Shown here: piece by piece, positions 1 through 64,000 of the stretch | Layout of the letters: the number at the start of each line of letters is the position of its first letter | How positions within the stretch are numbered: position 1 is the first letter of the stretch | From: a virus | Strand: one strand, 5' to 3' | Length of the DNA: 64,000 bases | Virus record (IMG/VR): IMGVR_UViG_3300017716_002841 | Span: 1 to 64,000 of that record | The notes under the pieces: model-generated | Database searches by the model: none | The model's input: only the letters and a program-made list of their open reading frames with translations | What the model was told of the DNA's origin: nothing | Translations under genes and position numbers: made by a program

Positions 1-96
1 AGAGTGCAGTGTTTAAGAAAAGTGTTACCGCTAACCAGGCTGTAACAGCTTGAATAGCTGTACTTGAATTAAATAGGAACGGTACTATAATAAGGT

Positions 97-255
97 ATGT
101 CTGAAACAGAATCATCACTTGAAGCGGAAATTATTCACCTTGTTGAAGTAGTTAAACTCTTACAAGAGGAGGTTAAATTGCTGCAACGAGATGTTTATAT
201 TTTGCAAAGTAATACTACCACAACAAGATCGCACGTAGGAACATTTATACAATAA
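97..255 (+). CDS. small hypothetical protein (52 aa, coiled-coil-like), not in ORF track
   Basis: ATG 5 nt after TATAAT of the motif at 76; MSETESSLEAEIIHLVEVVKLLQEEVKLLQRD... Confidence 0.65.
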   Translation: MSETESSLEAEIIHLVEVVKLLQEEVKLLQRDVYILQSNTTTTRSHVGTFIQ

Positions 256-259
256 CAAT

Positions 260-397
260 ATGAAACATTTAAAAATTACGCATCTTAAAACACTTAACCG
301 GCTTGCAGCAGGTTTATTTTTATTGTCAGGTGATACATTACTCGCAGGGTTATTTTTAATAATTGCTGAATCAGTGACAATCATAGAGGAACTTTGA
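260..397 (+). CDS. small hydrophobic protein (45 aa), not in ORF track
   Basis: Follows motif at 238; MKHLKITHLKTLNRLAAGLFLLSGDTLLAGLFLIIAESVTIIEEL. Confidence 0.65.
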   Translation: MKHLKITHLKTLNRLAAGLFLLSGDTLLAGLFLIIAESVTIIEEL

Positions 398-408
398 TAT
401 CATAAGGT

Positions 409-609
409 ATGACCAACAACCACATTGTTTTAATTGATTATAGCGATTGTACGAACGAGTATCGTGAGTTTGAATCGTATAAGCAGGCTTTTGACTTTCT
501 CAAAAACACGCTAGAGCCTGACGAGAATGTTGAGTATGCTCAAATTGTTCGTGCTGAGCATCAATACAGCTGGTCGAATCCAAACTGCTCATCGGAGGGA
601 GATTTCTAA
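409..609 (+). CDS. hypothetical early protein
   Basis: ORF directly after motif at 388. Confidence 0.7.
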   Translation: MTNNHIVLIDYSDCTNEYREFESYKQAFDFLKNTLEPDENVEYAQIVRAEHQYSWSNPNCSSEGDF

Positions 610-610
610 T

Positions 611-841
611 ATGAAGAGTTTAATTTTTGTAGCTCTGTTGTGCTTATCATTCTGTTCGTGTATTGCTGTAGACCCTTACACAGTTGTATATGGTCCTGCA
701 ACTGTTCAAAGGTATTACACTCCAACTATCATTACCACATATGGTTCTACGTATGTAAGACCATACTACGTAAGGCCTTATTATACATCTATGTATTACA
801 ATCACTACTATCAATCTAGATATTATCGTAGTTGTCGTTAA
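611..841 (+). CDS. putative Tyr-rich lipoprotein
   Basis: Internal ATG 611; MKSLIFVALLCLSFCSC signal with lipobox-like Cys; Tyr-rich tail. Confidence 0.6.
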   Translation: MKSLIFVALLCLSFCSCIAVDPYTVVYGPATVQRYYTPTIITTYGSTYVRPYYVRPYYTSMYYNHYYQSRYYRSCR

Positions 842-881
842 TAAACTAATGCCAGTATATCGTATACTATAAATATACTAG

Positions 882-1238
882 ATGAGAGTAACTTTAATTG
901 AGTATGATAGCGGACGTATACGTTATATCTCTGCCGACATTTATATCTTAAAGCCGGACCCTAACCGTAAACACAAGTATATAGCTTGTGATAAGCGTAA
1001 CTATGCGTGGATTGATAACTATACACATATAAAGAAGCTAACGGATACTGTGTATAGAAATAATTCCGGTTATTATTTTCTAACAGAAGAGCATCCTTTC
1101 TTTAACGCTCCGCTTATTAATAGATCTGCTGTTAAGAATAAACTAGATGATAACTTTTTAATATCACACCTACTTGAAGGTATTAGATATCATGTTAAGA
1201 AATCTATATTAGAAGCTTCAGCACACTATAATAAATAG
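882..1238 (+). CDS. MRY/PETHP-family paralogue 1
   Basis: MRVTLI start; LTEEHPFFN motif; TATAAATA at 868-875. Confidence 0.75.
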   Translation: MRVTLIEYDSGRIRYISADIYILKPDPNRKHKYIACDKRNYAWIDNYTHIKKLTDTVYRNNSGYYFLTEEHPFFNAPLINRSAVKNKLDDNFLISHLLEGIRYHVKKSILEASAHYNK

Positions 1239-1475
1239 TGTTATGGCTGTTATGATTATTAATTATCTTATATATGCGATGATAGCTCTATCGCTAATAC
1301 CTGCAATTTTAATTTTTATAGCAGATATTATTAAATATAGAGATGATGACTGATGTTAGATTAGAAACATTGCTAGTTGTTATAATAAGTTGCTTACTCG
1401 CTTTTATCTTAAGCTTTAAGATTAAAAGAATGAAATAACTCCTTGTTATTAATAGACAGTACTGTATAATAAGAC

Positions 1476-1673
1476 ATGGATAATAAAGGCGCATTACAAC
1501 TTGAACTCATGTCTGTTAAAAAGAAGATCAAATTGCTAATGAATTTTAGAAATTATGGAGATGTTCTCGGCAAATCTAAGGAAGATGATAAAAGAGACTT
1601 AGCTGCTCTTGTTACAAAGCAAAAAGAACTCATCGGAAGAATTAAAAAGAAAGTCGAGGATTACGATAAATAA
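1476..1673 (+). CDS. hypothetical basic protein
   Basis: TATAAT 5 nt before ATG. Confidence 0.65.
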   Translation: MDNKGALQLELMSVKKKIKLLMNFRNYGDVLGKSKEDDKRDLAALVTKQKELIGRIKKKVEDYDK

Positions 1674-1679
1674 TCATAC

Positions 1680-2030
1680 ATGCGAGTAAACTTTGTACAG
1701 CTACATTTTGCCGAAGAACAGCGTAGCTACCGCTATAAGGATATTTTAAGGCATTCCAATAGCTCTATTGAGGGACCTGAAGCTCTAGAGGACGGTTACT
1801 ACGGTTGGAAAAAAGAAAAAGACTTTGCATGGTTTGATAATGGTGATAATGATTATGTAATTGCTTTTTACGAGAACCATCCGTTCTTTAATTGTATGAT
1901 CTTACGTTATGCTGATAATTTATTATATGATGCTGGTGGGTATGCGTCTTATTCACCTGCTAGTGAGGTAGTAGAACCCTGGTTTAAAAAGGTTCTTACT
2001 AATTACAGGAGACGTCAAAAGAGAAAGTAA
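1680..2030 (+). CDS. MRY/PETHP-family paralogue 2
   Basis: MRVNFV start; FYENHPFFN motif; TAAATA 1667-1672. Confidence 0.75.
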   Translation: MRVNFVQLHFAEEQRSYRYKDILRHSNSSIEGPEALEDGYYGWKKEKDFAWFDNGDNDYVIAFYENHPFFNCMILRYADNLLYDAGGYASYSPASEVVEPWFKKVLTNYRRRQKRK

Positions 2031-2045
2031 CTACTAAATATTAAC

Positions 2046-2387
2046 ATGAATCGAATTAACTATGTTACTTTACATTTGAAACGAACAGAAGACCAGTTTG
2101 AAGTTGATAGTATTGATATTGATAAAGACCGCTCTGAAGAGGATAATACACCCTTTAGTGAATTGTCAAATACATCAAAAGATAGTACATTTAAATACTC
2201 TGCATTTGAAACGAGATTCGGTACGATGGTAGAAATAGGTCTCAGCGAAAGATGTCCTATGTATAATTTTTCCCTTGTATGGGATGAATACAGTGAACGT
2301 GGACTTACTAATGCTGAAACTTCTGATGCTATAGCTGATTTATTCATTAGCTATTTATTTTCGCAGGGTCTCGATAGCATCGAGTAA
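2046..2387 (+). CDS. MRY/PETHP-family paralogue 3 (divergent)
   Basis: MNRINYV start; LSERCPMYNF motif variant; TAAATA 2035-2040. Confidence 0.65.
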   Translation: MNRINYVTLHLKRTEDQFEVDSIDIDKDRSEEDNTPFSELSNTSKDSTFKYSAFETRFGTMVEIGLSERCPMYNFSLVWDEYSERGLTNAETSDAIADLFISYLFSQGLDSIE

Positions 2388-2422
2388 GTTGAACAGTAAG
2401 GGAACTTCGATATAATCATGGT

Positions 2423-2593
2423 ATGGGACACCGAAATTATATCACGCTTGTCGACGAAATTGTTCGTAATGCTCGTAAGGAAGTAGATTGCTTTGCTGAT
2501 ACTAAAGAAGAGGTAGAGAGTCTCTGCGAGTATCTTGAACGCAGCATCCAAGAGCTCTGCAAGAATGTTAAAGATGGCTTCACGGAACTCTGA
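2423..2593 (+). CDS. hypothetical early protein (56 aa), not in ORF track
   Basis: After motif 2401; MGHRNYITLVDEIVRNARKE...GFTEL. Confidence 0.6.
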   Translation: MGHRNYITLVDEIVRNARKEVDCFADTKEEVESLCEYLERSIQELCKNVKDGFTEL

Positions 2594-2607
2594 TATCATA
2601 GACATAT

Positions 2608-2853
2608 ATGGAAGTAGAATTTGATCGCGTTGAGGATGGTATGATTCAATACAAATGCACCGATACAAGCGGTAGGGTATATGGTGTTGCAGATACTATT
2701 CAAGAAGGAATGATTATGGATACAGTCGTCATTGATATGGATACATATGATGAAGTAGAGGATAGTGAATTATTTAAACGCATTGTAACAGCACGAGCGA
2801 TTTACCTCAACGATAGTTACGAAGCTCTTGAAGCAATGAAGGAACTCTATTAA
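2608..2853 (+). CDS. hypothetical acidic early protein
   Basis: After motif 2584. Confidence 0.7.
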   Translation: MEVEFDRVEDGMIQYKCTDTSGRVYGVADTIQEGMIMDTVVIDMDTYDEVEDSELFKRIVTARAIYLNDSYEALEAMKELY

Positions 2854-2862
2854 AATAATAGT

Positions 2863-3261
2863 ATGGCAACAAGAAGTACAATTAGTCTAAAAACAGAAAG
2901 CGGTTATAGTACAATTTACTGTCACTGGGATGGATATCCTTCTCATACTGGTAGGTTGCTGAAAGAGCATTATGATACACAAGAAAAAGCAGAAGAGTTA
3001 ATCAAGCTCGGATCTCTTAGCTACCTTAGAAAGTTCGTCAAACCAGGTGATGGAGTGTCTCATACTTTCGATGAACCCGCTACCGATGTAACTGTTGCGT
3101 ATTATCGTGATCGTAAGGAGGGTGCAGTTCCACATATTAGCGGATACGAAGATATTAATAGTGTCTATCAAGATGGTGAAGATTACAATTATGTATTTGA
3201 AGATGGTAAATGGTGGCTTGTTACAAAGGATTATCTTTATTGTTTAAATAATAATTTTTAG
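2863..3261 (+). CDS. conserved phage protein (YCHWDGYP family)
   Basis: MATRSTI...IYCHWDGYPS..G..L..HY, a motif widespread in phage early proteins. Confidence 0.8.
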   Translation: MATRSTISLKTESGYSTIYCHWDGYPSHTGRLLKEHYDTQEKAEELIKLGSLSYLRKFVKPGDGVSHTFDEPATDVTVAYYRDRKEGAVPHISGYEDINSVYQDGEDYNYVFEDGKWWLVTKDYLYCLNNNF

Positions 3262-3339
3262 CTTGAGCCCTTTCGAAAAGTTAAACCTTTCGCATCAACG
3301 GCTGAATAAAGTTTAAAGGAACACTGATATAATAATAGT

Positions 3340-3645
3340 ATGCAAGACAACGACGAACTCTTCGACAATTATATTCAACAAGAATTCAACGGATACTTTC
3401 GCTTGGAAGGAACTGAAGGTGTACGCAACCTAGAAAAACTCTGCGAGGGTCTTGGCTATCGCGATGGGCAATTCATCGGGCAGCATTATATATTAAACTT
3501 CCTTGCTGATAATCCAGGAGCGATTGAGAAGCTCTTTGAATTCATTCAAGAGGGTGTTAGCAATCCATACAATACAGAATGGGCTGAAGCTCTCGACCTT
3601 GAGAGCTACGCACACGAGGAAGAAGACGAAACTACGGAACACTAA
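3340..3645 (+). CDS. hypothetical early protein
   Basis: After motif 3318; FLADNPGAIE motif; acidic tail. Confidence 0.75.
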   Translation: MQDNDELFDNYIQQEFNGYFRLEGTEGVRNLEKLCEGLGYRDGQFIGQHYILNFLADNPGAIEKLFEFIQEGVSNPYNTEWAEALDLESYAHEEEDETTEH

Positions 3646-3659
3646 TATAATTAAGAGTA

Positions 3660-3875
3660 ATGAAGAATCTGAATAGTTACGTTGAGAAGGTCTGGGCAGA
3701 GACAACGATTGAAGGTAAGCTCTCTGCATTCACAGAACTAGTAAACAACTCTCACGCAAAGAAAGAAAAAAAGGCGTTAACGCTGCGTCAAGCAGCGCGA
3801 TGCTCTATGCAGAAGCTCGATAGCCTGGCTGTAAATTACTCGATGGCAGGTGAAGGGTTAAAAGTATTAAGCTGA
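3660..3875 (+). CDS. hypothetical early protein
   Basis: After motif 3636. Confidence 0.7.
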   Translation: MKNLNSYVEKVWAETTIEGKLSAFTELVNNSHAKKEKKALTLRQAARCSMQKLDSLAVNYSMAGEGLKVLS

Positions 3876-3962
3876 TATCTAAAAAACACCTTGATAAAAC
3901 AAGGGAACAATTCTATAATAATAGAGAAGACGGTAACGTCAACAACAAACAAACATAATAAT

Positions 3963-4184
3963 ATGAAGAAGACAAATGAAAGCTGGAGCCAATACCTCAA
4001 CAACAAAAGTGTCCGTCCTAAGACGTTCAACGTCACCATGCGTCGTAATAGCCGTGGTGAGTTCATTGTAGTAGGCGGTCAGTCGCTAATGGAAGCAAAG
4101 GATGGTTACAATAGTGAGTGGGTTAAGGTTAATAGCCGCTCACTTGTGAAGGCAATTACCGAATCCGGTATCGTTGCACTGTAA
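3963..4184 (+). CDS. hypothetical early protein with A/C-rich leader
   Basis: Motif 3904, unstructured leader, ATG 3963, followed by a terminator. Confidence 0.7.
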   Translation: MKKTNESWSQYLNNKSVRPKTFNVTMRRNSRGEFIVVGGQSLMEAKDGYNSEWVKVNSRSLVKAITESGIVAL

Positions 4185-4198
4185 TATAAACTAGCATA

Positions 4199-4234
4199 AA
4201 CCCTACTGCGTGTAATGCGCAGTAGGGTTATTTG
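4199..4234 (+). terminator. intrinsic terminator
   Basis: 12-bp stem aaccctactgcg/cgcagtagggtt followed by T-rich tail. Confidence 0.8.
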
Positions 4235-4255
4235 TTTATAAATATAAATACTCTC

Positions 4256-4414
4256 ATGGAAAAACAACACAACATTTACGATACGTATCTTGAGCTCCAA
4301 ACAAAACGTATCGATAAGACAATCACAGATGAAGAGAAAGAAATTTTGCTAAATATATGCACTTTATTTTTAAATGACCTGCTTAGTGAGAGGACCTCGT
4401 CTGAGGAAGTTTAA
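4256..4414 (+). CDS. hypothetical protein (late-type promoter)
   Basis: TATAAATA 4243-4250, ATG 4256. Confidence 0.6.
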   Translation: MEKQHNIYDTYLELQTKRIDKTITDEEKEILLNICTLFLNDLLSERTSSEEV

Positions 4415-4437
4415 CGGAACACTGATATAATAATGGT

Positions 4438-4752
4438 ATGAAGACGTTATATATTATTAAATGCCAGTCTAAAGAGTGGTACGGGTGTTGTGATAATATC
4501 GGTGATCCTGCACATGGTCGCTACAAGATGAAAGGTGGACAAGACTTTGTCATCGAAGCAGATGATCAGCAAATGGATGACGAAGAGGATAAGATCTTCG
4601 CAAACTTTAACGAGAAGTACGACAAAGTCGGTCGCTTCTACCGTTATGAAGCAAAATCGATCGACTGGTACAGTGAACCGGTTGTGGCAAAGTTTGTCGA
4701 TGGTGAAATTATCATCCCCTTTACCGACTCTCTCGACGGAACTTCCGTATAA
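4438..4752 (+). CDS. hypothetical early protein
   Basis: After motif 4416; YKMKGG motif. Confidence 0.75.
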   Translation: MKTLYIIKCQSKEWYGCCDNIGDPAHGRYKMKGGQDFVIEADDQQMDDEEDKIFANFNEKYDKVGRFYRYEAKSIDWYSEPVVAKFVDGEIIIPFTDSLDGTSV

Positions 4753-4758
4753 TTAGAC

Positions 4759-4995
4759 ATGGAGAATAATATGATAGCAATTGGACCTATTGAAATTAAA
4801 CAACGCAACGGCGATTACTTCTATGTGGAAGTTTTTCGTGAAGGTGATAATCTTATTACTGGAACGTTTGCTAATGCATGCTTCCTTCAGGATGAATGGA
4901 CTGTTAGTATTTCTGAATGCGGATCTCTACAAGAGGCTTTAGAATCCTTATACGAAATTCTTGAGGAAGTAGCACACGAAGAAATTGCAGCATAA
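4759..4995 (+). CDS. hypothetical early protein
   Basis: After motif 4738. Confidence 0.7.
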   Translation: MENNMIAIGPIEIKQRNGDYFYVEVFREGDNLITGTFANACFLQDEWTVSISECGSLQEALESLYEILEEVAHEEIAA

Positions 4996-5000
4996 AAATT

Positions 5001-5195
5001 ATGAAAAATATTACTAAATGGATACAGGGATTTGTAGCAGGTGTTAGAACAACTCATCCCTACATTAGAGAGGTTCAAGAGGAGTGGCAATCACGTGTAC
5101 TAAACGATACAGAGAGCTATACAAGCTTTTGGGCATGGCAAAAAGGTTACAGTGCAGCTCACAGTCTTTGTGAGACGTTTGGAAGGGAACACTAA
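5001..5195 (+). CDS. hypothetical protein
   Basis: ORF in co-oriented run; ends inside the next motif (..GREH*). Confidence 0.65.
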   Translation: MKNITKWIQGFVAGVRTTHPYIREVQEEWQSRVLNDTESYTSFWAWQKGYSAAHSLCETFGREH

Positions 5196-5207
5196 TACAA
5201 TAATAAT

Positions 5208-5438
5208 ATGGAATACAATACTACATCCCCGCTGCTAGATCTCGCAATGAAATTTAAGACAGAACAAGCGTTTGATACAGGTTACACAGCACTTAAAGGT
5301 AATGCCTTTTCGTTCGATAATTACAATACAGAGAAGACACTCAGGTTCTTTACGAGTGAGGTACGTGATAACGCAGTACTACATCTTAAATCATTACTTG
5401 AGGAAGGTACTGACTTTAGTCTTGCTGACTTTATCTGA
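5208..5438 (+). CDS. hypothetical early protein
   Basis: After motif 5186. Confidence 0.7.
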   Translation: MEYNTTSPLLDLAMKFKTEQAFDTGYTALKGNAFSFDNYNTEKTLRFFTSEVRDNAVLHLKSLLEEGTDFSLADFI

Positions 5439-5641
5439 TGAAGACTTATCTCTATTGGGAGTATACGGAGCCTTATCCTGAGCATCCAACAGAGATGACT
5501 GTGGAGGACATTCTAAAGGTCTATTGGGAATACTTTAAGAAGCGAATGGATGCAAAGTTTGGACCTGAATATTATCTGACTACAGAAGAATGTTGTATCG
5601 AGGATTGGGCCGTAGTTAACTGGGCGTGGCTAAAGGAATGA
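5438..5641 (+). CDS. hypothetical Trp-rich protein
   Basis: TGATG coupling to upstream gene; CIEDWAVVNWAW C-terminus. Confidence 0.7.
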   Translation: MKTYLYWEYTEPYPEHPTEMTVEDILKVYWEYFKKRMDAKFGPEYYLTTEECCIEDWAVVNWAWLKE

Positions 5642-5661
5642 GTACGCTATAAATATACTAT

Positions 5662-6000
5662 GTGAGATACACTCTATACACAAAACCATCACATAGCTCT
5701 CATAAAGGAGAATGGGCAACGTTTCCTAATGCTTCGTTGCAATATGATGAACAACAAAACGCAGTAGTTAATCAGTCTGGTACTCCTTATGATATTGATA
5801 AGTCTCTAGATAATGGTATACTTATCGGCAAAGGTCGTAGCGGCGATAAGATCGCAGCAGTACCTGAGACACATCCTGCATTCAATATGATATTCTTTCA
5901 TAAACTGTTGTATGATTATGGCTTAGGAAGCAGAATGGCACGTCGTGCTTATCTTTTGAATTTATTAACTATAACCTTAAATAAGTTAACAAACATATGA
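5662..6000 (+). CDS. MRY/PETHP-family paralogue 4
   Basis: (V/M)RYTLY start; VPETHPAFN; TATAAATA 5648-5655. Confidence 0.75.
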   Translation: MRYTLYTKPSHSSHKGEWATFPNASLQYDEQQNAVVNQSGTPYDIDKSLDNGILIGKGRSGDKIAAVPETHPAFNMIFFHKLLYDYGLGSRMARRAYLLNLLTITLNKLTNI

Positions 6001-6356
6001 GATATAGTTACTTAGAAATATTTGTAGAAGATATTGCTACCGCCGCGGACCTCCGTCACGATACCTATAATTATAATAAGGATTCTTGGGATCCTGATTG
6101 GCATGATACTAAAGAGGGTCTTAGCTTTTATTTCAACGATCAAGACGAACGACTCTTAATGTCTGGTTCTATAAGAATACCTGAAACGCACCCCTTCTTT
6201 AACTTTGGGCTTTTAGAGAAGCAACAATACGGTAGAAGAGCAGGCTTTGACCTTAAGCTTTATCAGCCAGTAGAAGAATATGTACGTGTGCGATTAGCTA
6301 AAGCTGGTGTACCGATGACAGTAGACGAAGCGGGTGGAGACGACGAGAATCAATAG
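5997..6356 (+). CDS. MRY/PETHP-family paralogue 5
   Basis: MRYSYL; IPETHPFFN. Confidence 0.8.
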   Translation: MRYSYLEIFVEDIATAADLRHDTYNYNKDSWDPDWHDTKEGLSFYFNDQDERLLMSGSIRIPETHPFFNFGLLEKQQYGRRAGFDLKLYQPVEEYVRVRLAKAGVPMTVDEAGGDDENQ

Positions 6357-6407
6357 TATACAAGCGAGAGAATGAAATAATCTAACGGAACACTGATATA
6401 ATAAAGT

Positions 6408-6566
6408 ATGGCCACTAAGTTAGATGAAATGATGGAACGTGTATGCATGCTTGAAGACCTTTTCGAGTCAGCGGTTGCAGAGGATGATCGCTGGACTGCC
6501 AATAAGGCTCTACTGGAGTTGGATGAGATTAACAAACAGTTGGACGAGCTTGAAAGGGAACACTGA
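6408..6566 (+). CDS. small coiled-coil early protein (52 aa), not in ORF track
   Basis: After motif 6387; MATKLDEMMERV...LEREH. Confidence 0.65.
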   Translation: MATKLDEMMERVCMLEDLFESAVAEDDRWTANKALLELDEINKQLDELEREH

Positions 6567-6577
6567 TAATATCAGTT

Positions 6578-6871
6578 ATGAGCCTTGAGAAAGCAATTCA
6601 AAATAAGAAAGAATATCGCCAACCTTATCGCGGCTCGAAAGCGTTTGATTGCTCTTGCCGCAATCATGGCAGCTGCGGTTACTGCGAAAGCAATCGCACA
6701 CTCTTTGATAAGAAAGCACGGCTGCGCGTTGAAGGTCAAGTGGATGAATGGTTTGGTTACTGGAACCTTCCAGATCCTCATGATGCGAGCAGCGATGCAT
6801 ATGACGAGCGTCTAAAAGAAATTGGTATTGATCCTTGGGACTTTGAGACGCGTAAAGAATTAGACGTATAG
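6578..6871 (+). CDS. conserved phage Cys/His (CRNHGSC) protein
   Basis: DCSCRNHGSCGYCESNR putative Zn-binding motif. Confidence 0.75.
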   Translation: MSLEKAIQNKKEYRQPYRGSKAFDCSCRNHGSCGYCESNRTLFDKKARLRVEGQVDEWFGYWNLPDPHDASSDAYDERLKEIGIDPWDFETRKELDV

Positions 6872-6891
6872 GAACACTGATATAATAAGGT

Positions 6892-7194
6892 ATGAAACCT
6901 GAACAACAAAGAATCGCCATCGCGGAAGCGTGTGGTTGGGTTAAAGAAGTGGGAGTCACCGGAATTCAAAGGTGGAGAAACAACAGTGGTGAATTATACG
7001 AATACATTCCCGACTACCTCAACGACCTCAACGCGATGGCAGCAGCCGAGTCCATCATCATCAAGGCTGGGGCGCAAACCATTCGGCTTTATGAGGACGC
7101 ACTCCAAAGGTTTGTTGCTAACATCGTATTTGCCACCGCCGCCCAACGCGCCGAAGCCTTTTTGAAAACACTGAACTTATGGAAGGAACACTGA
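6892..7194 (+). CDS. phage ABA-sandwich-like protein
   Basis: IAIAEACGW...PDYLNDLNAM...ATAAQRAEAFL pattern. Confidence 0.65.
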   Translation: MKPEQQRIAIAEACGWVKEVGVTGIQRWRNNSGELYEYIPDYLNDLNAMAAAESIIIKAGAQTIRLYEDALQRFVANIVFATAAQRAEAFLKTLNLWKEH

Positions 7195-7206
7195 TATAAT
7201 AATGAT

Positions 7207-7386
7207 ATGCGATACACTACTAAGCCAGTTACTAAGCCTGATCCTGTCTCCGTCCTGAAGCACATGGACATCTCAGCGTGTGTGTTCAAACCAGAACCAC
7301 GAACGAATATCTATTTGCGTACACCAGCATACCGTAAGCGCAAATCGATCTCTTTGAAAGGGATGACAAATAGTGAATGTTATTGA
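7207..7386 (+). CDS. small basic early protein (59 aa), not in ORF track
   Basis: After motif 7185. Confidence 0.55.
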   Translation: MRYTTKPVTKPDPVSVLKHMDISACVFKPEPRTNIYLRTPAYRKRKSISLKGMTNSECY

Positions 7387-7432
7387 GTATATAGAATATA
7401 TGGTAGAGAGTGATAAATAATGTTAACGCATT

Positions 7433-7795
7433 ATGAGGTACGTTTACATATCAGCTCCCAATGAGAAAAAATATCTACTCTTCCATAGAGCACTTGCAAG
7501 TGAGGAGAATGGTAAGGTGTCATTAGATTATTATAAATCAGGTTTGAAGCGTCATTTTACTGCTACTTTTAAGAGTAAGGATGGTATATTGCTCAATATC
7601 AATCGGTTTAATGTTAATATAGTAGATTACAATATGTTCATACCAGAGACGAATCCTTATTTTAATATGAATGTACTAGGTGACGCATTTCCATATCTAG
7701 ATAAGTATCAACCAGAGGTGAGGGAAGCAGTCAAGAATAATGTGTATACAACTTTTAAAAGGGTATTGAGAGAGTACAAGGTGTCTTCTGAGTAG
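7433..7795 (+). CDS. MRY/PETHP-family paralogue 6
   Basis: MRYVYI; IPETNPYFN; TAAATA 7414-7419. Confidence 0.8.
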   Translation: MRYVYISAPNEKKYLLFHRALASEENGKVSLDYYKSGLKRHFTATFKSKDGILLNINRFNVNIVDYNMFIPETNPYFNMNVLGDAFPYLDKYQPEVREAVKNNVYTTFKRVLREYKVSSE

Positions 7796-7817
7796 CTAGG
7801 ATGAACTAAATAAGCAT

Positions 7818-8075
7818 ATGCAGAAGCAGTATATTGATATTCGGAGCGGTACCAAGCGTTACTTTAAAGACAAAGAGATGACGATTCTCCATCGCTTGGA
7901 TGGTCCTGCAGTTCAATACGCTAGCGGATATAAAGAGTGGAATGTTGATGGTAAACTTCATCGCACTGATGGACCAGCAATTGAATATCCTGACGAAGGG
8001 AAGGCCTGGTATATAAATGGGGTGTTTATTTTTAGTATCTCTAAAGATGGTACGCTACGGACTAGGATGCAATAA
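7818..8075 (+). CDS. HRxDGPA-repeat protein 1
   Basis: Two LHRxDGPA(V/I) repeats; TAAATA 7807-7812. Confidence 0.8.
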   Translation: MQKQYIDIRSGTKRYFKDKEMTILHRLDGPAVQYASGYKEWNVDGKLHRTDGPAIEYPDEGKAWYINGVFIFSISKDGTLRTRMQ

Positions 8076-8076
8076 T

Positions 8077-8364
8077 ATGGAACGCTATACAGATACAATT
8101 TCAGGAGAAGAGCTTTATATACATATTGGTCCAGGAGGTAGTAAGAATTACTACAAAGATAAAGAACTCGACATCCCTCACCGCGTAGATGGGCCAGCAT
8201 TTGAAAGTGATGATAGGGGTAAAATGTGGTATGTTAATGGTAACCTTCATCGGCTTGATGGACCAGCTGTTATATCTGCCATAGATAGTAAAAAGTGGTA
8301 TGTTAATGGTACCTTTATTCTTGAGGTAAATCATAAAGATAAGATAATCAAAAGGATGAGTTAA
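8077..8364 (+). CDS. HRxDGPA-repeat protein 2
   Basis: HRVDGPA and HRLDGPA repeats; start at internal ATG 8077. Confidence 0.8.
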   Translation: MERYTDTISGEELYIHIGPGGSKNYYKDKELDIPHRVDGPAFESDDRGKMWYVNGNLHRLDGPAVISAIDSKKWYVNGTFILEVNHKDKIIKRMS

Positions 8365-8381
8365 ATAACAGTAACACCAAT

Positions 8382-8642
8382 ATGGAAGAACAGTATATTG
8401 AAATTAACGAAAAAGGTTATAAGAACTACTTTAAGGATAAAAAGAAAACAATTCTTCACCGTGAAGATGGTCCAGCAGTTGAACATGCTGATGGATATCG
8501 AGCATGGTGGCTAAATGATAAACTTCACCGTCTAGATGGACCAGCTGTTGAATATTCTAGTGGAGGTAAAGGGTGGTTTGTTAATGATGTGTTTATTTTT
8601 GGGGTAGATAGTAGCGGTCAGTTGATCGAGAGGATGGAATAA
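8382..8642 (+). CDS. HRxDGPA-repeat protein 3
   Basis: HREDGPA and HRLDGPA repeats. Confidence 0.8.
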   Translation: MEEQYIEINEKGYKNYFKDKKKTILHREDGPAVEHADGYRAWWLNDKLHRLDGPAVEYSSGGKGWFVNDVFIFGVDSSGQLIERME

Positions 8643-8669
8643 AGTAAGGGAACTCTCATATCATTAGGT

Positions 8670-8888
8670 ATGACTGCTACCAAACCACAATTCGATCGTA
8701 AACGACACGGATCCTTATACGATCGCGGCTCAGCTGATTCTTACTATCGCCGTTCTGCCGCTCCTCATTGGTATCCAGAGGGATCGTTTAAGGGTGTGAG
8801 GGTTACTGAGCTCAATGCTGCAGAGAGGGCTGAATACAATGCTGGCTACACCGCGAATGAGGAAGCTGGTGACTTTAAGGAATGGTAA
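8670..8888 (+). CDS. conserved phage early protein
   Basis: RHGSLYDRGSADSYY...EYNAGY...GDFKEW; after motif 8649. Confidence 0.75.
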   Translation: MTATKPQFDRKRHGSLYDRGSADSYYRRSAAPHWYPEGSFKGVRVTELNAAERAEYNAGYTANEEAGDFKEW

Positions 8889-8910
8889 AGGAACACTGAT
8901 ATAATTAGGT

Positions 8911-9057
8911 ATGACCGCTGAACAATTACTCGACTTTCTTATGACTCAAACCTTCGCTGATTTCTACAAGGACGAACTTGAAGATTATATCACTGGTGAA
9001 GGTAGTCAGAGCAAGGAAGATATCATCGGCAATCTTAAGGAGCTGATGAATAAATAG
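8911..9057 (+). CDS. small early protein (48 aa), paralogue of 10510
   Basis: MTAEQLLDFLMTQTFADFYKDELEDYITG vs MTSEQVLDMITTQSFAEFLAYELENYVTG. Confidence 0.7.
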   Translation: MTAEQLLDFLMTQTFADFYKDELEDYITGEGSQSKEDIIGNLKELMNK

Positions 9058-9062
9058 TCTTG

Positions 9063-9419
9063 ATGAGATATAGTATTCTATTGGTTGATGTAGCAGTTAA
9101 TGGTGTTGATATAATAATTACGGCTGGTGCGTGGACAACTGCAGTAGGTAATGGAGATGATATAAAGGTGAATAAAGGTAATCTTAACAACTATTCATTA
9201 CCGGTAGTGAGTGAAGACGGGGCAAGAATGTATTACTTAAAAACAGATCCGAATAAGCACTATCTGTTACTCATACCAGAGACACATCAATACTATAATA
9301 GTTGTATATTAATGTATAACTTCGATCAAGATGGCGATCAAGATGGCTATGAAGGTAGCCAAAGAGTAGTGGAGATGATGAAGAAAATGTTCAACAAAAT
9401 AAGAAGAGAAATATACTAA
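9063..9419 (+). CDS. MRY/PETHP-family paralogue 7
   Basis: MRYSIL; IPETHQYYN; TAAATA 9051-9056. Confidence 0.8.
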   Translation: MRYSILLVDVAVNGVDIIITAGAWTTAVGNGDDIKVNKGNLNNYSLPVVSEDGARMYYLKTDPNKHYLLLIPETHQYYNSCILMYNFDQDGDQDGYEGSQRVVEMMKKMFNKIRREIY

Positions 9420-9424
9420 CGCAT

Positions 9425-9844
9425 ATGAGATATTCAACATACACATTTACTCATACCGGAGAGCTTATTATGGCTCCGGTAATGTGCTTCACTCTCGATG
9501 CTAAGCAACATGAGTTTATACCGCACGCCCAAAATGAGTACATTAATGATAAATGGAGGAAAACATTTCATCTTGGGCCGCATCATGATGGGGAAGTAGA
9601 GGTCACAAAAGCATCAGATAATATATACAAGGGTATACTGGATCTCGACTATGAAAAGACTTACTGTATTATTATACCCGAAACGCACCCTATGTTTAAT
9701 GCCTATCTACTTTTAAATTATAATATGAATGATGAGTTGTTTGAAACAATACAAGCACTAATGAGCCATCCGAATGCACAGTCACCGATTCAGCCGATTA
9801 GAAGGGTATTAGAGGTAATCAATAAACAGATAAATAAATACTGA
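9425..9844 (+). CDS. MRY/PETHP-family paralogue 8
   Basis: MRYSTY; IPETHPMFN. Confidence 0.8.
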   Translation: MRYSTYTFTHTGELIMAPVMCFTLDAKQHEFIPHAQNEYINDKWRKTFHLGPHHDGEVEVTKASDNIYKGILDLDYEKTYCIIIPETHPMFNAYLLLNYNMNDELFETIQALMSHPNAQSPIQPIRRVLEVINKQINKY

Positions 9845-10044
9845 ACGGGCAATAAAATGTTCTAAAAATACAAGAAAGTGTATAAAAAAGAAGCAAAAGC
9901 GATGGGAACACGAGTATAATAAGAAGAGAGAGATACTAACGCATGGCTAATAAATGAAGTTGAATAATATCAAAAGTTATTTAATATCAATGTGTTATAT
10001 ATAGCCTTGATAGTGAATGACTAATCGGAAATACCTGAATACAC

Positions 10045-10227
10045 ATGAAATATAAGGAGAATACAGAGGAAGAGCTGCGAAATAAGGTAAAAGGAGCGTT
10101 TCAAATGTATAATACCGCGCTACTACCGTTAGAGGAATGCATCGATGAAGTAATGAGGCTAATGAAAGCAGAATACAATCGAGGATACGCAGAAGGTTAT
10201 TTAATTGCATACGAAGAGCACGCGTAA
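10045..10227 (+). CDS. hypothetical protein
   Basis: ORF; YNRGYAEGY motif. Confidence 0.55.
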   Translation: MKYKENTEEELRNKVKGAFQMYNTALLPLEECIDEVMRLMKAEYNRGYAEGYLIAYEEHA

Positions 10228-10253
10228 GGAACACTGAGATAATAAGGAGCACT

Positions 10254-10427
10254 ATGAAATTCACTGATTTACTAAAGAACTGGATCGATGCCCGTGAGAG
10301 TTACAATGAAGCGTGTCGCGATGAACAATACAACTACCCATATCTCGATGAACTGTACTCGATCATGGTCAAATACGAGCATCAAATCAACGATGTCATT
10401 GAAAGACTCGAGGCCGCCTGTGAGTAA
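10254..10427 (+). CDS. small early protein (57 aa), not in ORF track
   Basis: After motif 10228 with AAGGAG SD; MKFTDLLKNWIDARESY... Confidence 0.65.
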   Translation: MKFTDLLKNWIDARESYNEACRDEQYNYPYLDELYSIMVKYEHQINDVIERLEAACE

Positions 10428-10509
10428 TACTGATCTAAACTGCAACGCCTACGAAGAAACTGGTTTTGGACGCTTAGTCAGCATGGGAACACTAATACAA
10501 TAATAACAT

Positions 10510-10761
10510 ATGACATCAGAACAAGTACTAGACATGATCACAACACAATCCTTCGCAGAGTTCCTTGCTTACGAGCTTGAGAACTATGTAACCGGAGACG
10601 CACTCGCACTGCCGCGACATCAGATGATTCAAGTCATCGAGCGCCTGATGCCTGTATGTCCAATTGAGCCTGAAGTTCGGCAAGAGATTCGCAATGAAGT
10701 TATCCAGGATCTCCGCACGGAACTCAGCTCGATCATGAATGAGCTGTTCGATACCATCTAA
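10510..10761 (+). CDS. hypothetical early protein
   Basis: After motif 10486. Confidence 0.7.
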   Translation: MTSEQVLDMITTQSFAEFLAYELENYVTGDALALPRHQMIQVIERLMPVCPIEPEVRQEIRNEVIQDLRTELSSIMNELFDTI

Positions 10762-10786
10762 GGGAACACCGATACAATAAGGAGCA

Positions 10787-11038
10787 ATGCAAATGGAAAT
10801 CAACGCAATGACACGATACGAAAAACTAGAATACCTCCTCGAGACCTGCTCATCTGAATTCATTAAGGAGTGTCAGTTCCTTGATGAGATGGTCAGCTGG
10901 ATGGAAGAGGATGATTTCTCCAAGTTCTTCACTCATATCTGCTCACAATGGGAGATTAAAGACCCTACCGAAGAGGACGAAGAGGATGAGACAAATGAGT
11001 TCGTTGTCGAGGATGATCAGTTTATCTTCACAGCATAA
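10787..11038 (+). CDS. acidic early protein
   Basis: After motif 10763; D/E-rich. Confidence 0.7.
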   Translation: MQMEINAMTRYEKLEYLLETCSSEFIKECQFLDEMVSWMEEDDFSKFFTHICSQWEIKDPTEEDEEDETNEFVVEDDQFIFTA

Positions 11039-11098
11039 GGGAACTGCCGTATAATAAGGATGTCGAGAGAAAGTAAAACAAACCAACCAAATAATCAA

Positions 11099-11533
11099 AT
11101 GACTGCTACTAAGAAATATTCGTTCGTTACCATCGTTGCTCCTACTGAAGTCCGTGCTGAGTTTACTCATGTCCGTGAGGATATGATGACGACTGACAAG
11201 CAGCTGATGCAAGCTCTCTGGAACATTGCAATGCGCGACATGGGTGCGGTAGCTCATGAGGTCCAAGGTCTTAAAGAGATCGCTGCTCAGCTCAAAGAGA
11301 TCAGTAATATCTCGAAGGGAGAGGCTGAGGGTGTCATCTCTAAGGCGGCTAAGGTGAAGAAGGCTCTCGCTAAGAAAGAGCCTAAGCCAAAGAAGGAGAA
11401 GCCAGCTGCTAAGGTTAAGAAAGAGAAGGCTCCTAAGAAGACTGTCAAGTTCGAGGGCCGTGAAGAGCCTGAATATTTCGTCGGCGAAGATGACAGCCAG
11501 GAAATCCCGTGCTTGGTGGTGAACGGCCTGTGA
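11099..11533 (+). CDS. early protein with Lys/Pro/Ala-rich histone-like segment
   Basis: After motif 11040; KKALAKKEPKPKKEKPAAKVKKEKAPKK; start 11060 or 11099. Confidence 0.7.
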   Translation: MTATKKYSFVTIVAPTEVRAEFTHVREDMMTTDKQLMQALWNIAMRDMGAVAHEVQGLKEIAAQLKEISNISKGEAEGVISKAAKVKKALAKKEPKPKKEKPAAKVKKEKAPKKTVKFEGREEPEYFVGEDDSQEIPCLVVNGL

Positions 11534-11562
11534 GTGGGTGTGTGAATGTCCTGAGTATGACA

Positions 11563-12180
11563 TTAAACTGCTCCTCTTTTAGCTGCATGCGCTTTACGCA
11601 TGCTCTCACTTATATTTTTACGTGAGACGTCGGTATGTCTCCTACCTGGCTTACCTTTACGATGACTTACTCTACCTTTTGCTGCTCTACTTAGCTTTTG
11701 TTTTGTCTCGTCGGTATGTCTCCTACCTGGCTTACCTTTACGATGACTTACTCTACTCAGCTTTTGTTTTGTCTCTTCTGTAAGTTTATTACCTGGCTTA
11801 CCTTTACGGCTCGTACCTTTTTGAATCATGCGCGATTTACGAAGTATCTTTGCTTCTTCTGTAAGTTTATTACCTTTCTGTAATAAACTTAATTTTCTTT
11901 TTAACCACCCGAAACGCTTGTTGTTATTTCGACATCCATCACCTTTATCTACACACATCATATTAGCAGCAAAAGCGAGCTTAAGATTATTAGGCTGCAT
12001 CTTAACTAACAATTGATGGCAAATAAAATGCTCTTCAGGTGTTAAAATAGCAATATTTTTTTCATCATCTGAACCACTCATACATCTTGGAATGATATGA
12101 TGACGTTCGGAATAACCCTCAATCAGGGGCCTGGTTTTAGCACGGATGATAATACTCTTGTAAATTTTTTTATAGTTCAT
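11563..12180 (-). CDS. HNH homing endonuclease with NUMOD3-like repeats
   Basis: MNYKKIY...ERHHIIPRCMSGSDDEKNIAILTPEEHFICHQLL; C-terminal (H/L)T(E/D)ETKQKLS repeats; the only substantial minus-strand gene in the accessory region. Confidence 0.9.
   Translation of the reverse strand: MNYKKIYKSIIIRAKTRPLIEGYSERHHIIPRCMSGSDDEKNIAILTPEEHFICHQLLVKMQPNNLKLAFAANMMCVDKGDGCRNNNKRFGWLKRKLSLLQKGNKLTEEAKILRKSRMIQKGTSRKGKPGNKLTEETKQKLSRVSHRKGKPGRRHTDETKQKLSRAAKGRVSHRKGKPGRRHTDVSRKNISESMRKAHAAKRGAV
11629..11756. repeat. internal direct repeats encoding NUMOD3 units
   Basis: gtcggtatgtctcctacctggcttacctttacgatgacttactctac occurs at about 11629 and 11710. Confidence 0.85.
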
Positions 12181-12240
12181 TGTTAGCATTAATATTTATT
12201 CAGCATGGTAGCTTTTATTGAATATAGATTAAATAATATT

Positions 12241-12312
12241 ACCTCCAACGATTGTCAGCTCGTTCATTGTTAGCGCTTGTTCAATGCCGACTCGTTGGAG
12301 GTTCTCTCTGTC
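12241..12312 (+). ncRNA. candidate small hairpin RNA antisense to the HNH start
   Basis: TAAATA 12230-12235, then 11-bp terminal stem ACCTCCAACGA/TCGTTGGAGGT; contains gttcattgttagc, complementary to the HNH mRNA 5' end. Confidence 0.5.
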
Positions 12313-12318
12313 TAAGAT

Positions 12319-12354
12319 GATAATAGAGGTAGGTTGATCGACAGGATGAAATAA
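12319..12354 (+). pseudogene. 3' remnant of an HRxDGPA-repeat gene
   Basis: Encodes DNRGRLIDRMK*, matching DSSGQLIERME* at 8607-8642. Confidence 0.6.
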
Positions 12355-12362
12355 ATAACCAT

Positions 12363-12695
12363 ATGCAGGAGCAATACATCGAGACAAGCAGATACGGTAC
12401 AAAGAAGTACTTTATTAAAGACAAAGCTAAGACCATTCTTCACCGTGAAGACGGCCCAGCAGTTGAATATGCTAATGGTGAGAGAGCATGGTATGTTGAT
12501 GGTAAACTTCATCGTCTTGATGGCCCAGCAATTGAACATGCTGATGGAAGTAAATCGTGGTTAGTTGATGGTAAGTACCACCGTGAAGATGGTCCAGCAG
12601 TTGAATATGTCAATGGAAGTAAAGCGTGGTATGTTAATGATGTATTTATTTTTGAGGTAGATGGTAGTGGTCAGTTGGCCTTGAGGATGCAATAA
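12363..12695 (+). CDS. HRxDGPA-repeat protein 4 (three repeats)
   Basis: Three HRxDGPA units; TAAATA 12352-12357. Confidence 0.85.
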   Translation: MQEQYIETSRYGTKKYFIKDKAKTILHREDGPAVEYANGERAWYVDGKLHRLDGPAIEHADGSKSWLVDGKYHREDGPAVEYVNGSKAWYVNDVFIFEVDGSGQLALRMQ

Positions 12696-12703
12696 ATAAC
12701 CAT

Positions 12704-12964
12704 ATGCAGGAGCAATATATAACGACATTAAAGAACGGTACAAAGTATTACTTTAAAGACAAAGCAAAGACAATTTTTCATCGTATTGATGGACCAGCAG
12801 TTGAATGGGCTAATGGTGAGAAGGAATGGTATGTTAATGGTAAACGTCATCGGCTTGATGGTCCAGCAACTGAACATGCTGATGGATATCGAGCATGGTT
12901 TGTTAATGGTGTATTTATTTTTGAGGTAGATGGTAGTGGTGAGATGATTATTAGAATGCGGTAA
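12704..12964 (+). CDS. HRxDGPA-repeat protein 5
   Basis: Two units; TAAATA 12693-12698. Confidence 0.85.
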   Translation: MQEQYITTLKNGTKYYFKDKAKTIFHRIDGPAVEWANGEKEWYVNGKRHRLDGPATEHADGYRAWFVNGVFIFEVDGSGEMIIRMR

Positions 12965-12991
12965 AGTGAGGGAACACCGATATAATTAGGT

Positions 12992-13192
12992 ATGACCGAA
13001 ACAATGCACTGTAAACCAATTAAGCTTAACCTCGTCGGCCTTGATGGCAATGCCTATTCACTTATGGGAGCGTTCCAACGAGCCGCTCGTAAACAAGGGT
13101 GTACCCCAGAAGAGATCAAAGCCGTCTTAGATGATTGTATGAGTGGCAACTATGATCACCTCCTTCAGACTCTAGTGAAGCACACTCGCTAA
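12992..13192 (+). CDS. conserved phage protein (GxDGNA family)
   Basis: LVGLDGNAYSLMG...SGNYDHLL. Confidence 0.8.
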   Translation: MTETMHCKPIKLNLVGLDGNAYSLMGAFQRAARKQGCTPEEIKAVLDDCMSGNYDHLLQTLVKHTR

Positions 13193-13214
13193 GGGAACAC
13201 CAATATAATTAGGT

Positions 13215-13388
13215 ATGGCAAATAAGACATTTATGACGTTCGCAGAAATTAAAGCTGAGTACAAAGTTGAGAAGTGGTTCCATACCCCCTGGCACTTTAG
13301 CGCTTCCGGGCAATATGTCTGCTTCCTCAGCGGTAATAAAGAATGTTACAAGACTGAAGAAGGTTATGTCGTTGGAGAGCGTCGCTAA
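13215..13388 (+). CDS. small early protein (57 aa), not in ORF track
   Basis: After motif 13194. Confidence 0.6.
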   Translation: MANKTFMTFAEIKAEYKVEKWFHTPWHFSASGQYVCFLSGNKECYKTEEGYVVGERR

Positions 13389-13411
13389 GGGAACTCAGAT
13401 ATAATAATAGT

Positions 13412-13648
13412 ATGCTGAACAACACTATGAAAACCAAAATCTTTGACACTCTCATCTTGATCTCGATAATCATCCTCTTCGCCCTCGCTCATGTCTCACC
13501 ACTGGTCGGCATCATCATGATGTCACTAGCAGGTAATATGGTGTATCAAATCCTAGGAGCGATCTTACAAGTAGTATCTATTGCTGGACTTGTATACATT
13601 CATTACTGGAACGGCACATTCCGATCCGATAAGAAAGACCTCGACTAA
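13412..13648 (+). CDS. small membrane protein (2 TM)
   Basis: Two hydrophobic stretches; after motif 13390. Confidence 0.7.
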   Translation: MLNNTMKTKIFDTLILISIIILFALAHVSPLVGIIMMSLAGNMVYQILGAILQVVSIAGLVYIHYWNGTFRSDKKDLD

Positions 13649-13666
13649 CACTAATATAATAATAAT

Positions 13667-13831
13667 ATGAAAGAGCTCATCGCATCCATCACCGCTATCA
13701 TCCTTATCATCATCGTCTGGATCGGGTCATCCGCCATCGAAGCTTCTACCTACACTCGTCTGACCGGTAAGAAGGTAACCGTCGTCGACGCTATGTTTAT
13801 CGACCTCAAAGTCATTGATGGAGTTAAGTAA
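13667..13831 (+). CDS. small membrane protein (54 aa), not in ORF track
   Basis: MKELIASITAIILIIIVWIG...; degenerate motif upstream. Confidence 0.65.
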   Translation: MKELIASITAIILIIIVWIGSSAIEASTYTRLTGKKVTVVDAMFIDLKVIDGVK

Positions 13832-13853
13832 GGAACACTAATATAATAATAGT

Positions 13854-13970
13854 ATGCTGAACAAGAAACCTAAGACATGGGACGTATTCATCGCGTGGGT
13901 ATTGATGCTTACGTTCTGCGCAGCGTGCTGGTGGTGGATCGTTACCATGGTGATGGAGTGCATCAAATAA
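13854..13970 (+). CDS. small membrane protein (38 aa), not in ORF track
   Basis: After motif 13832; VFIAWVLMLTFCAACWWWIV. Confidence 0.6.
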   Translation: MLNKKPKTWDVFIAWVLMLTFCAACWWWIVTMVMECIK

Positions 13971-13991
13971 AGGAACTCTAGTATAATAATT

Positions 13992-14177
13992 GTGATGACA
14001 AAATACAACACCGACTTATTAGTTGCACTGGAAGAATTATATGCTGTCCTAGACAGGAAGACGTCCAATGGGCTAGCGGTCAACCAGGTGCTACCAAAGG
14101 AGATTGCTGACATGTTCTACGCTCCCGCTCTCAGAGCACGCATTGCCATTAAGCAAGCTTTGGAGAAGGAACTCTAG
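13992..14177 (+). CDS. hypothetical early protein
   Basis: After motif 13972. Confidence 0.65.
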   Translation: MMTKYNTDLLVALEELYAVLDRKTSNGLAVNQVLPKEIADMFYAPALRARIAIKQALEKEL

Positions 14178-14189
14178 TATAATAATTGT

Positions 14190-14393
14190 ATGACCACCGA
14201 CAATATCAACTACGCTTACATCACCGGCGCTTATGAAGGCATGCTAGGCACTCTCGCATACTCACTCGTTAGTAAAGGTATCGTACCTAATGATCCTGAC
14301 ACCTACGATAAGCTCAAAGAGTATATCAGCAGTGAGATCGATCGCATCAAACAAGTAGAGCGTGATTACTCCCTCCCACTCGATCAACTATAA
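14190..14393 (+). CDS. hypothetical early protein
   Basis: After motif 14168. Confidence 0.7.
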   Translation: MTTDNINYAYITGAYEGMLGTLAYSLVSKGIVPNDPDTYDKLKEYISSEIDRIKQVERDYSLPLDQL

Positions 14394-14419
14394 GCGCCAC
14401 CGCTCGACTAAATACTAAC

Positions 14420-14863
14420 ATGCGTAAGACAGATCAAGAAAAAATGTGGGAGGTCTTTGTTGAGTCCTCAAATGGTGGAGTCATCTCAACCGGAGGTGCT
14501 CTTAAGGCTGGTGGTGGATCGTCCGCTCCTAAGACATCTAACGATGATGAGGATGCTGAGGATGTTGATGGTGACCCATACGAGGATGAAGAGGGTAAGG
14601 ATAAGCTTCAAGACATCCTTACTAAGTGCCACAATGGTGACATCTCTATTGATGAGGCTCGTAACCTTATTGATAAACTGTCAAAGAGTGGTGAGGAGGA
14701 TGAGGAGAAGAATGTTAAGCGCTTCACAGCACAGAAGGCTACTGACAAGATGAGAGGCCAGTTCACTAAGAATAAGAGCGCTGCTAACGTTAGTGTTAAA
14801 GCTCTTGATAGAGGTGTCCAAGGTGTTAAGCGTAACACTAGTGCACCTCAACAAGGTATGTAA
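14420..14863 (+). CDS. late protein, possible internal head protein
   Basis: TAAATA 14409-14414; low-complexity acidic then basic sequence. Confidence 0.65.
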   Translation: MRKTDQEKMWEVFVESSNGGVISTGGALKAGGGSSAPKTSNDDEDAEDVDGDPYEDEEGKDKLQDILTKCHNGDISIDEARNLIDKLSKSGEEDEEKNVKRFTAQKATDKMRGQFTKNKSAANVSVKALDRGVQGVKRNTSAPQQGM

Positions 14864-14896
14864 CTCCTTAGGAGCTTTAACGCTACCCTATTTTAA

Positions 14897-14936
14897 AAAG
14901 AGTCCTAAACAACCTCAGTGTTGTTTAGGACTCTTT
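14897..14936 (+). terminator. intrinsic (possibly bidirectional) terminator
   Basis: 17-bp inverted repeat aaagagtcctaaacaac/gttgtttaggactcttt. Confidence 0.8.
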
Positions 14937-15237
14937 GTGTCTCCTAAGAGCTGCGTTCACTCTCCATCGATGCCAGAGCGCCGTGTGTGTCCGCTATGAG
15001 TGTATGCTAAGCTCCTACGCTATATAGAGACCGTCAGCGCTCCGAATTGTATTATATGAGCTCGCAGCAAAACCGGGTCTAGAAGCCATGTCCTAGAATT
15101 TTTTTGTCAAAAATCCTCTAACTCTAATGAAGGTTCTCAGAGACTCCAAAAAGGGTTCTCCGAAAATCCGATATCTTTAAAAATTTTTTTTGCGCGAAAT
15201 TCTGAGATTTCTATATAGGGGGTTGTAAATATTACCG

Positions 15238-15906
15238 ATGGTTGATACTCTAGTTATATCCGATATTCATCTTGGTTCCTCTGCGTGTAATAGAGAGAAG
15301 GTACTTGAAGTATTAGATATTCCGTTTACTACTCTCATTATAAATGGTGACTTATTCGACAATCATTCGTTTCATAGATACACCAAGAAGGATTGGAAGA
15401 TACTAACTCGTATTCGAAAGCTATCGAAGACTCACAAAGTTATATTAGTGAGAGGTAATCATGATGGTTGTGCTGAGTTTCTGGCGGCTATTACCGGTAT
15501 GGAGTTTACTAAGTCCTACAGTTTCAAAGTTGGTGAGCGGCAGATGCTCTGCGAGCATGGTGATGAGTATGATCACTGGGTTCAGTCCCGGCCTATAGCT
15601 ACTTTTATCTTTACCGGTCTATATTACTGGTTACAGAAGTTGGATAAGAAGAATATCTTAACACGGAGATTGAAAGCTTGGTCAAAGTCGTGGGTTAGAG
15701 CGAAGGATATTGTGTCTAAGAATTTCTTAGATAAACATGGTAGAGAATATGATGTTGTTATGGCTGGCCATACTCATTACCCGGAAGAGAGATATGATGT
15801 AACTTATAAGTGCTGTTATATTAACTCTGGCTCCTTTTGTGATGAGATGTGCTCATTCATTCAAATTCATTCAGATGGTACAGCTAAACTGACTTATATT
15901 GTCTAA
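15238..15906 (+). CDS. calcineurin-like metallophosphoesterase (LpxH/YbbF-like)
   Basis: ISDIHLG, NGDLFD, GNHD, HGD and GHTH motifs. Confidence 0.85.
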   Translation: MVDTLVISDIHLGSSACNREKVLEVLDIPFTTLIINGDLFDNHSFHRYTKKDWKILTRIRKLSKTHKVILVRGNHDGCAEFLAAITGMEFTKSYSFKVGERQMLCEHGDEYDHWVQSRPIATFIFTGLYYWLQKLDKKNILTRRLKAWSKSWVRAKDIVSKNFLDKHGREYDVVMAGHTHYPEERYDVTYKCCYINSGSFCDEMCSFIQIHSDGTAKLTYIV

Positions 15907-15919
15907 ATATTATAAAGGA

Positions 15920-16267
15920 ATGAGATATAAGACGTATACATATGACACCACATTGGCATTGATTCAATTAGAGGATTATCCTTTCTTTTTAAAGGATGGT
16001 GTATTTGTCTCTCACCATAAAGGTGTAATTGGGTTTCAACAATATAACGGCATTACATCCAAAGCAGATGGTATATATCAAGCGACAAACTTTAATATCT
16101 TTTTTATACCAGAGTCTCACCCTTTCTTTAACATAGATGTTATAACTAACGCTGTGGATGGTTACGGTCAACCTCCTATAACATCTAGAAAGCTTATACA
16201 CAATACATGGGTTAAGTTTACCAAATTAACATATAAGTATATTAAGAAAATATCAAAAGCAATATGA
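15920..16267 (+). CDS. MRY/PETHP-family paralogue 9
   Basis: MRYKTY at internal ATG; IPESHPFFN; TAAATA 15904-15909. Confidence 0.8.
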   Translation: MRYKTYTYDTTLALIQLEDYPFFLKDGVFVSHHKGVIGFQQYNGITSKADGIYQATNFNIFFIPESHPFFNIDVITNAVDGYGQPPITSRKLIHNTWVKFTKLTYKYIKKISKAI

Positions 16268-16575
16268 GATACAAGACAATTATAATAGATGCAGAAGTTT
16301 TATACACAGATTCAAAGTCTTTTTTACGAGGTATATCTGTTGATAATTATCAAAACACTATAAGTTCTAAAAAGCCAGTAGAACGCGGAGAGAGTTCAGA
16401 TGTAGTAACCATACCAGAGACGCACCCATTCTTTAACATAGACATATGTAGTGACACAGTAGATAATCTAATAGATTTTGACGATAGTATATTCTTTAGT
16501 GATAAGTGGGAGAGCTCTGTCGACAATATTATAAAGAAATGGTTTCCGAGTGTTTATAACTTTTACATAAATTAA
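16264..16575 (+). CDS. MRY/PETHP-family paralogue 10
   Basis: MRYKTI; IPETHPFFN. Confidence 0.8.
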   Translation: MRYKTIIIDAEVLYTDSKSFLRGISVDNYQNTISSKKPVERGESSDVVTIPETHPFFNIDICSDTVDNLIDFDDSIFFSDKWESSVDNIIKKWFPSVYNFYIN

Positions 16576-16582
16576 ATCCACA

Positions 16583-16903
16583 ATGAGATATAAAGTATAT
16601 ACCATAGATAATCTAGAGAATACACTAAGAACACTAGACCCTGCAAAGATTTACACATACACTGATGTTCAGCGTATGAATGGTGTTATCGACTTAGAGG
16701 ATGGAATACTTCAACGTAAAGGTCTTGGATTTTATATTATACCTGAAACATACACATACTTCAACTTAGATATACTCAAATCCGCAATACACACAATACC
16801 GACAACAACAGTTAGAATCGGATTTTGGCAACTTATCAAACAAGTAGGCACCTCATTTTATAAATATATAAAATCCATAACACCAAGGGTAGATACTAAA
16901 TAA
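16583..16903 (+). CDS. MRY/PETHP-family paralogue 11
   Basis: MRYKVY; IPETYTYFN. Confidence 0.8.
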   Translation: MRYKVYTIDNLENTLRTLDPAKIYTYTDVQRMNGVIDLEDGILQRKGLGFYIIPETYTYFNLDILKSAIHTIPTTTVRIGFWQLIKQVGTSFYKYIKSITPRVDTK

Positions 16904-16907
16904 GCAT

Positions 16908-17273
16908 ATGCGTTATAAAGTAATTTATTTCTATTTACCTATGACCTATGCAATGATTGGATCTCGTATCTATCACTTTGAAATAGAGTCAGAATCATCT
17001 ATTATTTCTGAACATCCCGGTTCTGTATACTCTGACGATTTCAGAGATTACAACAGAGTGGGTGATACAGATATTTATAGATCTTCTACCACTGACTATC
17101 CCTCTAATTTCTTTGTTAAAATTGTAGAGGAATCTGACCCTGCGTTTAACTTTGATTATGCTTATGAGGTGTGTGATGATGTGGATATGGTTTTATACTT
17201 GGATGAAAAAATATACGTAAACATACTCGTGGAGCAGTTTATAGGTAGTCGTATATTAAGCATGGAACGATAA
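16908..17273 (+). CDS. MRY/PETHP-family paralogue 12
   Basis: MRYKVI; VEESDPAFNFD; TAAATA 16897-16902. Confidence 0.8.
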   Translation: MRYKVIYFYLPMTYAMIGSRIYHFEIESESSIISEHPGSVYSDDFRDYNRVGDTDIYRSSTTDYPSNFFVKIVEESDPAFNFDYAYEVCDDVDMVLYLDEKIYVNILVEQFIGSRILSMER

Positions 17274-17335
17274 GATGTTATCCAGGACCACGAGCGGCAT
17301 GTGGCCCTTCGGGCAATTTGTATAAATAAGATAAG

Positions 17336-17758
17336 ATGAGGTATAAGAAATTCCAAATATCAGGTGCTGTCGAGCTAGATGAAATCGATACACTGTGGAT
17401 AGCAGATGTTGATATCGTCGACGGTAGTATACTTCAGCATGATAGAGTGTGGGAAGAAGATTTAGAAAGTACCGGTCGCTTTAAGGGATTATATGACTAT
17501 CTTAAAGTAGATAAATACCTCTATCAACGTGTAGATAAAGATAGTGATGTTAATGCAGAATACGGTCAAGCGACAACGTATTACTATGTATTACCAGAGA
17601 CTCACCCTAGCTTTAACTTTGATATCATCTACAAAGCTGCACGGTGGGATAAAGATATAGCTTTGTTTACTAATAACGATCGTGAAGATGAAGGTCGTAC
17701 TGTATTACACAGACAGCTTCCGGAATTTGTAAATAGAAACACCTACGAAAACTCATGA
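17336..17758 (+). CDS. MRY/PETHP-family paralogue 13
   Basis: MRYKKF; LPETHPSFNFD; TATAAATA 17321-17328. Confidence 0.8.
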   Translation: MRYKKFQISGAVELDEIDTLWIADVDIVDGSILQHDRVWEEDLESTGRFKGLYDYLKVDKYLYQRVDKDSDVNAEYGQATTYYYVLPETHPSFNFDIIYKAARWDKDIALFTNNDREDEGRTVLHRQLPEFVNRNTYENS

Positions 17759-18069
17759 GATATAAAAGTTTTTATATAGTAGCTGAAATCCTTGATGAGG
17801 AGTTTCATAATGGTTTACCATCACTCAGTTATATCGAAGTAAGTAACGTTACTATATCGAATACACCACCTAAAGTTACAAGTTCAAGGCAAGTAATTAT
17901 GAGAGAGGATCACCCTATATTTAACTTTGATATTTGGGCTGATGATGTTGATTATATTGAAACAGAAGACTTAAGCAACTTTAAAAGTTTTATGGGTTCA
18001 GATGAAGTAAATTATCTCATAGCTAAGTACTTTCCTGATGTATTGCGTTATTTTAAATATCAAATATAA
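17755..18069 (+). CDS. MRY/PETHP-family paralogue 14
   Basis: MRYKSF; MREDHPIFNFD. Confidence 0.8.
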   Translation: MRYKSFYIVAEILDEEFHNGLPSLSYIEVSNVTISNTPPKVTSSRQVIMREDHPIFNFDIWADDVDYIETEDLSNFKSFMGSDEVNYLIAKYFPDVLRYFKYQI

Positions 18070-18078
18070 ATATTACAT

Positions 18079-18549
18079 ATGATATCTTTTAAACAATATA
18101 CACTTTTAAATGAAAGTATCTTTACAGGTGTGCGTGTTGCTATTATAGGGCTAACTAGGTTTAACCCGGATAGTCCGGTTGAAGGCTTACCACCTTCTCC
18201 ACCGTATGGTTTTTGGACAGATAAGTCTGGCAACTATAAGGTAGTTGCTGGATTTGCATCTGGTGGTCATCTTCAAGCAGCTAAAGAAATGATATTAGCA
18301 GCTTATGATGTAAAGGAAGATGCAGGTGAATTAACAGATAGTGAGAAGACTGATCTTGATAATACCCTTAAAAGAGGTTATGGTGCTCTTTATGATGTAC
18401 TTACAAATGCGGGATTTATGCATATAGTACTAAACGGACCTACATATTATTACGTTACTAATAGTAATACACCGTCACAACAAAAATTTATGGCTGCATT
18501 AACACAAAAGTATAGATTGCAGACAGAGAGATCATTCGAGATCATTTAG
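18079..18549 (+). CDS. putative internal head protein
   Basis: TATAAATA 18065-18072; MISFKQYTLLNES resembles T4-type capsid-targeting leaders. Confidence 0.6.
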   Translation: MISFKQYTLLNESIFTGVRVAIIGLTRFNPDSPVEGLPPSPPYGFWTDKSGNYKVVAGFASGGHLQAAKEMILAAYDVKEDAGELTDSEKTDLDNTLKRGYGALYDVLTNAGFMHIVLNGPTYYYVTNSNTPSQQKFMAALTQKYRLQTERSFEII

Positions 18550-18728
18550 TTTACTGTAAGTGTAGCTGCTTCAAGTTCAGCCTTAGTTATGTGAAACTTA
18601 CACTTGCCTGCTGTAAAAAAAACTTTGTTACCTTCTGTTCTGTATGTTGTAATGTAATCAACAGCCTCACATCCTAAGTTAGTTAGTTCTTGCTTAAATT
18701 CGTCAGTGATATAAATACGCTCTTCCAT
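18546..18728 (-). CDS. hypothetical protein
   Basis: Short ORF downstream of the lysozyme. Confidence 0.55.
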   Translation of the reverse strand: MEERIYITDEFKQELTNLGCEAVDYITTYRTEGNKVFFTAGKCKFHITKAELEAATLTVN

Positions 18729-18749
18729 ACGTATAATTTAATCTGTTTC

Positions 18750-19541
18750 TTAAGCTTTACCATCAAGAAAGTCAGATATTTTTGCTCTACCCGCAAAAAT
18801 TAACGAATTTCGTTTATTACGTACCGCTACACTACCACCTCGTCCAGCTGCTTCTCTACCTTTTAATTCGGCTGAATCTAGATACTCAGCAGCTGCTTTT
18901 TTAAAAAGTCCTTTTTTAATATAAACTGGCCACTTATATGTACTTTTTATCTCACCTCTAAAGTGAGCGTCAAGTAAAGCAATTTTTTGATCGTCGGAAA
19001 GACTAGGCCAAACACTTTTAAATATTCGCTTGATATCATTATATTTTAAACGTAAATCTTTATCGAACATTTGAAGAGCTTGTTTTGGTGTAATTGTAGT
19101 AGGATCACCTGGTAGTATCTTATGACCTATACCTATTGTGAGATTACGTGCTTTAGCGTCATCGGAGTATGCAGTTAAAAATTTGGCATTTGCCTTACTA
19201 TATATATTTGTACCGTAAATCTCATGTTGCATAATATATGGTTTTGCTTTATTTATAATTACATCATCGCTTGATTGAGAGTGTAATAATCTTTGATGTA
19301 TTAGAGACTTATTAGGCTTCACAAGTATAGCTGCTTGTTTAATAGCTTGTTTTGCTGTAGGGTTTGTTGTTTCAGCTGCAGCTTGTTGTAATGCTTGCAT
19401 TTTTTCTTGTTGTGGTGCTGTGCTTTGCTCTAGAGCCTTATTAATAGCTTTTACACCAAACACAGCTGCAGAACCTATTAATGCTGCTAACCCAACAGAT
19501 CGCATTACATCTCTTACTCCTTCATCAAACTGCTCTGTCAT
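18750..19541 (-). CDS. phage lysozyme (GH24/T4L-like) with N-terminal hydrophobic segment
   Basis: HE...AYSDD...LTIGIGHKI, LLDAHF, KAAAEYLDS; probable start MTEQFDEG behind TAAATA. Confidence 0.75.
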   Translation of the reverse strand: MTEQFDEGVRDVMRSVGLAALIGSAAVFGVKAINKALEQSTAPQQEKMQALQQAAAETTNPTAKQAIKQAAILVKPNKSLIHQRLLHSQSSDDVIINKAKPYIMQHEIYGTNIYSKANAKFLTAYSDDAKARNLTIGIGHKILPGDPTTITPKQALQMFDKDLRLKYNDIKRIFKSVWPSLSDDQKIALLDAHFRGEIKSTYKWPVYIKKGLFKKAAAEYLDSAELKGREAAGRGGSVAVRNKRNSLIFAGRAKISDFLDGKA

Positions 19542-19594
19542 ATATTTTATATTTATTCTATTGATAATATATAACATTGTATTACAATAACAAT

Positions 19595-19717
19595 ATGAAA
19601 CATAAAGCATCTGCTTCACCAAAGGTTAAACGTAAAGGTATTCATGCTAAAGCTAAGACGTCGCATCTAAAGCAATCTAAAAACTACAAGAAGAAGTATC
19701 GAGGCCAAGGTAAGTAA
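19595..19717 (+). CDS. small basic protein (40 aa, KKYRGQG), not in ORF track
   Basis: MKHKASASPKVKRKGIHAKAKTSHLKQSKNYKKKYRGQGK; TTGATA-N16-TACAAT upstream. Confidence 0.7.
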   Translation: MKHKASASPKVKRKGIHAKAKTSHLKQSKNYKKKYRGQGK

Positions 19718-19718
19718 T

Positions 19719-20408
19719 ATGGAAGTTATACTAGTAGATAGTATGGGGTCTGATCTCTCTATAGTTAATGCTGCGAGAGTATCATTTGATAAGATCTCAG
19801 AATGGGACCATACTGTTGATCCTAACGATGTTAACTCTTTAGGTGTTAAAACTAAAACTCTTAAAGAAGCTGATAAACGTATTATTAAGTTTCTTGCTAG
19901 AGAGAATCATTGGACTCCTTTTGGTCATGCGTCATTATCGTTTCATATTAAAGCACCTCTCTTTGTAGCTCGCCAACTTGGTAAGCATCAAGTAGGTCTA
20001 GTATGGAATGAAATTAGTAGACGTTATGTAGATAGTCATCCTGAATTCTATTACCCGGAGGCTTGGCGTAAACGTAATGAAGATAAAAAGCAAGGATCAC
20101 ATGAAGATCAATTTGTAGAAGAAAAAGAAATTAACTACAGTGCAAATTTTATTGTATCGCAAGCAGTTAGGGTGTACACTGAAATGCTTGAAGCTGGTAT
20201 ATGTCCTGAACAGGCTCGTATGATTCTTCCGCAGAATATGTATACAGAGTGGTATTGGACGGGATCATTAATCGCTTTTGCACGTGTTTGTAAACTAAGA
20301 CTTAAAAGGGATACACAAAAAGAAACTCGTGATATTGCTATTCAGATAGATGAAATTGCAAAAAAGATATTCCCTGTAAGTTGGGAAAGTCTAGTAACCA
20401 GGATGTAA
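19719..20408 (+). CDS. thyX: FAD-dependent thymidylate synthase
   Basis: VNAARVSF, HWTPF, ARQLGKHQ, NEISRRY, EQARMILPQ. Confidence 0.95.
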   Translation: MEVILVDSMGSDLSIVNAARVSFDKISEWDHTVDPNDVNSLGVKTKTLKEADKRIIKFLARENHWTPFGHASLSFHIKAPLFVARQLGKHQVGLVWNEISRRYVDSHPEFYYPEAWRKRNEDKKQGSHEDQFVEEKEINYSANFIVSQAVRVYTEMLEAGICPEQARMILPQNMYTEWYWTGSLIAFARVCKLRLKRDTQKETRDIAIQIDEIAKKIFPVSWESLVTRM

Positions 20409-20636
20409 GACTTGCCTCTCAAGTTTTTGATAACGATCTTGAGAGTGCCATGTTTCATTAATTTGAGGTGTATAGTCACCTTCAACAGTGTGTATCGTCT
20501 TACCTTTCTCCAGAAATAGTGTAGGTGGTTGATAGAGTCTTAGAGTAGGCTCGTTCTTCTTGGAGATCGGCAAACAGGATGTCAGCATAAGCATGATCAT
20601 TGCTTGACTTAGAATTACGTAATTTTTCAATTTCAT
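20391..20636 (-). CDS. putative o-spanin (lipoprotein)
   Basis: MLMLTSC lipobox; overlaps the upstream TM/coiled-coil gene. Confidence 0.55.
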   Translation of the reverse strand: MKLKNYVILSQAMIMLMLTSCLPISKKNEPTLRLYQPPTLFLEKGKTIHTVEGDYTPQINETWHSQDRYQKLERQVLHPGY

Positions 20637-20760
20637 TGATTAGTTCTTTCTGCTTTGTTCTTGATTTTTCACATATATCATAAAAAAACGCCTTGTTTTT
20701 TAACTCTAAGTAAGCAGTTAAAGCTAACAAGACGCTTTTTATTAAACCAATAATATCCAT
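20500..20760 (-). CDS. putative i-spanin
   Basis: N-terminal hydrophobic segment plus coiled coil. Confidence 0.55.
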   Translation of the reverse strand: MDIIGLIKSVLLALTAYLELKNKAFFYDICEKSRTKQKELINEIEKLRNSKSSNDHAYADILFADLQEERAYSKTLSTTYTISGER

Positions 20761-20763
20761 ATA

Positions 20764-20952
20764 TTATTTGCCTTTTTGCTTAGCCTTACCAATGTTAAGA
20801 GCTAAAAGATCAATAAGGCCATAAACCTTTGCGAGAATTGTGCCTGCTTTAGGAGTCGGTGTAATTGCAGCGATAGCAGATGCAAGAGCAACTGCTGCAG
20901 TGAGTATACTATACCATGGTTGATCTTGTACTAGTTGTAATAATGTTTCCAT
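20764..20952 (-). CDS. putative holin
   Basis: 62 aa; TM then AAITPTP...LALNIGKAK. Confidence 0.65.
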   Translation of the reverse strand: METLLQLVQDQPWYSILTAAVALASAIAAITPTPKAGTILAKVYGLIDLLALNIGKAKQKGK

Positions 20953-20991
20953 ATATAGTATTTATATCGATAGTGAGTAAATACTCATGTT

Positions 20992-21771
20992 ATGGAATTC
21001 AAAGGAAAAGAAGAATACGTTAAAACAATTCAAAAAGCACTAACTCTTTTACCTGACGGTATTGATGGACCTGTTACATGGGAAGCAATAAAAGCAAAAC
21101 TTGCACCTGATAATAATATTAATAAGCCAGTTAATCCACAAATTACTGATACAATAACACAGTTATCGAATAAAGCTTATAGACTTATACTCGATTATGA
21201 AGTAGGTGGTGGACCGTCTTATTACAATAAAGCGTTAAAGCATCCTTGTTATCCTGGCGGTGAAAGCGGTGTTACAATTGGTATTGGTTATGATCTAGGT
21301 TATAATACAGCAGCTCAATTTGAAGCTGATTGGAAAGCAATCTTAGATCAAACTTCGTATAACCGGTTAGTTCCACATCTCGGTAAAAAAAGCAGCAATG
21401 CAAAAGCTGCTATTCCAAGCGTTAAAGACATCGAGATATCTTGGGATGCTGCAGAAATTGTTTTTAAGAAAAATACTTTACCTAGATTTATAAACGAAAC
21501 AAAAAAAGCTTTTCCTGGCGTTGAGAGATTACACACTGATGCGTTCGGTGCACTTGTTAGTTTAGTATTCAATAGAGGTGGTAGTACAAGTGGCTCATCC
21601 CGCGTAGAAATGCTAAACATAAAAAATGCTATTATTAATAAGCGCACCGACATATATAATTATATTTCGCAACAAGTTATTGATATGAAGCGTCTCTGGG
21701 TTGGTAAAGGTCTTGATGGGTTATTAACAAGAAGGAACGATGAAGCAAAGTTGATTAAAGCTTGTGCGTAG
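20992..21771 (+). CDS. endolysin (peptidoglycan-binding motif + pesticin-like muramidase)
   Basis: DGIDGPVT motif; YE...PGGESGVTIGIGYDLG; LVSLVFNRG; GLLTRRNDEA. Confidence 0.85.
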   Translation: MEFKGKEEYVKTIQKALTLLPDGIDGPVTWEAIKAKLAPDNNINKPVNPQITDTITQLSNKAYRLILDYEVGGGPSYYNKALKHPCYPGGESGVTIGIGYDLGYNTAAQFEADWKAILDQTSYNRLVPHLGKKSSNAKAAIPSVKDIEISWDAAEIVFKKNTLPRFINETKKAFPGVERLHTDAFGALVSLVFNRGGSTSGSSRVEMLNIKNAIINKRTDIYNYISQQVIDMKRLWVGKGLDGLLTRRNDEAKLIKACA

Positions 21772-21787
21772 TCTATAATCTATACAT

Positions 21788-21853
21788 ATGCGTGTTTTAA
21801 TTACAGGTGGAGCTGGATTTATAGTTGACAATCAGTATACAAACTGTAAATAA
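21788..21853 (+). pseudogene. 5' remnant of an NAD-dependent epimerase/dehydratase
   Basis: MRVLITGGAGFI then unrelated sequence and a stop after 21 codons. Confidence 0.75.
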
Positions 21854-21858
21854 TTTAT

Positions 21859-22068
21859 ATGTTAAAGCGTTTATCGGAAAAAGAAATACAGTTATGCGGT
21901 AAAAATAACTGCTGCCCAGTTATTACGAAAATTGATGAAGATACCTATGAGGTTCTTGATGACTACGGTAATAAAATAAGAGTTAAAAAATCAGAACTTA
22001 ATTTAGTAGCTGATGCAGTTAAAGAACTAGACAAACCACAGTTAACAGAGCAAATAATTTATGGATAA
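21859..22068 (+). CDS. small Cys-containing protein
   Basis: LCGKNNCCP...DDYGNKI. Confidence 0.7.
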   Translation: MLKRLSEKEIQLCGKNNCCPVITKIDEDTYEVLDDYGNKIRVKKSELNLVADAVKELDKPQLTEQIIYG

Positions 22069-22381
22069 TTTATTCTTGTATACAGTATCGTGTATAGGTT
22101 TAAGCTTTATTTTAAAGTACGGCTCTATACTAGCTTATTTTAGAGACAAATTAACAAAATACAAATATTTTAAAGAGTTGTTTTCTTGTTCTCTTTGCTT
22201 AGGTTTTTGGTCAGGAGTTGTAGTAGGTTTAATCGGTAACTATAACCCTGTTATATTTGCTACATACGGTGCCGCTGTGTGTTGGTATGCTGATTATATA
22301 CTTGATGTAATTATTAGAAACGGAAAAGAGTCTACTAAGAAAGAAAATCACGATAATCTAGTACAATTTACACGTAAGTAA
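22061..22381 (+). CDS. membrane protein with CxxC (DUF1360-like)
   Basis: ELFSCSLCLGFW between TM segments. Confidence 0.7.
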   Translation: MDNLFLYTVSCIGLSFILKYGSILAYFRDKLTKYKYFKELFSCSLCLGFWSGVVVGLIGNYNPVIFATYGAAVCWYADYILDVIIRNGKESTKKENHDNLVQFTRK

Positions 22382-22388
22382 TTACATA

Positions 22389-22748
22389 CTATAAAGGTAT
22401 ACCCTTTATATTTTTAACATCTCTTAATAGGTTAAATAGATGTTCTTGAGCGTAGCTCATGCCTCTATCTGTCGCATCTTTAAACAGCTCGTTTATCATT
22501 TTGATAACGAGCTGTTTTGATATAAGTGTTGTATCGCCAGTCTGCTCTTCTTCATCATCGCTAACAGGTGTAGTTAACATAGAAGTGCCCTGACCCGGTT
22601 GTGCACCAGGTAGCCCACCCTTTGGGTATGTTTGGCTCATTGACGCAGTATTTAGATCCTTCATACCGTACGTCTGCTTCGACCAATCCGAAACGTCTCC
22701 TCTATATTCTTCGTATATAGTTTGGAGTTCTTTAAAACTGTTCTTCAT
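22389..22748 (-). CDS. late hypothetical protein
   Basis: TAAATA upstream; MKNSFKELQTIYEE leader. Confidence 0.6.
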   Translation of the reverse strand: MKNSFKELQTIYEEYRGDVSDWSKQTYGMKDLNTASMSQTYPKGGLPGAQPGQGTSMLTTPVSDDEEEQTGDTTLISKQLVIKMINELFKDATDRGMSYAQEHLFNLLRDVKNIKGIPL

Positions 22749-22794
22749 TGTGTATATTTAGTTGATACTCGAGTTTTTTCTATATAATAATTAT

Positions 22795-23235
22795 ATGCAA
22801 AAGAAGGCCGTTAGTTATGAAAATATATCCTTTATGGTGGATCAACTTGCACAGCGTGTAAAGCATGACTACGACTTCATTATCGGTATTGGCCGTGGCG
22901 GGTTAATTCCTGCAACAATGCTAGGCTATAAACTTAATAAAAAAGTATTAGCGTTCGGTGTTAGTACATATAATAATCAAATACAAGATGATAAGTTTGT
23001 TATTTATCAGCAGCCAGAGATACAAAAAAGTAAATCAAAATACCTCGTTGTAGATGATATATGCGATTCAGGTAACACGTTTCGCATTTTTAAACAGTTA
23101 TATGAAAGTAATTCCGTACATACGTTTGAATACGCTTCTTTATTTACAAAGGATAAATCATCTCATATGCTTGATTACTATGGCTTCTCTGTACCAGAGG
23201 AAATCTGGTTAGTGTTTCCTTGGGAAGATAATTAA
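22795..23235 (+). CDS. purine phosphoribosyltransferase (Gpt-like)
   Basis: IGRGGLIPA, LVVDDICDSGNT, WLVFPWE. Confidence 0.9.
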   Translation: MQKKAVSYENISFMVDQLAQRVKHDYDFIIGIGRGGLIPATMLGYKLNKKVLAFGVSTYNNQIQDDKFVIYQQPEIQKSKSKYLVVDDICDSGNTFRIFKQLYESNSVHTFEYASLFTKDKSSHMLDYYGFSVPEEIWLVFPWEDN

Positions 23236-23277
23236 CTTTTAGTAGTTTTATACTAATTACTAGCCTATAATAAAACT

Positions 23278-23631
23278 ATGTCTAGAGCAGTACGCTGTCC
23301 AATATCCGGTCGTAGTTTTACCTTTTCTGCAACATACTTTAATAAGCGTGTGAAGGAATATGGTGATGAAGAAAAGTTTATAAAGTATTTTGTAATTAAG
23401 AAGGTAAAGACTTTAATAGAAAGAGGTTATAACGTACAAGAAATTAGAAATATTTTATGTATAGATTCCGAGGGTCTACCAGATGTTGATTCGCAACAAG
23501 TTAGAGATGTAATAATTTATTATGAACTACATTCCAAGTCAATTTCAAAAAAACAGACGACAAACTTTTCGACTAATAAGTCGGATCCAGAAGTAGTTAT
23601 ATTTATAAATAATATTAAGAATTATGAATAA
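23278..23631 (+). CDS. hypothetical protein
   Basis: ORF with TATAAT upstream. Confidence 0.65.
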   Translation: MSRAVRCPISGRSFTFSATYFNKRVKEYGDEEKFIKYFVIKKVKTLIERGYNVQEIRNILCIDSEGLPDVDSQQVRDVIIYYELHSKSISKKQTTNFSTNKSDPEVVIFINNIKNYE

Positions 23632-23854
23632 AAAAAGATTTATCGCGCAACAAGGCAGTAGCAACACTGTAAAAATATTTACAGCAGAAACAGGCCAACT
23701 ATTTAGGGTCTTAGACGTGGGAGGTATAATTACATCGCCACCCGTCTGTACAGAAGAAGAGTTAACAGTAGGGGTTAAGGTAAGTAATAATACTCTAATA
23801 CTTAAAATATATAGCGTACCTACTTTTAGCCTTAAGAAGACTGTTAACGTTTAA
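23624..23854 (+). CDS. hypothetical beta-rich protein
   Basis: Overlaps upstream gene; TAAATA upstream. Confidence 0.6.
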   Translation: MNKKRFIAQQGSSNTVKIFTAETGQLFRVLDVGGIITSPPVCTEEELTVGVKVSNNTLILKIYSVPTFSLKKTVNV

Positions 23855-23861
23855 TAACAAT

Positions 23862-24845
23862 ATGAGTAATACTAGCATTTTTGAAGAACAAGTTAGTCGT
23901 AAACCAAACTTGTATCCATGGACAGAGCAGTTCATTGAAGCAATGCATAATGGGTTCTGGACAGATAAAGAGTTCAACTTTAAGTCAGACGTTCAACAGT
24001 TTAAGGTCGAGTTAACGGACCAAGAAAGAGAAATTATTGTTCGTACATTATCAGCAATCGGACAGATCGAAGTTGCAGTAAAGACCTTCTGGGCTAAGTT
24101 AGGTGAAAATTTACCTCATCCCTCTCTTTATGATCTCGGTATTGTTATGTCTAATACCGAGGTAATTCATAACAATGCGTACGAGCGTTTGCTCAAGGTT
24201 CTCGAACTCGAAGATATTTTTGAAGAGAACCTTAAGCTAGAATGGATACAAGGGAGAGTCAAGTATCTTCGTAAGTATACACATAGGTTCTATAAGGACT
24301 CTAAGAAACAATATCTATATGCATTAACATTGTTTACTTTGTTTGTGGAAAACGTTTCTTTATTCTCTCAGTTCTACGTTATTAATCATTTCGCTAGATT
24401 TAAGAATGTTCTTAAGGATACTGATCAACAAGTTAAGTATACTCGTAATGAAGAGAACATTCACGCTCTTGTTGGTATTCGAATTATTAATACAATTCGT
24501 GAAGAGCATCCTGAATTGTTTGACGAAGAGCTGACAGAGCGTATTGTAACTGCTGCACATGAAGCTTTTAAATCAGAGAGTAAAATTATTGATTGGATGG
24601 TTAATGGTATAGATGAACCTGGATTGTCTGCTCCTATTTTAAAGGAGTTTATTAAGAACCGTATTAATGATTCTCTTACTCAAATTGGTCTTCCTAAGCC
24701 TTTTGAAGTAGATTCTACTATTTTAGAATCTACAATGTGGTTCGAAGAAGAACTTCTTGGTAATAATATGACTGACTTCTTTCATTCACGCCCTGTTGAG
24801 TATTCCAAAAAGAGTCAGTCATTTAGTGAAGACGATTTATTTTAA
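23862..24845 (+). CDS. nrdB: ribonucleotide reductase class I beta subunit
   Basis: EVIHNNAY, VENVSLFSQF, EENIH; DFFHSRPVEYSK. Confidence 0.95.
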   Translation: MSNTSIFEEQVSRKPNLYPWTEQFIEAMHNGFWTDKEFNFKSDVQQFKVELTDQEREIIVRTLSAIGQIEVAVKTFWAKLGENLPHPSLYDLGIVMSNTEVIHNNAYERLLKVLELEDIFEENLKLEWIQGRVKYLRKYTHRFYKDSKKQYLYALTLFTLFVENVSLFSQFYVINHFARFKNVLKDTDQQVKYTRNEENIHALVGIRIINTIREEHPELFDEELTERIVTAAHEAFKSESKIIDWMVNGIDEPGLSAPILKEFIKNRINDSLTQIGLPKPFEVDSTILESTMWFEEELLGNNMTDFFHSRPVEYSKKSQSFSEDDLF

Positions 24846-24850
24846 TTTAT

Positions 24851-26500
24851 ATGAGTAAAGATATATACTGGCTAAACAAGGACTCTAGAAAATTTCTAGA
24901 GAGAGACTACCTCACAAAAGATGAAACACCAGAGCAACGCATTAGAGATATTGCTGATGCTGCTGAGAGATATTTAGGTATAAAAGGCTTTGCTGATAAG
25001 TTTGAGTCTTATATGCATCGTGGCTTTTATTCTTTATCTACTCCTATCTGGAGTAATTTTGGTAGAGAGCGTGGCGCTCCTATCTCATGCTTTGGTTCTT
25101 ATATTCCAGACGATATGAATAAAATTCTCACTAAAATTGGTGAGATTGGTGCTATGTCTAAGATTGGCGGTGGTACTTCTGGTTATTTTGGCGCTATTAG
25201 ATCTCGTGGATCTGTTATTAATTCTGGCGGTACCGCTACAGGAGTTCATCATCAACTTACTGTGTTTGATTCTCTTGTTAATTATGTATCACAAGGTAAT
25301 GTACGTCGCGGTTCATTTGCTGCTTACCTTCCTATTGATCATGGTGATATTGAAGAATTTTTAGGTATTAGGGGTGAAGGTAATGATATTCAGGATTTAT
25401 CTATCGGCGTTACTATTACAGATGAATGGATGGAATCCATGACAGCTGGAGATAAAGAGAAGCGTAGAATTTGGGGCCAAGTTATCAAAAAGCGCTTTGA
25501 ATCTGGTTATCCGTATATCTTTTTTACAGATACTGCTAATAACCAAGCTCCCCAGGTATATAAAGATAAAGGTTTAAAGATTAATCATTCTAATCTTTGC
25601 ACAGAGATATTTCTTTCTAATCAGGATGATGAATCTTTTGTTTGCGATCTTTCATCTATTAATCTAGAGCGTTGGGATGATCTTAAAGATACAGATGCAA
25701 TTGAAACGCTTGTATACTTTTTAGACGCTGTAATGACAGAGTTTATTACTAAAACAGAAGGAGTGCCGTTTATGGAAGCTCCTCGCAAATTCGCTATTAA
25801 TCAACGCGCTGTTGGTGTTGGTGTCCTTGGATGGCATTCATATTTACAATCACAACTAATTGCTTTTGAATCTATGTCTGCCAAAATACTTAACAATGAA
25901 GTATTCAGCACACTACGTAAGAAGTGTGATAAGGCTTCTGAAGAACTGGCAGCTCTATTCGGAGAGCCTCCTATTCTTGAAGGATATGGTCGCCGTAATA
26001 CTACTACGATTGCTATTGCTCCTACAACTTCTAGCTCGTTTATCCTAGGTCAAGTAAGTCCTAGTATCGAACCTCTTAATAGTAATTACTTTGTTAAGGA
26101 TTTAGCTAAGGGTAAATTTACGTTTAAGAATCCTTACCTAGCTAGATATCTAAAAACTAAGGATAAAGATACACTTGAAGTATGGAAAGATGTATTATCA
26201 CACGGAGGATCAGTTCAACACTTAGATTTCTTAACTCAGGATGAAAAGGATGTATTCAAGACCTTCGGTGAGATTTCTCAGAAGGAAATTGTTATTCAAG
26301 CTGCTCAAAGACAGAAGTTTATTGATCAGGGACAGTCAATAAACCTTATGATTCCACCTACTGCAAAACCTAAAGAGGTAAGTGAGTTAATTATTTTTGC
26401 ATGGAAAGAAGGAGTCAAATCCTTGTATTATCAACGCTCTGCTAACCCAGCACAAGAACTTGCAAGAAGTATTTTGAATTGCGCATCATGTGAAGCATAA
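24851..26500 (+). CDS. nrdA: ribonucleotide reductase class I alpha subunit (no ATP-cone)
   Basis: PISCF, SNLCTEI, AIAPTTSSS, KSLYY, C-terminal CASCE. Confidence 0.95.
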   Translation: MSKDIYWLNKDSRKFLERDYLTKDETPEQRIRDIADAAERYLGIKGFADKFESYMHRGFYSLSTPIWSNFGRERGAPISCFGSYIPDDMNKILTKIGEIGAMSKIGGGTSGYFGAIRSRGSVINSGGTATGVHHQLTVFDSLVNYVSQGNVRRGSFAAYLPIDHGDIEEFLGIRGEGNDIQDLSIGVTITDEWMESMTAGDKEKRRIWGQVIKKRFESGYPYIFFTDTANNQAPQVYKDKGLKINHSNLCTEIFLSNQDDESFVCDLSSINLERWDDLKDTDAIETLVYFLDAVMTEFITKTEGVPFMEAPRKFAINQRAVGVGVLGWHSYLQSQLIAFESMSAKILNNEVFSTLRKKCDKASEELAALFGEPPILEGYGRRNTTTIAIAPTTSSSFILGQVSPSIEPLNSNYFVKDLAKGKFTFKNPYLARYLKTKDKDTLEVWKDVLSHGGSVQHLDFLTQDEKDVFKTFGEISQKEIVIQAAQRQKFIDQGQSINLMIPPTAKPKEVSELIIFAWKEGVKSLYYQRSANPAQELARSILNCASCEA

Positions 26501-26515
26501 CGATTAAATAATTTT

Positions 26516-27163
26516 ATGAAGTGGAAATATAATCTAAACGAGGTAAATGGAGCAGGTGAAGATGATATCGATAGTAAGACTCAACAAATCTTTATTAACA
26601 CAGGCGGATCCAGTAGTCAGCTAAGTAGTAATATAAGAGTAGTTGAGAATACGATTTTCTTTTATTCTGATATAACAGAACAATCCGCTTTAGATCTTAA
26701 TTGCATTTTATATGAACTTGACGCTAAACTTAAAAATACATATAACTTTTTAGGTCCTGATTTTGTTCCACATATTAAGTTACGAATTAATTCCTACGGT
26801 GGATCTGTATTTGCAGGTATGGCTATACTCGACACTATTAGGAACCTTAAATCAGAAGTTCATACTTATATCGATGGTGCTGCTGCTTCTGCAGCGACGA
26901 TCATTTCTGTAGCTGGTAAGAAGCGTTATATCGGTAAGAACTCCCTTATGCTTATTCATCAACTATCAGCTGGTAGTTATGGTAAGTTTTCTGAAATGGA
27001 AGACGATATGGAAAATAATCGTCGTATCATGAAGATGATTAAGGACATTTATAAACAATATACTAAGGTACCAATGAAACAAATAGATGAGATATTAAAG
27101 CATGATCTTTGGTTTGAGTCATCGAAGTGTATAGAACTTGGTCTAGTGGATCAAGTTCTATAA
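26516..27163 (+). CDS. clpP: ClpP-like serine protease
   Basis: INSYGGSV, AASAAT, LIHQ, HDLWF...ELGLVD. Confidence 0.85.
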   Translation: MKWKYNLNEVNGAGEDDIDSKTQQIFINTGGSSSQLSSNIRVVENTIFFYSDITEQSALDLNCILYELDAKLKNTYNFLGPDFVPHIKLRINSYGGSVFAGMAILDTIRNLKSEVHTYIDGAAASAATIISVAGKKRYIGKNSLMLIHQLSAGSYGKFSEMEDDMENNRRIMKMIKDIYKQYTKVPMKQIDEILKHDLWFESSKCIELGLVDQVL

Positions 27164-27197
27164 TATTTACAGTCTCATTGTAGTATGTTTAATCTGG

Positions 27198-27229
27198 GTA
27201 GTTCAGAGTCTCAAGCAACTCTGAACTAC
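27198..27229. terminator. hairpin between convergent genes
   Basis: gtagttcagagt/actctgaactac 12-bp stem. Confidence 0.7.
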
Positions 27230-27253
27230 TGCCATCACCACTGACGTTAAAAG

Positions 27254-29041
27254 TTAGGCACCAAAGTCAGGAACTTTTATCGGCTTCTTAAACTCATGCC
27301 GCTGCTCCTGTGACATTATTGGAATATCAACAGAATTAATACCTTCCTTTGTAGCTAAATTTCTCATGTTTTTATTACTACGAGTAAGTCTGAGAGGTAT
27401 ATTATGAAAGTGGTGTGAGTGGTCATACACTTTTAGCGAGTTAGGTGTTGCAACACCATACACTGGTATAATACTTCCAGACCCGTATATATCGACACAT
27501 ATGGTGACGGAGCTTGAGGTATCTACATAATTACCATCTACATCGTAGTAATAAGAAGATGCAGTTCCACTTCCACAGCCAGAACCTATATAAGTGCTTG
27601 GATCTAAATACGCATATCCTATTTCATAATCAGCAATAATCTCACCAAACACTTTCGTGTGTAATGTTTCTTGTACTTCAACAGGCGCGGTTATATGATT
27701 AACATATAATTCGCCTTCAATAAAGGCTCCTCCACCCACTATTATATTCTTTAGTACACCAAAAGCACCATCAACATAAACCTGACGCTCAGATCTAAAT
27801 TGTATTTTCTTTGCGTATATATCGACATGACTCTCACTACCGATAGAAATGCCAGCATCAGCTGCCATATCAATCTTTATACCAGTTACCTTAACGTAAG
27901 AACCATTAAGCGATATTGATCCAGATGTTTTAATTTGAACGCCACCTGAACCCACTAACACATTATAACGGTTACCGACAGCTAGAGTATAATTACCGCA
28001 AGGAAAGTTCGATTCATTTTCCACCTCTTCTACATGACGTACATAATCATGATGTTTAAATACACGATCCTCACTTACACCAACTTCTGTTGGCTGTAAT
28101 CGACCTATTTCATCGACACGTACAGATGGGTAATCGTTAAATGTTGCTCCAATATTTTCAACTTTATGTCGCTTTGTGAATAGTATGTCATCACCACCAT
28201 TACCCATTCTTTTTTCTATAGGATTTAATTTAGATTGTGCTCCCTGTAATAAACCAGCAATAATTGGAGCGTTTGGCTTTGATGGACAACCCCAGCCTTC
28301 AGTAGCACTAGCTATTGCTGCTCCTTGCTCCAATATACCGGGGGCAGATGTACCCTCACCAGCGCCAAACGCTTGTACAATATTTGGTATTGTAGGAGAT
28401 TTAGGAATAGCAGGATCTGTATATGTAGGTCCTACTAATTCTTCATAGTAAGAAACACCATCATAATTATTATAAACACGCGCTACACTAGCAGGTACGA
28501 TTCCCTCTTCTTCAGGTAGACTCGCTCCTGTTTCTGGCAGAACAACATATCCATAAAAATCATTCTCTACAGCCTCAGCAGAATATGTTAAATCAGGATT
28601 AGGTCCAGAGCCGCTACGCGGAGTTTCAACGCCATTTGGATGAGATTGACCTCCTCGTTGAACTTCAAACTTAGAGTTTTCTTCTGCAATAGGTCTATAG
28701 ACTTCTTTCCACTCATTATAAGCCGCTATAGCATCGTCGTCTTCAAACCCCTTTATTTCATAATTATTTTCTACCGTGCGTAGGTTTCTATCTTTACCTA
28801 TAAAGGTATTTTGCGTATTACCTATAGTTCTATACTCATCATAAACAATTTTCGTCTGTTTATTATTTGAAGCGAGCTCACTATTGACAGTATTATTAAG
28901 TGTAATATTAGAGCCGTCAAACTGTGATATCTTAACCTCTTCTCTACCTGTTGAATTATTAATCTCAACAGTTCCGCCGCGTTGATTAATAATAAATTTA
29001 TTCTTATATTCTAAATTAGATGATTCTGAACCTACAGGCAT
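27254..29041 (-). CDS. baseplate hub/needle protein (gp5 C-terminal-like)
   Basis: beta-helix-type repeats, HSHHFH near C-terminus; downstream of the gp5 OB gene. Confidence 0.65.
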   Translation of the reverse strand: MPVGSESSNLEYKNKFIINQRGGTVEINNSTGREEVKISQFDGSNITLNNTVNSELASNNKQTKIVYDEYRTIGNTQNTFIGKDRNLRTVENNYEIKGFEDDDAIAAYNEWKEVYRPIAEENSKFEVQRGGQSHPNGVETPRSGSGPNPDLTYSAEAVENDFYGYVVLPETGASLPEEEGIVPASVARVYNNYDGVSYYEELVGPTYTDPAIPKSPTIPNIVQAFGAGEGTSAPGILEQGAAIASATEGWGCPSKPNAPIIAGLLQGAQSKLNPIEKRMGNGGDDILFTKRHKVENIGATFNDYPSVRVDEIGRLQPTEVGVSEDRVFKHHDYVRHVEEVENESNFPCGNYTLAVGNRYNVLVGSGGVQIKTSGSISLNGSYVKVTGIKIDMAADAGISIGSESHVDIYAKKIQFRSERQVYVDGAFGVLKNIIVGGGAFIEGELYVNHITAPVEVQETLHTKVFGEIIADYEIGYAYLDPSTYIGSGCGSGTASSYYYDVDGNYVDTSSSVTICVDIYGSGSIIPVYGVATPNSLKVYDHSHHFHNIPLRLTRSNKNMRNLATKEGINSVDIPIMSQEQRHEFKKPIKVPDFGA

Positions 29042-29046
29042 ATTTG

Positions 29047-29829
29047 TTATTCGTTAAGTTGGGTCTCTGTTTTAGCAGCATTTTCAAATAATGTTGGATA
29101 ATCTAAGTTTACCATATCATGTAAATCACTTGTACCGGCATCATTCTGGTCAAGATTATTTATTAAGCTCGTATCTCTAAAATCCTGTCTTACTCCAAAA
29201 TAAACAGGAAAGTTTATATCACCGCCATAATGAAAGATCCATACTTTAGAACCTACAGATGGTACGGAGAAGCTACCACTAGATTTATTTACGTGATTGG
29301 ATGGTCTCGCTTCATAACTATATGGGTTAATATTATTTGTGTATGTGTTTTTTCCTGTGAACTGAGAGCTAATAAATCTATCACCCAAGCATGTGTCCCT
29401 TCTTTCATAAAGGTATGAAGCAGCAAAATATCCGCTTTGAAAGGATGGAATTCTATCGCCATCAACAAATGCTTCTTTATAATTAGATCCATTAACAATT
29501 GCTTTTTCTTCTGGTGATTGATATCTACCAGGTCCGCTCTCACCTAGTACAGGAAAACAAGGCTCTGCCCACGGTAAAAGTTTAGCAATTTTTTCAAACT
29601 CGCCTACCTCGTTCCAACTATCATGTTCGTTATTTTTACCAGGAAACTTGACTGAAAAGTTCTTATATTTTAGTAACCACTCAGCAATGGGTTGATTTGA
29701 TAATTCTGGTATATAAACTTTAACTCTATGTAAATGATTCGGATCATTATTTTTTACCACAATGCCTTTATAGAATGATTGATCAACCCTATTGTATTCT
29801 TGTGAATCATCTACACCTCGTACAAACAT
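29047..29829 (-). CDS. baseplate protein with gp5/Vgr OB-fold
   Basis: YKGIVVKNNDP..LHRVKVYIP, LPWAEP, SVPSVGSKVWIF..GGD..FPVYFG. Confidence 0.8.
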   Translation of the reverse strand: MFVRGVDDSQEYNRVDQSFYKGIVVKNNDPNHLHRVKVYIPELSNQPIAEWLLKYKNFSVKFPGKNNEHDSWNEVGEFEKIAKLLPWAEPCFPVLGESGPGRYQSPEEKAIVNGSNYKEAFVDGDRIPSFQSGYFAASYLYERRDTCLGDRFISSQFTGKNTYTNNINPYSYEARPSNHVNKSSGSFSVPSVGSKVWIFHYGGDINFPVYFGVRQDFRDTSLINNLDQNDAGTSDLHDMVNLDYPTLFENAAKTETQLNE

Positions 29830-29879
29830 ATAAAGTATTTATGCTTGAATTTAATAAGGAACTATATTATAATAATATT

Positions 29880-30683
29880 ATGTTGGTATCTCATGAGTCT
29901 CCTATTTCAATTCTAGATCATTCTAGGCACTATAACGATTACGAATATGCTCTCGTGCATTTATTTGAAACCCATCCTAAGTATTATAACTTCTTTAAAA
30001 CGTCCCTCTCACTAGGACGTGAGGTAATGCTCGACAATTCTATCTTCGAATTAGGTACAGCGTTTGATAGTGAAAAGTTTGCTGAGTATATTTACGAGCT
30101 TAAACCTACATACTATATTGTACCAGATGTTTTGGAAGAAGGTAAAGCCACTATGACATCCTTTTGGAGCTTTATAACTAAGTATGAGGATCTTCCAGGT
30201 CTTAAAGTAGGTGTTGTTCAAGGTAAGACATATGATGAGCTTATTGCATGTTATGAGTTTATGGTAGGTTATGCTGACTATATTGCAATTTCATTTGATT
30301 ATTCTTATTATCAGATCATAGGTAGAGCTACAAGTGATGATCCTGAACGAGCAAAACTAGAGCGAATGTGTGATGGTCGTCAGAAGCTTATTAATATGTT
30401 AATTGCTGATGGTATTTGGGATCATACAAAGCCTCACCATCTCTTAGGTTGTTCACTAGCGAAAGAGTTTAGTCATTATGCAAATATTAAGAGTATTCGT
30501 AGTGTGGATACTTCCAACCCCGTTGTAGCGGGAATTGTTGGTCAGCGATATCTTAAAGAGATCGGACTATATAACAAGCCTAAGGTACTTCTTGCTGATC
30601 TTATTGATGCAGAATTAACTGCAGATCAGATGAACGATGTAATTTATAACGTAGAGGAATTTAAAAATATTTGTAACGCATGA
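29880..30683 (+). CDS. TGT-fold protein (phage DpdA-like 7-deazaguanine insertion enzyme)
   Basis: LDNSIFELG, IVPDVL, GVVQG, HHLLGC, RSVDTSNP; adjacent to queF. Confidence 0.7.
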   Translation: MLVSHESPISILDHSRHYNDYEYALVHLFETHPKYYNFFKTSLSLGREVMLDNSIFELGTAFDSEKFAEYIYELKPTYYIVPDVLEEGKATMTSFWSFITKYEDLPGLKVGVVQGKTYDELIACYEFMVGYADYIAISFDYSYYQIIGRATSDDPERAKLERMCDGRQKLINMLIADGIWDHTKPHHLLGCSLAKEFSHYANIKSIRSVDTSNPVVAGIVGQRYLKEIGLYNKPKVLLADLIDAELTADQMNDVIYNVEEFKNICNA

Positions 30684-31237
30684 AAGATATCTCCTGGCTA
30701 GCACTCTTTTCACAAACAGGTTCTGAGATTGCTAATATCTCAGATAAACTAGGCATTAAGCCGAGTAAAATTTTAACTGATAACTCTGATATAACTAGAC
30801 ACGATAAACGGATTACAGAAAGTACATTTTGGTGTGTTAAGGGTAATACATATGAGCAAAAGTTAGATTATTACCGACAACTCTTTAAGAATTATGATAT
30901 TATTACTTTGCATGGATGGCTTAATATTATTCCTAAAGAAATTTGTAGAGAATTTACAATTTACAATGGTCACCCAGGGCTTATTAATCTTTACTCCGAT
31001 TTAAAAGGAAAGGATCCTCAAGTTAGAGCTTATGATAGAATTGGTGAATATTTGTATGTTGGGAGTGTTATCCATGAAGTTACGGAGTATATTGATTGCG
31101 GTCGTATTATTTGTGATGCTAAGGTATCTAATGTTCATTGTGAAGCGTTAGATGATATGTATGATATTTTAAAAGAAACTTCTCTAACTACATGGATTGA
31201 TTTCTTTACAAACAAACGTTATAATACAGTATGTTAA
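30680..31237 (+). CDS. PurN-like formyltransferase (DpdN-like)
   Basis: LFSQTGSE, LHGWLNII, YNGHPG, GSVIHEV...DCG. Confidence 0.8.
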   Translation: MKDISWLALFSQTGSEIANISDKLGIKPSKILTDNSDITRHDKRITESTFWCVKGNTYEQKLDYYRQLFKNYDIITLHGWLNIIPKEICREFTIYNGHPGLINLYSDLKGKDPQVRAYDRIGEYLYVGSVIHEVTEYIDCGRIICDAKVSNVHCEALDDMYDILKETSLTTWIDFFTNKRYNTVC

Positions 31238-31824
31238 TTTCTTTTTCTGGAGCGCAGAGTACAGGTAAGAGCACTCTACTCAAGTTGTGTCAAGATATGA
31301 TTCCAGAGTGGAATTATATTCCTGAGATTACACGACTTGTGAAGAGGGAGTATGATCTACCAATTAACGAGAGTGGTAATGATATAACACAAATGATGAT
31401 CACGGGTGAGCATTTACGAAATGCATATACTAAGCGAGATGTACCTACTATTCTTGATAGATGTTCGTTAGATGGGTTAGTGTATACTCACTGGTTGTGT
31501 GATCATGGAAATGTCTCTATGGGTGCTTACAATCATGCTCGTTGGACATTTGACAATACTATCAACAAGTATGATCTTATTGTATATACCCAGCCTGAAG
31601 ATGTACCGGTAGATAATGATGGTGAACGAAGTATCAATGTTGAATTTAGAAATCAAATAATTGAACTGTTTGAAAGTTATATGGCAAGTATTCCTCCTAC
31701 TAAACTTCTTCGTGTTGCAGGCCCGGTAAAAGAACGAATGACATTTATAATGCTTCAGTTTGAATTAATGGGATTAAACACAATGTACAATAGAGACTTG
31801 CATCCTTATAAAAATAAACTATAA
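31231..31824 (+). CDS. P-loop nucleotide kinase (AAA_28/NadR-like)
   Basis: GAQSTGKST, LDRCSLD, DGERS. Confidence 0.8.
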   Translation: MLISFSGAQSTGKSTLLKLCQDMIPEWNYIPEITRLVKREYDLPINESGNDITQMMITGEHLRNAYTKRDVPTILDRCSLDGLVYTHWLCDHGNVSMGAYNHARWTFDNTINKYDLIVYTQPEDVPVDNDGERSINVEFRNQIIELFESYMASIPPTKLLRVAGPVKERMTFIMLQFELMGLNTMYNRDLHPYKNKL

Positions 31825-31830
31825 TAATTT

Positions 31831-32781
31831 ATGGCAGCAAAAAAGAAAAAAACAGAATTAGATAATTCCAGAATTAGTAAGCATCTCGGTCAATCATCAG
31901 AATATAAGAGTTCTTATGATCCATCTTTATTAGTTCGCGAACCTCGACAATCAAATAGAACTCACCTTAATCTCGAAGACAATAATCTTCCGTTTGTAGG
32001 TTATGATACTTGGAATGCCTACGAGGTGTCTGGATTAACTAATTTTGGCTTACCTGTTGTAGGAATTGCAAAAATTGTATACCCGTGCGATAGTAAGTAC
32101 ATTGTTGAGTCGAAATCGCATAAGTTATATTTTAATACATTTAATATGACGAAGCTTGGTGATACTGCGCAAGAAGTTCTTAATGAAATTAGTGCTCGTG
32201 TTACAAAGGATTTATCTGAGTTACTTGAATGTAGTGTTCGTGTTACTGTTGCTAGTAACGAATATGTATTAAGTGAAAATACATCTGCATATACTGAATG
32301 GGGTCACGATCAGAAGCTTCTACGTCAACGTTCATATATTACTCTCGAAGAAGAGTATCCTATTGATAGTGTAGAGTTTAGTGTTTATAATGAAACACCT
32401 GAGCTGCTTGAAGTGTTGGTCTCCGAAGTACATGACGTATACTATCATAGTGCGTTGCTTAAATCAAACTGCAGAGTAACCTCACAACCTGATTGGGGCG
32501 ATGTCTATATTCATATGTCTGGTCCCAAGACTGTTGACCCTATTTCACTTCTAAAGTATATTATCTCTTTTAGAGATGAATGTCATTTTCATGAAGAAAT
32601 TTGCGAAACTATTTATAAGCGCCTTTTAGATATTGTACAGCCTGAAGCTCTTGTGGTACGTTGTTTGTATGCTCGGCGAGGCGGTTTGGATATTAACCCT
32701 GAACGTGCTTCACATAAGAGCTTACTTCATTACACTCTAAGCGATAGCTCGGTGCCTCATATTAAGACTCCAAAGCAATAA
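31831..32781 (+). CDS. queF: NADPH-dependent preQ0 reductase (two-domain type)
   Basis: YDPSLL, W.AYEVS, IVESKS.KLYFN, LKSNCRVTSQPDWG, HFHEEICE, YARRGGLDINP. Confidence 0.92.
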   Translation: MAAKKKKTELDNSRISKHLGQSSEYKSSYDPSLLVREPRQSNRTHLNLEDNNLPFVGYDTWNAYEVSGLTNFGLPVVGIAKIVYPCDSKYIVESKSHKLYFNTFNMTKLGDTAQEVLNEISARVTKDLSELLECSVRVTVASNEYVLSENTSAYTEWGHDQKLLRQRSYITLEEEYPIDSVEFSVYNETPELLEVLVSEVHDVYYHSALLKSNCRVTSQPDWGDVYIHMSGPKTVDPISLLKYIISFRDECHFHEEICETIYKRLLDIVQPEALVVRCLYARRGGLDINPERASHKSLLHYTLSDSSVPHIKTPKQ

Positions 32782-32794
32782 TTCTTATTATTTT

Positions 32795-32832
32795 AAAAAA
32801 ACCCCGATACTGTAAAGTATCGGGGTTTTTTT
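32795..32832 (+). terminator. intrinsic terminator
   Basis: ccccgatac/gtatcgggg stem flanked by A and T runs. Confidence 0.9.
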
Positions 32833-32853
32833 ATCTGAAGATTAAATAAAGAT

Positions 32854-33177
32854 ATGGCAGCAGTTCCAACAACTAATAACGGTTCAACTTTTTATAATCA
32901 GAACGACTGTAGATCGTTTAAACAGTCTATCGGTACAGCATTAGTGCAGCTTTCATCTTACCCTTGTTCAGAGGTTATTATTACAAATAAAACAGGTGTT
33001 AATGTTACCATATTTGATAATGGGTACAACAATGCACTTAACTCAATGCTATTAAGTAATAATGATACGTATACATTTAGAGGGATAACAAATACATCGG
33101 TTGTATCAGCTAGTGCAGCATCTACCGGTGATATATACTTTAGAACACAATACTTTAGTGTCTTACCACAAAGGTAA
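32854..33177 (+). CDS. virion structural protein
   Basis: TAAATA upstream; S/T/N-rich beta protein. Confidence 0.65.
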   Translation: MAAVPTTNNGSTFYNQNDCRSFKQSIGTALVQLSSYPCSEVIITNKTGVNVTIFDNGYNNALNSMLLSNNDTYTFRGITNTSVVSASAASTGDIYFRTQYFSVLPQR

Positions 33178-33210
33178 TTGCATTAATTAGAGTTTGACTA
33201 AATATACTAA

Positions 33211-35232
33211 ATGAGACTGTTTAGCGAAAAGGTAGTACCTACCTTTACTAGCTCTAACCAGAACATCTTAATTATTAAAGATTTCAAAGAAGTCTTTTTT
33301 GATGTTTATGAGTTAGAGATAAACGGAAGTAAATACATAGCAGAGAAGGTTTCTGAATATAAAGGAAATCCTGTAGTAAATATTCCTATAGTAATTGAGG
33401 GTAGAGAATTGGAAGCTCCGTTTGTAATACAACGTGGTGAATTTGAAGTTATTTTTAACGAGTCAAATTCTACCTTTATAAAGGTGGCTTCTGATAAACC
33501 AGAAGAAGTCTTTATTGAAGAAAAAAGTAGAGAAGAAGAAGTAGAAGAAATTATCTTTGAAAAGAAGGAGTCTATTTTAGAGGAAATAAAACAAGCTAGA
33601 CAAGCTGCAACTAGATTTGCAGATGCTATTCAGCAAAGAAATTTAAGTCGACTAGAAGAACGTGGTAATAGAGAACAAGAAGTTTTTGTTGAGTCTACTG
33701 AAAATTTTAAAAAGGTTCTTTTAGAAGAATTTTTAGGTGTAGCGGAGAATGCACGTGAAGAATTATTTACTTACACTCAGCAAGAAAATGCAAAAACGTA
33801 TGATTATATTACAGATACTATTACACAGTTAGCAGAAAAGCTTACACACGATTTAAATAACGAAGTTACTGCACATAATGAGAACGCGGTTAAATTATTC
33901 GAAAATAATATTTCATCTTTAGCTAAGAACATATTAACTGATAAGTTACTTAAAAAAATTGCTACGAATAATATTGAGAATAATAAAGCTTTAGATATTA
34001 AGTTTGAAACAGTATCTAAAACACTTGCTAAGGTTCTCGGTGATTACGAAGTTCAGCTAGATGAGAAGATAAAAGCAGCTTTAAATAGCTACGAATCACA
34101 CATCATAACACTAGAGCAGTCAAATATTGAGCTTAATGATTCTATTACTAAAAGTTCAAATAAGGCTTTAAGCCGTATCGGTAATATTAAGACTCAGTTA
34201 GAGGAATCTATAACTAATATATCTTCCGAATTAACAGATAAGATTACTTTAGCTGAAGTCAAGATTAAAGACTATTACGATGAACGTATAAATTTAATTG
34301 AAGATAGTGTTACAGATATTGCTGCATCTGATAAGGCTCATATATTAGAGCTTATAGAAGAGAGCAAGCAGTCTATATTAAGAGAGGTATCATTAATTAA
34401 AGGTACGGTTCCAGCTTTAGTAACTGAAAAGACCTTGGAGACCAAGGGAGACGTCGATGTAAAAAAGATTAAGACAGACTTAGAGAAATCTATTTCAAAT
34501 AGGTTTACACAAGAGCTCGCTAACGTCCGACGTATTATAGAGCTATCTTCAGGTGGTGGTTCTGTAGCTCAACAGTTTGCTAACGGTGGTACAATGAACG
34601 GTACCTTAAACGTTACAGGGCAATACCTTTCCGGGGGTGTAGATTTATATGATATTATAGCAAACAGTGGAGATATAGTAGTGGATACACTAGTACGCTC
34701 CAGTAGTGGTAACTGGAATAACGCGTATAATACTAGTGTTGTTTATCAATCTAATAGCGCAACATATTCTACTATAGATTTTGTAAATTCTAAATTCTTT
34801 CCTCTATCTGGAGGAACAATTACCGGAGACACACGCTTTAATAGTAATGTAACTATATTTGGTAATCTTACTACTACAGGTACAACTACATTCGCCAATA
34901 CGGTATTCTCTGTCACCAGTGCTTTAAGTGTAGTACATATTGGCGCTGGACCTGCTGTATGGGTAGGTAATTTTGGAACAGGTGATATTGCTTCCTTTTA
35001 CGATATAGATCAAAACGTAGAAATACTTCATGTCGGTGGTATAAACTCTACTTACCCTAACGTAGGTATTAAAACATCATCACCAAATAAGACGTTTACT
35101 GTAGTAGGTGAGATATCAGCAACATCTGACATTACAACTAGCGGTAATATATATGGTAACGATATATATTCTAATAATTTTAAACTGGCATCAGAAAATT
35201 TTGCTATAGCTATGGCTATTGCTTTAGGATAA
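33211..35232 (+). CDS. fibre protein with long N-terminal coiled coil
   Basis: About 450 aa E/K/L-rich helix, GGGS, fibre repeats (GGTMNG, LSGGTITG), C-terminal FAIAMAIALG. Confidence 0.7.
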   Translation: MRLFSEKVVPTFTSSNQNILIIKDFKEVFFDVYELEINGSKYIAEKVSEYKGNPVVNIPIVIEGRELEAPFVIQRGEFEVIFNESNSTFIKVASDKPEEVFIEEKSREEEVEEIIFEKKESILEEIKQARQAATRFADAIQQRNLSRLEERGNREQEVFVESTENFKKVLLEEFLGVAENAREELFTYTQQENAKTYDYITDTITQLAEKLTHDLNNEVTAHNENAVKLFENNISSLAKNILTDKLLKKIATNNIENNKALDIKFETVSKTLAKVLGDYEVQLDEKIKAALNSYESHIITLEQSNIELNDSITKSSNKALSRIGNIKTQLEESITNISSELTDKITLAEVKIKDYYDERINLIEDSVTDIAASDKAHILELIEESKQSILREVSLIKGTVPALVTEKTLETKGDVDVKKIKTDLEKSISNRFTQELANVRRIIELSSGGGSVAQQFANGGTMNGTLNVTGQYLSGGVDLYDIIANSGDIVVDTLVRSSSGNWNNAYNTSVVYQSNSATYSTIDFVNSKFFPLSGGTITGDTRFNSNVTIFGNLTTTGTTTFANTVFSVTSALSVVHIGAGPAVWVGNFGTGDIASFYDIDQNVEILHVGGINSTYPNVGIKTSSPNKTFTVVGEISATSDITTSGNIYGNDIYSNNFKLASENFAIAMAIALG

Positions 35233-35258
35233 CATACAATTAAAACTGAGAAATATAG

Positions 35259-35999
35259 ATGAAGACATTAACAACAAACTACGCTTTTACCGCGTCTCCA
35301 ATAGGTAAGGTACAGCTTTTAAGCTATCCTACTATTACATTAGATCAAATACTTCTGGTAACTAATGTAACTAGTAATACTATTATCTATAATTTTGCTG
35401 ACCCAACTAAAGGAGGTTATTTAACTGGTAATATTTTAACATTAAGTGCTACTACAACTTCAATGTTGAGTTCTGATAGACTTCAGATATTTATTGATGA
35501 TCTAACAGTACCTGTATATGCAAGATATCAAGATTCTACATCTTATTCACCTGTTACATCAATATCAGCAGTTCCAGCATTAACTGGTACGAATGCCTTC
35601 CTTACTATAGATGCACAGACAGGCGGTGCTATGGCATTACAAGGAGATTTAGATAAAGATATTGATAGTGTTACAACTTTCGATATAGGTTATGGCTCTG
35701 TATCGAACTACTTAACAGGAGCTACATTAGGCACTGCTATAACTGGTGTTGGTACTCAAGTTCTTTCTGCTAATTCCAATAGAATTACTTTATTCGGTCA
35801 AAATCTCGGAACCTTACCACTATATGTCAAATACGGGTTAGGTTGTAATCAAAACTCGTTTAACTTTATGCTATACCCAGGATCACTAGCATATGACGGT
35901 AGAGGAGAGAAATTCTCTGATGATAGATACAAGGGAGATGTCTCCGTAAACACATTGTCTGGATTATCTGGGCAATACATCTTTTGGGAGGGAGTTTAA
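35259..35999 (+). CDS. virion structural/fibre-associated protein
   Basis: ILLVTNVTSNTIIYNFADP...MLSSDRLQIF motif. Confidence 0.7.
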   Translation: MKTLTTNYAFTASPIGKVQLLSYPTITLDQILLVTNVTSNTIIYNFADPTKGGYLTGNILTLSATTTSMLSSDRLQIFIDDLTVPVYARYQDSTSYSPVTSISAVPALTGTNAFLTIDAQTGGAMALQGDLDKDIDSVTTFDIGYGSVSNYLTGATLGTAITGVGTQVLSANSNRITLFGQNLGTLPLYVKYGLGCNQNSFNFMLYPGSLAYDGRGEKFSDDRYKGDVSVNTLSGLSGQYIFWEGV

Positions 36000-36001
36000 T
36001 T

Positions 36002-36469
36002 ATGCCTATTACGTTCTCAGGATCAAGTCAATTTTACGGACCATCTTTTGGTGTTTACGGTAGTACACCAACTACTTTTCCAGATGGTGTTTGGACTAAA
36101 ATAAACTTTAACACAGCATATTTTAATATTAATACTAATTTTTCAACAGCTAGTAGTAGATTCACACCAACAGTTCCGGGATATTATCAATTAAACAGTT
36201 CAGCGCAATTGTCTATTTCTGCAACTCCATCAGGTGGTTCGTCTATTTTCGCTCTATATCGTAACGGTGTTGAATTTCAAAGAGGATCAAGACTTCCTAA
36301 CAATACTGCTGGTATAGGTGTCACATTTACATCTATAGTTTCTGCTAACGGAACTACTGATTTTTTTGAAATGTATCTTATCCAAGGATCTGGTGATACG
36401 GTAATTACAGAATCCTCAACAGCAAATGTATGCCCTCAATTTAGTGGAGAATTCGTAAGAAGTCTATAA
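36002..36469 (+). CDS. C1q/TNF-like fibre tip domain protein
   Basis: WTKINFNT, SRFTPTVPGYYQ, NGTTDFFEMY, FSGEFV. Confidence 0.7.
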   Translation: MPITFSGSSQFYGPSFGVYGSTPTTFPDGVWTKINFNTAYFNINTNFSTASSRFTPTVPGYYQLNSSAQLSISATPSGGSSIFALYRNGVEFQRGSRLPNNTAGIGVTFTSIVSANGTTDFFEMYLIQGSGDTVITESSTANVCPQFSGEFVRSL

Positions 36470-37392
36470 TGAAATATTACGGAATACAAAACGAAGTAAA
36501 ATCCTATATAAATCGCTTACAAAGCGAACAAGGTATCGTTGTGTCTTCTTCTGCAATAAAAGCCATTAATGATAGAGTAGAAAGTCTAAAGAAGTCTGGT
36601 GATTGGTCTAGGTTTAGCTTAGGCTTTAATGATGTAGATGGTGATGCATATCTCAGTAGAGCAGGAGTCACAGATCCTTTAGGGAGATGTGAAGTGCTTT
36701 GGTTTACTAGAGGAATGAAGGCTCTAGATTTGTGGAATAATATGGTTTGTTGGCCTTTAAGAAACTATCAAAATGCTGGTACAGGCGCTACTGTTTTTAG
36801 TTTAGGGGGATTGGGCGTTTTTAACGGTACAGCTGTAAATAGCCCAACGTGGGGTATAAATGGATTTACATTTTCTAATCCAGGAGTTGGTACAAATACA
36901 CAAAGAATTAATTTACAAACTGTATTAGGAACATCAGACATTAATAGTTTTGCTTATGGAGCAGCATCAATAAATTCAACTTCTAACTTTAATCGTATTT
37001 TCGATATTCAGAATGGAGTAAATACTACGGAAAGAAATCCGTTTTTAACTTTAGGTTTTAATAATCAGCTTAACTTTCAATTACCAAATAAGCCATCTGG
37101 TATTTCTGTATCACTTTCTAAAGTTATTTCTATTGATACTTTTAATTCTGTAATAGGTAGTAAAGTTGGTAATTTAGTTAGAGTAAGTTTAAATGCTTCA
37201 TTAACAGATACAGCAACTACAACAGCAGCAGGATTTGTTGTACCAGCAGCAACATCACAATCAGCTATAATACATTTCAACGGAACAATAGCAATATCAT
37301 TACTAGGAAGATTCGACGCTAATACAACCCTCATTACTACGGTTAATAATCTCTATAAATCAACCCTCGGAAACGGCTTAGGCTTACCATAA
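36469..37392 (+). CDS. putative adhesin paralogue A (duplicated N-terminal module)
   Basis: LW..MVCWPLR..NAGTG..SLGG; C-terminal LYKSTLGNGLGLP. Confidence 0.7.
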   Translation: MKYYGIQNEVKSYINRLQSEQGIVVSSSAIKAINDRVESLKKSGDWSRFSLGFNDVDGDAYLSRAGVTDPLGRCEVLWFTRGMKALDLWNNMVCWPLRNYQNAGTGATVFSLGGLGVFNGTAVNSPTWGINGFTFSNPGVGTNTQRINLQTVLGTSDINSFAYGAASINSTSNFNRIFDIQNGVNTTERNPFLTLGFNNQLNFQLPNKPSGISVSLSKVISIDTFNSVIGSKVGNLVRVSLNASLTDTATTTAAGFVVPAATSQSAIIHFNGTIAISLLGRFDANTTLITTVNNLYKSTLGNGLGLP

Positions 37393-37393
37393 T

Positions 37394-38209
37394 ATGGCAA
37401 AAAGATATTACAATTTAGAAAAAGAAACAAAAGCTTATTTAAAGGCTTGTGATGATAGAGGTATTGTTCCTTTTGCTGGGATTGATACTATAAATAATTT
37501 CTGTTTGAAGCAAAAGACCTTCAATAGACACGCTGAGATATCTGATCCTAGATTACTAAGTAATGTGGCTGCATGGTTTGATGCTAGTGATTTTTCTACA
37601 TTAATAAAAACAGTTGCTACTAATACACTAGCGGGAGTTGGTGATACAGTAGAGCGCTGGATTGATAAATCAGGAAATAATAGATATGCAGAACAGGCAA
37701 CTTTAATTAAACAACCAACCTTAAATATAACAAGTGGTTATAATAATTTAAACTTTGATGGTATTGACGATGGCTTATATAGAATCATATCCCAATCATT
37801 GCCACTAACGGTTTTTGTAGTTTGTTTACAAAAAACAAGTACTACAAATGATCTTATATTTCATACAGGAACCGCTGGCTTTGTATTGCAGATTAGACAA
37901 AAAGGTGGTGGTGGTTTAGTTAACAATGGAGGTACAGCAGATTTAAATACCTCACTAAATATAATACAGTTATTAGGAGCAAGAACCACAACAAATCAAC
38001 AATCTATTCGATTTAATAGCGGCTCTGAAACTATATATTCTGGACCCACTCTTACAGCTACTACTATAACCATAGGTAATCAATCTAACGTGCAAGGATT
38101 TTGTGATGTTAGGATTTTTGAAATTTGTTTATTTTCTGAAGATATGAGCGAAACAAAACAAAGCATAGTTAAAAACTATTTAAATTGTAAATACAATATT
38201 TATCTATGA
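37394..38209 (+). CDS. putative adhesin B (shared N-module + LamG/ConA-like domain)
   Basis: YNLEKETKAYL; WFDASD, WIDKSGN, NFDG.DD, YLNCKY. Confidence 0.7.
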   Translation: MAKRYYNLEKETKAYLKACDDRGIVPFAGIDTINNFCLKQKTFNRHAEISDPRLLSNVAAWFDASDFSTLIKTVATNTLAGVGDTVERWIDKSGNNRYAEQATLIKQPTLNITSGYNNLNFDGIDDGLYRIISQSLPLTVFVVCLQKTSTTNDLIFHTGTAGFVLQIRQKGGGGLVNNGGTADLNTSLNIIQLLGARTTTNQQSIRFNSGSETIYSGPTLTATTITIGNQSNVQGFCDVRIFEICLFSEDMSETKQSIVKNYLNCKYNIYL

Positions 38210-39024
38210 TCAATTCAAAATCATACGGGCTTCAAACTGAGACAAGACAATATCTAAGAAGATTATATGCTTATGGTAGAGAATTAAATTTGTCTGATGT
38301 TTCGGATATTGATAATTTCATAGCAGGATTAAAGCAATTAAATTTGTGGAATCGTATAGTTTGCTACCCTCTTAGATCTATTCATAATATTGGAACTGGT
38401 AGCATAGTTTTAAGTTTAGGAGGATATAAGCATACGCAATCATTTGATGGTACTCTAATTAATAGTCCTGTATGGAATTTGAATGGTCTAATCTTTTCAA
38501 ATCCGACATCAAGCTCAAATATTCAAAGAATTGATATTAATACAGTAATACCGAGAACCAGAATAAATTCATTTGTCTTTGGATGTGGATCGATAAGCAC
38601 AACCACAAACTTCAATAGATATACAGATCTACAAGACGGTTCCGCAAATGGTTACAATCCGTTACTGCAACACGGAGTTACCAGATTAGATGGCTGCTCT
38701 TTTCTTATGCCAAATAAAACAATTTCTTCATCTCCTCAAGTTAGTATAACTACAGCAAGTATTGTTTTGAATGCATTTAATACGTTTTGCGGTAGTAAGC
38801 AAGGAAATACAATAAGAGCGACAATAAATGGATCTATAACTAATACAGCCAATGCTACTAGTGGGTTCTCACAACCGACAGCGAACAATGGAACTATATG
38901 TGCTTTTTATAATGGAACTATTTCTTTTACCGCTTTAGGTGATTTTGATTTGAGTTTAGCCCAAGTGCAAGAATTTAATAATTTATACAAAACAACAATT
39001 GGAAAAGGATTAGGATTACCATAA
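38206..39024 (+). CDS. putative adhesin paralogue C
   Basis: YGLQTETRQYL, GLKQLNLW, LYKTTIGKGLGLP. Confidence 0.7.
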   Translation: MINSKSYGLQTETRQYLRRLYAYGRELNLSDVSDIDNFIAGLKQLNLWNRIVCYPLRSIHNIGTGSIVLSLGGYKHTQSFDGTLINSPVWNLNGLIFSNPTSSSNIQRIDINTVIPRTRINSFVFGCGSISTTTNFNRYTDLQDGSANGYNPLLQHGVTRLDGCSFLMPNKTISSSPQVSITTASIVLNAFNTFCGSKQGNTIRATINGSITNTANATSGFSQPTANNGTICAFYNGTISFTALGDFDLSLAQVQEFNNLYKTTIGKGLGLP

Positions 39025-39025
39025 T

Positions 39026-39820
39026 ATGCCTACTACACGAAAATACACTTTCGACATAGATACTAAACGCTATCTTAATAGAGTTAATGCTTATAGACAA
39101 TTAAATGGTCTAGATAAGATAGCTAATGCTGATGCTGTAGATATTGATAATTTTATTATTGGATTAAAAGATTTAGGTGTATGGCACTCATCTACATTTT
39201 GGATAATGAATAGTAATTATAATGTGGGTGCTGGATCTATTATATTACCGATTGGTGGTTGGTTTAAATATGATGCTCCAATTACAAATAGTGCTACATG
39301 GAGTGTTTCTGGAATTTATCATGGTGGTACTGCTGGTGGTGTTACTATTAGAAATGTTCCTAGTATTAATAATTTTTCTATTTTTAGTTGTTGTAATGCT
39401 TTATTAAGTAATCCTAATCCCTTTTATATGTTCGCTGGACTTACTAAAAATTATAGACCAGTAGTTCAAAATTCTGGTCAAACAGGTTTTAATAGATTAC
39501 AAATATTTAACAGCGCTCTTGTTTCTATCGGGGTTAATGATAATTCAGCCACAAACTACCAGAGTGCCTTTAGAACATTTCAAGGTAATTTTTCACCATC
39601 ATCAATCATTAGATATGATAACTCATCTTTAAGAACAATAGCAAGAACAAATGATCCTGTAGATACCTGTGATTATATTATAGGTGGTAGTCAGTTTTCT
39701 AGCAACTTTGGAGCTACCATCTTCACACCTATATTTGGATTAGTAACAGGTTTTAACACACCCGTGTTATTTAATTTATATAAAGCTACAATAGGCAAAA
39801 ATTTAAATCTAGGAACATAA
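39026..39820 (+). CDS. putative adhesin paralogue D
   Basis: DIDTKRYL, GLKDLGVW, LYKATIGKNLNL. Confidence 0.7.
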   Translation: MPTTRKYTFDIDTKRYLNRVNAYRQLNGLDKIANADAVDIDNFIIGLKDLGVWHSSTFWIMNSNYNVGAGSIILPIGGWFKYDAPITNSATWSVSGIYHGGTAGGVTIRNVPSINNFSIFSCCNALLSNPNPFYMFAGLTKNYRPVVQNSGQTGFNRLQIFNSALVSIGVNDNSATNYQSAFRTFQGNFSPSSIIRYDNSSLRTIARTNDPVDTCDYIIGGSQFSSNFGATIFTPIFGLVTGFNTPVLFNLYKATIGKNLNLGT

Positions 39821-39821
39821 T

Positions 39822-40622
39822 ATGCCAAGAACAAGAACATTTGGATTAGATAAAGACACTATAGCATTTGCCGCTAGAGTAAAAGCTGGTAGCGGGAAAA
39901 CTATATTACCCGAAAACTTAAAACAAATTAATAAATTTGTAATAGGTATAAAGAAATTAGGATTATGGAATACTATGGTTTGCTGGCCAATGAGAGGCAT
40001 CCATAATGCTGGTACTGGATCTACTGTTTATAGCCTTGGAGGTTTAGGTATTCATAATGGAACACTAACCAACACTATAGAGTGGAGTAATCTTGGTTTA
40101 AAAACATTTAACACTATAGCTGGCAGCGTTGTCGGTACTTTTAGATCTGCTAACAGTTCGAATTTTCCCATAACATTGCTTGCTGTTAATATAAGAAATA
40201 GTAATAATTATACTATTGGTATTGATCCTCTTATACAGGTCGGAACATCAACTAATAGCCTCTCTTTATCAAGAAGAGGAAACAGTAATGCCGACAACTA
40301 CACTATAAGAAATAACTCAGGGCTAAATATATCCAGTCCCGCCATAACACCTTTTCAATGGTATACTATTTATTCCAGCATAAATTCCAATTTAGCTAAT
40401 TTGAGTATTAACAAAAGATTAGCTTCGTATCAGCAAAACATATCAGCACAAACGTTATTACCGACAAATACTTCTTTTATATTATCAGACAGTCCAGCTA
40501 GCGGCACTGGGGATTCAATACAGCAATTTGCTTCTATATTTTTGAATACTCCAACCAACGATGCCACATTACATGATCTATATAAATCAACCCTCGGAAA
40601 CGGACTAAGATTACCATATTGA
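39822..40622 (+). CDS. putative adhesin paralogue E
   Basis: GIKKLGLWNTMVCWPMR, LYKSTLGNGLRLP. Confidence 0.7.
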   Translation: MPRTRTFGLDKDTIAFAARVKAGSGKTILPENLKQINKFVIGIKKLGLWNTMVCWPMRGIHNAGTGSTVYSLGGLGIHNGTLTNTIEWSNLGLKTFNTIAGSVVGTFRSANSSNFPITLLAVNIRNSNNYTIGIDPLIQVGTSTNSLSLSRRGNSNADNYTIRNNSGLNISSPAITPFQWYTIYSSINSNLANLSINKRLASYQQNISAQTLLPTNTSFILSDSPASGTGDSIQQFASIFLNTPTNDATLHDLYKSTLGNGLRLPY

Positions 40623-40652
40623 AATACACAATTAATAAACTAAAATAAACAC

Positions 40653-41021
40653 ATGAACTTCTCAACAGAATTTAAAACATTTGCTTTCCCAGAAGCACTA
40701 GTAGAACAGCTCCCACTTCTCAATGAACAATTTGGAGAAGATGCAACTGATGGACTATTAACGGTAAAAACTATTGCTTGTGGCTGGGATGATAGTGAAC
40801 ATACAACTCTTAGAGCTTCAAGATTCCCAGAAACAGCTTCGCTTACAGATCTTACTGATGGAAGAAAAGCTTACACAGCCCTTTGGTCGTTAAAATTACT
40901 TGATGTTTTTAATCAGGGATTATTCCCAGATGTTCAAGAATTGACTACAGAAGAAATGCAAGCTTTATTGCCTGTATATGAAGAACCAGTTTTAGAATCA
41001 CCTATTGAAGAATTAATATAA
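40653..41021 (+). CDS. acidic protein, possible fibre chaperone
   Basis: Last gene of the fibre operon. Confidence 0.55.
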   Translation: MNFSTEFKTFAFPEALVEQLPLLNEQFGEDATDGLLTVKTIACGWDDSEHTTLRASRFPETASLTDLTDGRKAYTALWSLKLLDVFNQGLFPDVQELTTEEMQALLPVYEEPVLESPIEELI

Positions 41022-41026
41022 ATAAT

Positions 41027-41062
41027 AAAAAAGCCTAGTAACTTAATACTAGGCTTTTTTTA
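41027..41062. terminator. bidirectional terminator
   Basis: aaaaaagcctagta/tactaggctttttt between convergent genes. Confidence 0.85.
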
Positions 41063-41082
41063 TGTTTAAACTTTAGTAACGA

Positions 41083-41490
41083 TTAGCGATAACCTAGGAG
41101 CCATAGTCTTTTTATCTCTGGATACGAAGTATCAAATCCGTTTGCAGTAAGTACTTGTCGTGTAGTACCTGTTAAGCATGTAAAGATGGAAGAAGATTCA
41201 TCTGTATATATAACTGCAAAGGTTGCGTTGTTATACGCTCTATCTACTCTGAATGTAGTACCGTCATTAGCGGAGAGTGTAGCAAAACTACCTGTACCAG
41301 ATGCAGGAGAAGTAAGAGTATTAAATGCTAATCCTTGTACACGTAGAGTACTAAGAGTGCCTGTATTAGTACCTGTAGTAATTAACTCTACTGTTTTATA
41401 TTCACCAGCACTAGAGAGTGAATATGTAAGGTTTGAAGGTGTTTGTCCAAACGCTGAAAGAACTTGATTGTTAAAGCCTATAACTGCCAT
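41083..41490 (-). CDS. late virion protein
   Basis: TAAATA upstream of ATG 41490; T/S/G-rich. Confidence 0.6.
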   Translation of the reverse strand: MAVIGFNNQVLSAFGQTPSNLTYSLSSAGEYKTVELITTGTNTGTLSTLRVQGLAFNTLTSPASGTGSFATLSANDGTTFRVDRAYNNATFAVIYTDESSSIFTCLTGTTRQVLTANGFDTSYPEIKRLWLLGYR

Positions 41491-41565
41491 ATTAATATTT
41501 ATTCCTTTAGGTAGTATTTTTGTCAAATCAGCGACTACCTGCACGACTTTCTATAAAATGTATTT

Positions 41566-42504
41566 TTATCGTTGATACTTTAATAGTACTTCTTTTTTGG
41601 ATGAGGTTGACTTATTAAAATGCGACACGGCAGCTGATGTACCTAAAACAACCCTGCTCGTTAATTTAAAACTGCTATCCATATTATCGTTTACAGCTTG
41701 CTCGTATGTATCGTTAATAACTATGCCAACTCTTGTAACGGATGGTTTAATACTACTTACTAGCATTGCGTTTATAAACCTATTATAATCCTCAATATCC
41801 TTAAACAGTTTACCGTTATATCTCTCTACATTATAATATGGTGGGCATGTAAATACACAATCGTAGTCTTCTTGAGGTATAAATTTTGTACAATCATTAT
41901 TATATAGAGTACACTTATAATTAATAAACTTAGCAATATTATTGCTACCCATAAACGTCTTATCCCACATATCATTATAGATATAATCAATATCAGAAAG
42001 ATACGCACCTATTAGTCTGTGTCCCCAACCACCACACGGGTCATATATACACGATACACCTTCTTCTTGAGTATACTTCTTTAGCCATAGGGGTGAGAAG
42101 TGTGAATAACCGGTGTGTATACCTGATATCTTAAAGCCTCTTAAAATCTCACGGTCTGTTAGTGTGTCTTTATTTAGGTATTTTCTTCTATTCTCTTTCA
42201 GCTTCTGTTGTATGATCTTATCCTGCCACAATTCTCTTTCTACATCGAAAAAGTGTGGTTGAAACGTATGAACTAGACGATTCATTCCTATACTACACGT
42301 GTATTTTGCCTCACGTAACTTATATAACTCTAGCTCATGTCTGCATTGATCGTGTGTGTAAGCGTAAGTGAGATTTTTACTATCTCGCAACCACTTATAA
42401 ACAGTATTTAATGATACAATACCTTCAAATAACTCTGCACACTCTTCTACAGTATTTCTACTTGCATATTCAACTACAGCATCTCTGAGATCTTTACACT
42501 TCAT
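41566..42504 (-). CDS. amino-DNA methyltransferase with N-terminal HTH
   Basis: IYDPCGGWGHRL (motif I), VFTCPPYYNVERY (motif IV); start overlaps the HNH stop. Confidence 0.8.
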   Translation of the reverse strand: MKCKDLRDAVVEYASRNTVEECAELFEGIVSLNTVYKWLRDSKNLTYAYTHDQCRHELELYKLREAKYTCSIGMNRLVHTFQPHFFDVERELWQDKIIQQKLKENRRKYLNKDTLTDREILRGFKISGIHTGYSHFSPLWLKKYTQEEGVSCIYDPCGGWGHRLIGAYLSDIDYIYNDMWDKTFMGSNNIAKFINYKCTLYNNDCTKFIPQEDYDCVFTCPPYYNVERYNGKLFKDIEDYNRFINAMLVSSIKPSVTRVGIVINDTYEQAVNDNMDSSFKLTSRVVLGTSAAVSHFNKSTSSKKEVLLKYQR

Positions 42505-43261
42505 ATTTTGCTTGCTTAGATAAATTATCTCTCTCCCATAGAGGTTGATAATTTGTGTGGTGACAAAGCTCTTTAAACAGATCCATATTAGAAATATCCT
42601 TAAGCATTGCAAGTGGTTTAATGTGATCTAGATGCCAGCAATGATTACCTCTACCATGATTATCCCAGGTCATACCTTCGACGAATTGACTTTCTATATG
42701 AACTCTAAATTCTTCTATCGAACAACCAAGATACTTTATTGATGGGTGTGAGAGAGATACATCAGAATATTTTACAGCTTGTCGTACATGCTCACGTATA
42801 TTACATCTTAACTTATATAGAGGATCCTCGCTATACTTTTTTCGAAATACCCCATTTTTTTTATCCTCTAAATACCTACTCTTTGCCTTTTTTATATAAT
42901 GCGCCCTGTTATCGTGTCTGTGTTGTTTGACATTCTCATTAAGCTTTACTCGCGCCTCTGCAGTCAGTCCTTCATACCACTCCTTCCACTTCTTAGGCGT
43001 AATACCCTGCAACCTACGGTATTCTCTATATTCTTTATTTCTCTCCTGTACCTCTTTATCGAGCTTTGTTTTTTGATGTCTCTCTTTACCTTTTTCTGAT
43101 ATCTTCTGCTTTACCCTTGTTGACGCGAGCCAATACCGTACATTCTCAGGCCAAACATTAAATTTTTCTTTCACAGTCCATATTCCATGCTTTTGTGCGT
43201 AAGCAATAATTTCTTGCTTCTCAGTATCAGTATACTTCTTATTACGTCTAAACTCACTCAC
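42494..43261 (-). CDS. HNH endonuclease with N-terminal HTH
   Basis: LGCSIEEF..HIESQF..GMTWDNHG..WHLDHIKP...NYQPLW..DNLSK. Confidence 0.85.
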   Translation of the reverse strand: MSEFRRNKKYTDTEKQEIIAYAQKHGIWTVKEKFNVWPENVRYWLASTRVKQKISEKGKERHQKTKLDKEVQERNKEYREYRRLQGITPKKWKEWYEGLTAEARVKLNENVKQHRHDNRAHYIKKAKSRYLEDKKNGVFRKKYSEDPLYKLRCNIREHVRQAVKYSDVSLSHPSIKYLGCSIEEFRVHIESQFVEGMTWDNHGRGNHCWHLDHIKPLAMLKDISNMDLFKELCHHTNYQPLWERDNLSKQAKYEV

Positions 43262-43325
43262 TATAATATTATTTAATCAAACCGAATATATTATCAACCT
43301 AATAAAAATAATAATTATTTAAGTA

Positions 43326-43362
43326 CAAAAGTGAACCGCAGGCGCTTCGGCACCTACGGTTC
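43326..43362 (-). terminator. terminator of the major capsid gene
   Basis: Minus-strand stem gaaccgtaggtgc-cgaa-gcgcctgcggttc with G-U pairs, then acttttg. Confidence 0.7.
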
Positions 43363-43428
43363 TTAGTTTGTTGTGTTGATTCTTAGAATACCAGATCTTA
43401 ATAAGCTAACTCATTAAGACTCAATAGG

Positions 43429-44901
43429 TCAAAAATAGACCGACTGATTAGCTGGTGAGAACGCAGTACCAAGACCCTGAACAATAACAACGTGGTAATA
43501 AAGATTAGCACCGAAGATATTATCAACGACACCATAACGTGTAAGCAAGCCTACGCGTGGAGCGAAGTCATTCGGTCCGATTGTTCTTTGTACCATGATT
43601 GGAATGTATGGGCAGTAGATGATACCTGTATCATAGAATTCAGAACCCTTATACCCAAGAAGGGCATATTCGATACCAGCTGGAACTTGACCAGAATAGC
43701 CAAGGCTACCATAGGTACCAGTGTTTTGAACTTCTGTACGTGTATCACGATATACTGTGAATCTTCCACCAACAGAGCCTACCTTGCCGATGCCAACTGG
43801 TTGAGTTGAAACGTCGCCTTGAACAGGTACCCACTGGAATTCAGGGAGCATTTCAAGGATCGCACAAACTCTAGGAGTTGCAACGATGAAGTTAGCAGCA
43901 CCGCGTCTGTTACGGACAGCGATTCTGTTTGCTTCAATGATAAGCTTTTGATAGAAGTCTCTATTTCTCTCAACGAGCCAGCGGCCGTCAGCGGAAGCAG
44001 GGGACCAGAATGAATAGTTACCACCGGTGAGGGCGGACTGAATCATTCTCATGATCATTTCACGGTCGATTTCAGCTTGAATCTCATACGACATAGCGTT
44101 TGTGATTTCAGCATCGATATCGATACCATTCATGTTCTTAAGGTCTTGCTCAAGTTCAACGGACCAGCGAGCGCCAAGTCTACGAGTACCAGCTTCAACA
44201 GCTGTCTTCTCAAACTTGACTTCAACTTGTGGAATGTTACCCGTAATTTCAAATGCGGATAAGATCTGGGCAACGCCGCGATCTTGATCAGCAAAATCCC
44301 ATACACCTGACCTACCAACTAGTGAAGATGAACTTGCACCTGTGAAGCGGGTATCAAGGAATTGATAGCCTAATTCACCTGTTGGAGTGGAACTGGAGTT
44401 GTAACCAGCATAGGTACCGCCATTAGCGTTACCAGGATAGTTACCACCTGTACCTGTAGTAGCATTGCTACCATCGATACCGTTACCAAGGTTTTGGGAT
44501 TGATACGCATAACGGAGTGCGAATGCAAGTCCTACTGGACCTGACATAGGCTGCACACCTACAATGTCGTTGGAGATTAACTCAGGGAATGTACGACGGA
44601 TCATCGGGATAAGGATTTTCGGTAAGCGAGCATCCCCAGCAGCATAGCTGTCCTTCGAGTTTGGAGAGCTAGGAGTAAATCCTGCTTGCTGTCCACCACC
44701 GAAAACACCACTATTATTTGCTTCTTGAATACAGTATTGTTCTTGGTTCTCAAGAAGAATGGCTGTATTTAAGCGAGTTTGATCACTACCAATTGCCTTA
44801 ATCGAATCGGATGAATAGTCAAGAACTGGCGCCCACTTTTCAAGTAAGGTGTCTGCTCTATTTCTATCTACGAATGATTGTGTCGGATTAATGTTTCTCA
44901 T
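43429..44901 (-). CDS. gp23: T4-like major capsid protein
   Basis: LLEKWAPVL, ILLENQE, GVQPMSGPVGLAFALR, ELEQDLK, EIQAEIDRE, YCPYIP, TRYG. Confidence 0.97.
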   Translation of the reverse strand: MRNINPTQSFVDRNRADTLLEKWAPVLDYSSDSIKAIGSDQTRLNTAILLENQEQYCIQEANNSGVFGGGQQAGFTPSSPNSKDSYAAGDARLPKILIPMIRRTFPELISNDIVGVQPMSGPVGLAFALRYAYQSQNLGNGIDGSNATTGTGGNYPGNANGGTYAGYNSSSTPTGELGYQFLDTRFTGASSSSLVGRSGVWDFADQDRGVAQILSAFEITGNIPQVEVKFEKTAVEAGTRRLGARWSVELEQDLKNMNGIDIDAEITNAMSYEIQAEIDREMIMRMIQSALTGGNYSFWSPASADGRWLVERNRDFYQKLIIEANRIAVRNRRGAANFIVATPRVCAILEMLPEFQWVPVQGDVSTQPVGIGKVGSVGGRFTVYRDTRTEVQNTGTYGSLGYSGQVPAGIEYALLGYKGSEFYDTGIIYCPYIPIMVQRTIGPNDFAPRVGLLTRYGVVDNIFGANLYYHVVIVQGLGTAFSPANQSVYF

Positions 44902-44978
44902 ATTGTTTAATTTTCCTTTCAAAAATAACTCAGGTCAAGAGGACCTCATTGTTAAGGGTTAAAGATTCTTATATAATA

Positions 44979-45833
44979 TTATTTATACCTTTGTAACTCA
45001 GAAAGGTATGGATTTCCGGAACTTTTTCCTTTTTGTTGTACCGCTTCTTTAATAATAGGTACATCTGCTTTAACGTGTCTATCAACAAAGGCTTCTTCCT
45101 TGATAACGTTAATATGTTCTTTTTCCTTTTTCTCAAAAAGTCTGACTGTATAATCATAGTTTTCTTCGATAAAGGTTGGAGATTTGTCGCCTAATACACG
45201 TTTAATGTATTCTCTCTTTCTATCAGAGAGACCCGCAGACTTAGTTTCGAGTAATAGAGCAGATTTTGTCTTGCGATAGCTTTCTTTAATAAGAGTATTT
45301 TCTTTAGAAAGATCAGCAACTTGCTTTGTAAGTGTATCAATTTGATTCTTACCATCTACAACAGCGCCTTGAACCGATTCACTCATTAGAGCGGAATCAA
45401 TTGCTAGGACTTTGCGTAGGTTGCTAAGAACTTCACGTGCTGTTCTATTTTTGGTAGCTTCGTTGATAGCTTCTGTCGGAATAGCTTCATCAAGAAATTC
45501 TTCTAAGTAATTAGAAATAGCTTCTGTAAGCGTAGACTTAAATTTCTTTGCTTCTGTTGTAATTTCACTCTCGTACTTTTTAACAACTTTAACAAGCTTT
45601 CCAGCATTGTTCTTATCAACAGCCTCTACAACTCTCTTTAATTTAGTTGTATGATCCTTGTCAATAGCATTAATAAGTTGTTCAAGTTTCTTAGAATAAA
45701 GATCGTCCTGTTCAGTAAGAGCAGCTTCAACAGTTAATTGAAGTTTCTTACTGAAAGCACTCTCAATAACTTGTAGTGATTCTTCAGAGAGAATCTGCGT
45801 TGCTTCGTCGGGTAGTATATTCTTAACTTTCAT
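44979..45833 (-). CDS. gp22: prohead core scaffolding protein
   Basis: E/K-rich coiled coil directly upstream of gp23. Confidence 0.8.
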   Translation of the reverse strand: MKVKNILPDEATQILSEESLQVIESAFSKKLQLTVEAALTEQDDLYSKKLEQLINAIDKDHTTKLKRVVEAVDKNNAGKLVKVVKKYESEITTEAKKFKSTLTEAISNYLEEFLDEAIPTEAINEATKNRTAREVLSNLRKVLAIDSALMSESVQGAVVDGKNQIDTLTKQVADLSKENTLIKESYRKTKSALLLETKSAGLSDRKREYIKRVLGDKSPTFIEENYDYTVRLFEKKEKEHINVIKEEAFVDRHVKADVPIIKEAVQQKGKSSGNPYLSELQRYK

Positions 45834-45834
45834 A

Positions 45835-46131
45835 TTAGAAGAGTGGTTCATTTAAGGATGCGCTAATTCTAGCTTGAAGTTTGGCTTCAATTACATCCTT
45901 TAAATATTTATTAGCTTGTGCGTAGTTTTTTGTGGAAATTGCAGTTATAAAGTTACTAATATTTTTAGACTCTGTAATTGGCTTTTTAATATCAGACACT
46001 TCTTTAGACTTGGATGTCTTTTTTCCTTTAGCTTTTTTAATAGCTTTAGACCTTACACCTTTATACTCTTGGTCAGGTGCCTCTATCTCACCGTCTTTAT
46101 CGTAATCCTTTTTAGCTAGTTTATTTGCCAT
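45835..46131 (-). CDS. prohead core protein (gp67/68-like position)
   Basis: DYDKDG motif; between gp21 and gp22. Confidence 0.6.
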   Translation of the reverse strand: MANKLAKKDYDKDGEIEAPDQEYKGVRSKAIKKAKGKKTSKSKEVSDIKKPITESKNISNFITAISTKNYAQANKYLKDVIEAKLQARISASLNEPLF

Positions 46132-46139
46132 ATTATTAT

Positions 46140-46805
46140 TTATATAGATTGTATAAATTTTAAGATCTGTTCTCTAAGGAAAAACTCCACATCTTTACGT
46201 GGTAGTTTAGATATTGACCTTTCAAAGCTTTCATAGACTTCTTCATACTTACCGTTTGTAGCTACAACCCATTGTTTAGATTCTAAAATGCCATTAACAA
46301 ACGCTTTTGGAAATGAAGGATCAGCCACACAGTCAACAGCAACAAGTTTAAGATTTCTAACTGTATTGTGAGTTGATCCTTCTTCAAGTGTGCCTAGCGC
46401 TCTAGATGACATACCAACTTTTACACCATCATTGATAAGAGACTTAACAATAAGTCCACAAGGTGTGGAAAGTACCTTTGATTTACCGAAGAATACATTA
46501 TTATCTTCATACATTTCCGTTACCATATGACAGGCACGTTCTAGATCAACATCTGCTGTCGTAGGGTGATTAAGCTCTCCCATGGCTCTACCCGGTTTGA
46601 TCATTTCCTCATTATAACGATGCACCTCTTGGCGTAATTCATCAATTGGATATAAGCGCTTATTCTTATTAACGCCTTCCGCCATCATATAAGGACCCTT
46701 AATAAATAAGGTGGAAGGTGCATTTCTATTGCTTTCTTCGACAACATATTCAAATTGATCGTCAAGCGCTGGTTTTTCTACTAATAGATTAAGCTTTAAT
46801 GCCAT
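46140..46805 (-). CDS. gp21: prohead protease
   Basis: NKNKRLYP, AMGELNHP, GMSSRALG, DCVADPS. Confidence 0.95.
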   Translation of the reverse strand: MALKLNLLVEKPALDDQFEYVVEESNRNAPSTLFIKGPYMMAEGVNKNKRLYPIDELRQEVHRYNEEMIKPGRAMGELNHPTTADVDLERACHMVTEMYEDNNVFFGKSKVLSTPCGLIVKSLINDGVKVGMSSRALGTLEEGSTHNTVRNLKLVAVDCVADPSFPKAFVNGILESKQWVVATNGKYEEVYESFERSISKLPRKDVEFFLREQILKFIQSI

Positions 46806-46837
46806 ATCTATATTTATGCTAGTACTAATATAATCTA

Positions 46838-47269
46838 TCAAATAAGGTGCTTTTCAGTAAGGATTAAAAAATCAAATCCTTTCTTTTTACAAAATTCCTT
46901 TGCCGCGTTCCATTTAGCTTGATTGATAACCCATGCAGATTGTTCATAAATAAGATGTTCTTTATTTTTATACTTCGTTTTAGGTGCCTGCGTCTGTTTA
47001 GAAGGCTTTATTTCAATTAGATAATGCTTTATAGTGTTATCTTCTTTTATAGAAACAAAATTATCTACAAAGTATCTATGTACTCTACCATCTAAAGGAC
47101 TAAGATAAGGTATAACAATATTTTCACTTCCCCATTTTATAACATTAGGATTATTGTCACAAAAGCGCATAAACTTAAGCTCTAGACCTGATCTATATAT
47201 AGCACAAGAACCTATAAACTTATCTTTATTAATAGGTGTAAACTTACCTTGTCTGTATTTAGAATTCAT
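46838..47269 (-). CDS. gp4: head completion nuclease
   Basis: YRSGLE, WGSE, HRYFVD, EIKP, NQAKW, ILTE. Confidence 0.9.
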   Translation of the reverse strand: MNSKYRQGKFTPINKDKFIGSCAIYRSGLELKFMRFCDNNPNVIKWGSENIVIPYLSPLDGRVHRYFVDNFVSIKEDNTIKHYLIEIKPSKQTQAPKTKYKNKEHLIYEQSAWVINQAKWNAAKEFCKKKGFDFLILTEKHLI

Positions 47270-47283
47270 TACCTCGTAAAGTC

Positions 47284-48423
47284 TTAACCTACAAAGAACA
47301 TAGGCGGGTCGTTATCTCCTTGATTACCTTCCATTAATCGCAATTCTAAATCTCTCTTACGTTGCGTACCCTCACTTAAAAGATCTGAATAATTAAGTGT
47401 ACCTCCTCCTAATAAGCTAACTCCGGAGAACTTACCCCTTACATAGCTTAAGGTTATCATCGTTAGAGCGAGCGCATATTCATATACCCATTGTTCTTTA
47501 ATTAGATCTCTAACAGGTCTTTCAAGCCAGCACGCTAGTACACCATAAAATCTACTTGCACCGGGTTGTGGATACATTTGTAGATATTGCGTTCTTTCAT
47601 CAAATTTTATATCTCTTTTAGTAGCAAGTACCTTTTCACGTGTTTCCATCCATTCCTTCATCGTATACCACGAAACAAGATCAAATCCATAATTACCTAA
47701 CGCGTAACTAAAATATGTTTGCTGCGCTAAAGTTTGTTCAAGAGTAAACAAAGTATTTATACCTTGATTTGATCCTTCTTCAAACTCCACAACAGACATT
47801 ACCTTTCTATAATCCATTGCATCATAGTCAAATACGTTTGAGTATTCAGTTGCAGTAGCGTCTTGTGATTGAATTGATACGACTTTAGTTTGTGATTGCT
47901 TAAAAATAGATGATAAATTAATATTAAATGATGTTAGCTTTGAGTATAGTGATGCATCAACTGTTTCAAACTCAGTTAAACCCTCTGTAAATATACCTGA
48001 TAATTCTACAGACGTCGTAAAGTAGCTACTAATAAGAGAAGATGTAGATATATAAATAGACGAAGGTGTTTCAATAGTAAAGTCAGACCCCGTCCATTTG
48101 GGCTTATTTGATATTTTTTGCGTATCTGTTATACCTGCTTTAGATAGAGTATATAAATGATCAAGTCTAACACCCTTATTTTTTTCGTAGATTTGAGAAT
48201 CAAATATTAAAAACTCTTTTGTATACCCTGCATATTTTGAAAAATACTCAATAGCGATTTGAATATTTTGAAATAGCTGATCTTGATGTATTTCAAGCGA
48301 AATTAATGGATAGCCGAGTGATCGTTTAATACGATCACCTAGATCTCCAAACGTTTGTAATCGATTATTTAAATTGGTGGATTGAAACGCAGATACATTT
48401 AAAACTTCACAAGCTAATGACAT
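47284..48423 (-). CDS. gp13: neck protein
   Basis: RIKRSLGYPLI, KFSGVSLLGGGTLN, PPMFFVG. Confidence 0.85.
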   Translation of the reverse strand: MSLACEVLNVSAFQSTNLNNRLQTFGDLGDRIKRSLGYPLISLEIHQDQLFQNIQIAIEYFSKYAGYTKEFLIFDSQIYEKNKGVRLDHLYTLSKAGITDTQKISNKPKWTGSDFTIETPSSIYISTSSLISSYFTTSVELSGIFTEGLTEFETVDASLYSKLTSFNINLSSIFKQSQTKVVSIQSQDATATEYSNVFDYDAMDYRKVMSVVEFEEGSNQGINTLFTLEQTLAQQTYFSYALGNYGFDLVSWYTMKEWMETREKVLATKRDIKFDERTQYLQMYPQPGASRFYGVLACWLERPVRDLIKEQWVYEYALALTMITLSYVRGKFSGVSLLGGGTLNYSDLLSEGTQRKRDLELRLMEGNQGDNDPPMFFVG

Positions 48424-48440
48424 ATTATTATTTAATAAAG

Positions 48441-50249
48441 TTAAGCAGCTGGTGCCGTTGTTTCTGGAGCCGGTGTCGCTTCACCGCCTGCTGGTTCTGC
48501 TGCTGGTCCTCCTGTAAACGTAGGTGGCGGACCGCCAGGACCTACACCGGTGCCACCGCCAGGTCCTCCCATACCGCCTTCCATACCACCTTCCATACCT
48601 GTACCTGCGCCGAGATCCGCGGCGATGACTTGCTCTCTCCAGGCTGGACCTGCTGTTGTTATTTGTGCTAACTCCCATTGAAGTTCTGCATCCTTACGTA
48701 AAAACTCTCTATTAGCTAAAATATCCACATCCTTCCAGCCTAGATACTTTTTCTGAGCGTATGTCTTAGATACAAACTCACTGGATGTAACAGTATTATA
48801 ACCTTCAACTTTAAGACTAAGTCGTTGACTTTCACGCATTTCGTAAAAGTTAGTTGGTACGTTAAATTTAATCTCTATTTGTGTTTCATTTAGGTCATAC
48901 TTTTCCCACAAACCTTTTAGTCGTAAATGCGTAACAAAAGCTTTTTCTATACCAGCAGCGAATCGTTGCTGTTGTCTGATTACAAACTTAGCAAATTTTA
49001 ATTCTTCGCGTAGTATTTCTGAACCATCTTTAAATCCATCTTGTGGATCTAATCGAGCCGCTGGAACCTTCAACGACCTATAAAGCTTTTTAATAAAGTA
49101 CATTAAATCAGCTAATTCGCCAAGATTTTGACCGCCTTGAAGCTGACTTACCGAAGATCCTTCAGAACCTTGTCTCTTTGGAAACCAAAAAGCATCAAGC
49201 ATGGATTGAGGGTTAAATTTCTTTACTACGTCTGCCTGATCTACATCAAATGTCTTACTTGACCAGTAGTTAGCAATAAGCTTCTTTAGATAAGCTTCCG
49301 CTTTCGGTGCAGGCATATTACCTACATCAACATTGAATACAAGACGTTCTGGTGCTCTTACTAATCTATAGATAACTATAGCATCTTCAATTAGAGAGAG
49401 TTGCCTATACGCACGGCGTGCATTTTCAAGAAATGGCATTATCATCGTCTTAGACTCATTCATAACACCAGAATTTACATAAAGTACTTGATTTTGATCA
49501 AGAGGTATATGCTCTATTTTTTCTTGTTTACTAGGATGATTTGGATCAAATACAGGCTTTCTGTATATATACCCCTTAACAATCATATTCTGAATGTTAT
49601 TATAAACTGGATCAATAAGTTCGGATGGTAGGTTAATAATTCCAAGAATACCTTCATCAGTATAATCCTTATGAATAATAAGCTCAAAAAATACTTCACC
49701 TTCAACTAATAACTGCCGAAAATATTGCCAACCTTTATTTTTAAAGTCAAAATATTCTATAAATTTTTCAAATTCTTTATCTATATTGGCTTTATCTTTT
49801 ACAGCTAAATCTGTATTTTTATAACTAATAATAACCTCACTACCATTCTCATCGGTGTTGATCATTTCGTCGCAAATTTCATCCAATGCGTCAGCTACAT
49901 CAGAATACGCAGCCATAACTCTATAATCTCTTAGTCTAGGACCTTTATTCTCTTGAATATTAGCATACATCACTTGACCGAAGGATGTATCTTTGCCCAT
50001 AGATCCAATAGCTAAGTTATTAAATTCATTTGAACTAGATATTGAGTGTTTAGCAAGTACTTCTGAACGCTTTAGACCAGACTCGGCAAATGTTTTATAT
50101 TTAGGGTTAAGATTATTATTTTCTGTATCTATAATATTTGAATATGGCAGCTTATTCTGAACATACGCCATTAAATCTCGTCCAAATGTAGATGTTCTAC
50201 CATCATTTGAAGTGTAATTTCTATTTTGATTCGAAGTTGTATCAGCCAT
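48441..50249 (-). CDS. gp20: portal protein
   Basis: EDAIVIYRLVRAPERLVFNVDVGNMP, L.GGQNLGEL, REELKF. Confidence 0.95.
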   Translation of the reverse strand: MADTTSNQNRNYTSNDGRTSTFGRDLMAYVQNKLPYSNIIDTENNNLNPKYKTFAESGLKRSEVLAKHSISSSNEFNNLAIGSMGKDTSFGQVMYANIQENKGPRLRDYRVMAAYSDVADALDEICDEMINTDENGSEVIISYKNTDLAVKDKANIDKEFEKFIEYFDFKNKGWQYFRQLLVEGEVFFELIIHKDYTDEGILGIINLPSELIDPVYNNIQNMIVKGYIYRKPVFDPNHPSKQEKIEHIPLDQNQVLYVNSGVMNESKTMIMPFLENARRAYRQLSLIEDAIVIYRLVRAPERLVFNVDVGNMPAPKAEAYLKKLIANYWSSKTFDVDQADVVKKFNPQSMLDAFWFPKRQGSEGSSVSQLQGGQNLGELADLMYFIKKLYRSLKVPAARLDPQDGFKDGSEILREELKFAKFVIRQQQRFAAGIEKAFVTHLRLKGLWEKYDLNETQIEIKFNVPTNFYEMRESQRLSLKVEGYNTVTSSEFVSKTYAQKKYLGWKDVDILANREFLRKDAELQWELAQITTAGPAWREQVIAADLGAGTGMEGGMEGGMGGPGGGTGVGPGGPPPTFTGGPAAEPAGGEATPAPETTAPAA

Positions 50250-50259
50250 CTACGTATAT

Positions 50260-51375
50260 TTATACAACACTAAGAGCATAGCCATTACTAGTACCTGCCC
50301 AACCCGCACTATTTGAAGTTATAAAGGTAAATGTACCTAATGTTGAGAGTGTACTTACTGCAAGTGTTATCGTAGCCATATTATCACTTAAAACATTATA
50401 CTGACTTTTATCTAATTCATAAGCACTTATAACTGGCGATTTAGCAGTTTTTATAGCTTTATAGTTAGAGTAAAAATCAGTAACATTACTACTCAGATAA
50501 AAGCTATTACTATATTTAAACCGTTTTCCATATATTAAAAAGTTATTTAATTTATTCTTCTTAATAGTTATAGGGTCTTTTATAATAGTTGTTGTATTAT
50601 TTGTTGTGTATAATAAATTTGTTATAGTAGGTACACCTGAAACGGTTACTGTTTCTGTAAAATCACTAGCCATATTAATAGAACTTAAAATATTAAAATT
50701 ATCTAATGTTAATATTTTTTTATTAATATCGATATTATAAAAGTTGGAATCAACTTTATATATTATACCTACTTTGTCTGTTTCTCTAAACAACCAACCT
50801 TTGATTATAAATGATGTATCAACGACCACTCTAAACTTATCAGCAAATGTTGTATCTGTTGGTGTTGTGTATGAAAGAGTTTCATTCCAAAGTACTTCGG
50901 ATCGGATCTCTGTTGTATTAGCTAGTTTATAAGACTCGGGAAGCTGCCATGATAGAATTATATAAGGATTTGCGTATGGAACAAAATTAGATATAATTTG
51001 ATCCATATCACTCATATACCGCGTCATTATGGACATGTTAACCACAATATTAATAGGTACAGGAGCAGGTACCTTAACAGCTTTTTGACCATACTCTTTT
51101 GACGTTAGGTAGGTAGCTTCTATCTTACTAAATACACGTGAACTATCTCTCGATATAGAAGCAATATCAACAGCTACTACAGGTAGAGTTATGTTTTGCG
51201 CTTTATTTACGATATCGTACATTACTCTCTGCTTTGGAGCAAAGACATATCTCACTTCAATATTTTCTTTTACATCGCGGTTATTATTAAAGCGTGATAT
51301 TACTGTATCGTCAAAGGCCGCAATAAATTGAGTTATTAAGTCTTTAACTTCCCAAAAATACGATCGATTATTCAC
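50260..51375 (-). CDS. gp15: tail sheath stabiliser/terminator
   Basis: FIAAFDD, APKQR, ITLP, PVPINI, DQIISNFVPY, GWLF. Confidence 0.75.
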   Translation of the reverse strand: MNNRSYFWEVKDLITQFIAAFDDTVISRFNNNRDVKENIEVRYVFAPKQRVMYDIVNKAQNITLPVVAVDIASISRDSSRVFSKIEATYLTSKEYGQKAVKVPAPVPINIVVNMSIMTRYMSDMDQIISNFVPYANPYIILSWQLPESYKLANTTEIRSEVLWNETLSYTTPTDTTFADKFRVVVDTSFIIKGWLFRETDKVGIIYKVDSNFYNIDINKKILTLDNFNILSSINMASDFTETVTVSGVPTITNLLYTTNNTTTIIKDPITIKKNKLNNFLIYGKRFKYSNSFYLSSNVTDFYSNYKAIKTAKSPVISAYELDKSQYNVLSDNMATITLAVSTLSTLGTFTFITSNSAGWAGTSNGYALSVV

Positions 51376-51388
51376 ATACGTATTTAGT

Positions 51389-53029
51389 CTACATAAATCT
51401 ATCTAGGAAATATTTCGGAATCTTATGCTTATTCTTAACTACCATTTCAATAATAGCAGCATCAAGTACATACGTTTTACAGTAGTCTTTTTGTGAACGC
51501 ACACCACGGCCACACGATTGTATAAATGAGCTCAACATCTTGTTCGCATACCAATTAAAATCTAGTTTCATTAACTTCTCTACCCTTCTATCTGTCGTGG
51601 GTAAATATGGAGCTTTAATAACAATTTGAAATCTCGCAAGATCACCTTTTAAGTCAACTCCATGTGACATTGACGGTGACGCAATAATAGTAGGTTTGTC
51701 TGTATTATAATGTATATCTAAGATTTCTTCATTACGTACACCTGGTTCGCGATAAATAATACGACTATTATTGATATTTGTTTTGAGGTAGTTCGTTATA
51801 AAGTTGGTATGAGTATGAATAATACCTTTTTCATTTTTATGATGCTCGCAGATATCTTCAATAATTTTTACCAGTTTAGGTAAATTTACTTGTAAGTTAT
51901 TATAGTTCAGTTTTGTTTTTGTAGCTACATAAATTGGAGCTTTTGATGCATCAAATGTAGATTCAGCTTCAATGTATTTATACTTGTCAATACCAAGCGA
52001 TTTACAGAAGTTTACTGGATCTATAATAGTTGCTGACATTAAAACAATTTTATCTGCATAATCGAAAATACACTTTGATAGCTTATCAACCTTTAAAGGC
52101 ATAAAATTAATACCTTTTGGCTGTCGTTCGAAAATATATTCACTATCCTTCCATGTACTTAGTAATGTTTTAATCTTACCATGTAAATTATTCAAGATAA
52201 TCAATTCACTCTTTTGGTCGTTGAGAGCTATCGCAGTTATTTTTTTAGGTTTATTAATAATCTCACGTAGTTCATCAATTCGTTCATCAATATTACCGCA
52301 AAGATTTTCAAGCCACCTTCCTACTTTACCATAATCCTCATTATCTGGAAACGGTGAAATATGAATTTGCGATTTTTTAAGGAAGTCAAAATTAAGTTGA
52401 CAAGAGAACTCTTTTACAAGTTGATCCTCAAGTTCTGATGCTTCATCACAAATAATAAACTCCTTATTTTTAAGGTGGACAGGTAAAGAAAAGAACATAT
52501 TATAGTTTAGTGTTGCAAATGTAGATATAAGCGCGCTATTTCTTGCTTTATAATACGGACAACTATTTTGCGTCCAACAACTTTCCTTTAACTTATTTAG
52601 ATGTAAACACGGTGCATATTCTGCAGTAAATTCTGTATCATATGTACATTGATAGTTTGATTTACCTTTTAACACATCTGTATCATTAAACAACTCTTTG
52701 TACTGATCCTGCAATGCTTTAGTAATTGTCAACGCAAAGGTACCGAATGGTTGCTCTTCACTAACTTCATCTTCATATTGATAGCCTCCCAACGGCGTTC
52801 TTTTGTAGATTAAGTATGATTCGACTAGCTCCTTGAATCCTGCTGAGGGTGGTTTTGCCACGTTGCCTAGTGTCTTTGATACAAATGACTTACCTGAACC
52901 AGTAGGTGCACTACATACTACAAACTTATAACCTTCATCAAAAGCCTTATTAATATTACTAATTAATTTTACTTGTTGATCGCTTGGAGTAAAACTACTC
53001 GGAAACTTTTGTAAATATTCGCCTACCAT
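51389..53029 (-). CDS. DinG/XPD-family helicase
   Basis: APTGSGKS, KGKSNYQC...CPYY, DEA, MSAT, GVDL, QSCGRGVR. Confidence 0.9.
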   Translation of the reverse strand: MVGEYLQKFPSSFTPSDQQVKLISNINKAFDEGYKFVVCSAPTGSGKSFVSKTLGNVAKPPSAGFKELVESYLIYKRTPLGGYQYEDEVSEEQPFGTFALTITKALQDQYKELFNDTDVLKGKSNYQCTYDTEFTAEYAPCLHLNKLKESCWTQNSCPYYKARNSALISTFATLNYNMFFSLPVHLKNKEFIICDEASELEDQLVKEFSCQLNFDFLKKSQIHISPFPDNEDYGKVGRWLENLCGNIDERIDELREIINKPKKITAIALNDQKSELIILNNLHGKIKTLLSTWKDSEYIFERQPKGINFMPLKVDKLSKCIFDYADKIVLMSATIIDPVNFCKSLGIDKYKYIEAESTFDASKAPIYVATKTKLNYNNLQVNLPKLVKIIEDICEHHKNEKGIIHTHTNFITNYLKTNINNSRIIYREPGVRNEEILDIHYNTDKPTIIASPSMSHGVDLKGDLARFQIVIKAPYLPTTDRRVEKLMKLDFNWYANKMLSSFIQSCGRGVRSQKDYCKTYVLDAAIIEMVVKNKHKIPKYFLDRFM

Positions 53030-53053
53030 ATATTATATTATAATATAGTTCCC

Positions 53054-53395
53054 TTATAAAACAGGAACAATACTTACAATATTGTCATACATCTTGTATG
53101 ATGAACTATTTTTTTGCGATTTTAATTTACTTGTAATAGGTTGTAAATTATTTGTGAACGAACTGATTTGATAATTTAATGAGCAGCTTACTCCGTCACT
53201 CGTTACACTAAAGGGATACGGCAATTCAAGGATTTTAATATCTTTTTTATCTGTTTCGATATGAAAACGAATGAAGTATTGCTTTATTGTAAATAATTGT
53301 AACTTACCTACCTTAAGAACCTTATTTTCACATTTAAACGCTACTTTAGATTGTAAGAATCTTTGAAAAATTTTATTATAGTGTTCACTATTCAT
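53054..53395 (-). CDS. hypothetical protein
   Basis: ORF in operon. Confidence 0.6.
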   Translation of the reverse strand: MNSEHYNKIFQRFLQSKVAFKCENKVLKVGKLQLFTIKQYFIRFHIETDKKDIKILELPYPFSVTSDGVSCSLNYQISSFTNNLQPITSKLKSQKNSSSYKMYDNIVSIVPVL

Positions 53396-53769
53396 GTATC
53401 CATAAAATTAATTTTTTGTTCTGTAGACATCGGAAATATGTTTGTATTGAAATAATTCCAGAAAGTTTCATCTGCTGGTATTTCTTTTATTACATCAACT
53501 TTATCTACTGATACGATTCGATAATCCTGCATTAACACATCCCACACTACTAAGGCGTTGTTCTTAGCTTCGTTGAACTGCTTATTGTGTTTAGGTGGTG
53601 AATAGTTTAATACAATACGACCATTGGTAGACTGTAATAAACTATAAGATTTTGTACAAATCATCCTACGAGTTGGTGACTTACCAGGTAAAATAATACG
53701 TCTACTAAATCTTAAATCTACTACATTATTTAGTAATAGATTTTCAAGCGTTGATCGTTGAACTATCAT
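53392..53769 (-). CDS. WYL/SH3-like (DUF2693-like) protein
   Basis: VVDLRF.RR...RRMICT...VVWDV..QDYR. Confidence 0.6.
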   Translation of the reverse strand: MIVQRSTLENLLLNNVVDLRFSRRIILPGKSPTRRMICTKSYSLLQSTNGRIVLNYSPPKHNKQFNEAKNNALVVWDVLMQDYRIVSVDKVDVIKEIPADETFWNYFNTNIFPMSTEQKINFMDT

Positions 53770-54166
53770 TATTTTTTGGTTTGCAAATTCCGAATATTCT
53801 ATTCTCGTTTAAAAATACACCATTCTTAATATTTCCATGATCTTTAATAGCCATATTTGCTACAGTCATGCCTAGGTTGCTAGGAAATAGGACAATATCA
53901 CCTACCTTTGTATATTTTACTTCTGGACCAACCAGTATAACTTTAGCTTTTCGCCATGCTTTAGTTACGGTGTTTGTAGGTATATAAATACCGTTTCGAA
54001 TAATTCCATCACCGTCCGATGTGAGATCGATATATTCAACAAGAATAATATCCTCTAAAATAAATGTTAACTCTAAATCTTCTAACCCGAAATCCCCATC
54101 TGAATGCGAAGAAAGGTCAATAAGACTTTTCATTGGTGCTAGTGTATCGATACTTCTTGATGCCAT
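53744..54166 (-). CDS. GroES-like co-chaperonin
   Basis: DIILVE, NGIYIP, AKVILVGPEVKYTKVGDIVLF, LNENRIFG. Confidence 0.8.
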   Translation of the reverse strand: MASRSIDTLAPMKSLIDLSSHSDGDFGLEDLELTFILEDIILVEYIDLTSDGDGIIRNGIYIPTNTVTKAWRKAKVILVGPEVKYTKVGDIVLFPSNLGMTVANMAIKDHGNIKNGVFLNENRIFGICKPKNNDSSTINA

Positions 54167-54182
54167 ATAGTTATATATTATA

Positions 54183-54548
54183 CTAGTTAAAGAAGTCAAT
54201 GTAATGTTTCAACTCGCGTTGCGAAATCATATTGTTTCTCGCAATAATAGGTATGTCTTTATTTTCCTTTTCTTCTTTTTCTTTTTTCTTTTTTACATAA
54301 GAAATCTTCTTATATTGACATGTAGGTATTAAATGGTAGTATAGTTTAAACATTTCGTTTTTATCATCTAAGAGTCCTGTAAACCGATTTAATGTTTCGT
54401 TAACAAAGACAGCTTGTGTAGCTCCATAAAAAGACAACCACCTATTTATCATAAACGGTGTAAATTGCTGAAGACCATCACTATCGAGGTCTTCAGCAAT
54501 TGTCTTCTTACTAAAGATTAATTTTCTTAGTAAGTCAAAAAAGTTCAT
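54183..54548 (-). CDS. gp62: clamp loader small subunit
   Basis: MNFFD...FTPFMINRWLS...NETLN. Confidence 0.7.
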   Translation of the reverse strand: MNFFDLLRKLIFSKKTIAEDLDSDGLQQFTPFMINRWLSFYGATQAVFVNETLNRFTGLLDDKNEMFKLYYHLIPTCQYKKISYVKKKKEKEEKENKDIPIIARNNMISQRELKHYIDFFN

Positions 54549-54559
54549 AAGATATCTAA

Positions 54560-55141
54560 TTATAAGCAGATCTTCGTCGTAGCGATTTGAATATCTTTAA
54601 CTTCATCATTAAAGAATTCAATAACGCCTTCCATAAGATCATTAACAGACTCATCATTTAGTTTAGTACTATAAGCGAACCCTGGAGCCTTTTTACCAGC
54701 ATTAACATTAATACCAGTATGTCCAATAGCTACCCCATCTTTGGAGTATGTGATTGACACACTAACCTTACCTACATCGCGTTCTGTTTTATCTGAACCA
54801 ATAAACTTATCATGTACCATAAGATCGTCACCTCTCATTTCAATTGGCTTTCCAATAAAGCGTGAAAGTAAATTAGCAATAACAGTATTAAAATGTCGTT
54901 GGAAAGCTACAGCACCAATCGAGCAGAGGTTTGGAATCTCCCAGCAGAAGTTAATAGAGTCGTCGCTGAAGATATAATCCTTAGTTAAGGAATCTTCAAG
55001 ATCAATCAAGTTATCACTTACAAACATAGGAGCTCTAAAAGCTACAATATTACCATAAGGAGATACTTCTTTGTTAAAGAATTGATAGGCAAAACGCTTA
55101 TGTATAAGGTTTCCATTATAAATCGGATGTTCAATAATCAT
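54560..55141 (-). CDS. DUF366-like protein (biotin/lipoate ligase-like fold)
   Basis: IVAFRAP, LIDLED, AFQR, GDDL, GKVSVSI, HTGINV. Confidence 0.7.
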   Translation of the reverse strand: MIIEHPIYNGNLIHKRFAYQFFNKEVSPYGNIVAFRAPMFVSDNLIDLEDSLTKDYIFSDDSINFCWEIPNLCSIGAVAFQRHFNTVIANLLSRFIGKPIEMRGDDLMVHDKFIGSDKTERDVGKVSVSITYSKDGVAIGHTGINVNAGKKAPGFAYSTKLNDESVNDLMEGVIEFFNDEVKDIQIATTKICL

Positions 55142-55156
55142 ATAACTTATTATATG

Positions 55157-56737
55157 TTATTGTTTATAATTATCAAGAGTACTCTCAAAGTATTCTTTCC
55201 AGTAGTTATATGTTCGATAATCATCCGGTGTACCCCAACAAATATAGTTAGATACCTCAAAAACCTTTACATTAAGACCTATTTTAATACATTGATTAAT
55301 TACATCATCAACGTAATACTCACCGTTAGTTGTGATATTTTCATTGTAGTTTTTAAATAATCCTTCGGAGAAGTATTTTGCTTTTCTAAAAAACATAGTA
55401 CCGATGATAGCGTGTGTCATAAGAGGGTCTTCACCTACAAACTTCTTACATGATACATTGGTTATACTATTAAATTCATCAACTTCCAACCACGAATACA
55501 TATTTGGATTAACTTTACTTGTCTGATTATTTCTAAATGACCATACAATTACATCAACTGTTTTATCATCTACAAGTTGCTGATATGCTGCTTCATCATA
55601 TGTTACTCCATTATCACATGCTGAGATTTGAATAGGTTTATTACTATCTATGTTAGCTTCACCAATACCTATTTCACACGTACACGCTTGACCTGAAGTT
55701 GTCTCACTAATTTCAATAATAGATGTATTTGTAAAATTGTTATGTAATTCTTCTCTCAAATTATACTCGTTGAGGTGATCTTCTAGACAAATAAATACAG
55801 ATGAAGAACATTTCGGTAGGCAGTTAACGGCCTGTACAACCATAGGTGAACCATCAACATCTAATAATGGTTTAGGTTTTTTGTAATTTTGTTCTGAAAA
55901 GCGACTACCGCGTCCTGCCATAGGTAAAACTAATACTGTTCCAGTTGGGTTTATAGCCTTTTGCTGCTTAATATCTTTCTCTTTAAAATATTTGAGCCAT
56001 GATTGAAATACTTCTAGATCGTATGGTGTACCCCACTGTAACATTTTTTGAATTTCAAAAATACCTACTTTAAGACCATCACGTACAAGCAAATTATAAA
56101 CTAAACTTATATAGTATTCACCGTTTAAACTTAGCCCTTGATCCATCGCTTCTTTAAAATATTTCTTAAGTATATTTCTACTCTTAAAGTAATAGGTACC
56201 ATTAGATGCATACTCATCCATTTTATTTGTAGTAAATGGCTCTTTTTCTTTAATCTGAATTAGCATTCTATTCTCTTCTTTACAAAAAGCATAATTATCG
56301 CTTCCAAGCATATGTGGATGAAATCCTGTATAGCACGGTATCATACCATCGTAGTTTTTTACTGTAGATAAAAATTCCTCAAAATCCCAGACAGTGCCAT
56401 AGTCACAATAGCTTACAATAATCTCAGCTGCATCATCAATATACTCTCTTGCTTGATACACAGCGTCTACAGGACCTTTTCGATTATCTGTTGACACTTT
56501 TACAATTGTACAGTCTGGTACAATATTACGTAGTTCAGATTCAATATTATTATTTTTTATATGTTCCTCATTACATATAAATAAAACACTATTAACATTA
56601 GGAAATAAATTTACTACATAATCAATAATTGGCTTATTATTAATTTTTATAAGTGGTTTTGGATCAGCGTAACCTGCTTCAATAAAACGCTTACCTATAC
56701 CTGACATGGGTATTACTAGTTGAATATTTCTTGACAT
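55157..56737 (-). CDS. tandem sugar-nucleotidyltransferase
   Basis: IPMSGIGKRF..AGY..PKPLI and LPMAGRGSRF...KPKPLL; two WGTP motifs. Confidence 0.85.
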   Translation of the reverse strand: MSRNIQLVIPMSGIGKRFIEAGYADPKPLIKINNKPIIDYVVNLFPNVNSVLFICNEEHIKNNNIESELRNIVPDCTIVKVSTDNRKGPVDAVYQAREYIDDAAEIIVSYCDYGTVWDFEEFLSTVKNYDGMIPCYTGFHPHMLGSDNYAFCKEENRMLIQIKEKEPFTTNKMDEYASNGTYYFKSRNILKKYFKEAMDQGLSLNGEYYISLVYNLLVRDGLKVGIFEIQKMLQWGTPYDLEVFQSWLKYFKEKDIKQQKAINPTGTVLVLPMAGRGSRFSEQNYKKPKPLLDVDGSPMVVQAVNCLPKCSSSVFICLEDHLNEYNLREELHNNFTNTSIIEISETTSGQACTCEIGIGEANIDSNKPIQISACDNGVTYDEAAYQQLVDDKTVDVIVWSFRNNQTSKVNPNMYSWLEVDEFNSITNVSCKKFVGEDPLMTHAIIGTMFFRKAKYFSEGLFKNYNENITTNGEYYVDDVINQCIKIGLNVKVFEVSNYICWGTPDDYRTYNYWKEYFESTLDNYKQ

Positions 56738-56797
56738 CTTTTATAATAATAATCTAAATTAGCGTATAAATCAACTAAAAGTGGTATAAGTAAATAC

Positions 56798-57439
56798 ATG
56801 AGTCTAGAATCTGTCATACACAATCAACGTCGTGATGTTGTTCAAAACAATGTTAATTTCTTAAAAAATAAGTTATACTTAGAATTCGGTACGTGCCATG
56901 GAGCATCTATGCTTGAATATTATGGGCTATATAAAGAATTTGACATACAATCTTCTTTTTATGGTTTTGATTCATTTCAGGGATTACCATTCGAGCCAAC
57001 TGACACTCTAAGTCATAGAGTGTGGGGTCCAGGAGATTTTAGTACGAATGGTAATATCAACCCTGAACTTCTTAACAAACCGGAGTTAAAAATTGTCGAC
57101 GGTTGGTTTTGCGATACACTAACAGATAGTATTGCAGAAGAGTTTGGTGATAAAAAAATAGGCTTGTTACATATCGACTGTGATATATATACTTCGACTA
57201 TTGAGGCTCTTGAATTTATTATTAAGCATAAATTACTCGTTGATGGTACTATAGTTGTATATGATGATTGGGGTGGTTGGCGTCAAGCAGGGTTAACAGA
57301 AGATCAGCAGTATGACATAGGAGAGGGTCGCGCTCACCGAGAGATCTGCGAAAAATACAATCTTAACTTCGAACTAGTTAATAAGGTTGTACCTGCATCA
57401 GAGTTTTACGAAATAGCAACATTTGTATACAGGGCCTAA
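56798..57439 (+). CDS. TylF/MycF-like O-methyltransferase
   Basis: LEFGT..G, GFDSFQGLP, GWFCDTL, LHIDCDIYTST, VYDDW. Confidence 0.85.
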   Translation: MSLESVIHNQRRDVVQNNVNFLKNKLYLEFGTCHGASMLEYYGLYKEFDIQSSFYGFDSFQGLPFEPTDTLSHRVWGPGDFSTNGNINPELLNKPELKIVDGWFCDTLTDSIAEEFGDKKIGLLHIDCDIYTSTIEALEFIIKHKLLVDGTIVVYDDWGGWRQAGLTEDQQYDIGEGRAHREICEKYNLNFELVNKVVPASEFYEIATFVYRA

Positions 57440-57459
57440 CTAACTAACGATTACCTATA

Positions 57460-57903
57460 TCATACTTTAACATAGTCGGTACACACACCATAAACATAGT
57501 TAATATACTTAAATTCCCGCATATCAGTCTCTGTGAGCAGTGGAATTATGCAATTAGTATTAAGCGTCGCAGTTAGATCGTGGACCCATAGATGCCCAGT
57601 ACTGGTGGGAGTATAAGGGTCAGCAGTATGGCAAAAATACTTTGTGTTATTAAGTTTTTTTAACTCGTGAGCTGCTTCAATATTTTTGCAATGGAACCAT
57701 AACTTTTCTTTACGTAAGTTAATCCATGTACAAGATACTTCGTAATCTGGTGTATCATGACCGAGCCAGAACCTATTATTTAAGAACCTAACATCTACTT
57801 CAACGTCGTACCCAAGCTGTAAAGCGCAGTCTATATATGAAGGGCGATTTTCCTTTGATGAAACGGGTCCTATTATATTTCCTCTATGTGATATAATATT
57901 CAT
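57460..57903 (-). CDS. PLC/GDPD-like phosphodiesterase
   Basis: ISHRGN, EN.P.YI, DVEVDV, LGHD, WFHCKN, GVCTDY. Confidence 0.8.
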   Translation of the reverse strand: MNIISHRGNIIGPVSSKENRPSYIDCALQLGYDVEVDVRFLNNRFWLGHDTPDYEVSCTWINLRKEKLWFHCKNIEAAHELKKLNNTKYFCHTADPYTPTSTGHLWVHDLTATLNTNCIIPLLTETDMREFKYINYVYGVCTDYVKV

Positions 57904-58193
57904 ACTTCTTCTATTCTTAGTGTTTTGTCATCTATAAAAAGATCATAATACGGTTTATCTACCCTCAATTCATTGTATTTTGCACCCCATTCCTCTAGCT
58001 GCGCTTTTGTTAATTCGTACCAATCTATTTGCTTGCGACTGCCTCTTGACGTCCAGTAAACAATAGTATTACCTTTATCATATAACTTATTAATTTTTTC
58101 AATATTTTCCTTTATTGGAATTGCTTCAGCATATTTTCTGCTAAGCGGGCTTGTGCAGATTGTTTCGTCTATATCAACATATATAATTTTCAT
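57900..58193 (-). CDS. HAD-family capsule-type phosphatase
   Basis: YVDIDETIC, WTSRG, KP.YDLFIDDK. Confidence 0.85.
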   Translation of the reverse strand: MKIIYVDIDETICTSPLSRKYAEAIPIKENIEKINKLYDKGNTIVYWTSRGSRKQIDWYELTKAQLEEWGAKYNELRVDKPYYDLFIDDKTLRIEEV

Positions 58194-58201
58194 GTTCTCT
58201 A

Positions 58202-59671
58202 TTATTTTAAATTGACTATTGGTAATGGCAAGTTTAAGATAATAAACGAAATATAATCATAATAAGAATTAGTTAATGGTATATTTTTATTAAAAATAAA
58301 ATCTACCGATTGATATTCTTTGAATGTAAATTTATAAAACTTACCTACTGCTTCTAATTCATATTCTAATCTTACTTTATTAAATGCTTCTAATATATTA
58401 TCTACATTATATTTTCTGTCAACTAAAAGTTCTAAGCTAACAGGTTCTTCCTTACTTAAATCATCAACTAAAATAGTATCGTAAGAAAAAAATCTAATTA
58501 TAACATCAGCATATTTTTTTTGTGGTAATATATGTGTATGATAATCTTCTTCACGCTTAGCAATTGAACTTAGAACTTGCTGTATGGTATAACCTCTTGT
58601 ACTTACATCTCTCCTAACTTTCCATTTATTTTTAAGAGTACGTTCAGTATCCATAAAAATTTTTAAATCGTATAACGCGCCTTGATTATTATACATACTA
58701 TGTAGCCCGCACACAATTAAATTATCCGATGAACTAATAGGTTGCGAAGAAGTAAACTTACCAGTATTATGATCGTAATCTACTTGGTATATAGTATTAC
58801 CCATTTTTAAGTTAAACACATCACTCTGCATTTTAGTTATGTGGTTTGCAGTAGGGTTTAAATGAGTTATGGTCTTCCAGCTATCATCTGATCTTTCCCA
58901 TTTATGATATCTATCACCCTCAAGTACAACAGAATTACAAAATAGATTTTTTAGTATATCGCTTAATACACTTTTACCTGAGCCAGAGTCACCACAAATA
59001 GCTATAGTATTACACTTTGATAAGATGAAAGAATATTCTATATCCTTAAGATTATACTGTATACCTCTATTGTTTAAATAGTGATGTAAGAGTGTCTCTG
59101 AAATATTTCCATGAGTAGATATTAAATGTTTAATATTTTCAAATATATTAAAGTACTGGTTCATGGCTACTGAAGGACCGTAGGCAAACGCATCGCATAA
59201 GTATGGATCCTTGGAGGTTAGCAGCTTACTACTATCTATTTTACTATCACTCGGAATGGTAATTATTTTATTACAGTCATCAAGGAAATCGAGATTATTA
59301 AAAGAAACATCTGGTCTATACCTAATTACAAGATCATAATCTTTACCGGTTGTTTTCTCGTTTATACACTTAAGCGTATTTAATTTGTATAATTTAGCCC
59401 AATGATTAATTGTATTGTTCGCTATCTTATCATTTATATATAGAAAATTTGATTCTATTATAACTGATACAGGTGATAGTATATCACTTATTTGCTTAAT
59501 ATCTTTTTCCTCTTCAATTAAATTGAAATATTTATCCTGACTATTTTCGTCTTTAGTTAGATGCAAATAAACATCTACCTTACTATATTTTTTAAGTAAG
59601 CTCTCCTTTATATACTCTACATTGATAGTATAACTTCTAAGATAACCTGCAATTAAGAGTGCAACTTTCAT
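58202..59671 (-). CDS. glycosyltransferase-like domain fused to phosphoribulokinase/uridine kinase
   Basis: KVALLIAG.LR, YDLVIRYRPD; GDSGSGKS, DRYHKWER, YDHNTGKF, RDVSTRGY. Confidence 0.8.
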   Translation of the reverse strand: MKVALLIAGYLRSYTINVEYIKESLLKKYSKVDVYLHLTKDENSQDKYFNLIEEEKDIKQISDILSPVSVIIESNFLYINDKIANNTINHWAKLYKLNTLKCINEKTTGKDYDLVIRYRPDVSFNNLDFLDDCNKIITIPSDSKIDSSKLLTSKDPYLCDAFAYGPSVAMNQYFNIFENIKHLISTHGNISETLLHHYLNNRGIQYNLKDIEYSFILSKCNTIAICGDSGSGKSVLSDILKNLFCNSVVLEGDRYHKWERSDDSWKTITHLNPTANHITKMQSDVFNLKMGNTIYQVDYDHNTGKFTSSQPISSSDNLIVCGLHSMYNNQGALYDLKIFMDTERTLKNKWKVRRDVSTRGYTIQQVLSSIAKREEDYHTHILPQKKYADVIIRFFSYDTILVDDLSKEEPVSLELLVDRKYNVDNILEAFNKVRLEYELEAVGKFYKFTFKEYQSVDFIFNKNIPLTNSYYDYISFIILNLPLPIVNLK

Positions 59672-60564
59672 TGTAATAATTTATCAAAACATTTTAGATT
59701 TAAATCCTGCATACCTTTAATAATCTCTTTAAGTTTTGAGTCTGTAAAAATTTTATTAAAATAGTACTCATAGTTATCTGAAACATCTTTAACAGTTTGT
59801 GCAATATTATCGTAACTAGACCATACAATATATTCACTGTAGGGTATTTTTTCCTTTAGAGGTACATCTTCACTAACTACAATAACACCGCTAAGTAGTG
59901 CTGGTAGTACTCTTAATTCTTCGAAAGTGTGATGATGATCAGTTTGATGAACATTTACTAATACTTTTGCATTCTTGTACACATCATAAAGACAGTCATT
60001 TGTATAGCAGTTGCTTATTGATGTAAACTCTATACTTAGTTGTTTTAGGCAATTTAATATTTCTGATCTTCTCTGATTTGAATTATCAGTGAACATTGTA
60101 ATAATATTTTTTCTACCCTGATCTATAAAGTTAGGTGAGAATAATAGAGGTGATATGTATATATTTTTATCAAGATACTCTTTAAACATATCGTTTGTTG
60201 ATAGGTTATACATATTAGGTAGACTATACTCTATAATGTAGTCGAGATTGTTATAGTAATTAAAATTATCTACCCGTATTAAGTACGTGCCATTATCACA
60301 CGGTACATTACCGTATATTAGCTGATGTACGGATCTACCACCTATCTTAACAAGGGTGTGTTCGCATTGTATATCAATCTTTATTGTTCTATTAGTATTG
60401 TTAAAATTATGGTTATAATTACCTATTATAACATTAATAGAAATATTATTTTTAGCTAACCACGCCTTAAGTAAATTAACACTGTAATTATAATATTCCT
60501 GTATTAAAGTATTATAATTGTAGTCGTGTAGTATAAAGGATTTGTTAACTTGCTCGATTACCAT
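59668..60564 (-). CDS. GT-B type glycosyltransferase
   Basis: AKVLVNVH...FEELRVLPALLSGVIVVSE. Confidence 0.7.
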   Translation of the reverse strand: MVIEQVNKSFILHDYNYNTLIQEYYNYSVNLLKAWLAKNNISINVIIGNYNHNFNNTNRTIKIDIQCEHTLVKIGGRSVHQLIYGNVPCDNGTYLIRVDNFNYYNNLDYIIEYSLPNMYNLSTNDMFKEYLDKNIYISPLLFSPNFIDQGRKNIITMFTDNSNQRRSEILNCLKQLSIEFTSISNCYTNDCLYDVYKNAKVLVNVHQTDHHHTFEELRVLPALLSGVIVVSEDVPLKEKIPYSEYIVWSSYDNIAQTVKDVSDNYEYYFNKIFTDSKLKEIIKGMQDLNLKCFDKLLQ

Positions 60565-61322
60565 TGGTCAGGTGTATTCTCAGTTCTTTGATGAGCTCTT
60601 TTTACAAAGTAAGTTGGTGTTGTGCAATTTACAATATCTACCGTATGGCAGTTGTAATACTGGTCAAGATTACTTATATTACCGTCGATATCGGTATTTG
60701 TATAGTCATTTAATTCCCACAATATTCGCGCTAAATATCTTTCTGATACTTCACGCTCAGCACTTCGCTGGATGGTTAATTGTTCGAAATAGCCTAATAG
60801 TTGATGAACTTTTGCAGTTGCTACAATAAAACTGTTACACCAACAGAAGGTAATTTTGTCTAGGTTATTATCTAAACCTAACTGAGCTAAAATTGCATTT
60901 GAAGCATGCTGAAATAGACCATCTTGGTGATAGGAATTAATAGTACACGCTGTCGTATTTTGATTGTTTAGGCTATTGAAATCATACTTGTTTTTAAGTA
61001 CAAAAGTATCTTGTGTACATGCAATATATTTGTAGTCATCTAAGATATTATTATCTATCAAATATCTCATACCTACACGATACGCTCCTATTTCAAATTT
61101 ACAGTCAATATTATTAGTTAGCAATACAAGTCGGTCACTCTGTTCGAGAGTTTGAAAGATTTCATCGACATGGTTAGAGTTATTATCAATAACTATAGTT
61201 AATGCTTGAGGGTAATATTTTTTAATATTATCTGTATAGTATTTTAAATATGTCGCATGCCCTCTAATATATTTGTGAGCTATAATAAATACTATTTTAT
61301 CATTTATATCTATATTTTCCAT
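60558..61322 (-). CDS. GT-A-like glycosyltransferase
   Basis: IVIDNNS, FEIGAY, CTQDT, ERYL. Confidence 0.6.
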   Translation of the reverse strand: MENIDINDKIVFIIAHKYIRGHATYLKYYTDNIKKYYPQALTIVIDNNSNHVDEIFQTLEQSDRLVLLTNNIDCKFEIGAYRVGMRYLIDNNILDDYKYIACTQDTFVLKNKYDFNSLNNQNTTACTINSYHQDGLFQHASNAILAQLGLDNNLDKITFCWCNSFIVATAKVHQLLGYFEQLTIQRSAEREVSERYLARILWELNDYTNTDIDGNISNLDQYYNCHTVDIVNCTTPTYFVKRAHQRTENTPDQW

Positions 61323-62116
61323 TTATCTGATTTTGTTATGTTATATTTTTTTATGATATAATTGTACTTGTCCGAGACATCCTTATACGACTGACCATAT
61401 TCAGTAGTTAATTTATCATTTGGAATTATCAACTTACCACCGTGGGTTATATGAAGGAACACATATTCACTAACGCATTGAAAGTAACCGCATTCTTTAA
61501 CATTACCTGAGAATAGTTTGTATACATTATATTGTTTACAAAAATGCTGTACATCAATTCCCTCAATAGATCTGTATGTCTTATCCTTAAATGTACTTAG
61601 TATTTGTATTAGAGTCTCTCGCTTCCAGATAGATGGATTTACGTTGTATATATAATTATCGGGATCTGTCTGCTTAACAAGATACAATCTACTATTATAG
61701 AGTTTATCTGTAGCCGTGTTACACCATGTTATAGAGTCGTCGGATGATACATCCGCTAAAATACTATCTTTATTAATAGAAACATATTTTAAATCAATAC
61801 GATCCCAATTATATTGCTGAGCTAATTTGTTTATTTTTAATATACAATCTTCGTTTATATTAACAATAATATCTATATCGTGCGTTAACAGTATATAAGT
61901 ATCATCAATTTGCAATAGACAGCTCAATAGTCTCGACGCGTATGTGTCAGCGTCATTGTAGAATATAACCTTATCGTAATGTCTTGTGATATAATTTATA
62001 TCGTGAGTTGATTCGTTAATAAACAATGTATGCTTACCACCATTGCAGATATGATCTGTCTGTATTTCAAGAATATCTAGGTAGTCTGTGTGACTATAGA
62101 CTGTAAAATTTACCAT
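61310..62116 (-). CDS. GT-A-like protein
   Basis: YSHTDYLD, YASRL, HDIDI, VNPSIW, HITHGGK. Confidence 0.55.
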   Translation of the reverse strand: MVNFTVYSHTDYLDILEIQTDHICNGGKHTLFINESTHDINYITRHYDKVIFYNDADTYASRLLSCLLQIDDTYILLTHDIDIIVNINEDCILKINKLAQQYNWDRIDLKYVSINKDSILADVSSDDSITWCNTATDKLYNSRLYLVKQTDPDNYIYNVNPSIWKRETLIQILSTFKDKTYRSIEGIDVQHFCKQYNVYKLFSGNVKECGYFQCVSEYVFLHITHGGKLIIPNDKLTTEYGQSYKDVSDKYNYIIKKYNITKSDKWKI

Positions 62117-63342
62117 ATTTGTATATCCTTAAACTTGTTCATATTAATGCACCACGGTGAGTTTAGCCCACCGTCTATTTTTTTAACATCTTGTTTGAGT
62201 ACTGTAATTGTATCGTACTGAATGCTTTTATTCCAACCTGCAACTGCAGATTTTGTATAAGAAATAGTAACTGTATCACTATCAATATCGATAATTTCAC
62301 CTACAATATTATCTACCGACACTCTCATAAATAATTTAAATTCATCATTACTTTCATGGTAAGTATCATTAAAGGGTATATAATTAACTGGCTTAAAAGA
62401 ATATTCAAACCGTTTATTAACATCAAGAAAACCTGGTGAATTTAAAGATATAAGATTACAGCTATTTTTGGAATATAATACGTTACACAGTCCACCTCCT
62501 ATAGCACCAATAACGTATCGTGCGTTAGCGAATAAAAATATTTTTTCTATTGTAGTGAGAGTCTCGGTAAATACTTCTTGATACTTATTCTTTTGTAGAT
62601 AGTTTATCAATTCATCTTCGTTTACTAACCGTCGTCTCGTTGTGTAATCCGTTCCTATATTGGATAAATTACCATGTAACCAACTCCTTCTCGATACATA
62701 TATATTACTAATAATACCTGGGCTATTATTGTTTTGTAATACTTGCTCTGTAATAGTATTATATAGTTTGTAGACTTCGTATCTAGGTGGTAAGTTAGAA
62801 TTAATACCGTGTGTATAAGAGTCTGAAATATAGAGAGTTTTATAAACAGTATCATCACGAACTACTTTAATGTCGTCTGAATTAATATTGAGTAGCTCAA
62901 GTAATTCATTAACGAAATTATATTGCGTAGTCCTAACACTATTAGGATAATTCATTAACAGTTTTAACCTAGGCTCCGTTTTTCGTAAATGTAAGTATGA
63001 TATTAGATACGGTAGTGTATCATATACAAAATGATAATAGTTGTCTGTATTATACACAAAAAAGAAGCAAGGCTCTTCGTCATATAACGGTATATTTTGA
63101 TCTGTATATTCAATCGTTGATATGGCTTTAATACTCTTTAACGACATTACCTGTTCATTTATAGGTGCATACAGCTCAGTAGTATCTTTAGAATATGCTA
63201 ATATATTAGGGTAATATAAATTAGAACCAGTAAACACCACATAATTAAGAGTATATATATTAACCTCTCTACCATTATCATCCATAGGAAGAAAATTAAC
63301 TTTTACCTCTATAGAGTGTATATCTTTAATATTATATAACAT
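62110..63342 (-). CDS. GT61 (DUF563) glycosyltransferase
   Basis: NYYHFVYDTLP, IYVSRR, RRLVNEDEL, GAIGGGLCN. Confidence 0.8.
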   Translation of the reverse strand: MLYNIKDIHSIEVKVNFLPMDDNGREVNIYTLNYVVFTGSNLYYPNILAYSKDTTELYAPINEQVMSLKSIKAISTIEYTDQNIPLYDEEPCFFFVYNTDNYYHFVYDTLPYLISYLHLRKTEPRLKLLMNYPNSVRTTQYNFVNELLELLNINSDDIKVVRDDTVYKTLYISDSYTHGINSNLPPRYEVYKLYNTITEQVLQNNNSPGIISNIYVSRRSWLHGNLSNIGTDYTTRRRLVNEDELINYLQKNKYQEVFTETLTTIEKIFLFANARYVIGAIGGGLCNVLYSKNSCNLISLNSPGFLDVNKRFEYSFKPVNYIPFNDTYHESNDEFKLFMRVSVDNIVGEIIDIDSDTVTISYTKSAVAGWNKSIQYDTITVLKQDVKKIDGGLNSPWCINMNKFKDIQIW

Positions 63343-63343
63343 A

Positions 63344-64000
63344 TTACACCCACCCTTGATCAGGGTGCATTAGGTATTGATGAACATTAACTGCGTTACC
63401 TCTTAAGAGAGCAGCCCATATACCACAGTTACCCGAATGTGTAACGAGGTGATTACATTTAGATACAATGCTTGTTGAGCTTAAAATTCTCTGAGCAAAC
63501 TTATGTCTTTGATCAGAACTTATTATATGCTGTAATGCTATATTCTTGTTACTTTTTATACAAGGCATTTCTTCAAAGAAAAACGAACATTCAAAATTTC
63601 GTTGAAATTCATTTCTAAATTCTACTTCATCAGTTTGAATAAGAAATCTAATTTGGTTATTCTTATCGTAAATTTGCTGACACTTATTAAAGAATTCCGT
63701 ATAGGATGCGATTCCTGTTTCGGTTGATTTATCGTTACCACGATAAAAGACTGAAACCGTATTATCGTATTCTATATTGTATTTTTCTTCTAATTTTTTA
63801 TTGTACTTTTCAATAACGTCACTCAGGCTAAAATACTTATAGATAAATGGTGTTATATTTTTAAAATCGAGTTGATTGTATGCTGTAAATTGGTGGTTGT
63901 GATGATAATCAATCTCTTTAACATACTCAATATTATTGGATTGCGTACATTTAAATAATAATGAATTTAAATCTTCGTTAGGATCATAAGGATTAATTTT
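63344..64000 (-). CDS. fucosyltransferase-like (NodZ/GT23-type) protein, 5'-truncated by window edge
   Basis: Frame appears open to the window end; SVFYRGNDK, FLIQTDE, SGNCGIW. Confidence 0.6.
   Translation of the reverse strand, partial: KINPYDPNEDLNSLLFKCTQSNNIEYVKEIDYHHNHQFTAYNQLDFKNITPFIYKYFSLSDVIEKYNKKLEEKYNIEYDNTVSVFYRGNDKSTETGIASYTEFFNKCQQIYDKNNQIRFLIQTDEVEFRNEFQRNFECSFFFEEMPCIKSNKNIALQHIISSDQRHKFAQRILSSTSIVSKCNHLVTHSGNCGIWAALLRGNAVNVHQYLMHPDQGWV

Follow-up and report, generated by a model that had tools for sequence, protein, structure and literature searches.

The window analyzed here, a 64-kb stretch of DNA from an uncultured freshwater relative of T4, contains 13–14 copies of a small protein family. 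All 14 open reading frames named in the original prediction are present, on the + strand, and encode proteins of 103–140 amino acids. They are listed below, with E denoting the score of each in leave-one-out HMM searches (scored at Z=1000).

882 to 1238, + strand: w882, 118 aa, beginning MRV, motif LTEEHPFFN; E 2.8e-7; TATAAATA at 868-875.
1680 to 2030, + strand: w1680, 116 aa, motif FYENHPFFN; E 1.1e-5; TAAATA 13 nt 5' of the ATG and sharing bases with the stop codon of the gene upstream.
2046 to 2387, + strand: w2046, a probable divergent member, 113 aa, beginning MNR, motif LSERCPMYNF; TAAATA 11 nt 5' of the ATG.
5662 to 6000, + strand: w5662, 112 aa, GTG start; E 1.3e-5; TATAAATA at 5648-5655; putative promoter and start similar to those of w882 (repeat D12).
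5997 to 6356, + strand: w5997, 119 aa; E 1.8e-6; start overlapping the w5662 stop (ATGA); TAAATA 19 nt upstream; orthologue L001:3435, 55% identical.
7433 to 7795, + strand: w7433, 120 aa, motif IPETNPYFN; E 2.3e-6; TAAATA 19 nt upstream; orthologue in L010:2414.
9063 to 9419, + strand: w9063, 118 aa, motif IPETHQYYN; E 1.2e-6; TAAATA 12 nt upstream.
9425 to 9844, + strand: w9425, 139 aa; E 4.6e-9; without a promoter box of its own; a 27-nt direct repeat on both sides, at 9398-9424 and 9918-9944 (repeat D16).
15920 to 16267, + strand: w15920, 115 aa, first of a run of six; E 5.7e-10; TAAATA 16 nt upstream; preceded by a calcineurin-like phosphoesterase gene (15238-15906).
16264 to 16575, + strand: w16264, 103 aa; E 2.5e-11; start overlapping the upstream stop (ATGA); AlphaFold2 model with pLDDT 74, pTM 0.65.
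16583 to 16903, + strand: w16583, 106 aa, motif IPETYTYFN; E 5.3e-7; without its own box in this genome.
16908 to 17273, + strand: w16908, 121 aa, motif VEESDPAFN; E 0.0016; TAAATA 11 nt upstream; in a well-supported orthogroup (n=7).
17336 to 17758, + strand: w17336, 140 aa; E 4.3e-9; TATAAATA at 17321-17328, with a small GC hairpin and T-run on its 5' side (about 17304-17320); model pLDDT 62.
17755 to 18069, + strand: w17755, 104 aa, motif MREDHPIFN; E 4.8e-6.

The members have in common, as had been noticed, an MR(Y/V) N terminus, an alternating hydrophobic strand, and a central (I/V/L)PE(T/S)HPxFN motif; M1, R2, and the E and N of the motif are invariant in the 14-sequence alignment. Leave-one-out HMMs recovered 12 of the 14 with E-values of 2.5e-11 to 1.3e-5, the two weakest members being w16908 (0.0016) and w2046 (0.42). 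A wider profile of 77 sequences, from which w2046 and its orthologue had been left out, matched w2046 at E 0.002–0.005, making it the sole non-training segment with E < 0.6 among the 517 in the window. On these leave-one-out scores and this match, 13 of the members in the window are solid, and the fourteenth, w2046, is probable and very divergent, sitting on a long branch of the tree together with its orthologue P0009. Further copies are absent both from the window and from the 41 kb of the 105-kb contig that lie outside it. The leave-one-out profiles, the shared motif, and the independent profile for w2046 bear out the proposal of a true paralogue family.

The original prediction did not recognize the family, and the libraries agree: profile and HMM searches matched no characterized family, with no sequence or profile match in Pfam, PHROGs, NCBIfam, PADLOC, or the PDB sequences, and none in 50,697 GenBank phages or in T4. 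Likewise, Foldseek gave no fold match against PDB and BFVD, the best Z in VIA-align structure comparison was only 2.5, and no partner, structural analogue, or fused domain was found for the family members. Among 1.84 billion proteins there are 54 family representatives, and the family is found again in 15 contigs from uncultured viruses or lake metagenomes (126 distinct members), mostly as same-strand arrays of 2–12 genes; arrays occur in three IMG/VR contigs and at 11 of 12 lake-metagenome loci. Judged by its sequences, the family is real and previously undescribed. It appears to be old and restricted to a clade of uncultured freshwater T4-like phages, of which no cultured member is known.

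The AlphaFold2 model of w16264 (pLDDT 74) consists of β1 (residues 3–15), β2 (18–34), β3 (47–51), the motif turn, and helices (59–102), with residues 3–15 predicted as a strand of the sheet and the first 10 residues at pLDDT 87. The model of w17336 (140 aa), of low confidence (pLDDT 62), arranges its elements in that order too, with extra strands in the insert. The suggestion of a shared fold with a variable insert is in keeping with the element order common to the two models, the second of which is a low-confidence one. The proteins are predicted to be small, soluble, and α/β. Their nearest named ESM-Atlas clusters are tail-fiber domains, at chance-level scores of 0.76–0.79; this proximity, a late-type upstream motif, and a second paralogous late family at 36469–40622 would accord with an accessory, assembly, or decoration role in the virion, such as that of chaperones or adaptors serving this phage's other paralogous late proteins, in place of a host-directed one. 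We regard such a function as very unlikely, since Foldseek (PDB/BFVD) and VIA-align found no structural similarity to any virion protein, the copy numbers do not match (five genes in the 36469–40622 family versus 14), and gene content differs between genomes at ~92% flank identity, which is unusual for assembly factors.

The segment between the N-terminal strand and the motif had been described as a hypervariable core. This overstates the pattern, because the C-terminal part is just as divergent and the insert diverges no faster between orthologues. In seven orthologue pairs, insert identity is at least as high as C-terminal identity, and the divergence is spread evenly along the length of the protein. 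Every window copy falls in a well-supported group of the tree with members of other contigs or metagenomes; sister pairs made up of window copies do not occur. The dN/dS of orthologue pairs is 0.21–0.38, compared with 0.02–0.26 in neighboring genes; these values point to clear purifying selection and, being below 1, carry no arms-race signature. The sole DNA repeats are a motif 32-mer and the promoter plus start, with no DGR-like template/variable repeat pair among them. Active diversification, whether DGR-like or of the hypervariable-loop type, finds no support in insert divergence, dN/dS, or repeat content.

Genome comparison indicates that the variation lies at the level of the gene, as cassette swapping between close relatives. 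Whole genes have been gained, lost, or replaced between genomes ~92% identical in the flanks, other replacements between close relatives are of 5' halves of genes, and replaced segments occur in lake contigs. Thus, in L002 the position of w17755 is taken by a member at most 45% identical, and the w16583 orthologue lies directly 3' of the box that heads w15920 in the window; the relative L001 is without w9425; and in one lake contig the 5' half of w17755 has been replaced (joint 17637 to 17926). The junctions fall within the shared ATGAGATAYAA gene start, the 32-mer that encodes the motif, or direct repeats at the flanks. That they lie in conserved start and motif DNA, that no function is detectable, and that dN/dS is above that of neighboring genes could all be accommodated if the genes were largely dispensable, self-propagating filler that persists because its conserved ends are prone to recombine, at little gain to the phage. 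We give this little credence, as the selection on the orthologue pairs is clearly purifying, individual paralogues have been retained across diverged phages, and the cassettes have no linked nuclease or integrase.

In T4-like phages, PeSL promoter/stem-loop motifs shuffle the cassettes of hyperplastic regions (Comeau, Arbiol and Krisch 2014, PMC4122927). The present family resembles these in that gain, loss, and exchange among close relatives affect variable genes located between core blocks, through recombination at short conserved gene-boundary sequences. The PeSL boundary, however, combines an early promoter and a stem-loop terminator, whereas the family genes are without the early box, and what they share is a late-type box, the opening codons of the gene itself (ATGAGATAYAA), and the 32-mer that encodes the motif; furthermore, the genes swapped here are all of one family. 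Terminator-like sites are not enriched (five found versus 9.3 expected), and a small hairpin in front of the box is seen at w17336 alone, a hairpin-plus-box context that is kept in relatives.

The statement that no member has the GGAAC-N5-TATAAT box of its neighbors is correct: GGAAC is absent at −21/−22 in all 14, and this early box precedes about 29 neighboring genes. The location “inside the early region” applies to eight of the 14, which lie among same-strand early GGAAC-TATAAT cassettes, but not to the run of six, which belongs to a block of TAAATA-headed genes (14420–18549); the GGAAC cassettes end at about 14.4 kb. TAAATA, said to begin each cluster, is found within 25 nt of 11 of the 14, being 11–13 nt 5' of the ATG in seven (882, 1680, 2046, 5662, 9063, 16908, 17336) and at a non-canonical 16–25 nt in four (5997, 7433, 15920, 17755). 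It is absent before 9425, 16264, and 16583, all three of which come immediately after another member. Contig-wide, (A/C/T)TAAATA peaks 11–12 nt before start codons (28 of 222 sites), and, as predicted, the same motif precedes head genes (portal, adaptor, prohead protease) and others 11–13 nt from the ATG. The box is kept at orthologous positions in relatives. It also heads non-structural genes (phosphoesterase, HNH endonuclease), and the motif is therefore no marker of virion proteins.

The T4 late box is TATAAATA at −13 to −6, with the variant CTAAATA in Aeh1, and late transcription in the T4 family involves gp55, gp33, and gp45 (PMC1524935). The boxes described here share with the T4-family late promoters the same core, with A, C, or T in front, as well as the association with head genes and a gp55 homologue (G000 82154-82483; T4 gp55 query, E 3.1e-10, 37% identity). 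With motif and spacing shared with head genes and a gp55-type late sigma encoded, the sequence supports the late-type promoter reading, and we infer that the family genes are transcribed late from T4-type promoters read by gp55. A search for RNA runs containing this DNA found none. Unlike in the T4 family, the family box ends 5–7 nt before the ATG, so that by the T4 spacing rule transcripts would begin at the AUG or right beside it. A survey of five T4-like genomes found late promoters solely before orthologues of T4 late genes (PMC1524935), whereas the late box here also heads a novel accessory family.

That restriction in the five genomes (PMC1524935) could also mean that TAAATA is no promoter here, the genes being expressed by readthrough from early or middle promoters as early or middle host-takeover proteins. 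The position of eight members among same-strand early cassettes, with few terminator-like sites in between, agrees with such readthrough. Most novel ORFs in the plastic regions of T4-like phages are early or middle host-takeover proteins. Furthermore, TAAATA frequently overlaps the upstream stop codon and might in part reflect an AT-rich initiation context and not a promoter. Nevertheless, we consider readthrough unlikely: the spacing of the box is equally sharp (11–12 nt) before head genes, its position is conserved among orthologues, TAAATA stands at every gene head in the run-of-six block, and the early box found before so many neighbors precedes none of the 14.

We give an even chance to the interpretation that the family is a lineage-restricted multigene set of late-made, diversified accessory binding proteins. 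Expression of cluster heads would be late, on mRNAs with little or no leader, as suggested by the end of the (A/C/T)TAAATA core 5–7 nt before the ATG, and closely following members would be translated by coupling. Function is the weakest step. A fixed core may consist of the MRY strand at the N terminus, the final strand, and the PE(T/S)HPxFN turn, with variation from copy to copy in the hairpin or insert and in the helices of the C terminus, and the array might then be a repertoire of binding modules with one partner each. Such a repertoire could act at the end of infection, or travel with the virion to the next cell, its members serving as accessory counter-defense or host-interaction factors; an anti-defense or host-binding role would fit the turnover of cassettes among close relatives. 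A bolder version, which we think improbable, is that the arrays are heritable, swappable single-domain binders of one previously unseen fold, made from leaderless late mRNAs and carried in the virion or released along with it, each copy neutralizing a different defense or surface factor of the next cell. If true, they would amount to the phage equivalent of a multigene “innate antibody” family, one confined to a freshwater T4-like clade.

In T4, IPI* is injected with the DNA and blocks host nucleases. The family could similarly comprise internal, ejected proteins, with MRY as the leader, prohead loading, gp21-type trimming at hydrophobic-x-E, and injection to block nucleases. A gp21-type prohead protease (46140-46802, − strand; phrog_207 head maturation protease, 1.7e-53), scaffold, portal, and gp23 are encoded on the contig, the upstream motif is late-type, and the N terminus is strikingly conserved, one subfamily having MRYKSFYIVAE, near the MKTYQEFIAE of T4. 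The central motif is always hydrophobic-x-E, which fits the L/I-x-E rule for the cleavage site, and T-even internal-protein genes are equally poorly conserved between phages (PMC9026906). There is, however, only a small chance that the proteins are of this kind. Hydrophobic-x-E occurs within the first 20 residues of only 36 of 126 members, ending at scattered positions from 7 to 16; residues 3–15 are modeled as a core β-strand (pLDDT about 87) and not a detachable tail; a cut at the central E would break up the predicted domain; and the median pI is 5.5 over the copies of the window and L001–L003. Two hallmarks of the T4 internal proteins, a common N-terminal L/I-x-E propeptide and uniform basicity, thus fail.

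The likeness to the T4 internal proteins is that of small late-type proteins in a T4-type phage that are conserved at the N terminus and poorly conserved among related phages, with a gp21-type protease at hand; IPI* is a small α/β protein with an arms-race role, and the family is likewise predicted to be α/β. Whereas the T4 internal proteins, three in number, are unrelated bodies behind one leader, the 14 members are true paralogues with a fold-wide pattern and a central motif, and without a consistent L/I-x-E near residue 10. The charge of the window members is heterogeneous, with pI 4.3–9.4 (eight of 14 acidic, one near neutral at pI 6.8), and fits different partners.

All 14 open reading frames that the original prediction had assigned to one family of small proteins, with an MRY start and a central PETHPxFN motif, are present as described. 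M1, R2 and the Glu and Asn of the motif are invariant in the family alignment. In leave-one-out searches, 12 members were recovered with E values of 2.5e-11 to 1.3e-5, whereas w16908 (members are named by start coordinate) scored 0.0016 and w2046 0.42. With a broader 77-sequence profile, which leaves out w2046 and its orthologue, w2046 reaches 0.002-0.005 and is the sole non-training segment of the window below 0.6. From these scores, 13 members count as firm, and w2046, highly diverged, as a probable one. The family occupies about 5 kb of the phage, with no further copies in the window or the remainder of the contig.

The source phage is of T4 type. It encodes a head-gene set consisting of portal, head-tail adaptor, head-closure protein, gp21-type prohead protease and scaffold protein, as well as NrdA and the following two landmarks:

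43429-44922, minus strand, gp23
82154-82483 of the contig, outside the window, homologue of the late sigma factor gp55

The contig (105 kb, the window being its first 64 kb) is about 50% complete according to CheckV. Its gp23 and portal share at most about 33% identity with those of any GenBank phage, cyanophages being nearest, and freshwater and lake metagenomes are almost the sole sources of near-identical DNA.

The failure to recognize the family from sequence was borne out by searches. No member has a match below an E value of 0.01 in Pfam, PHROGs, PADLOC or NCBIfam, and the family profile found nothing among PDB sequences (best E value 0.48). GenBank phages gave no match by megablast or tblastn (the latter with two members against 50,697 phage records), the T4 genome contains no copy, and the ESM Atlas returned only unnamed clusters at 0.89, with named ones at chance level. 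A profile search run exhaustively over 1.84 billion representative proteins gave 54 matches, around 45 of them small (86-152 aa) and with the family pattern; P0013, P0014, P0018 and P0020, long proteins of Calx-beta, HYR and PKD repeats, were rejected as spurious multi-stretch matches. When 5.8 billion clusters were searched by word index, only "hypothetical protein" entries from a few contigs came back. Longer fused forms were not found, which is weak evidence, and one tandem protein does exist among the 54 matches: P0015, a metagenomic protein of 246 aa, has the motif ILPEESPYFN in its first family domain, which is without the MRY start, and FVPETHPIFN in its second, and so shows that the domain tolerates fusion.

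Members occur on three IMG/VR contigs (11, 5 and 6 copies) and in 11 of 12 lake-metagenome loci, which carry 1-12 each (most 2-12), all on the same strand. The 126 distinct full-length proteins in this pool have a consensus N terminus of M-R-Y-K followed by alternating hydrophobic residues, and a central motif of hydrophobic-hydrophobic-(I/V/L)-P-E-(T/S/D)-H-P-x-F-N-hydrophobic-D. Judged by its sequences, this is a real, new and lineage-specific family with clear cassette dynamics; it had not been described before, and its arrays are found throughout a clade of lake phages.

The dynamics are seen in comparison with the closest relative, L002, in which the flanks are about 92% and the phosphoesterase protein 98% identical to the window. 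L002 is without w15920 and w16264, has an additional member between w16583 and w16908, and holds at the position of w17755 a member no more than 45% identical to it. At the two-gene indel, the upstream region of w15920 is followed without a gap by the body of the orthologue of w16583, and the junction falls inside the common ATGAGATA(T/C)AA start. In the stretch shared with a second related contig, L001, the window and L001 have 11 members each, and both membership and placement differ. A 27-nt direct repeat (9398-9424 and 9918-9944, 25/27 identical) flanks w9425 in the window and, because L001 is without this gene, the pair looks like the footprint of an insertion or deletion; the second repeat copy is preceded by an early GGAAC-TATAAT box and continues into a 4-codon ORF. 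Two replaced segments are found in contigs from other lakes, one of which, 17637-17926, resumes at the EDHPIFNF motif codons, a copy of a repeated 32-mer that codes for the central motif. Such turnover is akin to the PeSL shuffling of hyperplastic regions in T4-like phages (PMC4122927), with the difference that the recombining sequences lie within the family genes, at their conserved first codons and internal motif, and are not PeSL elements. It offers a clean case of how accessory repertoires are built and reshuffled in T4-like phages.

The proposal of a hypervariable core has not stood up to comparison of orthologues. In the seven orthologue pairs that are clear, the insert has diverged no further than the C-terminal region, with identities of 92% versus 74% for w16908, 78% versus 64% for w17336 and 59% versus 74% for w15920. 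Between the window and L002, dN/dS is 0.21-0.38 for family genes and 0.02-0.26 for their neighbors, which amounts to purifying selection in a somewhat relaxed form. In a quick tree built from few columns, with deep forks unresolved, each paralogue of the window clusters with proteins encoded on other contigs or in metagenomes (SH-aLRT mostly 80-100), and none has another window copy as its sister. At the DNA level, the copies share no repeats other than the 32-mer and a promoter-plus-start segment, and no template/variable repeat pair was found among them. Family diversity, as read from these sequences, is that of old paralogy and not of an active diversifying mechanism.

The related idea of a common scaffold with a variable insert fared better, although at the level of secondary structure only. 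In the AlphaFold2 model of w16264 (57 sequences; pLDDT 74, pTM 0.65), strands 3-15 and 18-34 make up a long hairpin and residues 47-51 form a third strand, after which the motif forms a well-predicted turn leading into helices at 59-102. The weaker model of w17336 (140 aa; pLDDT 62) agrees in the order of its elements and has additional strands in the insert. Because the two models agree in this way, a shared scaffold carrying a variable insert is supported with moderate confidence. Foldseek found nothing at E ≤ 0.001 in the PDB or BFVD, and an exhaustive VIA-align scan of 48,161 chains gave no neighbor (best Z 2.5).

Neighboring genes have a GGAAC-N5-TATAAT box ending 5-6 nt before the ATG, which is found in none of the 14 family genes. 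About 29 such early-type cassettes (GGAAC-N5-TATAAT-N5/6-ATG) lie on the plus strand between 76 and 14393, for example at 3318-3342, 4416-4440 and 6871-6894. In these cassettes the −10-like hexamer begins 11-12 nt ahead of the ATG, neither a −35 element nor a Shine-Dalgarno sequence is visible, and the mRNAs too would be leaderless. Classical σ70 −35/−10 promoters are not enriched (65 found versus 59.7 expected).

The family genes have TAAATA instead, mostly with A, C or T in front, 11-13 nt before the ATG in seven and 16-25 nt before it in four. The remaining three each directly abut another member, as would be consistent with translational coupling. The late-type motif originally noted is a credible signal of late expression at the sequence level. 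Over the whole contig, the distance from TAAATA to the ATG of an ORF has a sharp maximum at 11-12 nt, where 28 of the 222 sites lie; head genes, among them those for portal, adaptor and protease, and many other genes belong to this set. Examples in the window are:

48441-50249, minus strand, TAAATA example
47284-48423, minus strand, TAAATA example
46140-46805, minus strand, TAAATA example
33211-35232, plus strand, TAAATA example

In T4 the late box spans −13 to −6, and Aeh1 has the variant CTAAATA (PMC1524935). With T4 spacing, transcription from a box that begins 11 nt ahead of the ATG would initiate at the A of the AUG codon. Given this and the absence of a visible Shine-Dalgarno sequence before family genes, the best reading is that they would be expressed late, from leaderless or near-leaderless mRNAs. 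Late transcripts of TAAATA genes across the contig would likewise have their 5' ends at or beside the AUG. Since TAAATA also precedes non-structural genes (the phosphoesterase at 15238, an HNH endonuclease and the HRxDGPA proteins), the box would mark a late class and not a virion protein.

Several local features of this region deserve mention. At ~17304-17328, a small GC hairpin (GCCC-TTC-GGGC) and a T-run immediately precede the TATAAATA of w17336, a layout kept, though with changes in the stem, in L001, L002, L010 and L012; this composite of terminator and late promoter is reminiscent of PeSL elements. An HNH homing-endonuclease gene (11563-12189, minus strand; phrog_655, 3e-54) lies in the early region in opposite orientation and contains internal coding repeats of 66-81 nt (repeat D8, 11608-11822). 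A second family of small paralogous proteins (7818-8075, 8074-8364, 8382-8642, 12363-12695 and 12704-12964), made up of MORN-like HR(x)DGPA...W(Y/F)xNG repeats, has TAAATA boxes upstream inside the early cassette region and only weak library matches (DUF6745, phrog_32732).

The suggestion that the proteins are packaged in the manner of T4 internal proteins (PMC9026906), though attractive, is not supported, as two sequence-level hallmarks are missing. An N-terminal L/I-x-E is not consistently present (36 of 126, at scattered positions), and the family is not uniformly basic (pI 4.3-9.4); in addition, the model places the N terminus within the sheet. The central motif always reads hydrophobic-x-E, a formal fit to the protease rule, and a cut there would split the predicted domain. 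Outside the fixed core, charge and length are heterogeneous, genes turn over at the strain level, and each paralogue is retained across phages. Together with purifying selection and the late-type promoter, these features best fit a repertoire of accessory binding proteins aimed at varied partners. We consider the chances of this overall picture to be roughly even, and those of any single role, whether in the dying cell, on the virion or after injection, to be far lower. If late leaderless expression and a role in counter-defense or delivery were true, the T4 internal-protein idea would extend to a large paralogous set, and the conserved ends would serve as handles for spotting such repertoires in metagenomes.

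A role as fibre chaperone was rejected, as the genes at 59668-70130 look like those of glycosyltransferases and other enzymes, not fibres, and the family at 36469-40622 has just five copies. The former are a long run on the minus strand (59668-64000, continuing to contig position 70130) of roughly 190-410 aa each, with N termini that by eye resemble glycosyltransferases, a radical-SAM or QueE-like enzyme and a P-loop kinase. The latter are adjoining plus-strand paralogues of 264-307 aa, without a Pfam match in the three copies tested, and a C-terminal tail, NLYK(S/T/A)T(L/I)GxGLxLP, is conserved in four of the five.

What the first reader, a model, noticed from the sequence alone, without database searches (positions are those of the whole stretch)
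11563..12354. HNH-NUMOD3 endonuclease paired with a divergent hairpin RNA complementary to its own mRNA 5' end
Seen: back-to-back TAAATA motifs (minus 12198-12193, plus 12230-12235). Counting 5 nt from each, the minus transcript starts GCUAACAAUGAAC (12187-12175, including the AUG). The plus transcript starts exactly at the base of a 62-nt hairpin (12241-12302; 11-bp ACCTCCAACGA/TCGTTGGAGGT stem, inner CATTG/CAATG stem, pyrimidine tail). That hairpin contains GTTCATTGTTAGC (12262-12274), the perfect 13-nt complement of the predicted mRNA 5' end, partly in the apical loop. The unit abuts a 3' remnant of an HRxDGPA gene, suggesting recent insertion. Known: phage homing endonucleases are often restrained by cis hairpins over the RBS. 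Inference: here a non-overlapping antisense sRNA may do this job (type I TA-like logic). Caveat: an A-C mismatch on plus is a G-U pair on minus, so the fold may be used on the minus strand.
Basis: partly seen in the sequence, partly recalled or inferred. Interest (0 to 1): 0.75.

Follow-up and report, generated by a model that had tools for sequence, protein, structure and literature searches.

The report
Homing endonuclease with possible antisense hairpin RNA
An uncultured T4-like phage carries a recently acquired MobB-type homing endonuclease gene, and beside it a predicted promoter-plus-hairpin whose loop exactly matches the start of the endonuclease message; this may be an RNA brake on a DNA-cutting enzyme, but no RNA data or related sequences could test it.

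Summary
A 205/208-aa MobB-like HNH-NUMOD3 endonuclease gene lies on the minus strand (11563-12189). Two back-to-back TAAATA motifs precede it. A 62-nt hairpin (12241-12302) starts exactly where the plus motif predicts a transcript start. A 13-nt direct repeat (12175-12187 and 12262-12274) makes the hairpin loop complementary to the predicted mRNA 5' end, AUG included.

- The plus motif is GATTAAATA. All six copies in the 105-kb record are intergenic, and four sit just before gene starts.
- The phage has a gp55 homologue.
- Both pairing sites are accessible (net about -15 kcal/mol).
- The 13-mer is an outlier (0 of 20000 loop shuffles).
- The endonuclease is strain-specific.

Against the reading:
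- No relative carries the hairpin, so covariation cannot be tested.
- There is no terminator after the hairpin.
- The fold is better on the minus strand.
- RNA data were unavailable.

Best reading, about 40%: a divergently encoded antisense RNA that damps endonuclease translation, with an architecture like RalR/RalA. Rivals are a 5'-end hairpin carrying a non-functional duplication, an I-TevI-style DNA operator, a minus-strand insulator, and chance. It would be a new variant of a known kind. Interest is moderate.

The parts
11563..12189 (-). HNH-NUMOD3 free-standing homing endonuclease gene. The longest ORF starts at 12189; homologues align from the second Met at 12180.
   Evidence: ORF. phrog_655 homing endonuclease, E 7.6e-54. 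Pfam NUMOD3, 2.7e-11. 49% identity to T4 MobB over 104 aa, E 7e-30, and 42% to MobC. tblastn hits begin at residue 4 of the long ORF.
11608..11822 (-). Internal tandem repeats that encode the NUMOD3 units. The two 68-nt copies, 81 nt apart, are 87% identical.
   Evidence: the repeat finder family D11; exact 26-28-nt repeats; NUMOD3 matches at 11650-11727 and 11752-11793.
12175..12187 (-). Copy A of the 13-mer. It equals the predicted first 13 nt of the endonuclease mRNA (GCUAACAAUGAAC), a 7-nt leader plus AUG AAC.
   Evidence: The start-site position is inferred from the TAAATA-N5 rule.
12193..12198 (-). Late-promoter-like TAAATA for the endonuclease gene (context GAATAAATA).
   Evidence: The motif class is supported by 28 TAAATA-N5/6-ATG gene starts and a gp55 homologue.
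12227..12235 (+). Late-promoter-like GATTAAATA. The predicted start, 5 nt after it, is A12241, the first base of the hairpin.
   Evidence: All 6 GATTAAATA in 105 kb are intergenic and 4 lie 5-8 nt before gene starts. It shares a 15-nt identity with the motif before the gene at 43261 on the minus strand.
12241..12302 (+). 62-nt hairpin: 11-bp perfect outer stem and a large, weakly paired apical region.
   Evidence: energies and z-scores on both strands; the perfect inverted repeat with the largest G+C-moderate stem in this region; probability of being unpaired.
12262..12274 (+). Copy B of the 13-mer, in the apical part of the hairpin. As plus-strand RNA it is the perfect complement of copy A's mRNA.
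   Evidence: duplex -17.5 kcal/mol, opening costs 1.9 and 0.3, net -15.3.
12303..12354 (+). 3' remnant of an HRxDGPA-repeat gene. It is clear from 12319 and degenerate before that. Its stop codon overlaps the TAAATA of the next gene.
   Evidence: (D14).
12352..12357 (+). TAAATA-N5-ATG promoter of gene 12363, so the downstream gene has its own start signal.

Best explanation
A MobB-type HNH-NUMOD3 homing endonuclease gene entered the variable early region of a distant T4-like phage in reverse orientation. It replaced an early promoter and most of an HRxDGPA-repeat gene. Late in infection two back-to-back gp55-type promoters fire. The minus one gives an endonuclease mRNA with a 7-nt, Shine-Dalgarno-less leader. 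The plus one gives an RNA whose first 62 nt form a hairpin. The open apical region of that hairpin pairs over 13 contiguous bases with nucleotides +1 to +13 of the endonuclease mRNA, covering the AUG, and so lowers translation and perhaps mRNA stability. The plus RNA probably does not end at the hairpin. It runs on into the downstream genes, or is trimmed back to the hairpin. Shown: the sequence anatomy, the promoter-motif statistics, the predicted accessibility and energy, and the strain-specificity of the gene. Inferred: both transcript starts, the existence of the plus RNA, the pairing in vivo, and repression.
For: 1. The 13-nt identity is exact, sharply bounded and a statistical outlier.
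2. The plus motif is of the GATTAAATA class. All six copies in the record are intergenic and four sit before gene starts.
3. TAAATA-N5/6-ATG precedes 28 genes and a gp55 homologue is encoded at 82154-82483 of the record. The N5 rule then places the plus start exactly at the hairpin base.
4. The downstream gene 12363 has its own TAAATA-N5-ATG, so the plus promoter is not needed to express it.
5. The loop bases are mostly unpaired. Opening costs are 1.9 and 0.3 kcal/mol, the duplex is -17.5 and the net is -15.3.
6. In a phage whose genes mostly start at or next to the transcript start, a cis hairpin over a ribosome-binding site is not available, so control in trans is a plausible substitute (inference).
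7. Precedents exist. RalA is encoded adjacent and opposite to the DNase toxin gene ralR and acts through a 16-nt repeat (PMC4041452). tisB/istR-1, shoB/ohsC and zor/orz are divergent, non-overlapping pairs (PMC4147584). CfrI is an antisense RNA to a homing endonuclease gene in cyanophage S-PM2 (PMC2984593).
Against: No relative carries the hairpin or a close copy of the gene, so there is no conservation or covariation.
Distant homologues of the endonuclease show only 6-10-nt repeats of their start region upstream.
No intrinsic terminator follows the hairpin, whereas real terminators in this genome have U-runs.
The fold is 4 kcal/mol better on the minus strand.
TAAATA alone is a weak signal: 222 copies, of which 41 sit 3-9 nt before an ATG that opens an ORF of at least 40 aa.
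Promoter-then-hairpin units are not enriched in this or related phages.
By unrestricted duplex energy another gene ties with the endonuclease as best target.
Confidence: 0.4

Rival explanations
1. The hairpin is a structural element at the 5' end of a plus-strand late transcript. It stabilises the RNA, or insulates the repeat genes downstream after the insertion displaced their early promoter. The 13-nt repeat is a non-functional by-product of the insertion or its repair, a short templated copy of nearby sequence.
For: The predicted start lies exactly at the hairpin base, with no unpaired 5' nucleotides. No terminator follows, so the RNA continues into genes 12363 and 12704. The junction with the gene remnant lies within about 15 nt of the hairpin. 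T4 seg and mob insertions are known to displace or carry promoters for neighbouring genes (PMC2988022). The repeat is unique to this strain, as expected of a recent mutational event.
Against: Gene 12363 already has its own TAAATA-N5-ATG. A copy of exactly the mRNA 5' end, placed in the open loop and with no flanking similarity, has no simple mutational mechanism. No other promoter-then-hairpin unit exists in the genome.
Confidence: 0.22
2. The two 13-bp copies are DNA sites for the endonuclease's own DNA-binding domain. As with I-TevI, one is an operator over the transcript start of its late promoter, and it resembles a second site near the insertion point (a residual target site). This gives transcriptional autorepression, and the hairpin is unrelated.
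For: Direct repeats in DNA fit protein binding as well as they fit antisense pairing. Copy A spans +1 to +13 of the predicted start, just after TAAATA. [quoted passage not shown] The protein carries several NUMOD3 DNA-binding units.
Against: It does not explain the hairpin or the start-at-base geometry. The target site of this enzyme is unknown. The 13-mer does not occur, beyond chance, in endonuclease-free relatives or in the repeat genes.
Confidence: 0.12
3. The hairpin works on the minus strand. It acts as a terminator-like insulator that stops antisense late transcripts, arising inside the repeat genes, from reading into the endonuclease gene, so that the gene is expressed only from its own promoter.
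For: The minus-strand fold is the more stable (-26.3, z -5.1) and has two G-U pairs that are A-C mismatches on plus. Minus-strand TAAATA motifs lie inside both downstream genes, at 12643-12648 and 12912-12917. On the minus strand the hairpin lies upstream of the endonuclease promoter.
Against: The tail after the minus-strand hairpin starts with AA and is not a U-run, and the terminator scan found nothing. The internal TAAATA motifs are fixed by a conserved coding motif and need not fire. This reading leaves the 13-mer unexplained.
Confidence: 0.1
4. Coincidence. The repeat, the hairpin and the plus TAAATA are unrelated features of an AT-rich divergent intergenic region.
For: The features were picked out after the fact. 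TAAATA is frequent (222 copies). With a uniform-composition estimate I expect roughly 0.2-0.4 close 13-mer repeats per 105 kb.
Against: 0 of 20000 loop shuffles reach 13. It is the only such repeat outside coding repeats. GATTAAATA is exclusively intergenic. The three features interlock at single-base precision.
Confidence: 0.08

Closest known systems
RalR/RalA type I toxin-antitoxin pair of the rac prophage (PMC4041452)
   Same: The protein is a DNA endonuclease. The RNA gene is adjacent and in opposite orientation, without overlap. Control rests on a short direct repeat in the DNA (16 nt there, 13 nt here), so the RNA is complementary to the mRNA. It sits on a phage-derived element.
   Different: RalA pairs inside the coding region and needs Hfq; here the pairing would cover the mRNA 5' end and the AUG. 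RalR is a non-specific DNase toxin, not a homing endonuclease. RalA is shown experimentally; here nothing is.
Divergent type I loci tisB/istR-1, shoB/ohsC, zor/orz, dinQ/agrB (PMC4147584, PMC3919570)
   Same: The sRNA is transcribed divergently from the target gene, does not overlap it, and has a limited stretch of perfect complementarity.
   Different: Those sRNAs pair within long 5' leaders, away from the start codon, and their toxins are small hydrophobic peptides. Here the leader is 7 nt and the duplex includes the AUG.
RBS-sequestering hairpins of T4-type homing endonucleases (I-TevI, I-TevII, I-TevIII, segB, Aeh1 mobE; PMC2988022)
   Same: The purpose would be the same: holding down translation of a phage homing endonuclease that is driven by a late promoter.
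   Different: Those hairpins are in cis, on the endonuclease mRNA itself, and cover a Shine-Dalgarno site. Here the hairpin lies outside the predicted mRNA, on the other strand, and there is no Shine-Dalgarno site.
CfrI antisense RNA of cyanophage S-PM2 (Millard et al. 2010, as described in PMC2984593)
   Same: An antisense RNA associated with a homing endonuclease gene in a T4-like phage.
   Different: CfrI is a cis-antisense RNA of about 225 nt that overlaps the endonuclease gene and psbA. Here the RNA would not overlap the gene and would pair through 13 nt only.
I-TevI operator autorepression (PMC2988022)
   Same: A sequence at the endonuclease's late promoter is repeated nearby.
   Different: That mechanism is protein-DNA. 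It needs no hairpin and no second promoter.

Membership tests
T4 Mob-type free-standing HNH homing endonuclease | HNH catalytic motif (HH..N..H) in the N-terminal domain, with sequence similarity to MobB/MobC | tested here: met
   HHIIPR...EKNIAIL...EEHFICH is present. 49% identity to T4 MobB (E 7e-30) and 42% to MobC. phrog_655, E 7.6e-54.
T4 Mob-type free-standing HNH homing endonuclease | C-terminal NUMOD3 DNA-binding repeats | tested here: met
   Pfam PF07460, E 2.7e-11; two matches in the frame.
T4 Mob-type free-standing HNH homing endonuclease | Free-standing between genes (no intron or intein) and present only in some related genomes | tested here: met
   No Rfam intron match. Relative L041 lacks it. 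The neighbouring gene has 84-98% identical relatives, whereas the endonuclease's best homologue is 51% identical.
T4 Mob-type free-standing HNH homing endonuclease | Site-specific cleavage of an endonuclease-free allele, and homing | not testable with these tools
   Needs the enzyme and target DNA.
Type I toxin-antitoxin system, trans-encoded or divergent kind | Antitoxin RNA gene adjacent to the toxin gene, with a short stretch of perfect complementarity to the toxin mRNA | tested here: met
   13/13 nt, 75 nt between the two copies, divergent promoter-like motifs.
Type I toxin-antitoxin system, trans-encoded or divergent kind | The antitoxin RNA is actually transcribed | not testable with these tools
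Only promoter-motif evidence is available.
Type I toxin-antitoxin system, trans-encoded or divergent kind | The protein is toxic when the RNA is absent, and the RNA blocks its translation or destabilises its mRNA | not testable with these tools
   Experimental.
Cis RBS-sequestering hairpin of T4 homing endonucleases | The hairpin is on the endonuclease mRNA and pairs with its ribosome-binding site or start | tested here: not met
   On the minus strand the hairpin ends 42 nt upstream of the TAAATA and lies outside the predicted mRNA. The longest cis complement of the start region within 250 nt upstream is 8 nt. The first 60-80 nt of the mRNA are nearly unstructured at the 5' end.
I-TevI-type operator autorepression | A sequence overlapping the endonuclease's late promoter or start site resembles its homing site and is bound by the enzyme | tested here: inconclusive
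   A perfect 13-bp repeat exists, but the homing site is unknown and the 13-mer is not found in endonuclease-free relatives.
Intrinsic (rho-independent) terminator | G+C-rich stem directly followed by a U-run | tested here: not met
   0 terminator-like sites in 10900-13300 on either strand. The tails are UCUCUCUGUCU (plus) and AAUAUUAUUUAAU (minus).
Any curated RNA family (Rfam 15) | Covariance-model match at or near the gathering score | tested here: not met
   Over 11400-12800 at E up to 10 there were only sub-threshold snoRNA-type chance hits, all inside the coding region and none on the hairpin. No tRNA or tmRNA.

The most novel reading that the evidence does not exclude
A phage homing endonuclease is held in check by its own divergently transcribed hairpin RNA, which pairs with the first 13 nt of the endonuclease mRNA. 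This would be a type I toxin-antitoxin-like module riding with a selfish nuclease gene, in a phage where cis control at a ribosome-binding site is unavailable because most mRNAs appear to be leaderless.
Probability: 0.35. Interest if true: 0.7.

Novelty: new variant of a known kind. Interest (0 to 1): 0.5.

Why it matters
Homing endonucleases are selfish DNA cutters, and their phage hosts must restrain them. The documented restraints in T4-type phages are promoter choice, cis hairpins over the ribosome-binding site, and autorepression. A dedicated non-overlapping antisense RNA would add a fourth solution. It would link homing-endonuclease biology to type I toxin-antitoxin logic, for which RalR/RalA is the only DNase example I found. 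It would also be a rare predicted regulatory RNA in an uncultured T4-like phage. The case further shows how gene control may be rebuilt in a phage whose promoters sit directly on start codons. If the repeat is only an insertion scar, the locus is still a clean example of a recent free-standing endonuclease invasion that truncated a resident gene.

Tried and rejected
Searches for the hairpin elsewhere:
- The exact-arm pattern gave 0 hits in IMG/VR.
- A 10+10 arm pattern in metagenomes gave 42 hits. All are unrelated palindromes with different interiors.
- The 18-nt loop string in IMG/VR gave 4 unrelated chance hits.
- The repeat-gene junction string gave 0 hits.
- blastn of the intergenic region against phage genomes gave only one 26-nt chance hit.

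Searches for relatives of the locus:
- The endonuclease in IMG/VR reached 39% identity at best.
- In 5.8 billion proteins it reached 51% at best.
- Loci found with g11060, g12992 and repeat-gene relatives carry no hairpin and no endonuclease.

Tools that were not available:
The 96%-identical neighbour-gene contig, which might show the endonuclease-free allele, could not be read.

Ideas tested and rejected:
- Rfam, tRNA and terminator scans were negative.
- A decayed larger duplication is rejected because the flanks of the two copies share no similarity.
- A transposon-like 74-nt insert with target-site duplication is rejected because it has no terminal inverted repeats.
- A remnant of an older endonuclease start is rejected because the 12-codon frame in the hairpin does not resemble the family N-terminus.
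- A general class of promoter-then-hairpin RNAs is rejected because such units are not enriched.
- The hairpin as part of the repeat-gene remnant found only a weak, ambiguous alignment of its 3' arm.

PDB sequence search gave nothing useful.

Full report
CONTEXT. The window is the first 64 kb of a 105,316-bp IMG/VR virus record judged about 50% complete. Its major head protein is about 33% identical to gp23 of T4-like cyanophages, and portal, helicase and ribonucleotide reductase genes are present. A homologue of the T4 late sigma factor gp55 lies at 82154-82483 of the record (E 3e-10). The phage is a distant, uncultured T4-like myovirus.

- Anatomy. The sequence shows every element at the stated coordinates: the minus-strand ORF 11563-12189, TAAATA on minus at 12198-12193 and on plus at 12230-12235, a 62-nt inverted repeat at 12241-12302 with a perfect 11-bp outer stem, and GTTCATTGTTAGC at both 12175-12187 and 12262-12274.
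- Fold. The hairpin is well beyond shuffled controls on both strands: -22.1 kcal/mol (z -3.5) on plus and -26.3 (z -5.1) on minus.
- Uniqueness of the 13-mer. It has exactly two copies in the window and in the whole record.
- Not chance. It is the only close 13-nt direct repeat outside repeat-domain coding and low-complexity sequence. Among 160 genes, only reiterated early-promoter motifs and this gene repeat 12 nt or more of their start region within 250 nt upstream. None of 20000 composition-preserving shuffles of the loop reached 13.
- Sharp edges. The flanks of the two copies are unrelated, so this is a sharply bounded exact repeat and not a decayed larger duplication.

THE GENE.
- Family. 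The protein matches PHROG 655, homing endonuclease (E 7.6e-54), and Pfam NUMOD3. It is 49% identical to T4 MobB over the catalytic domain (E 7e-30) and 42% to MobC. The HH...N...H motif is intact.
- Start codon. More than a thousand phage records carry homologues, and the listed alignments start at or just before the second Met (12180). That Met is the likely start.
- Recent arrival. The best homologue among 5.8 billion proteins is 51% identical. The neighbouring gene g11060 has relatives at 84-98% identity on contigs up to 75 kb. In the IMG/VR relative L041 the g11060 homologue is followed directly by an early promoter motif and small genes, and then by the homologue of gene 14420.
- Right boundary. 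The insert abuts a 3' remnant of an HRxDGPA-repeat gene. 12319-12354 is about 80% identical to the ends of genes 8382 and 12363, in frame through the stop. The junction lies within about 15 nt of the hairpin's 3' end.

PROMOTERS.
- Two motif classes. GGAAC-N5-TATAAT-N5/6-ATG heads many small genes. TAAATA-N5/6-ATG heads 28 genes, including portal and other structural genes.
- Start-site rule. From established knowledge, a T4 late promoter (TATAAATA at -13 to -6) places the start 5 nt after the motif. Both classes therefore put the transcript start on the A of the ATG, which implies mostly leaderless mRNAs. That rule places the endonuclease mRNA start at G12187 (a 7-nt leader with no Shine-Dalgarno sequence) and the plus-strand start at A12241, the first base of the hairpin.
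- Strength of the signal. TAAATA alone carries little information: there are 222 copies, and a weight matrix shows almost nothing beyond the hexamer.
- The plus motif is stronger. It reads GATTAAATA. All six copies of that 9-mer in 105 kb are intergenic or at gene boundaries, although only 8.4% of the record is non-coding by my crude gene map. Four lie 5-8 nt before gene starts, and one shares a 15-nt identity with the plus motif. I therefore consider the plus promoter probably real.
- The plus promoter is not needed downstream. Gene 12363 has its own TAAATA-N5-ATG.

PAIRING. In the plus-strand fold the apical 26-40 nt are only weakly paired, and the 13-mer bases have unpaired probabilities of 0.26-0.97. 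An accessibility-corrected estimate gives a duplex of -17.5 kcal/mol, opening costs of 1.9 (hairpin RNA) and 0.3 (mRNA), and a net of -15.3 kcal/mol. The first 30 nt of the mRNA are unstructured. The duplex would cover +1 to +13, including the AUG at +8 to +10.

WHAT COUNTS AGAINST A DISCRETE ANTISENSE sRNA.
- No U-run follows the hairpin on either strand, and the terminator scan found nothing. Genuine terminators in this genome have clear U-runs. A plus RNA would therefore read on into genes 12363 and 12704 unless it is processed.
- The fold is 4 kcal/mol better on the minus strand, because two wobble pairs there are A-C mismatches on plus.
- Promoter-then-hairpin units are not enriched in this or related phages, and no other orphan TAAATA in the record is followed by a strong structure.
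- Distant homologues of the endonuclease have only 6-10-nt repeats of their start region upstream. Several of them have the plain TAAATA-N5-ATG arrangement.
- With unrestricted duplex folding, another gene start ties with the endonuclease as best target. The specificity rests on the contiguous perfect match, not on energy alone.
- No relative of the hairpin exists in IMG/VR, in the metagenome collection or in phage genomes. Covariation cannot be tested.

EXPLANATION AND RIVALS. I put the trans-antisense reading first, at about 0.40. It is the only one that uses all three interlocking features: the start site at the hairpin base, the repeat in the open loop, and the repeat covering the mRNA 5' end and the AUG.
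- Rival, about 0.22: a plus-strand 5'-terminal hairpin with a non-functional repeat.
- Rival, about 0.12: DNA-level autorepression through duplicated binding sites, as shown for I-TevI (15/20 operator to homing-site identity, PMC2988022).
- Rival, about 0.10: a minus-strand insulator against antisense late transcripts, which could arise at TAAATA motifs inside the downstream genes (12643-12648 and 12912-12917).
- Rival, about 0.08: coincidence.

COMPARISON WITH KNOWN SYSTEMS. The locus would work like the divergent or adjacent type I toxin-antitoxin loci.
- In RalR/RalA, a DNase gene and an opposite-strand sRNA gene share a 16-nt repeat through which translation is blocked (PMC4041452).
- Membership in type I systems cannot be claimed, because transcription of the RNA, toxicity and repression are all untested.
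- It is not a member of the cis RBS-hairpin class of T4 endonucleases (PMC2988022). The hairpin is outside the predicted mRNA, and the longest cis complement of the start region is 8 nt.
- CfrI of cyanophage S-PM2 is an overlapping cis-antisense RNA to a homing endonuclease gene (PMC2984593), so it is a precedent for the theme but not for the architecture.

VERDICT. If true, the locus is a new variant of a known kind: trans-encoded antisense control applied to a phage homing endonuclease. Interest is moderate (0.5). The geometry is unusually coherent and the promoter evidence improved on testing, but it is a single locus with no comparative or expression support.

Noticed in passing
whole record; e.g. 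window 12352-12365, 26505-26518, 48434-48421 (minus): Promoter-like hexamers sit directly on start codons. TAAATA-N5/6-ATG precedes 28 ORFs of at least 40 aa and TATAAT-N5/6-ATG precedes 25. With T4-type spacing the transcript would begin at the A of the ATG, so about a third of the genes may give leaderless mRNAs. GTG starts fit the same spacing (5662, 51375).
   Followed up: partly
window 12227, 26502, 32840, 43278 (minus); record 70149, 89834: The 9-mer GATTAAATA occurs six times in 105 kb and never inside a gene. It looks like a distinct subclass of the late-type promoter.
   Followed up: partly
record G000 89834-89900 (outside the window): GATTAAATA overlaps the stop codon of gene 89485-89835. 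It is followed at once by a G+C-rich hairpin and a run of seven T. This is either an ordinary terminator or a second promoter-plus-hairpin unit.
   Followed up: no
window 11608-11822 (minus-strand gene): The NUMOD3 region of the endonuclease gene contains a very recent tandem duplication: 68-nt copies 81 nt apart at 87% identity, with exact runs of 26-28 nt. The DNA-binding repeat number is evolving.
   Followed up: no
window 5978-5999 and 7414-7435: Two MRY-family genes have TAAATA-N13-ATG, which predicts 8-nt A/C-rich leaders (ACAAACAU, AACGCAUU) like the 7-nt leader of the endonuclease. Short leaders without a Shine-Dalgarno sequence are a minority class here.
   Followed up: no
window 12643-12648 and 12912-12917 (minus strand): The conserved VFIFE coding motif of the HRxDGPA-repeat genes contains TAAATA on the opposite strand. 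If active, each such gene would emit a late antisense transcript.
   Followed up: no
record G000 82154-82483 (outside the window): Homologue of the T4 late sigma factor gp55 (37% identity, E 3e-10).
   Followed up: partly
loci L056, L057, L066, L069, L070 (two copies), L072, L078, L080, L087, L088, L091, L093: Metagenome contigs from three ENA assemblies (ERZ773099, ERZ772917, ERZ772964) carry a 64-nt near-perfect palindrome, CCTCCAACGAAATCCTCACAGC...GCTGTGAGGATTTCGTTGGAGG. It recurs in many copies and is flanked by G/C-rich runs, so it looks like a dispersed palindromic repeat family. It is unrelated to this phage and was found only because its arms match the search pattern.
   Followed up: no
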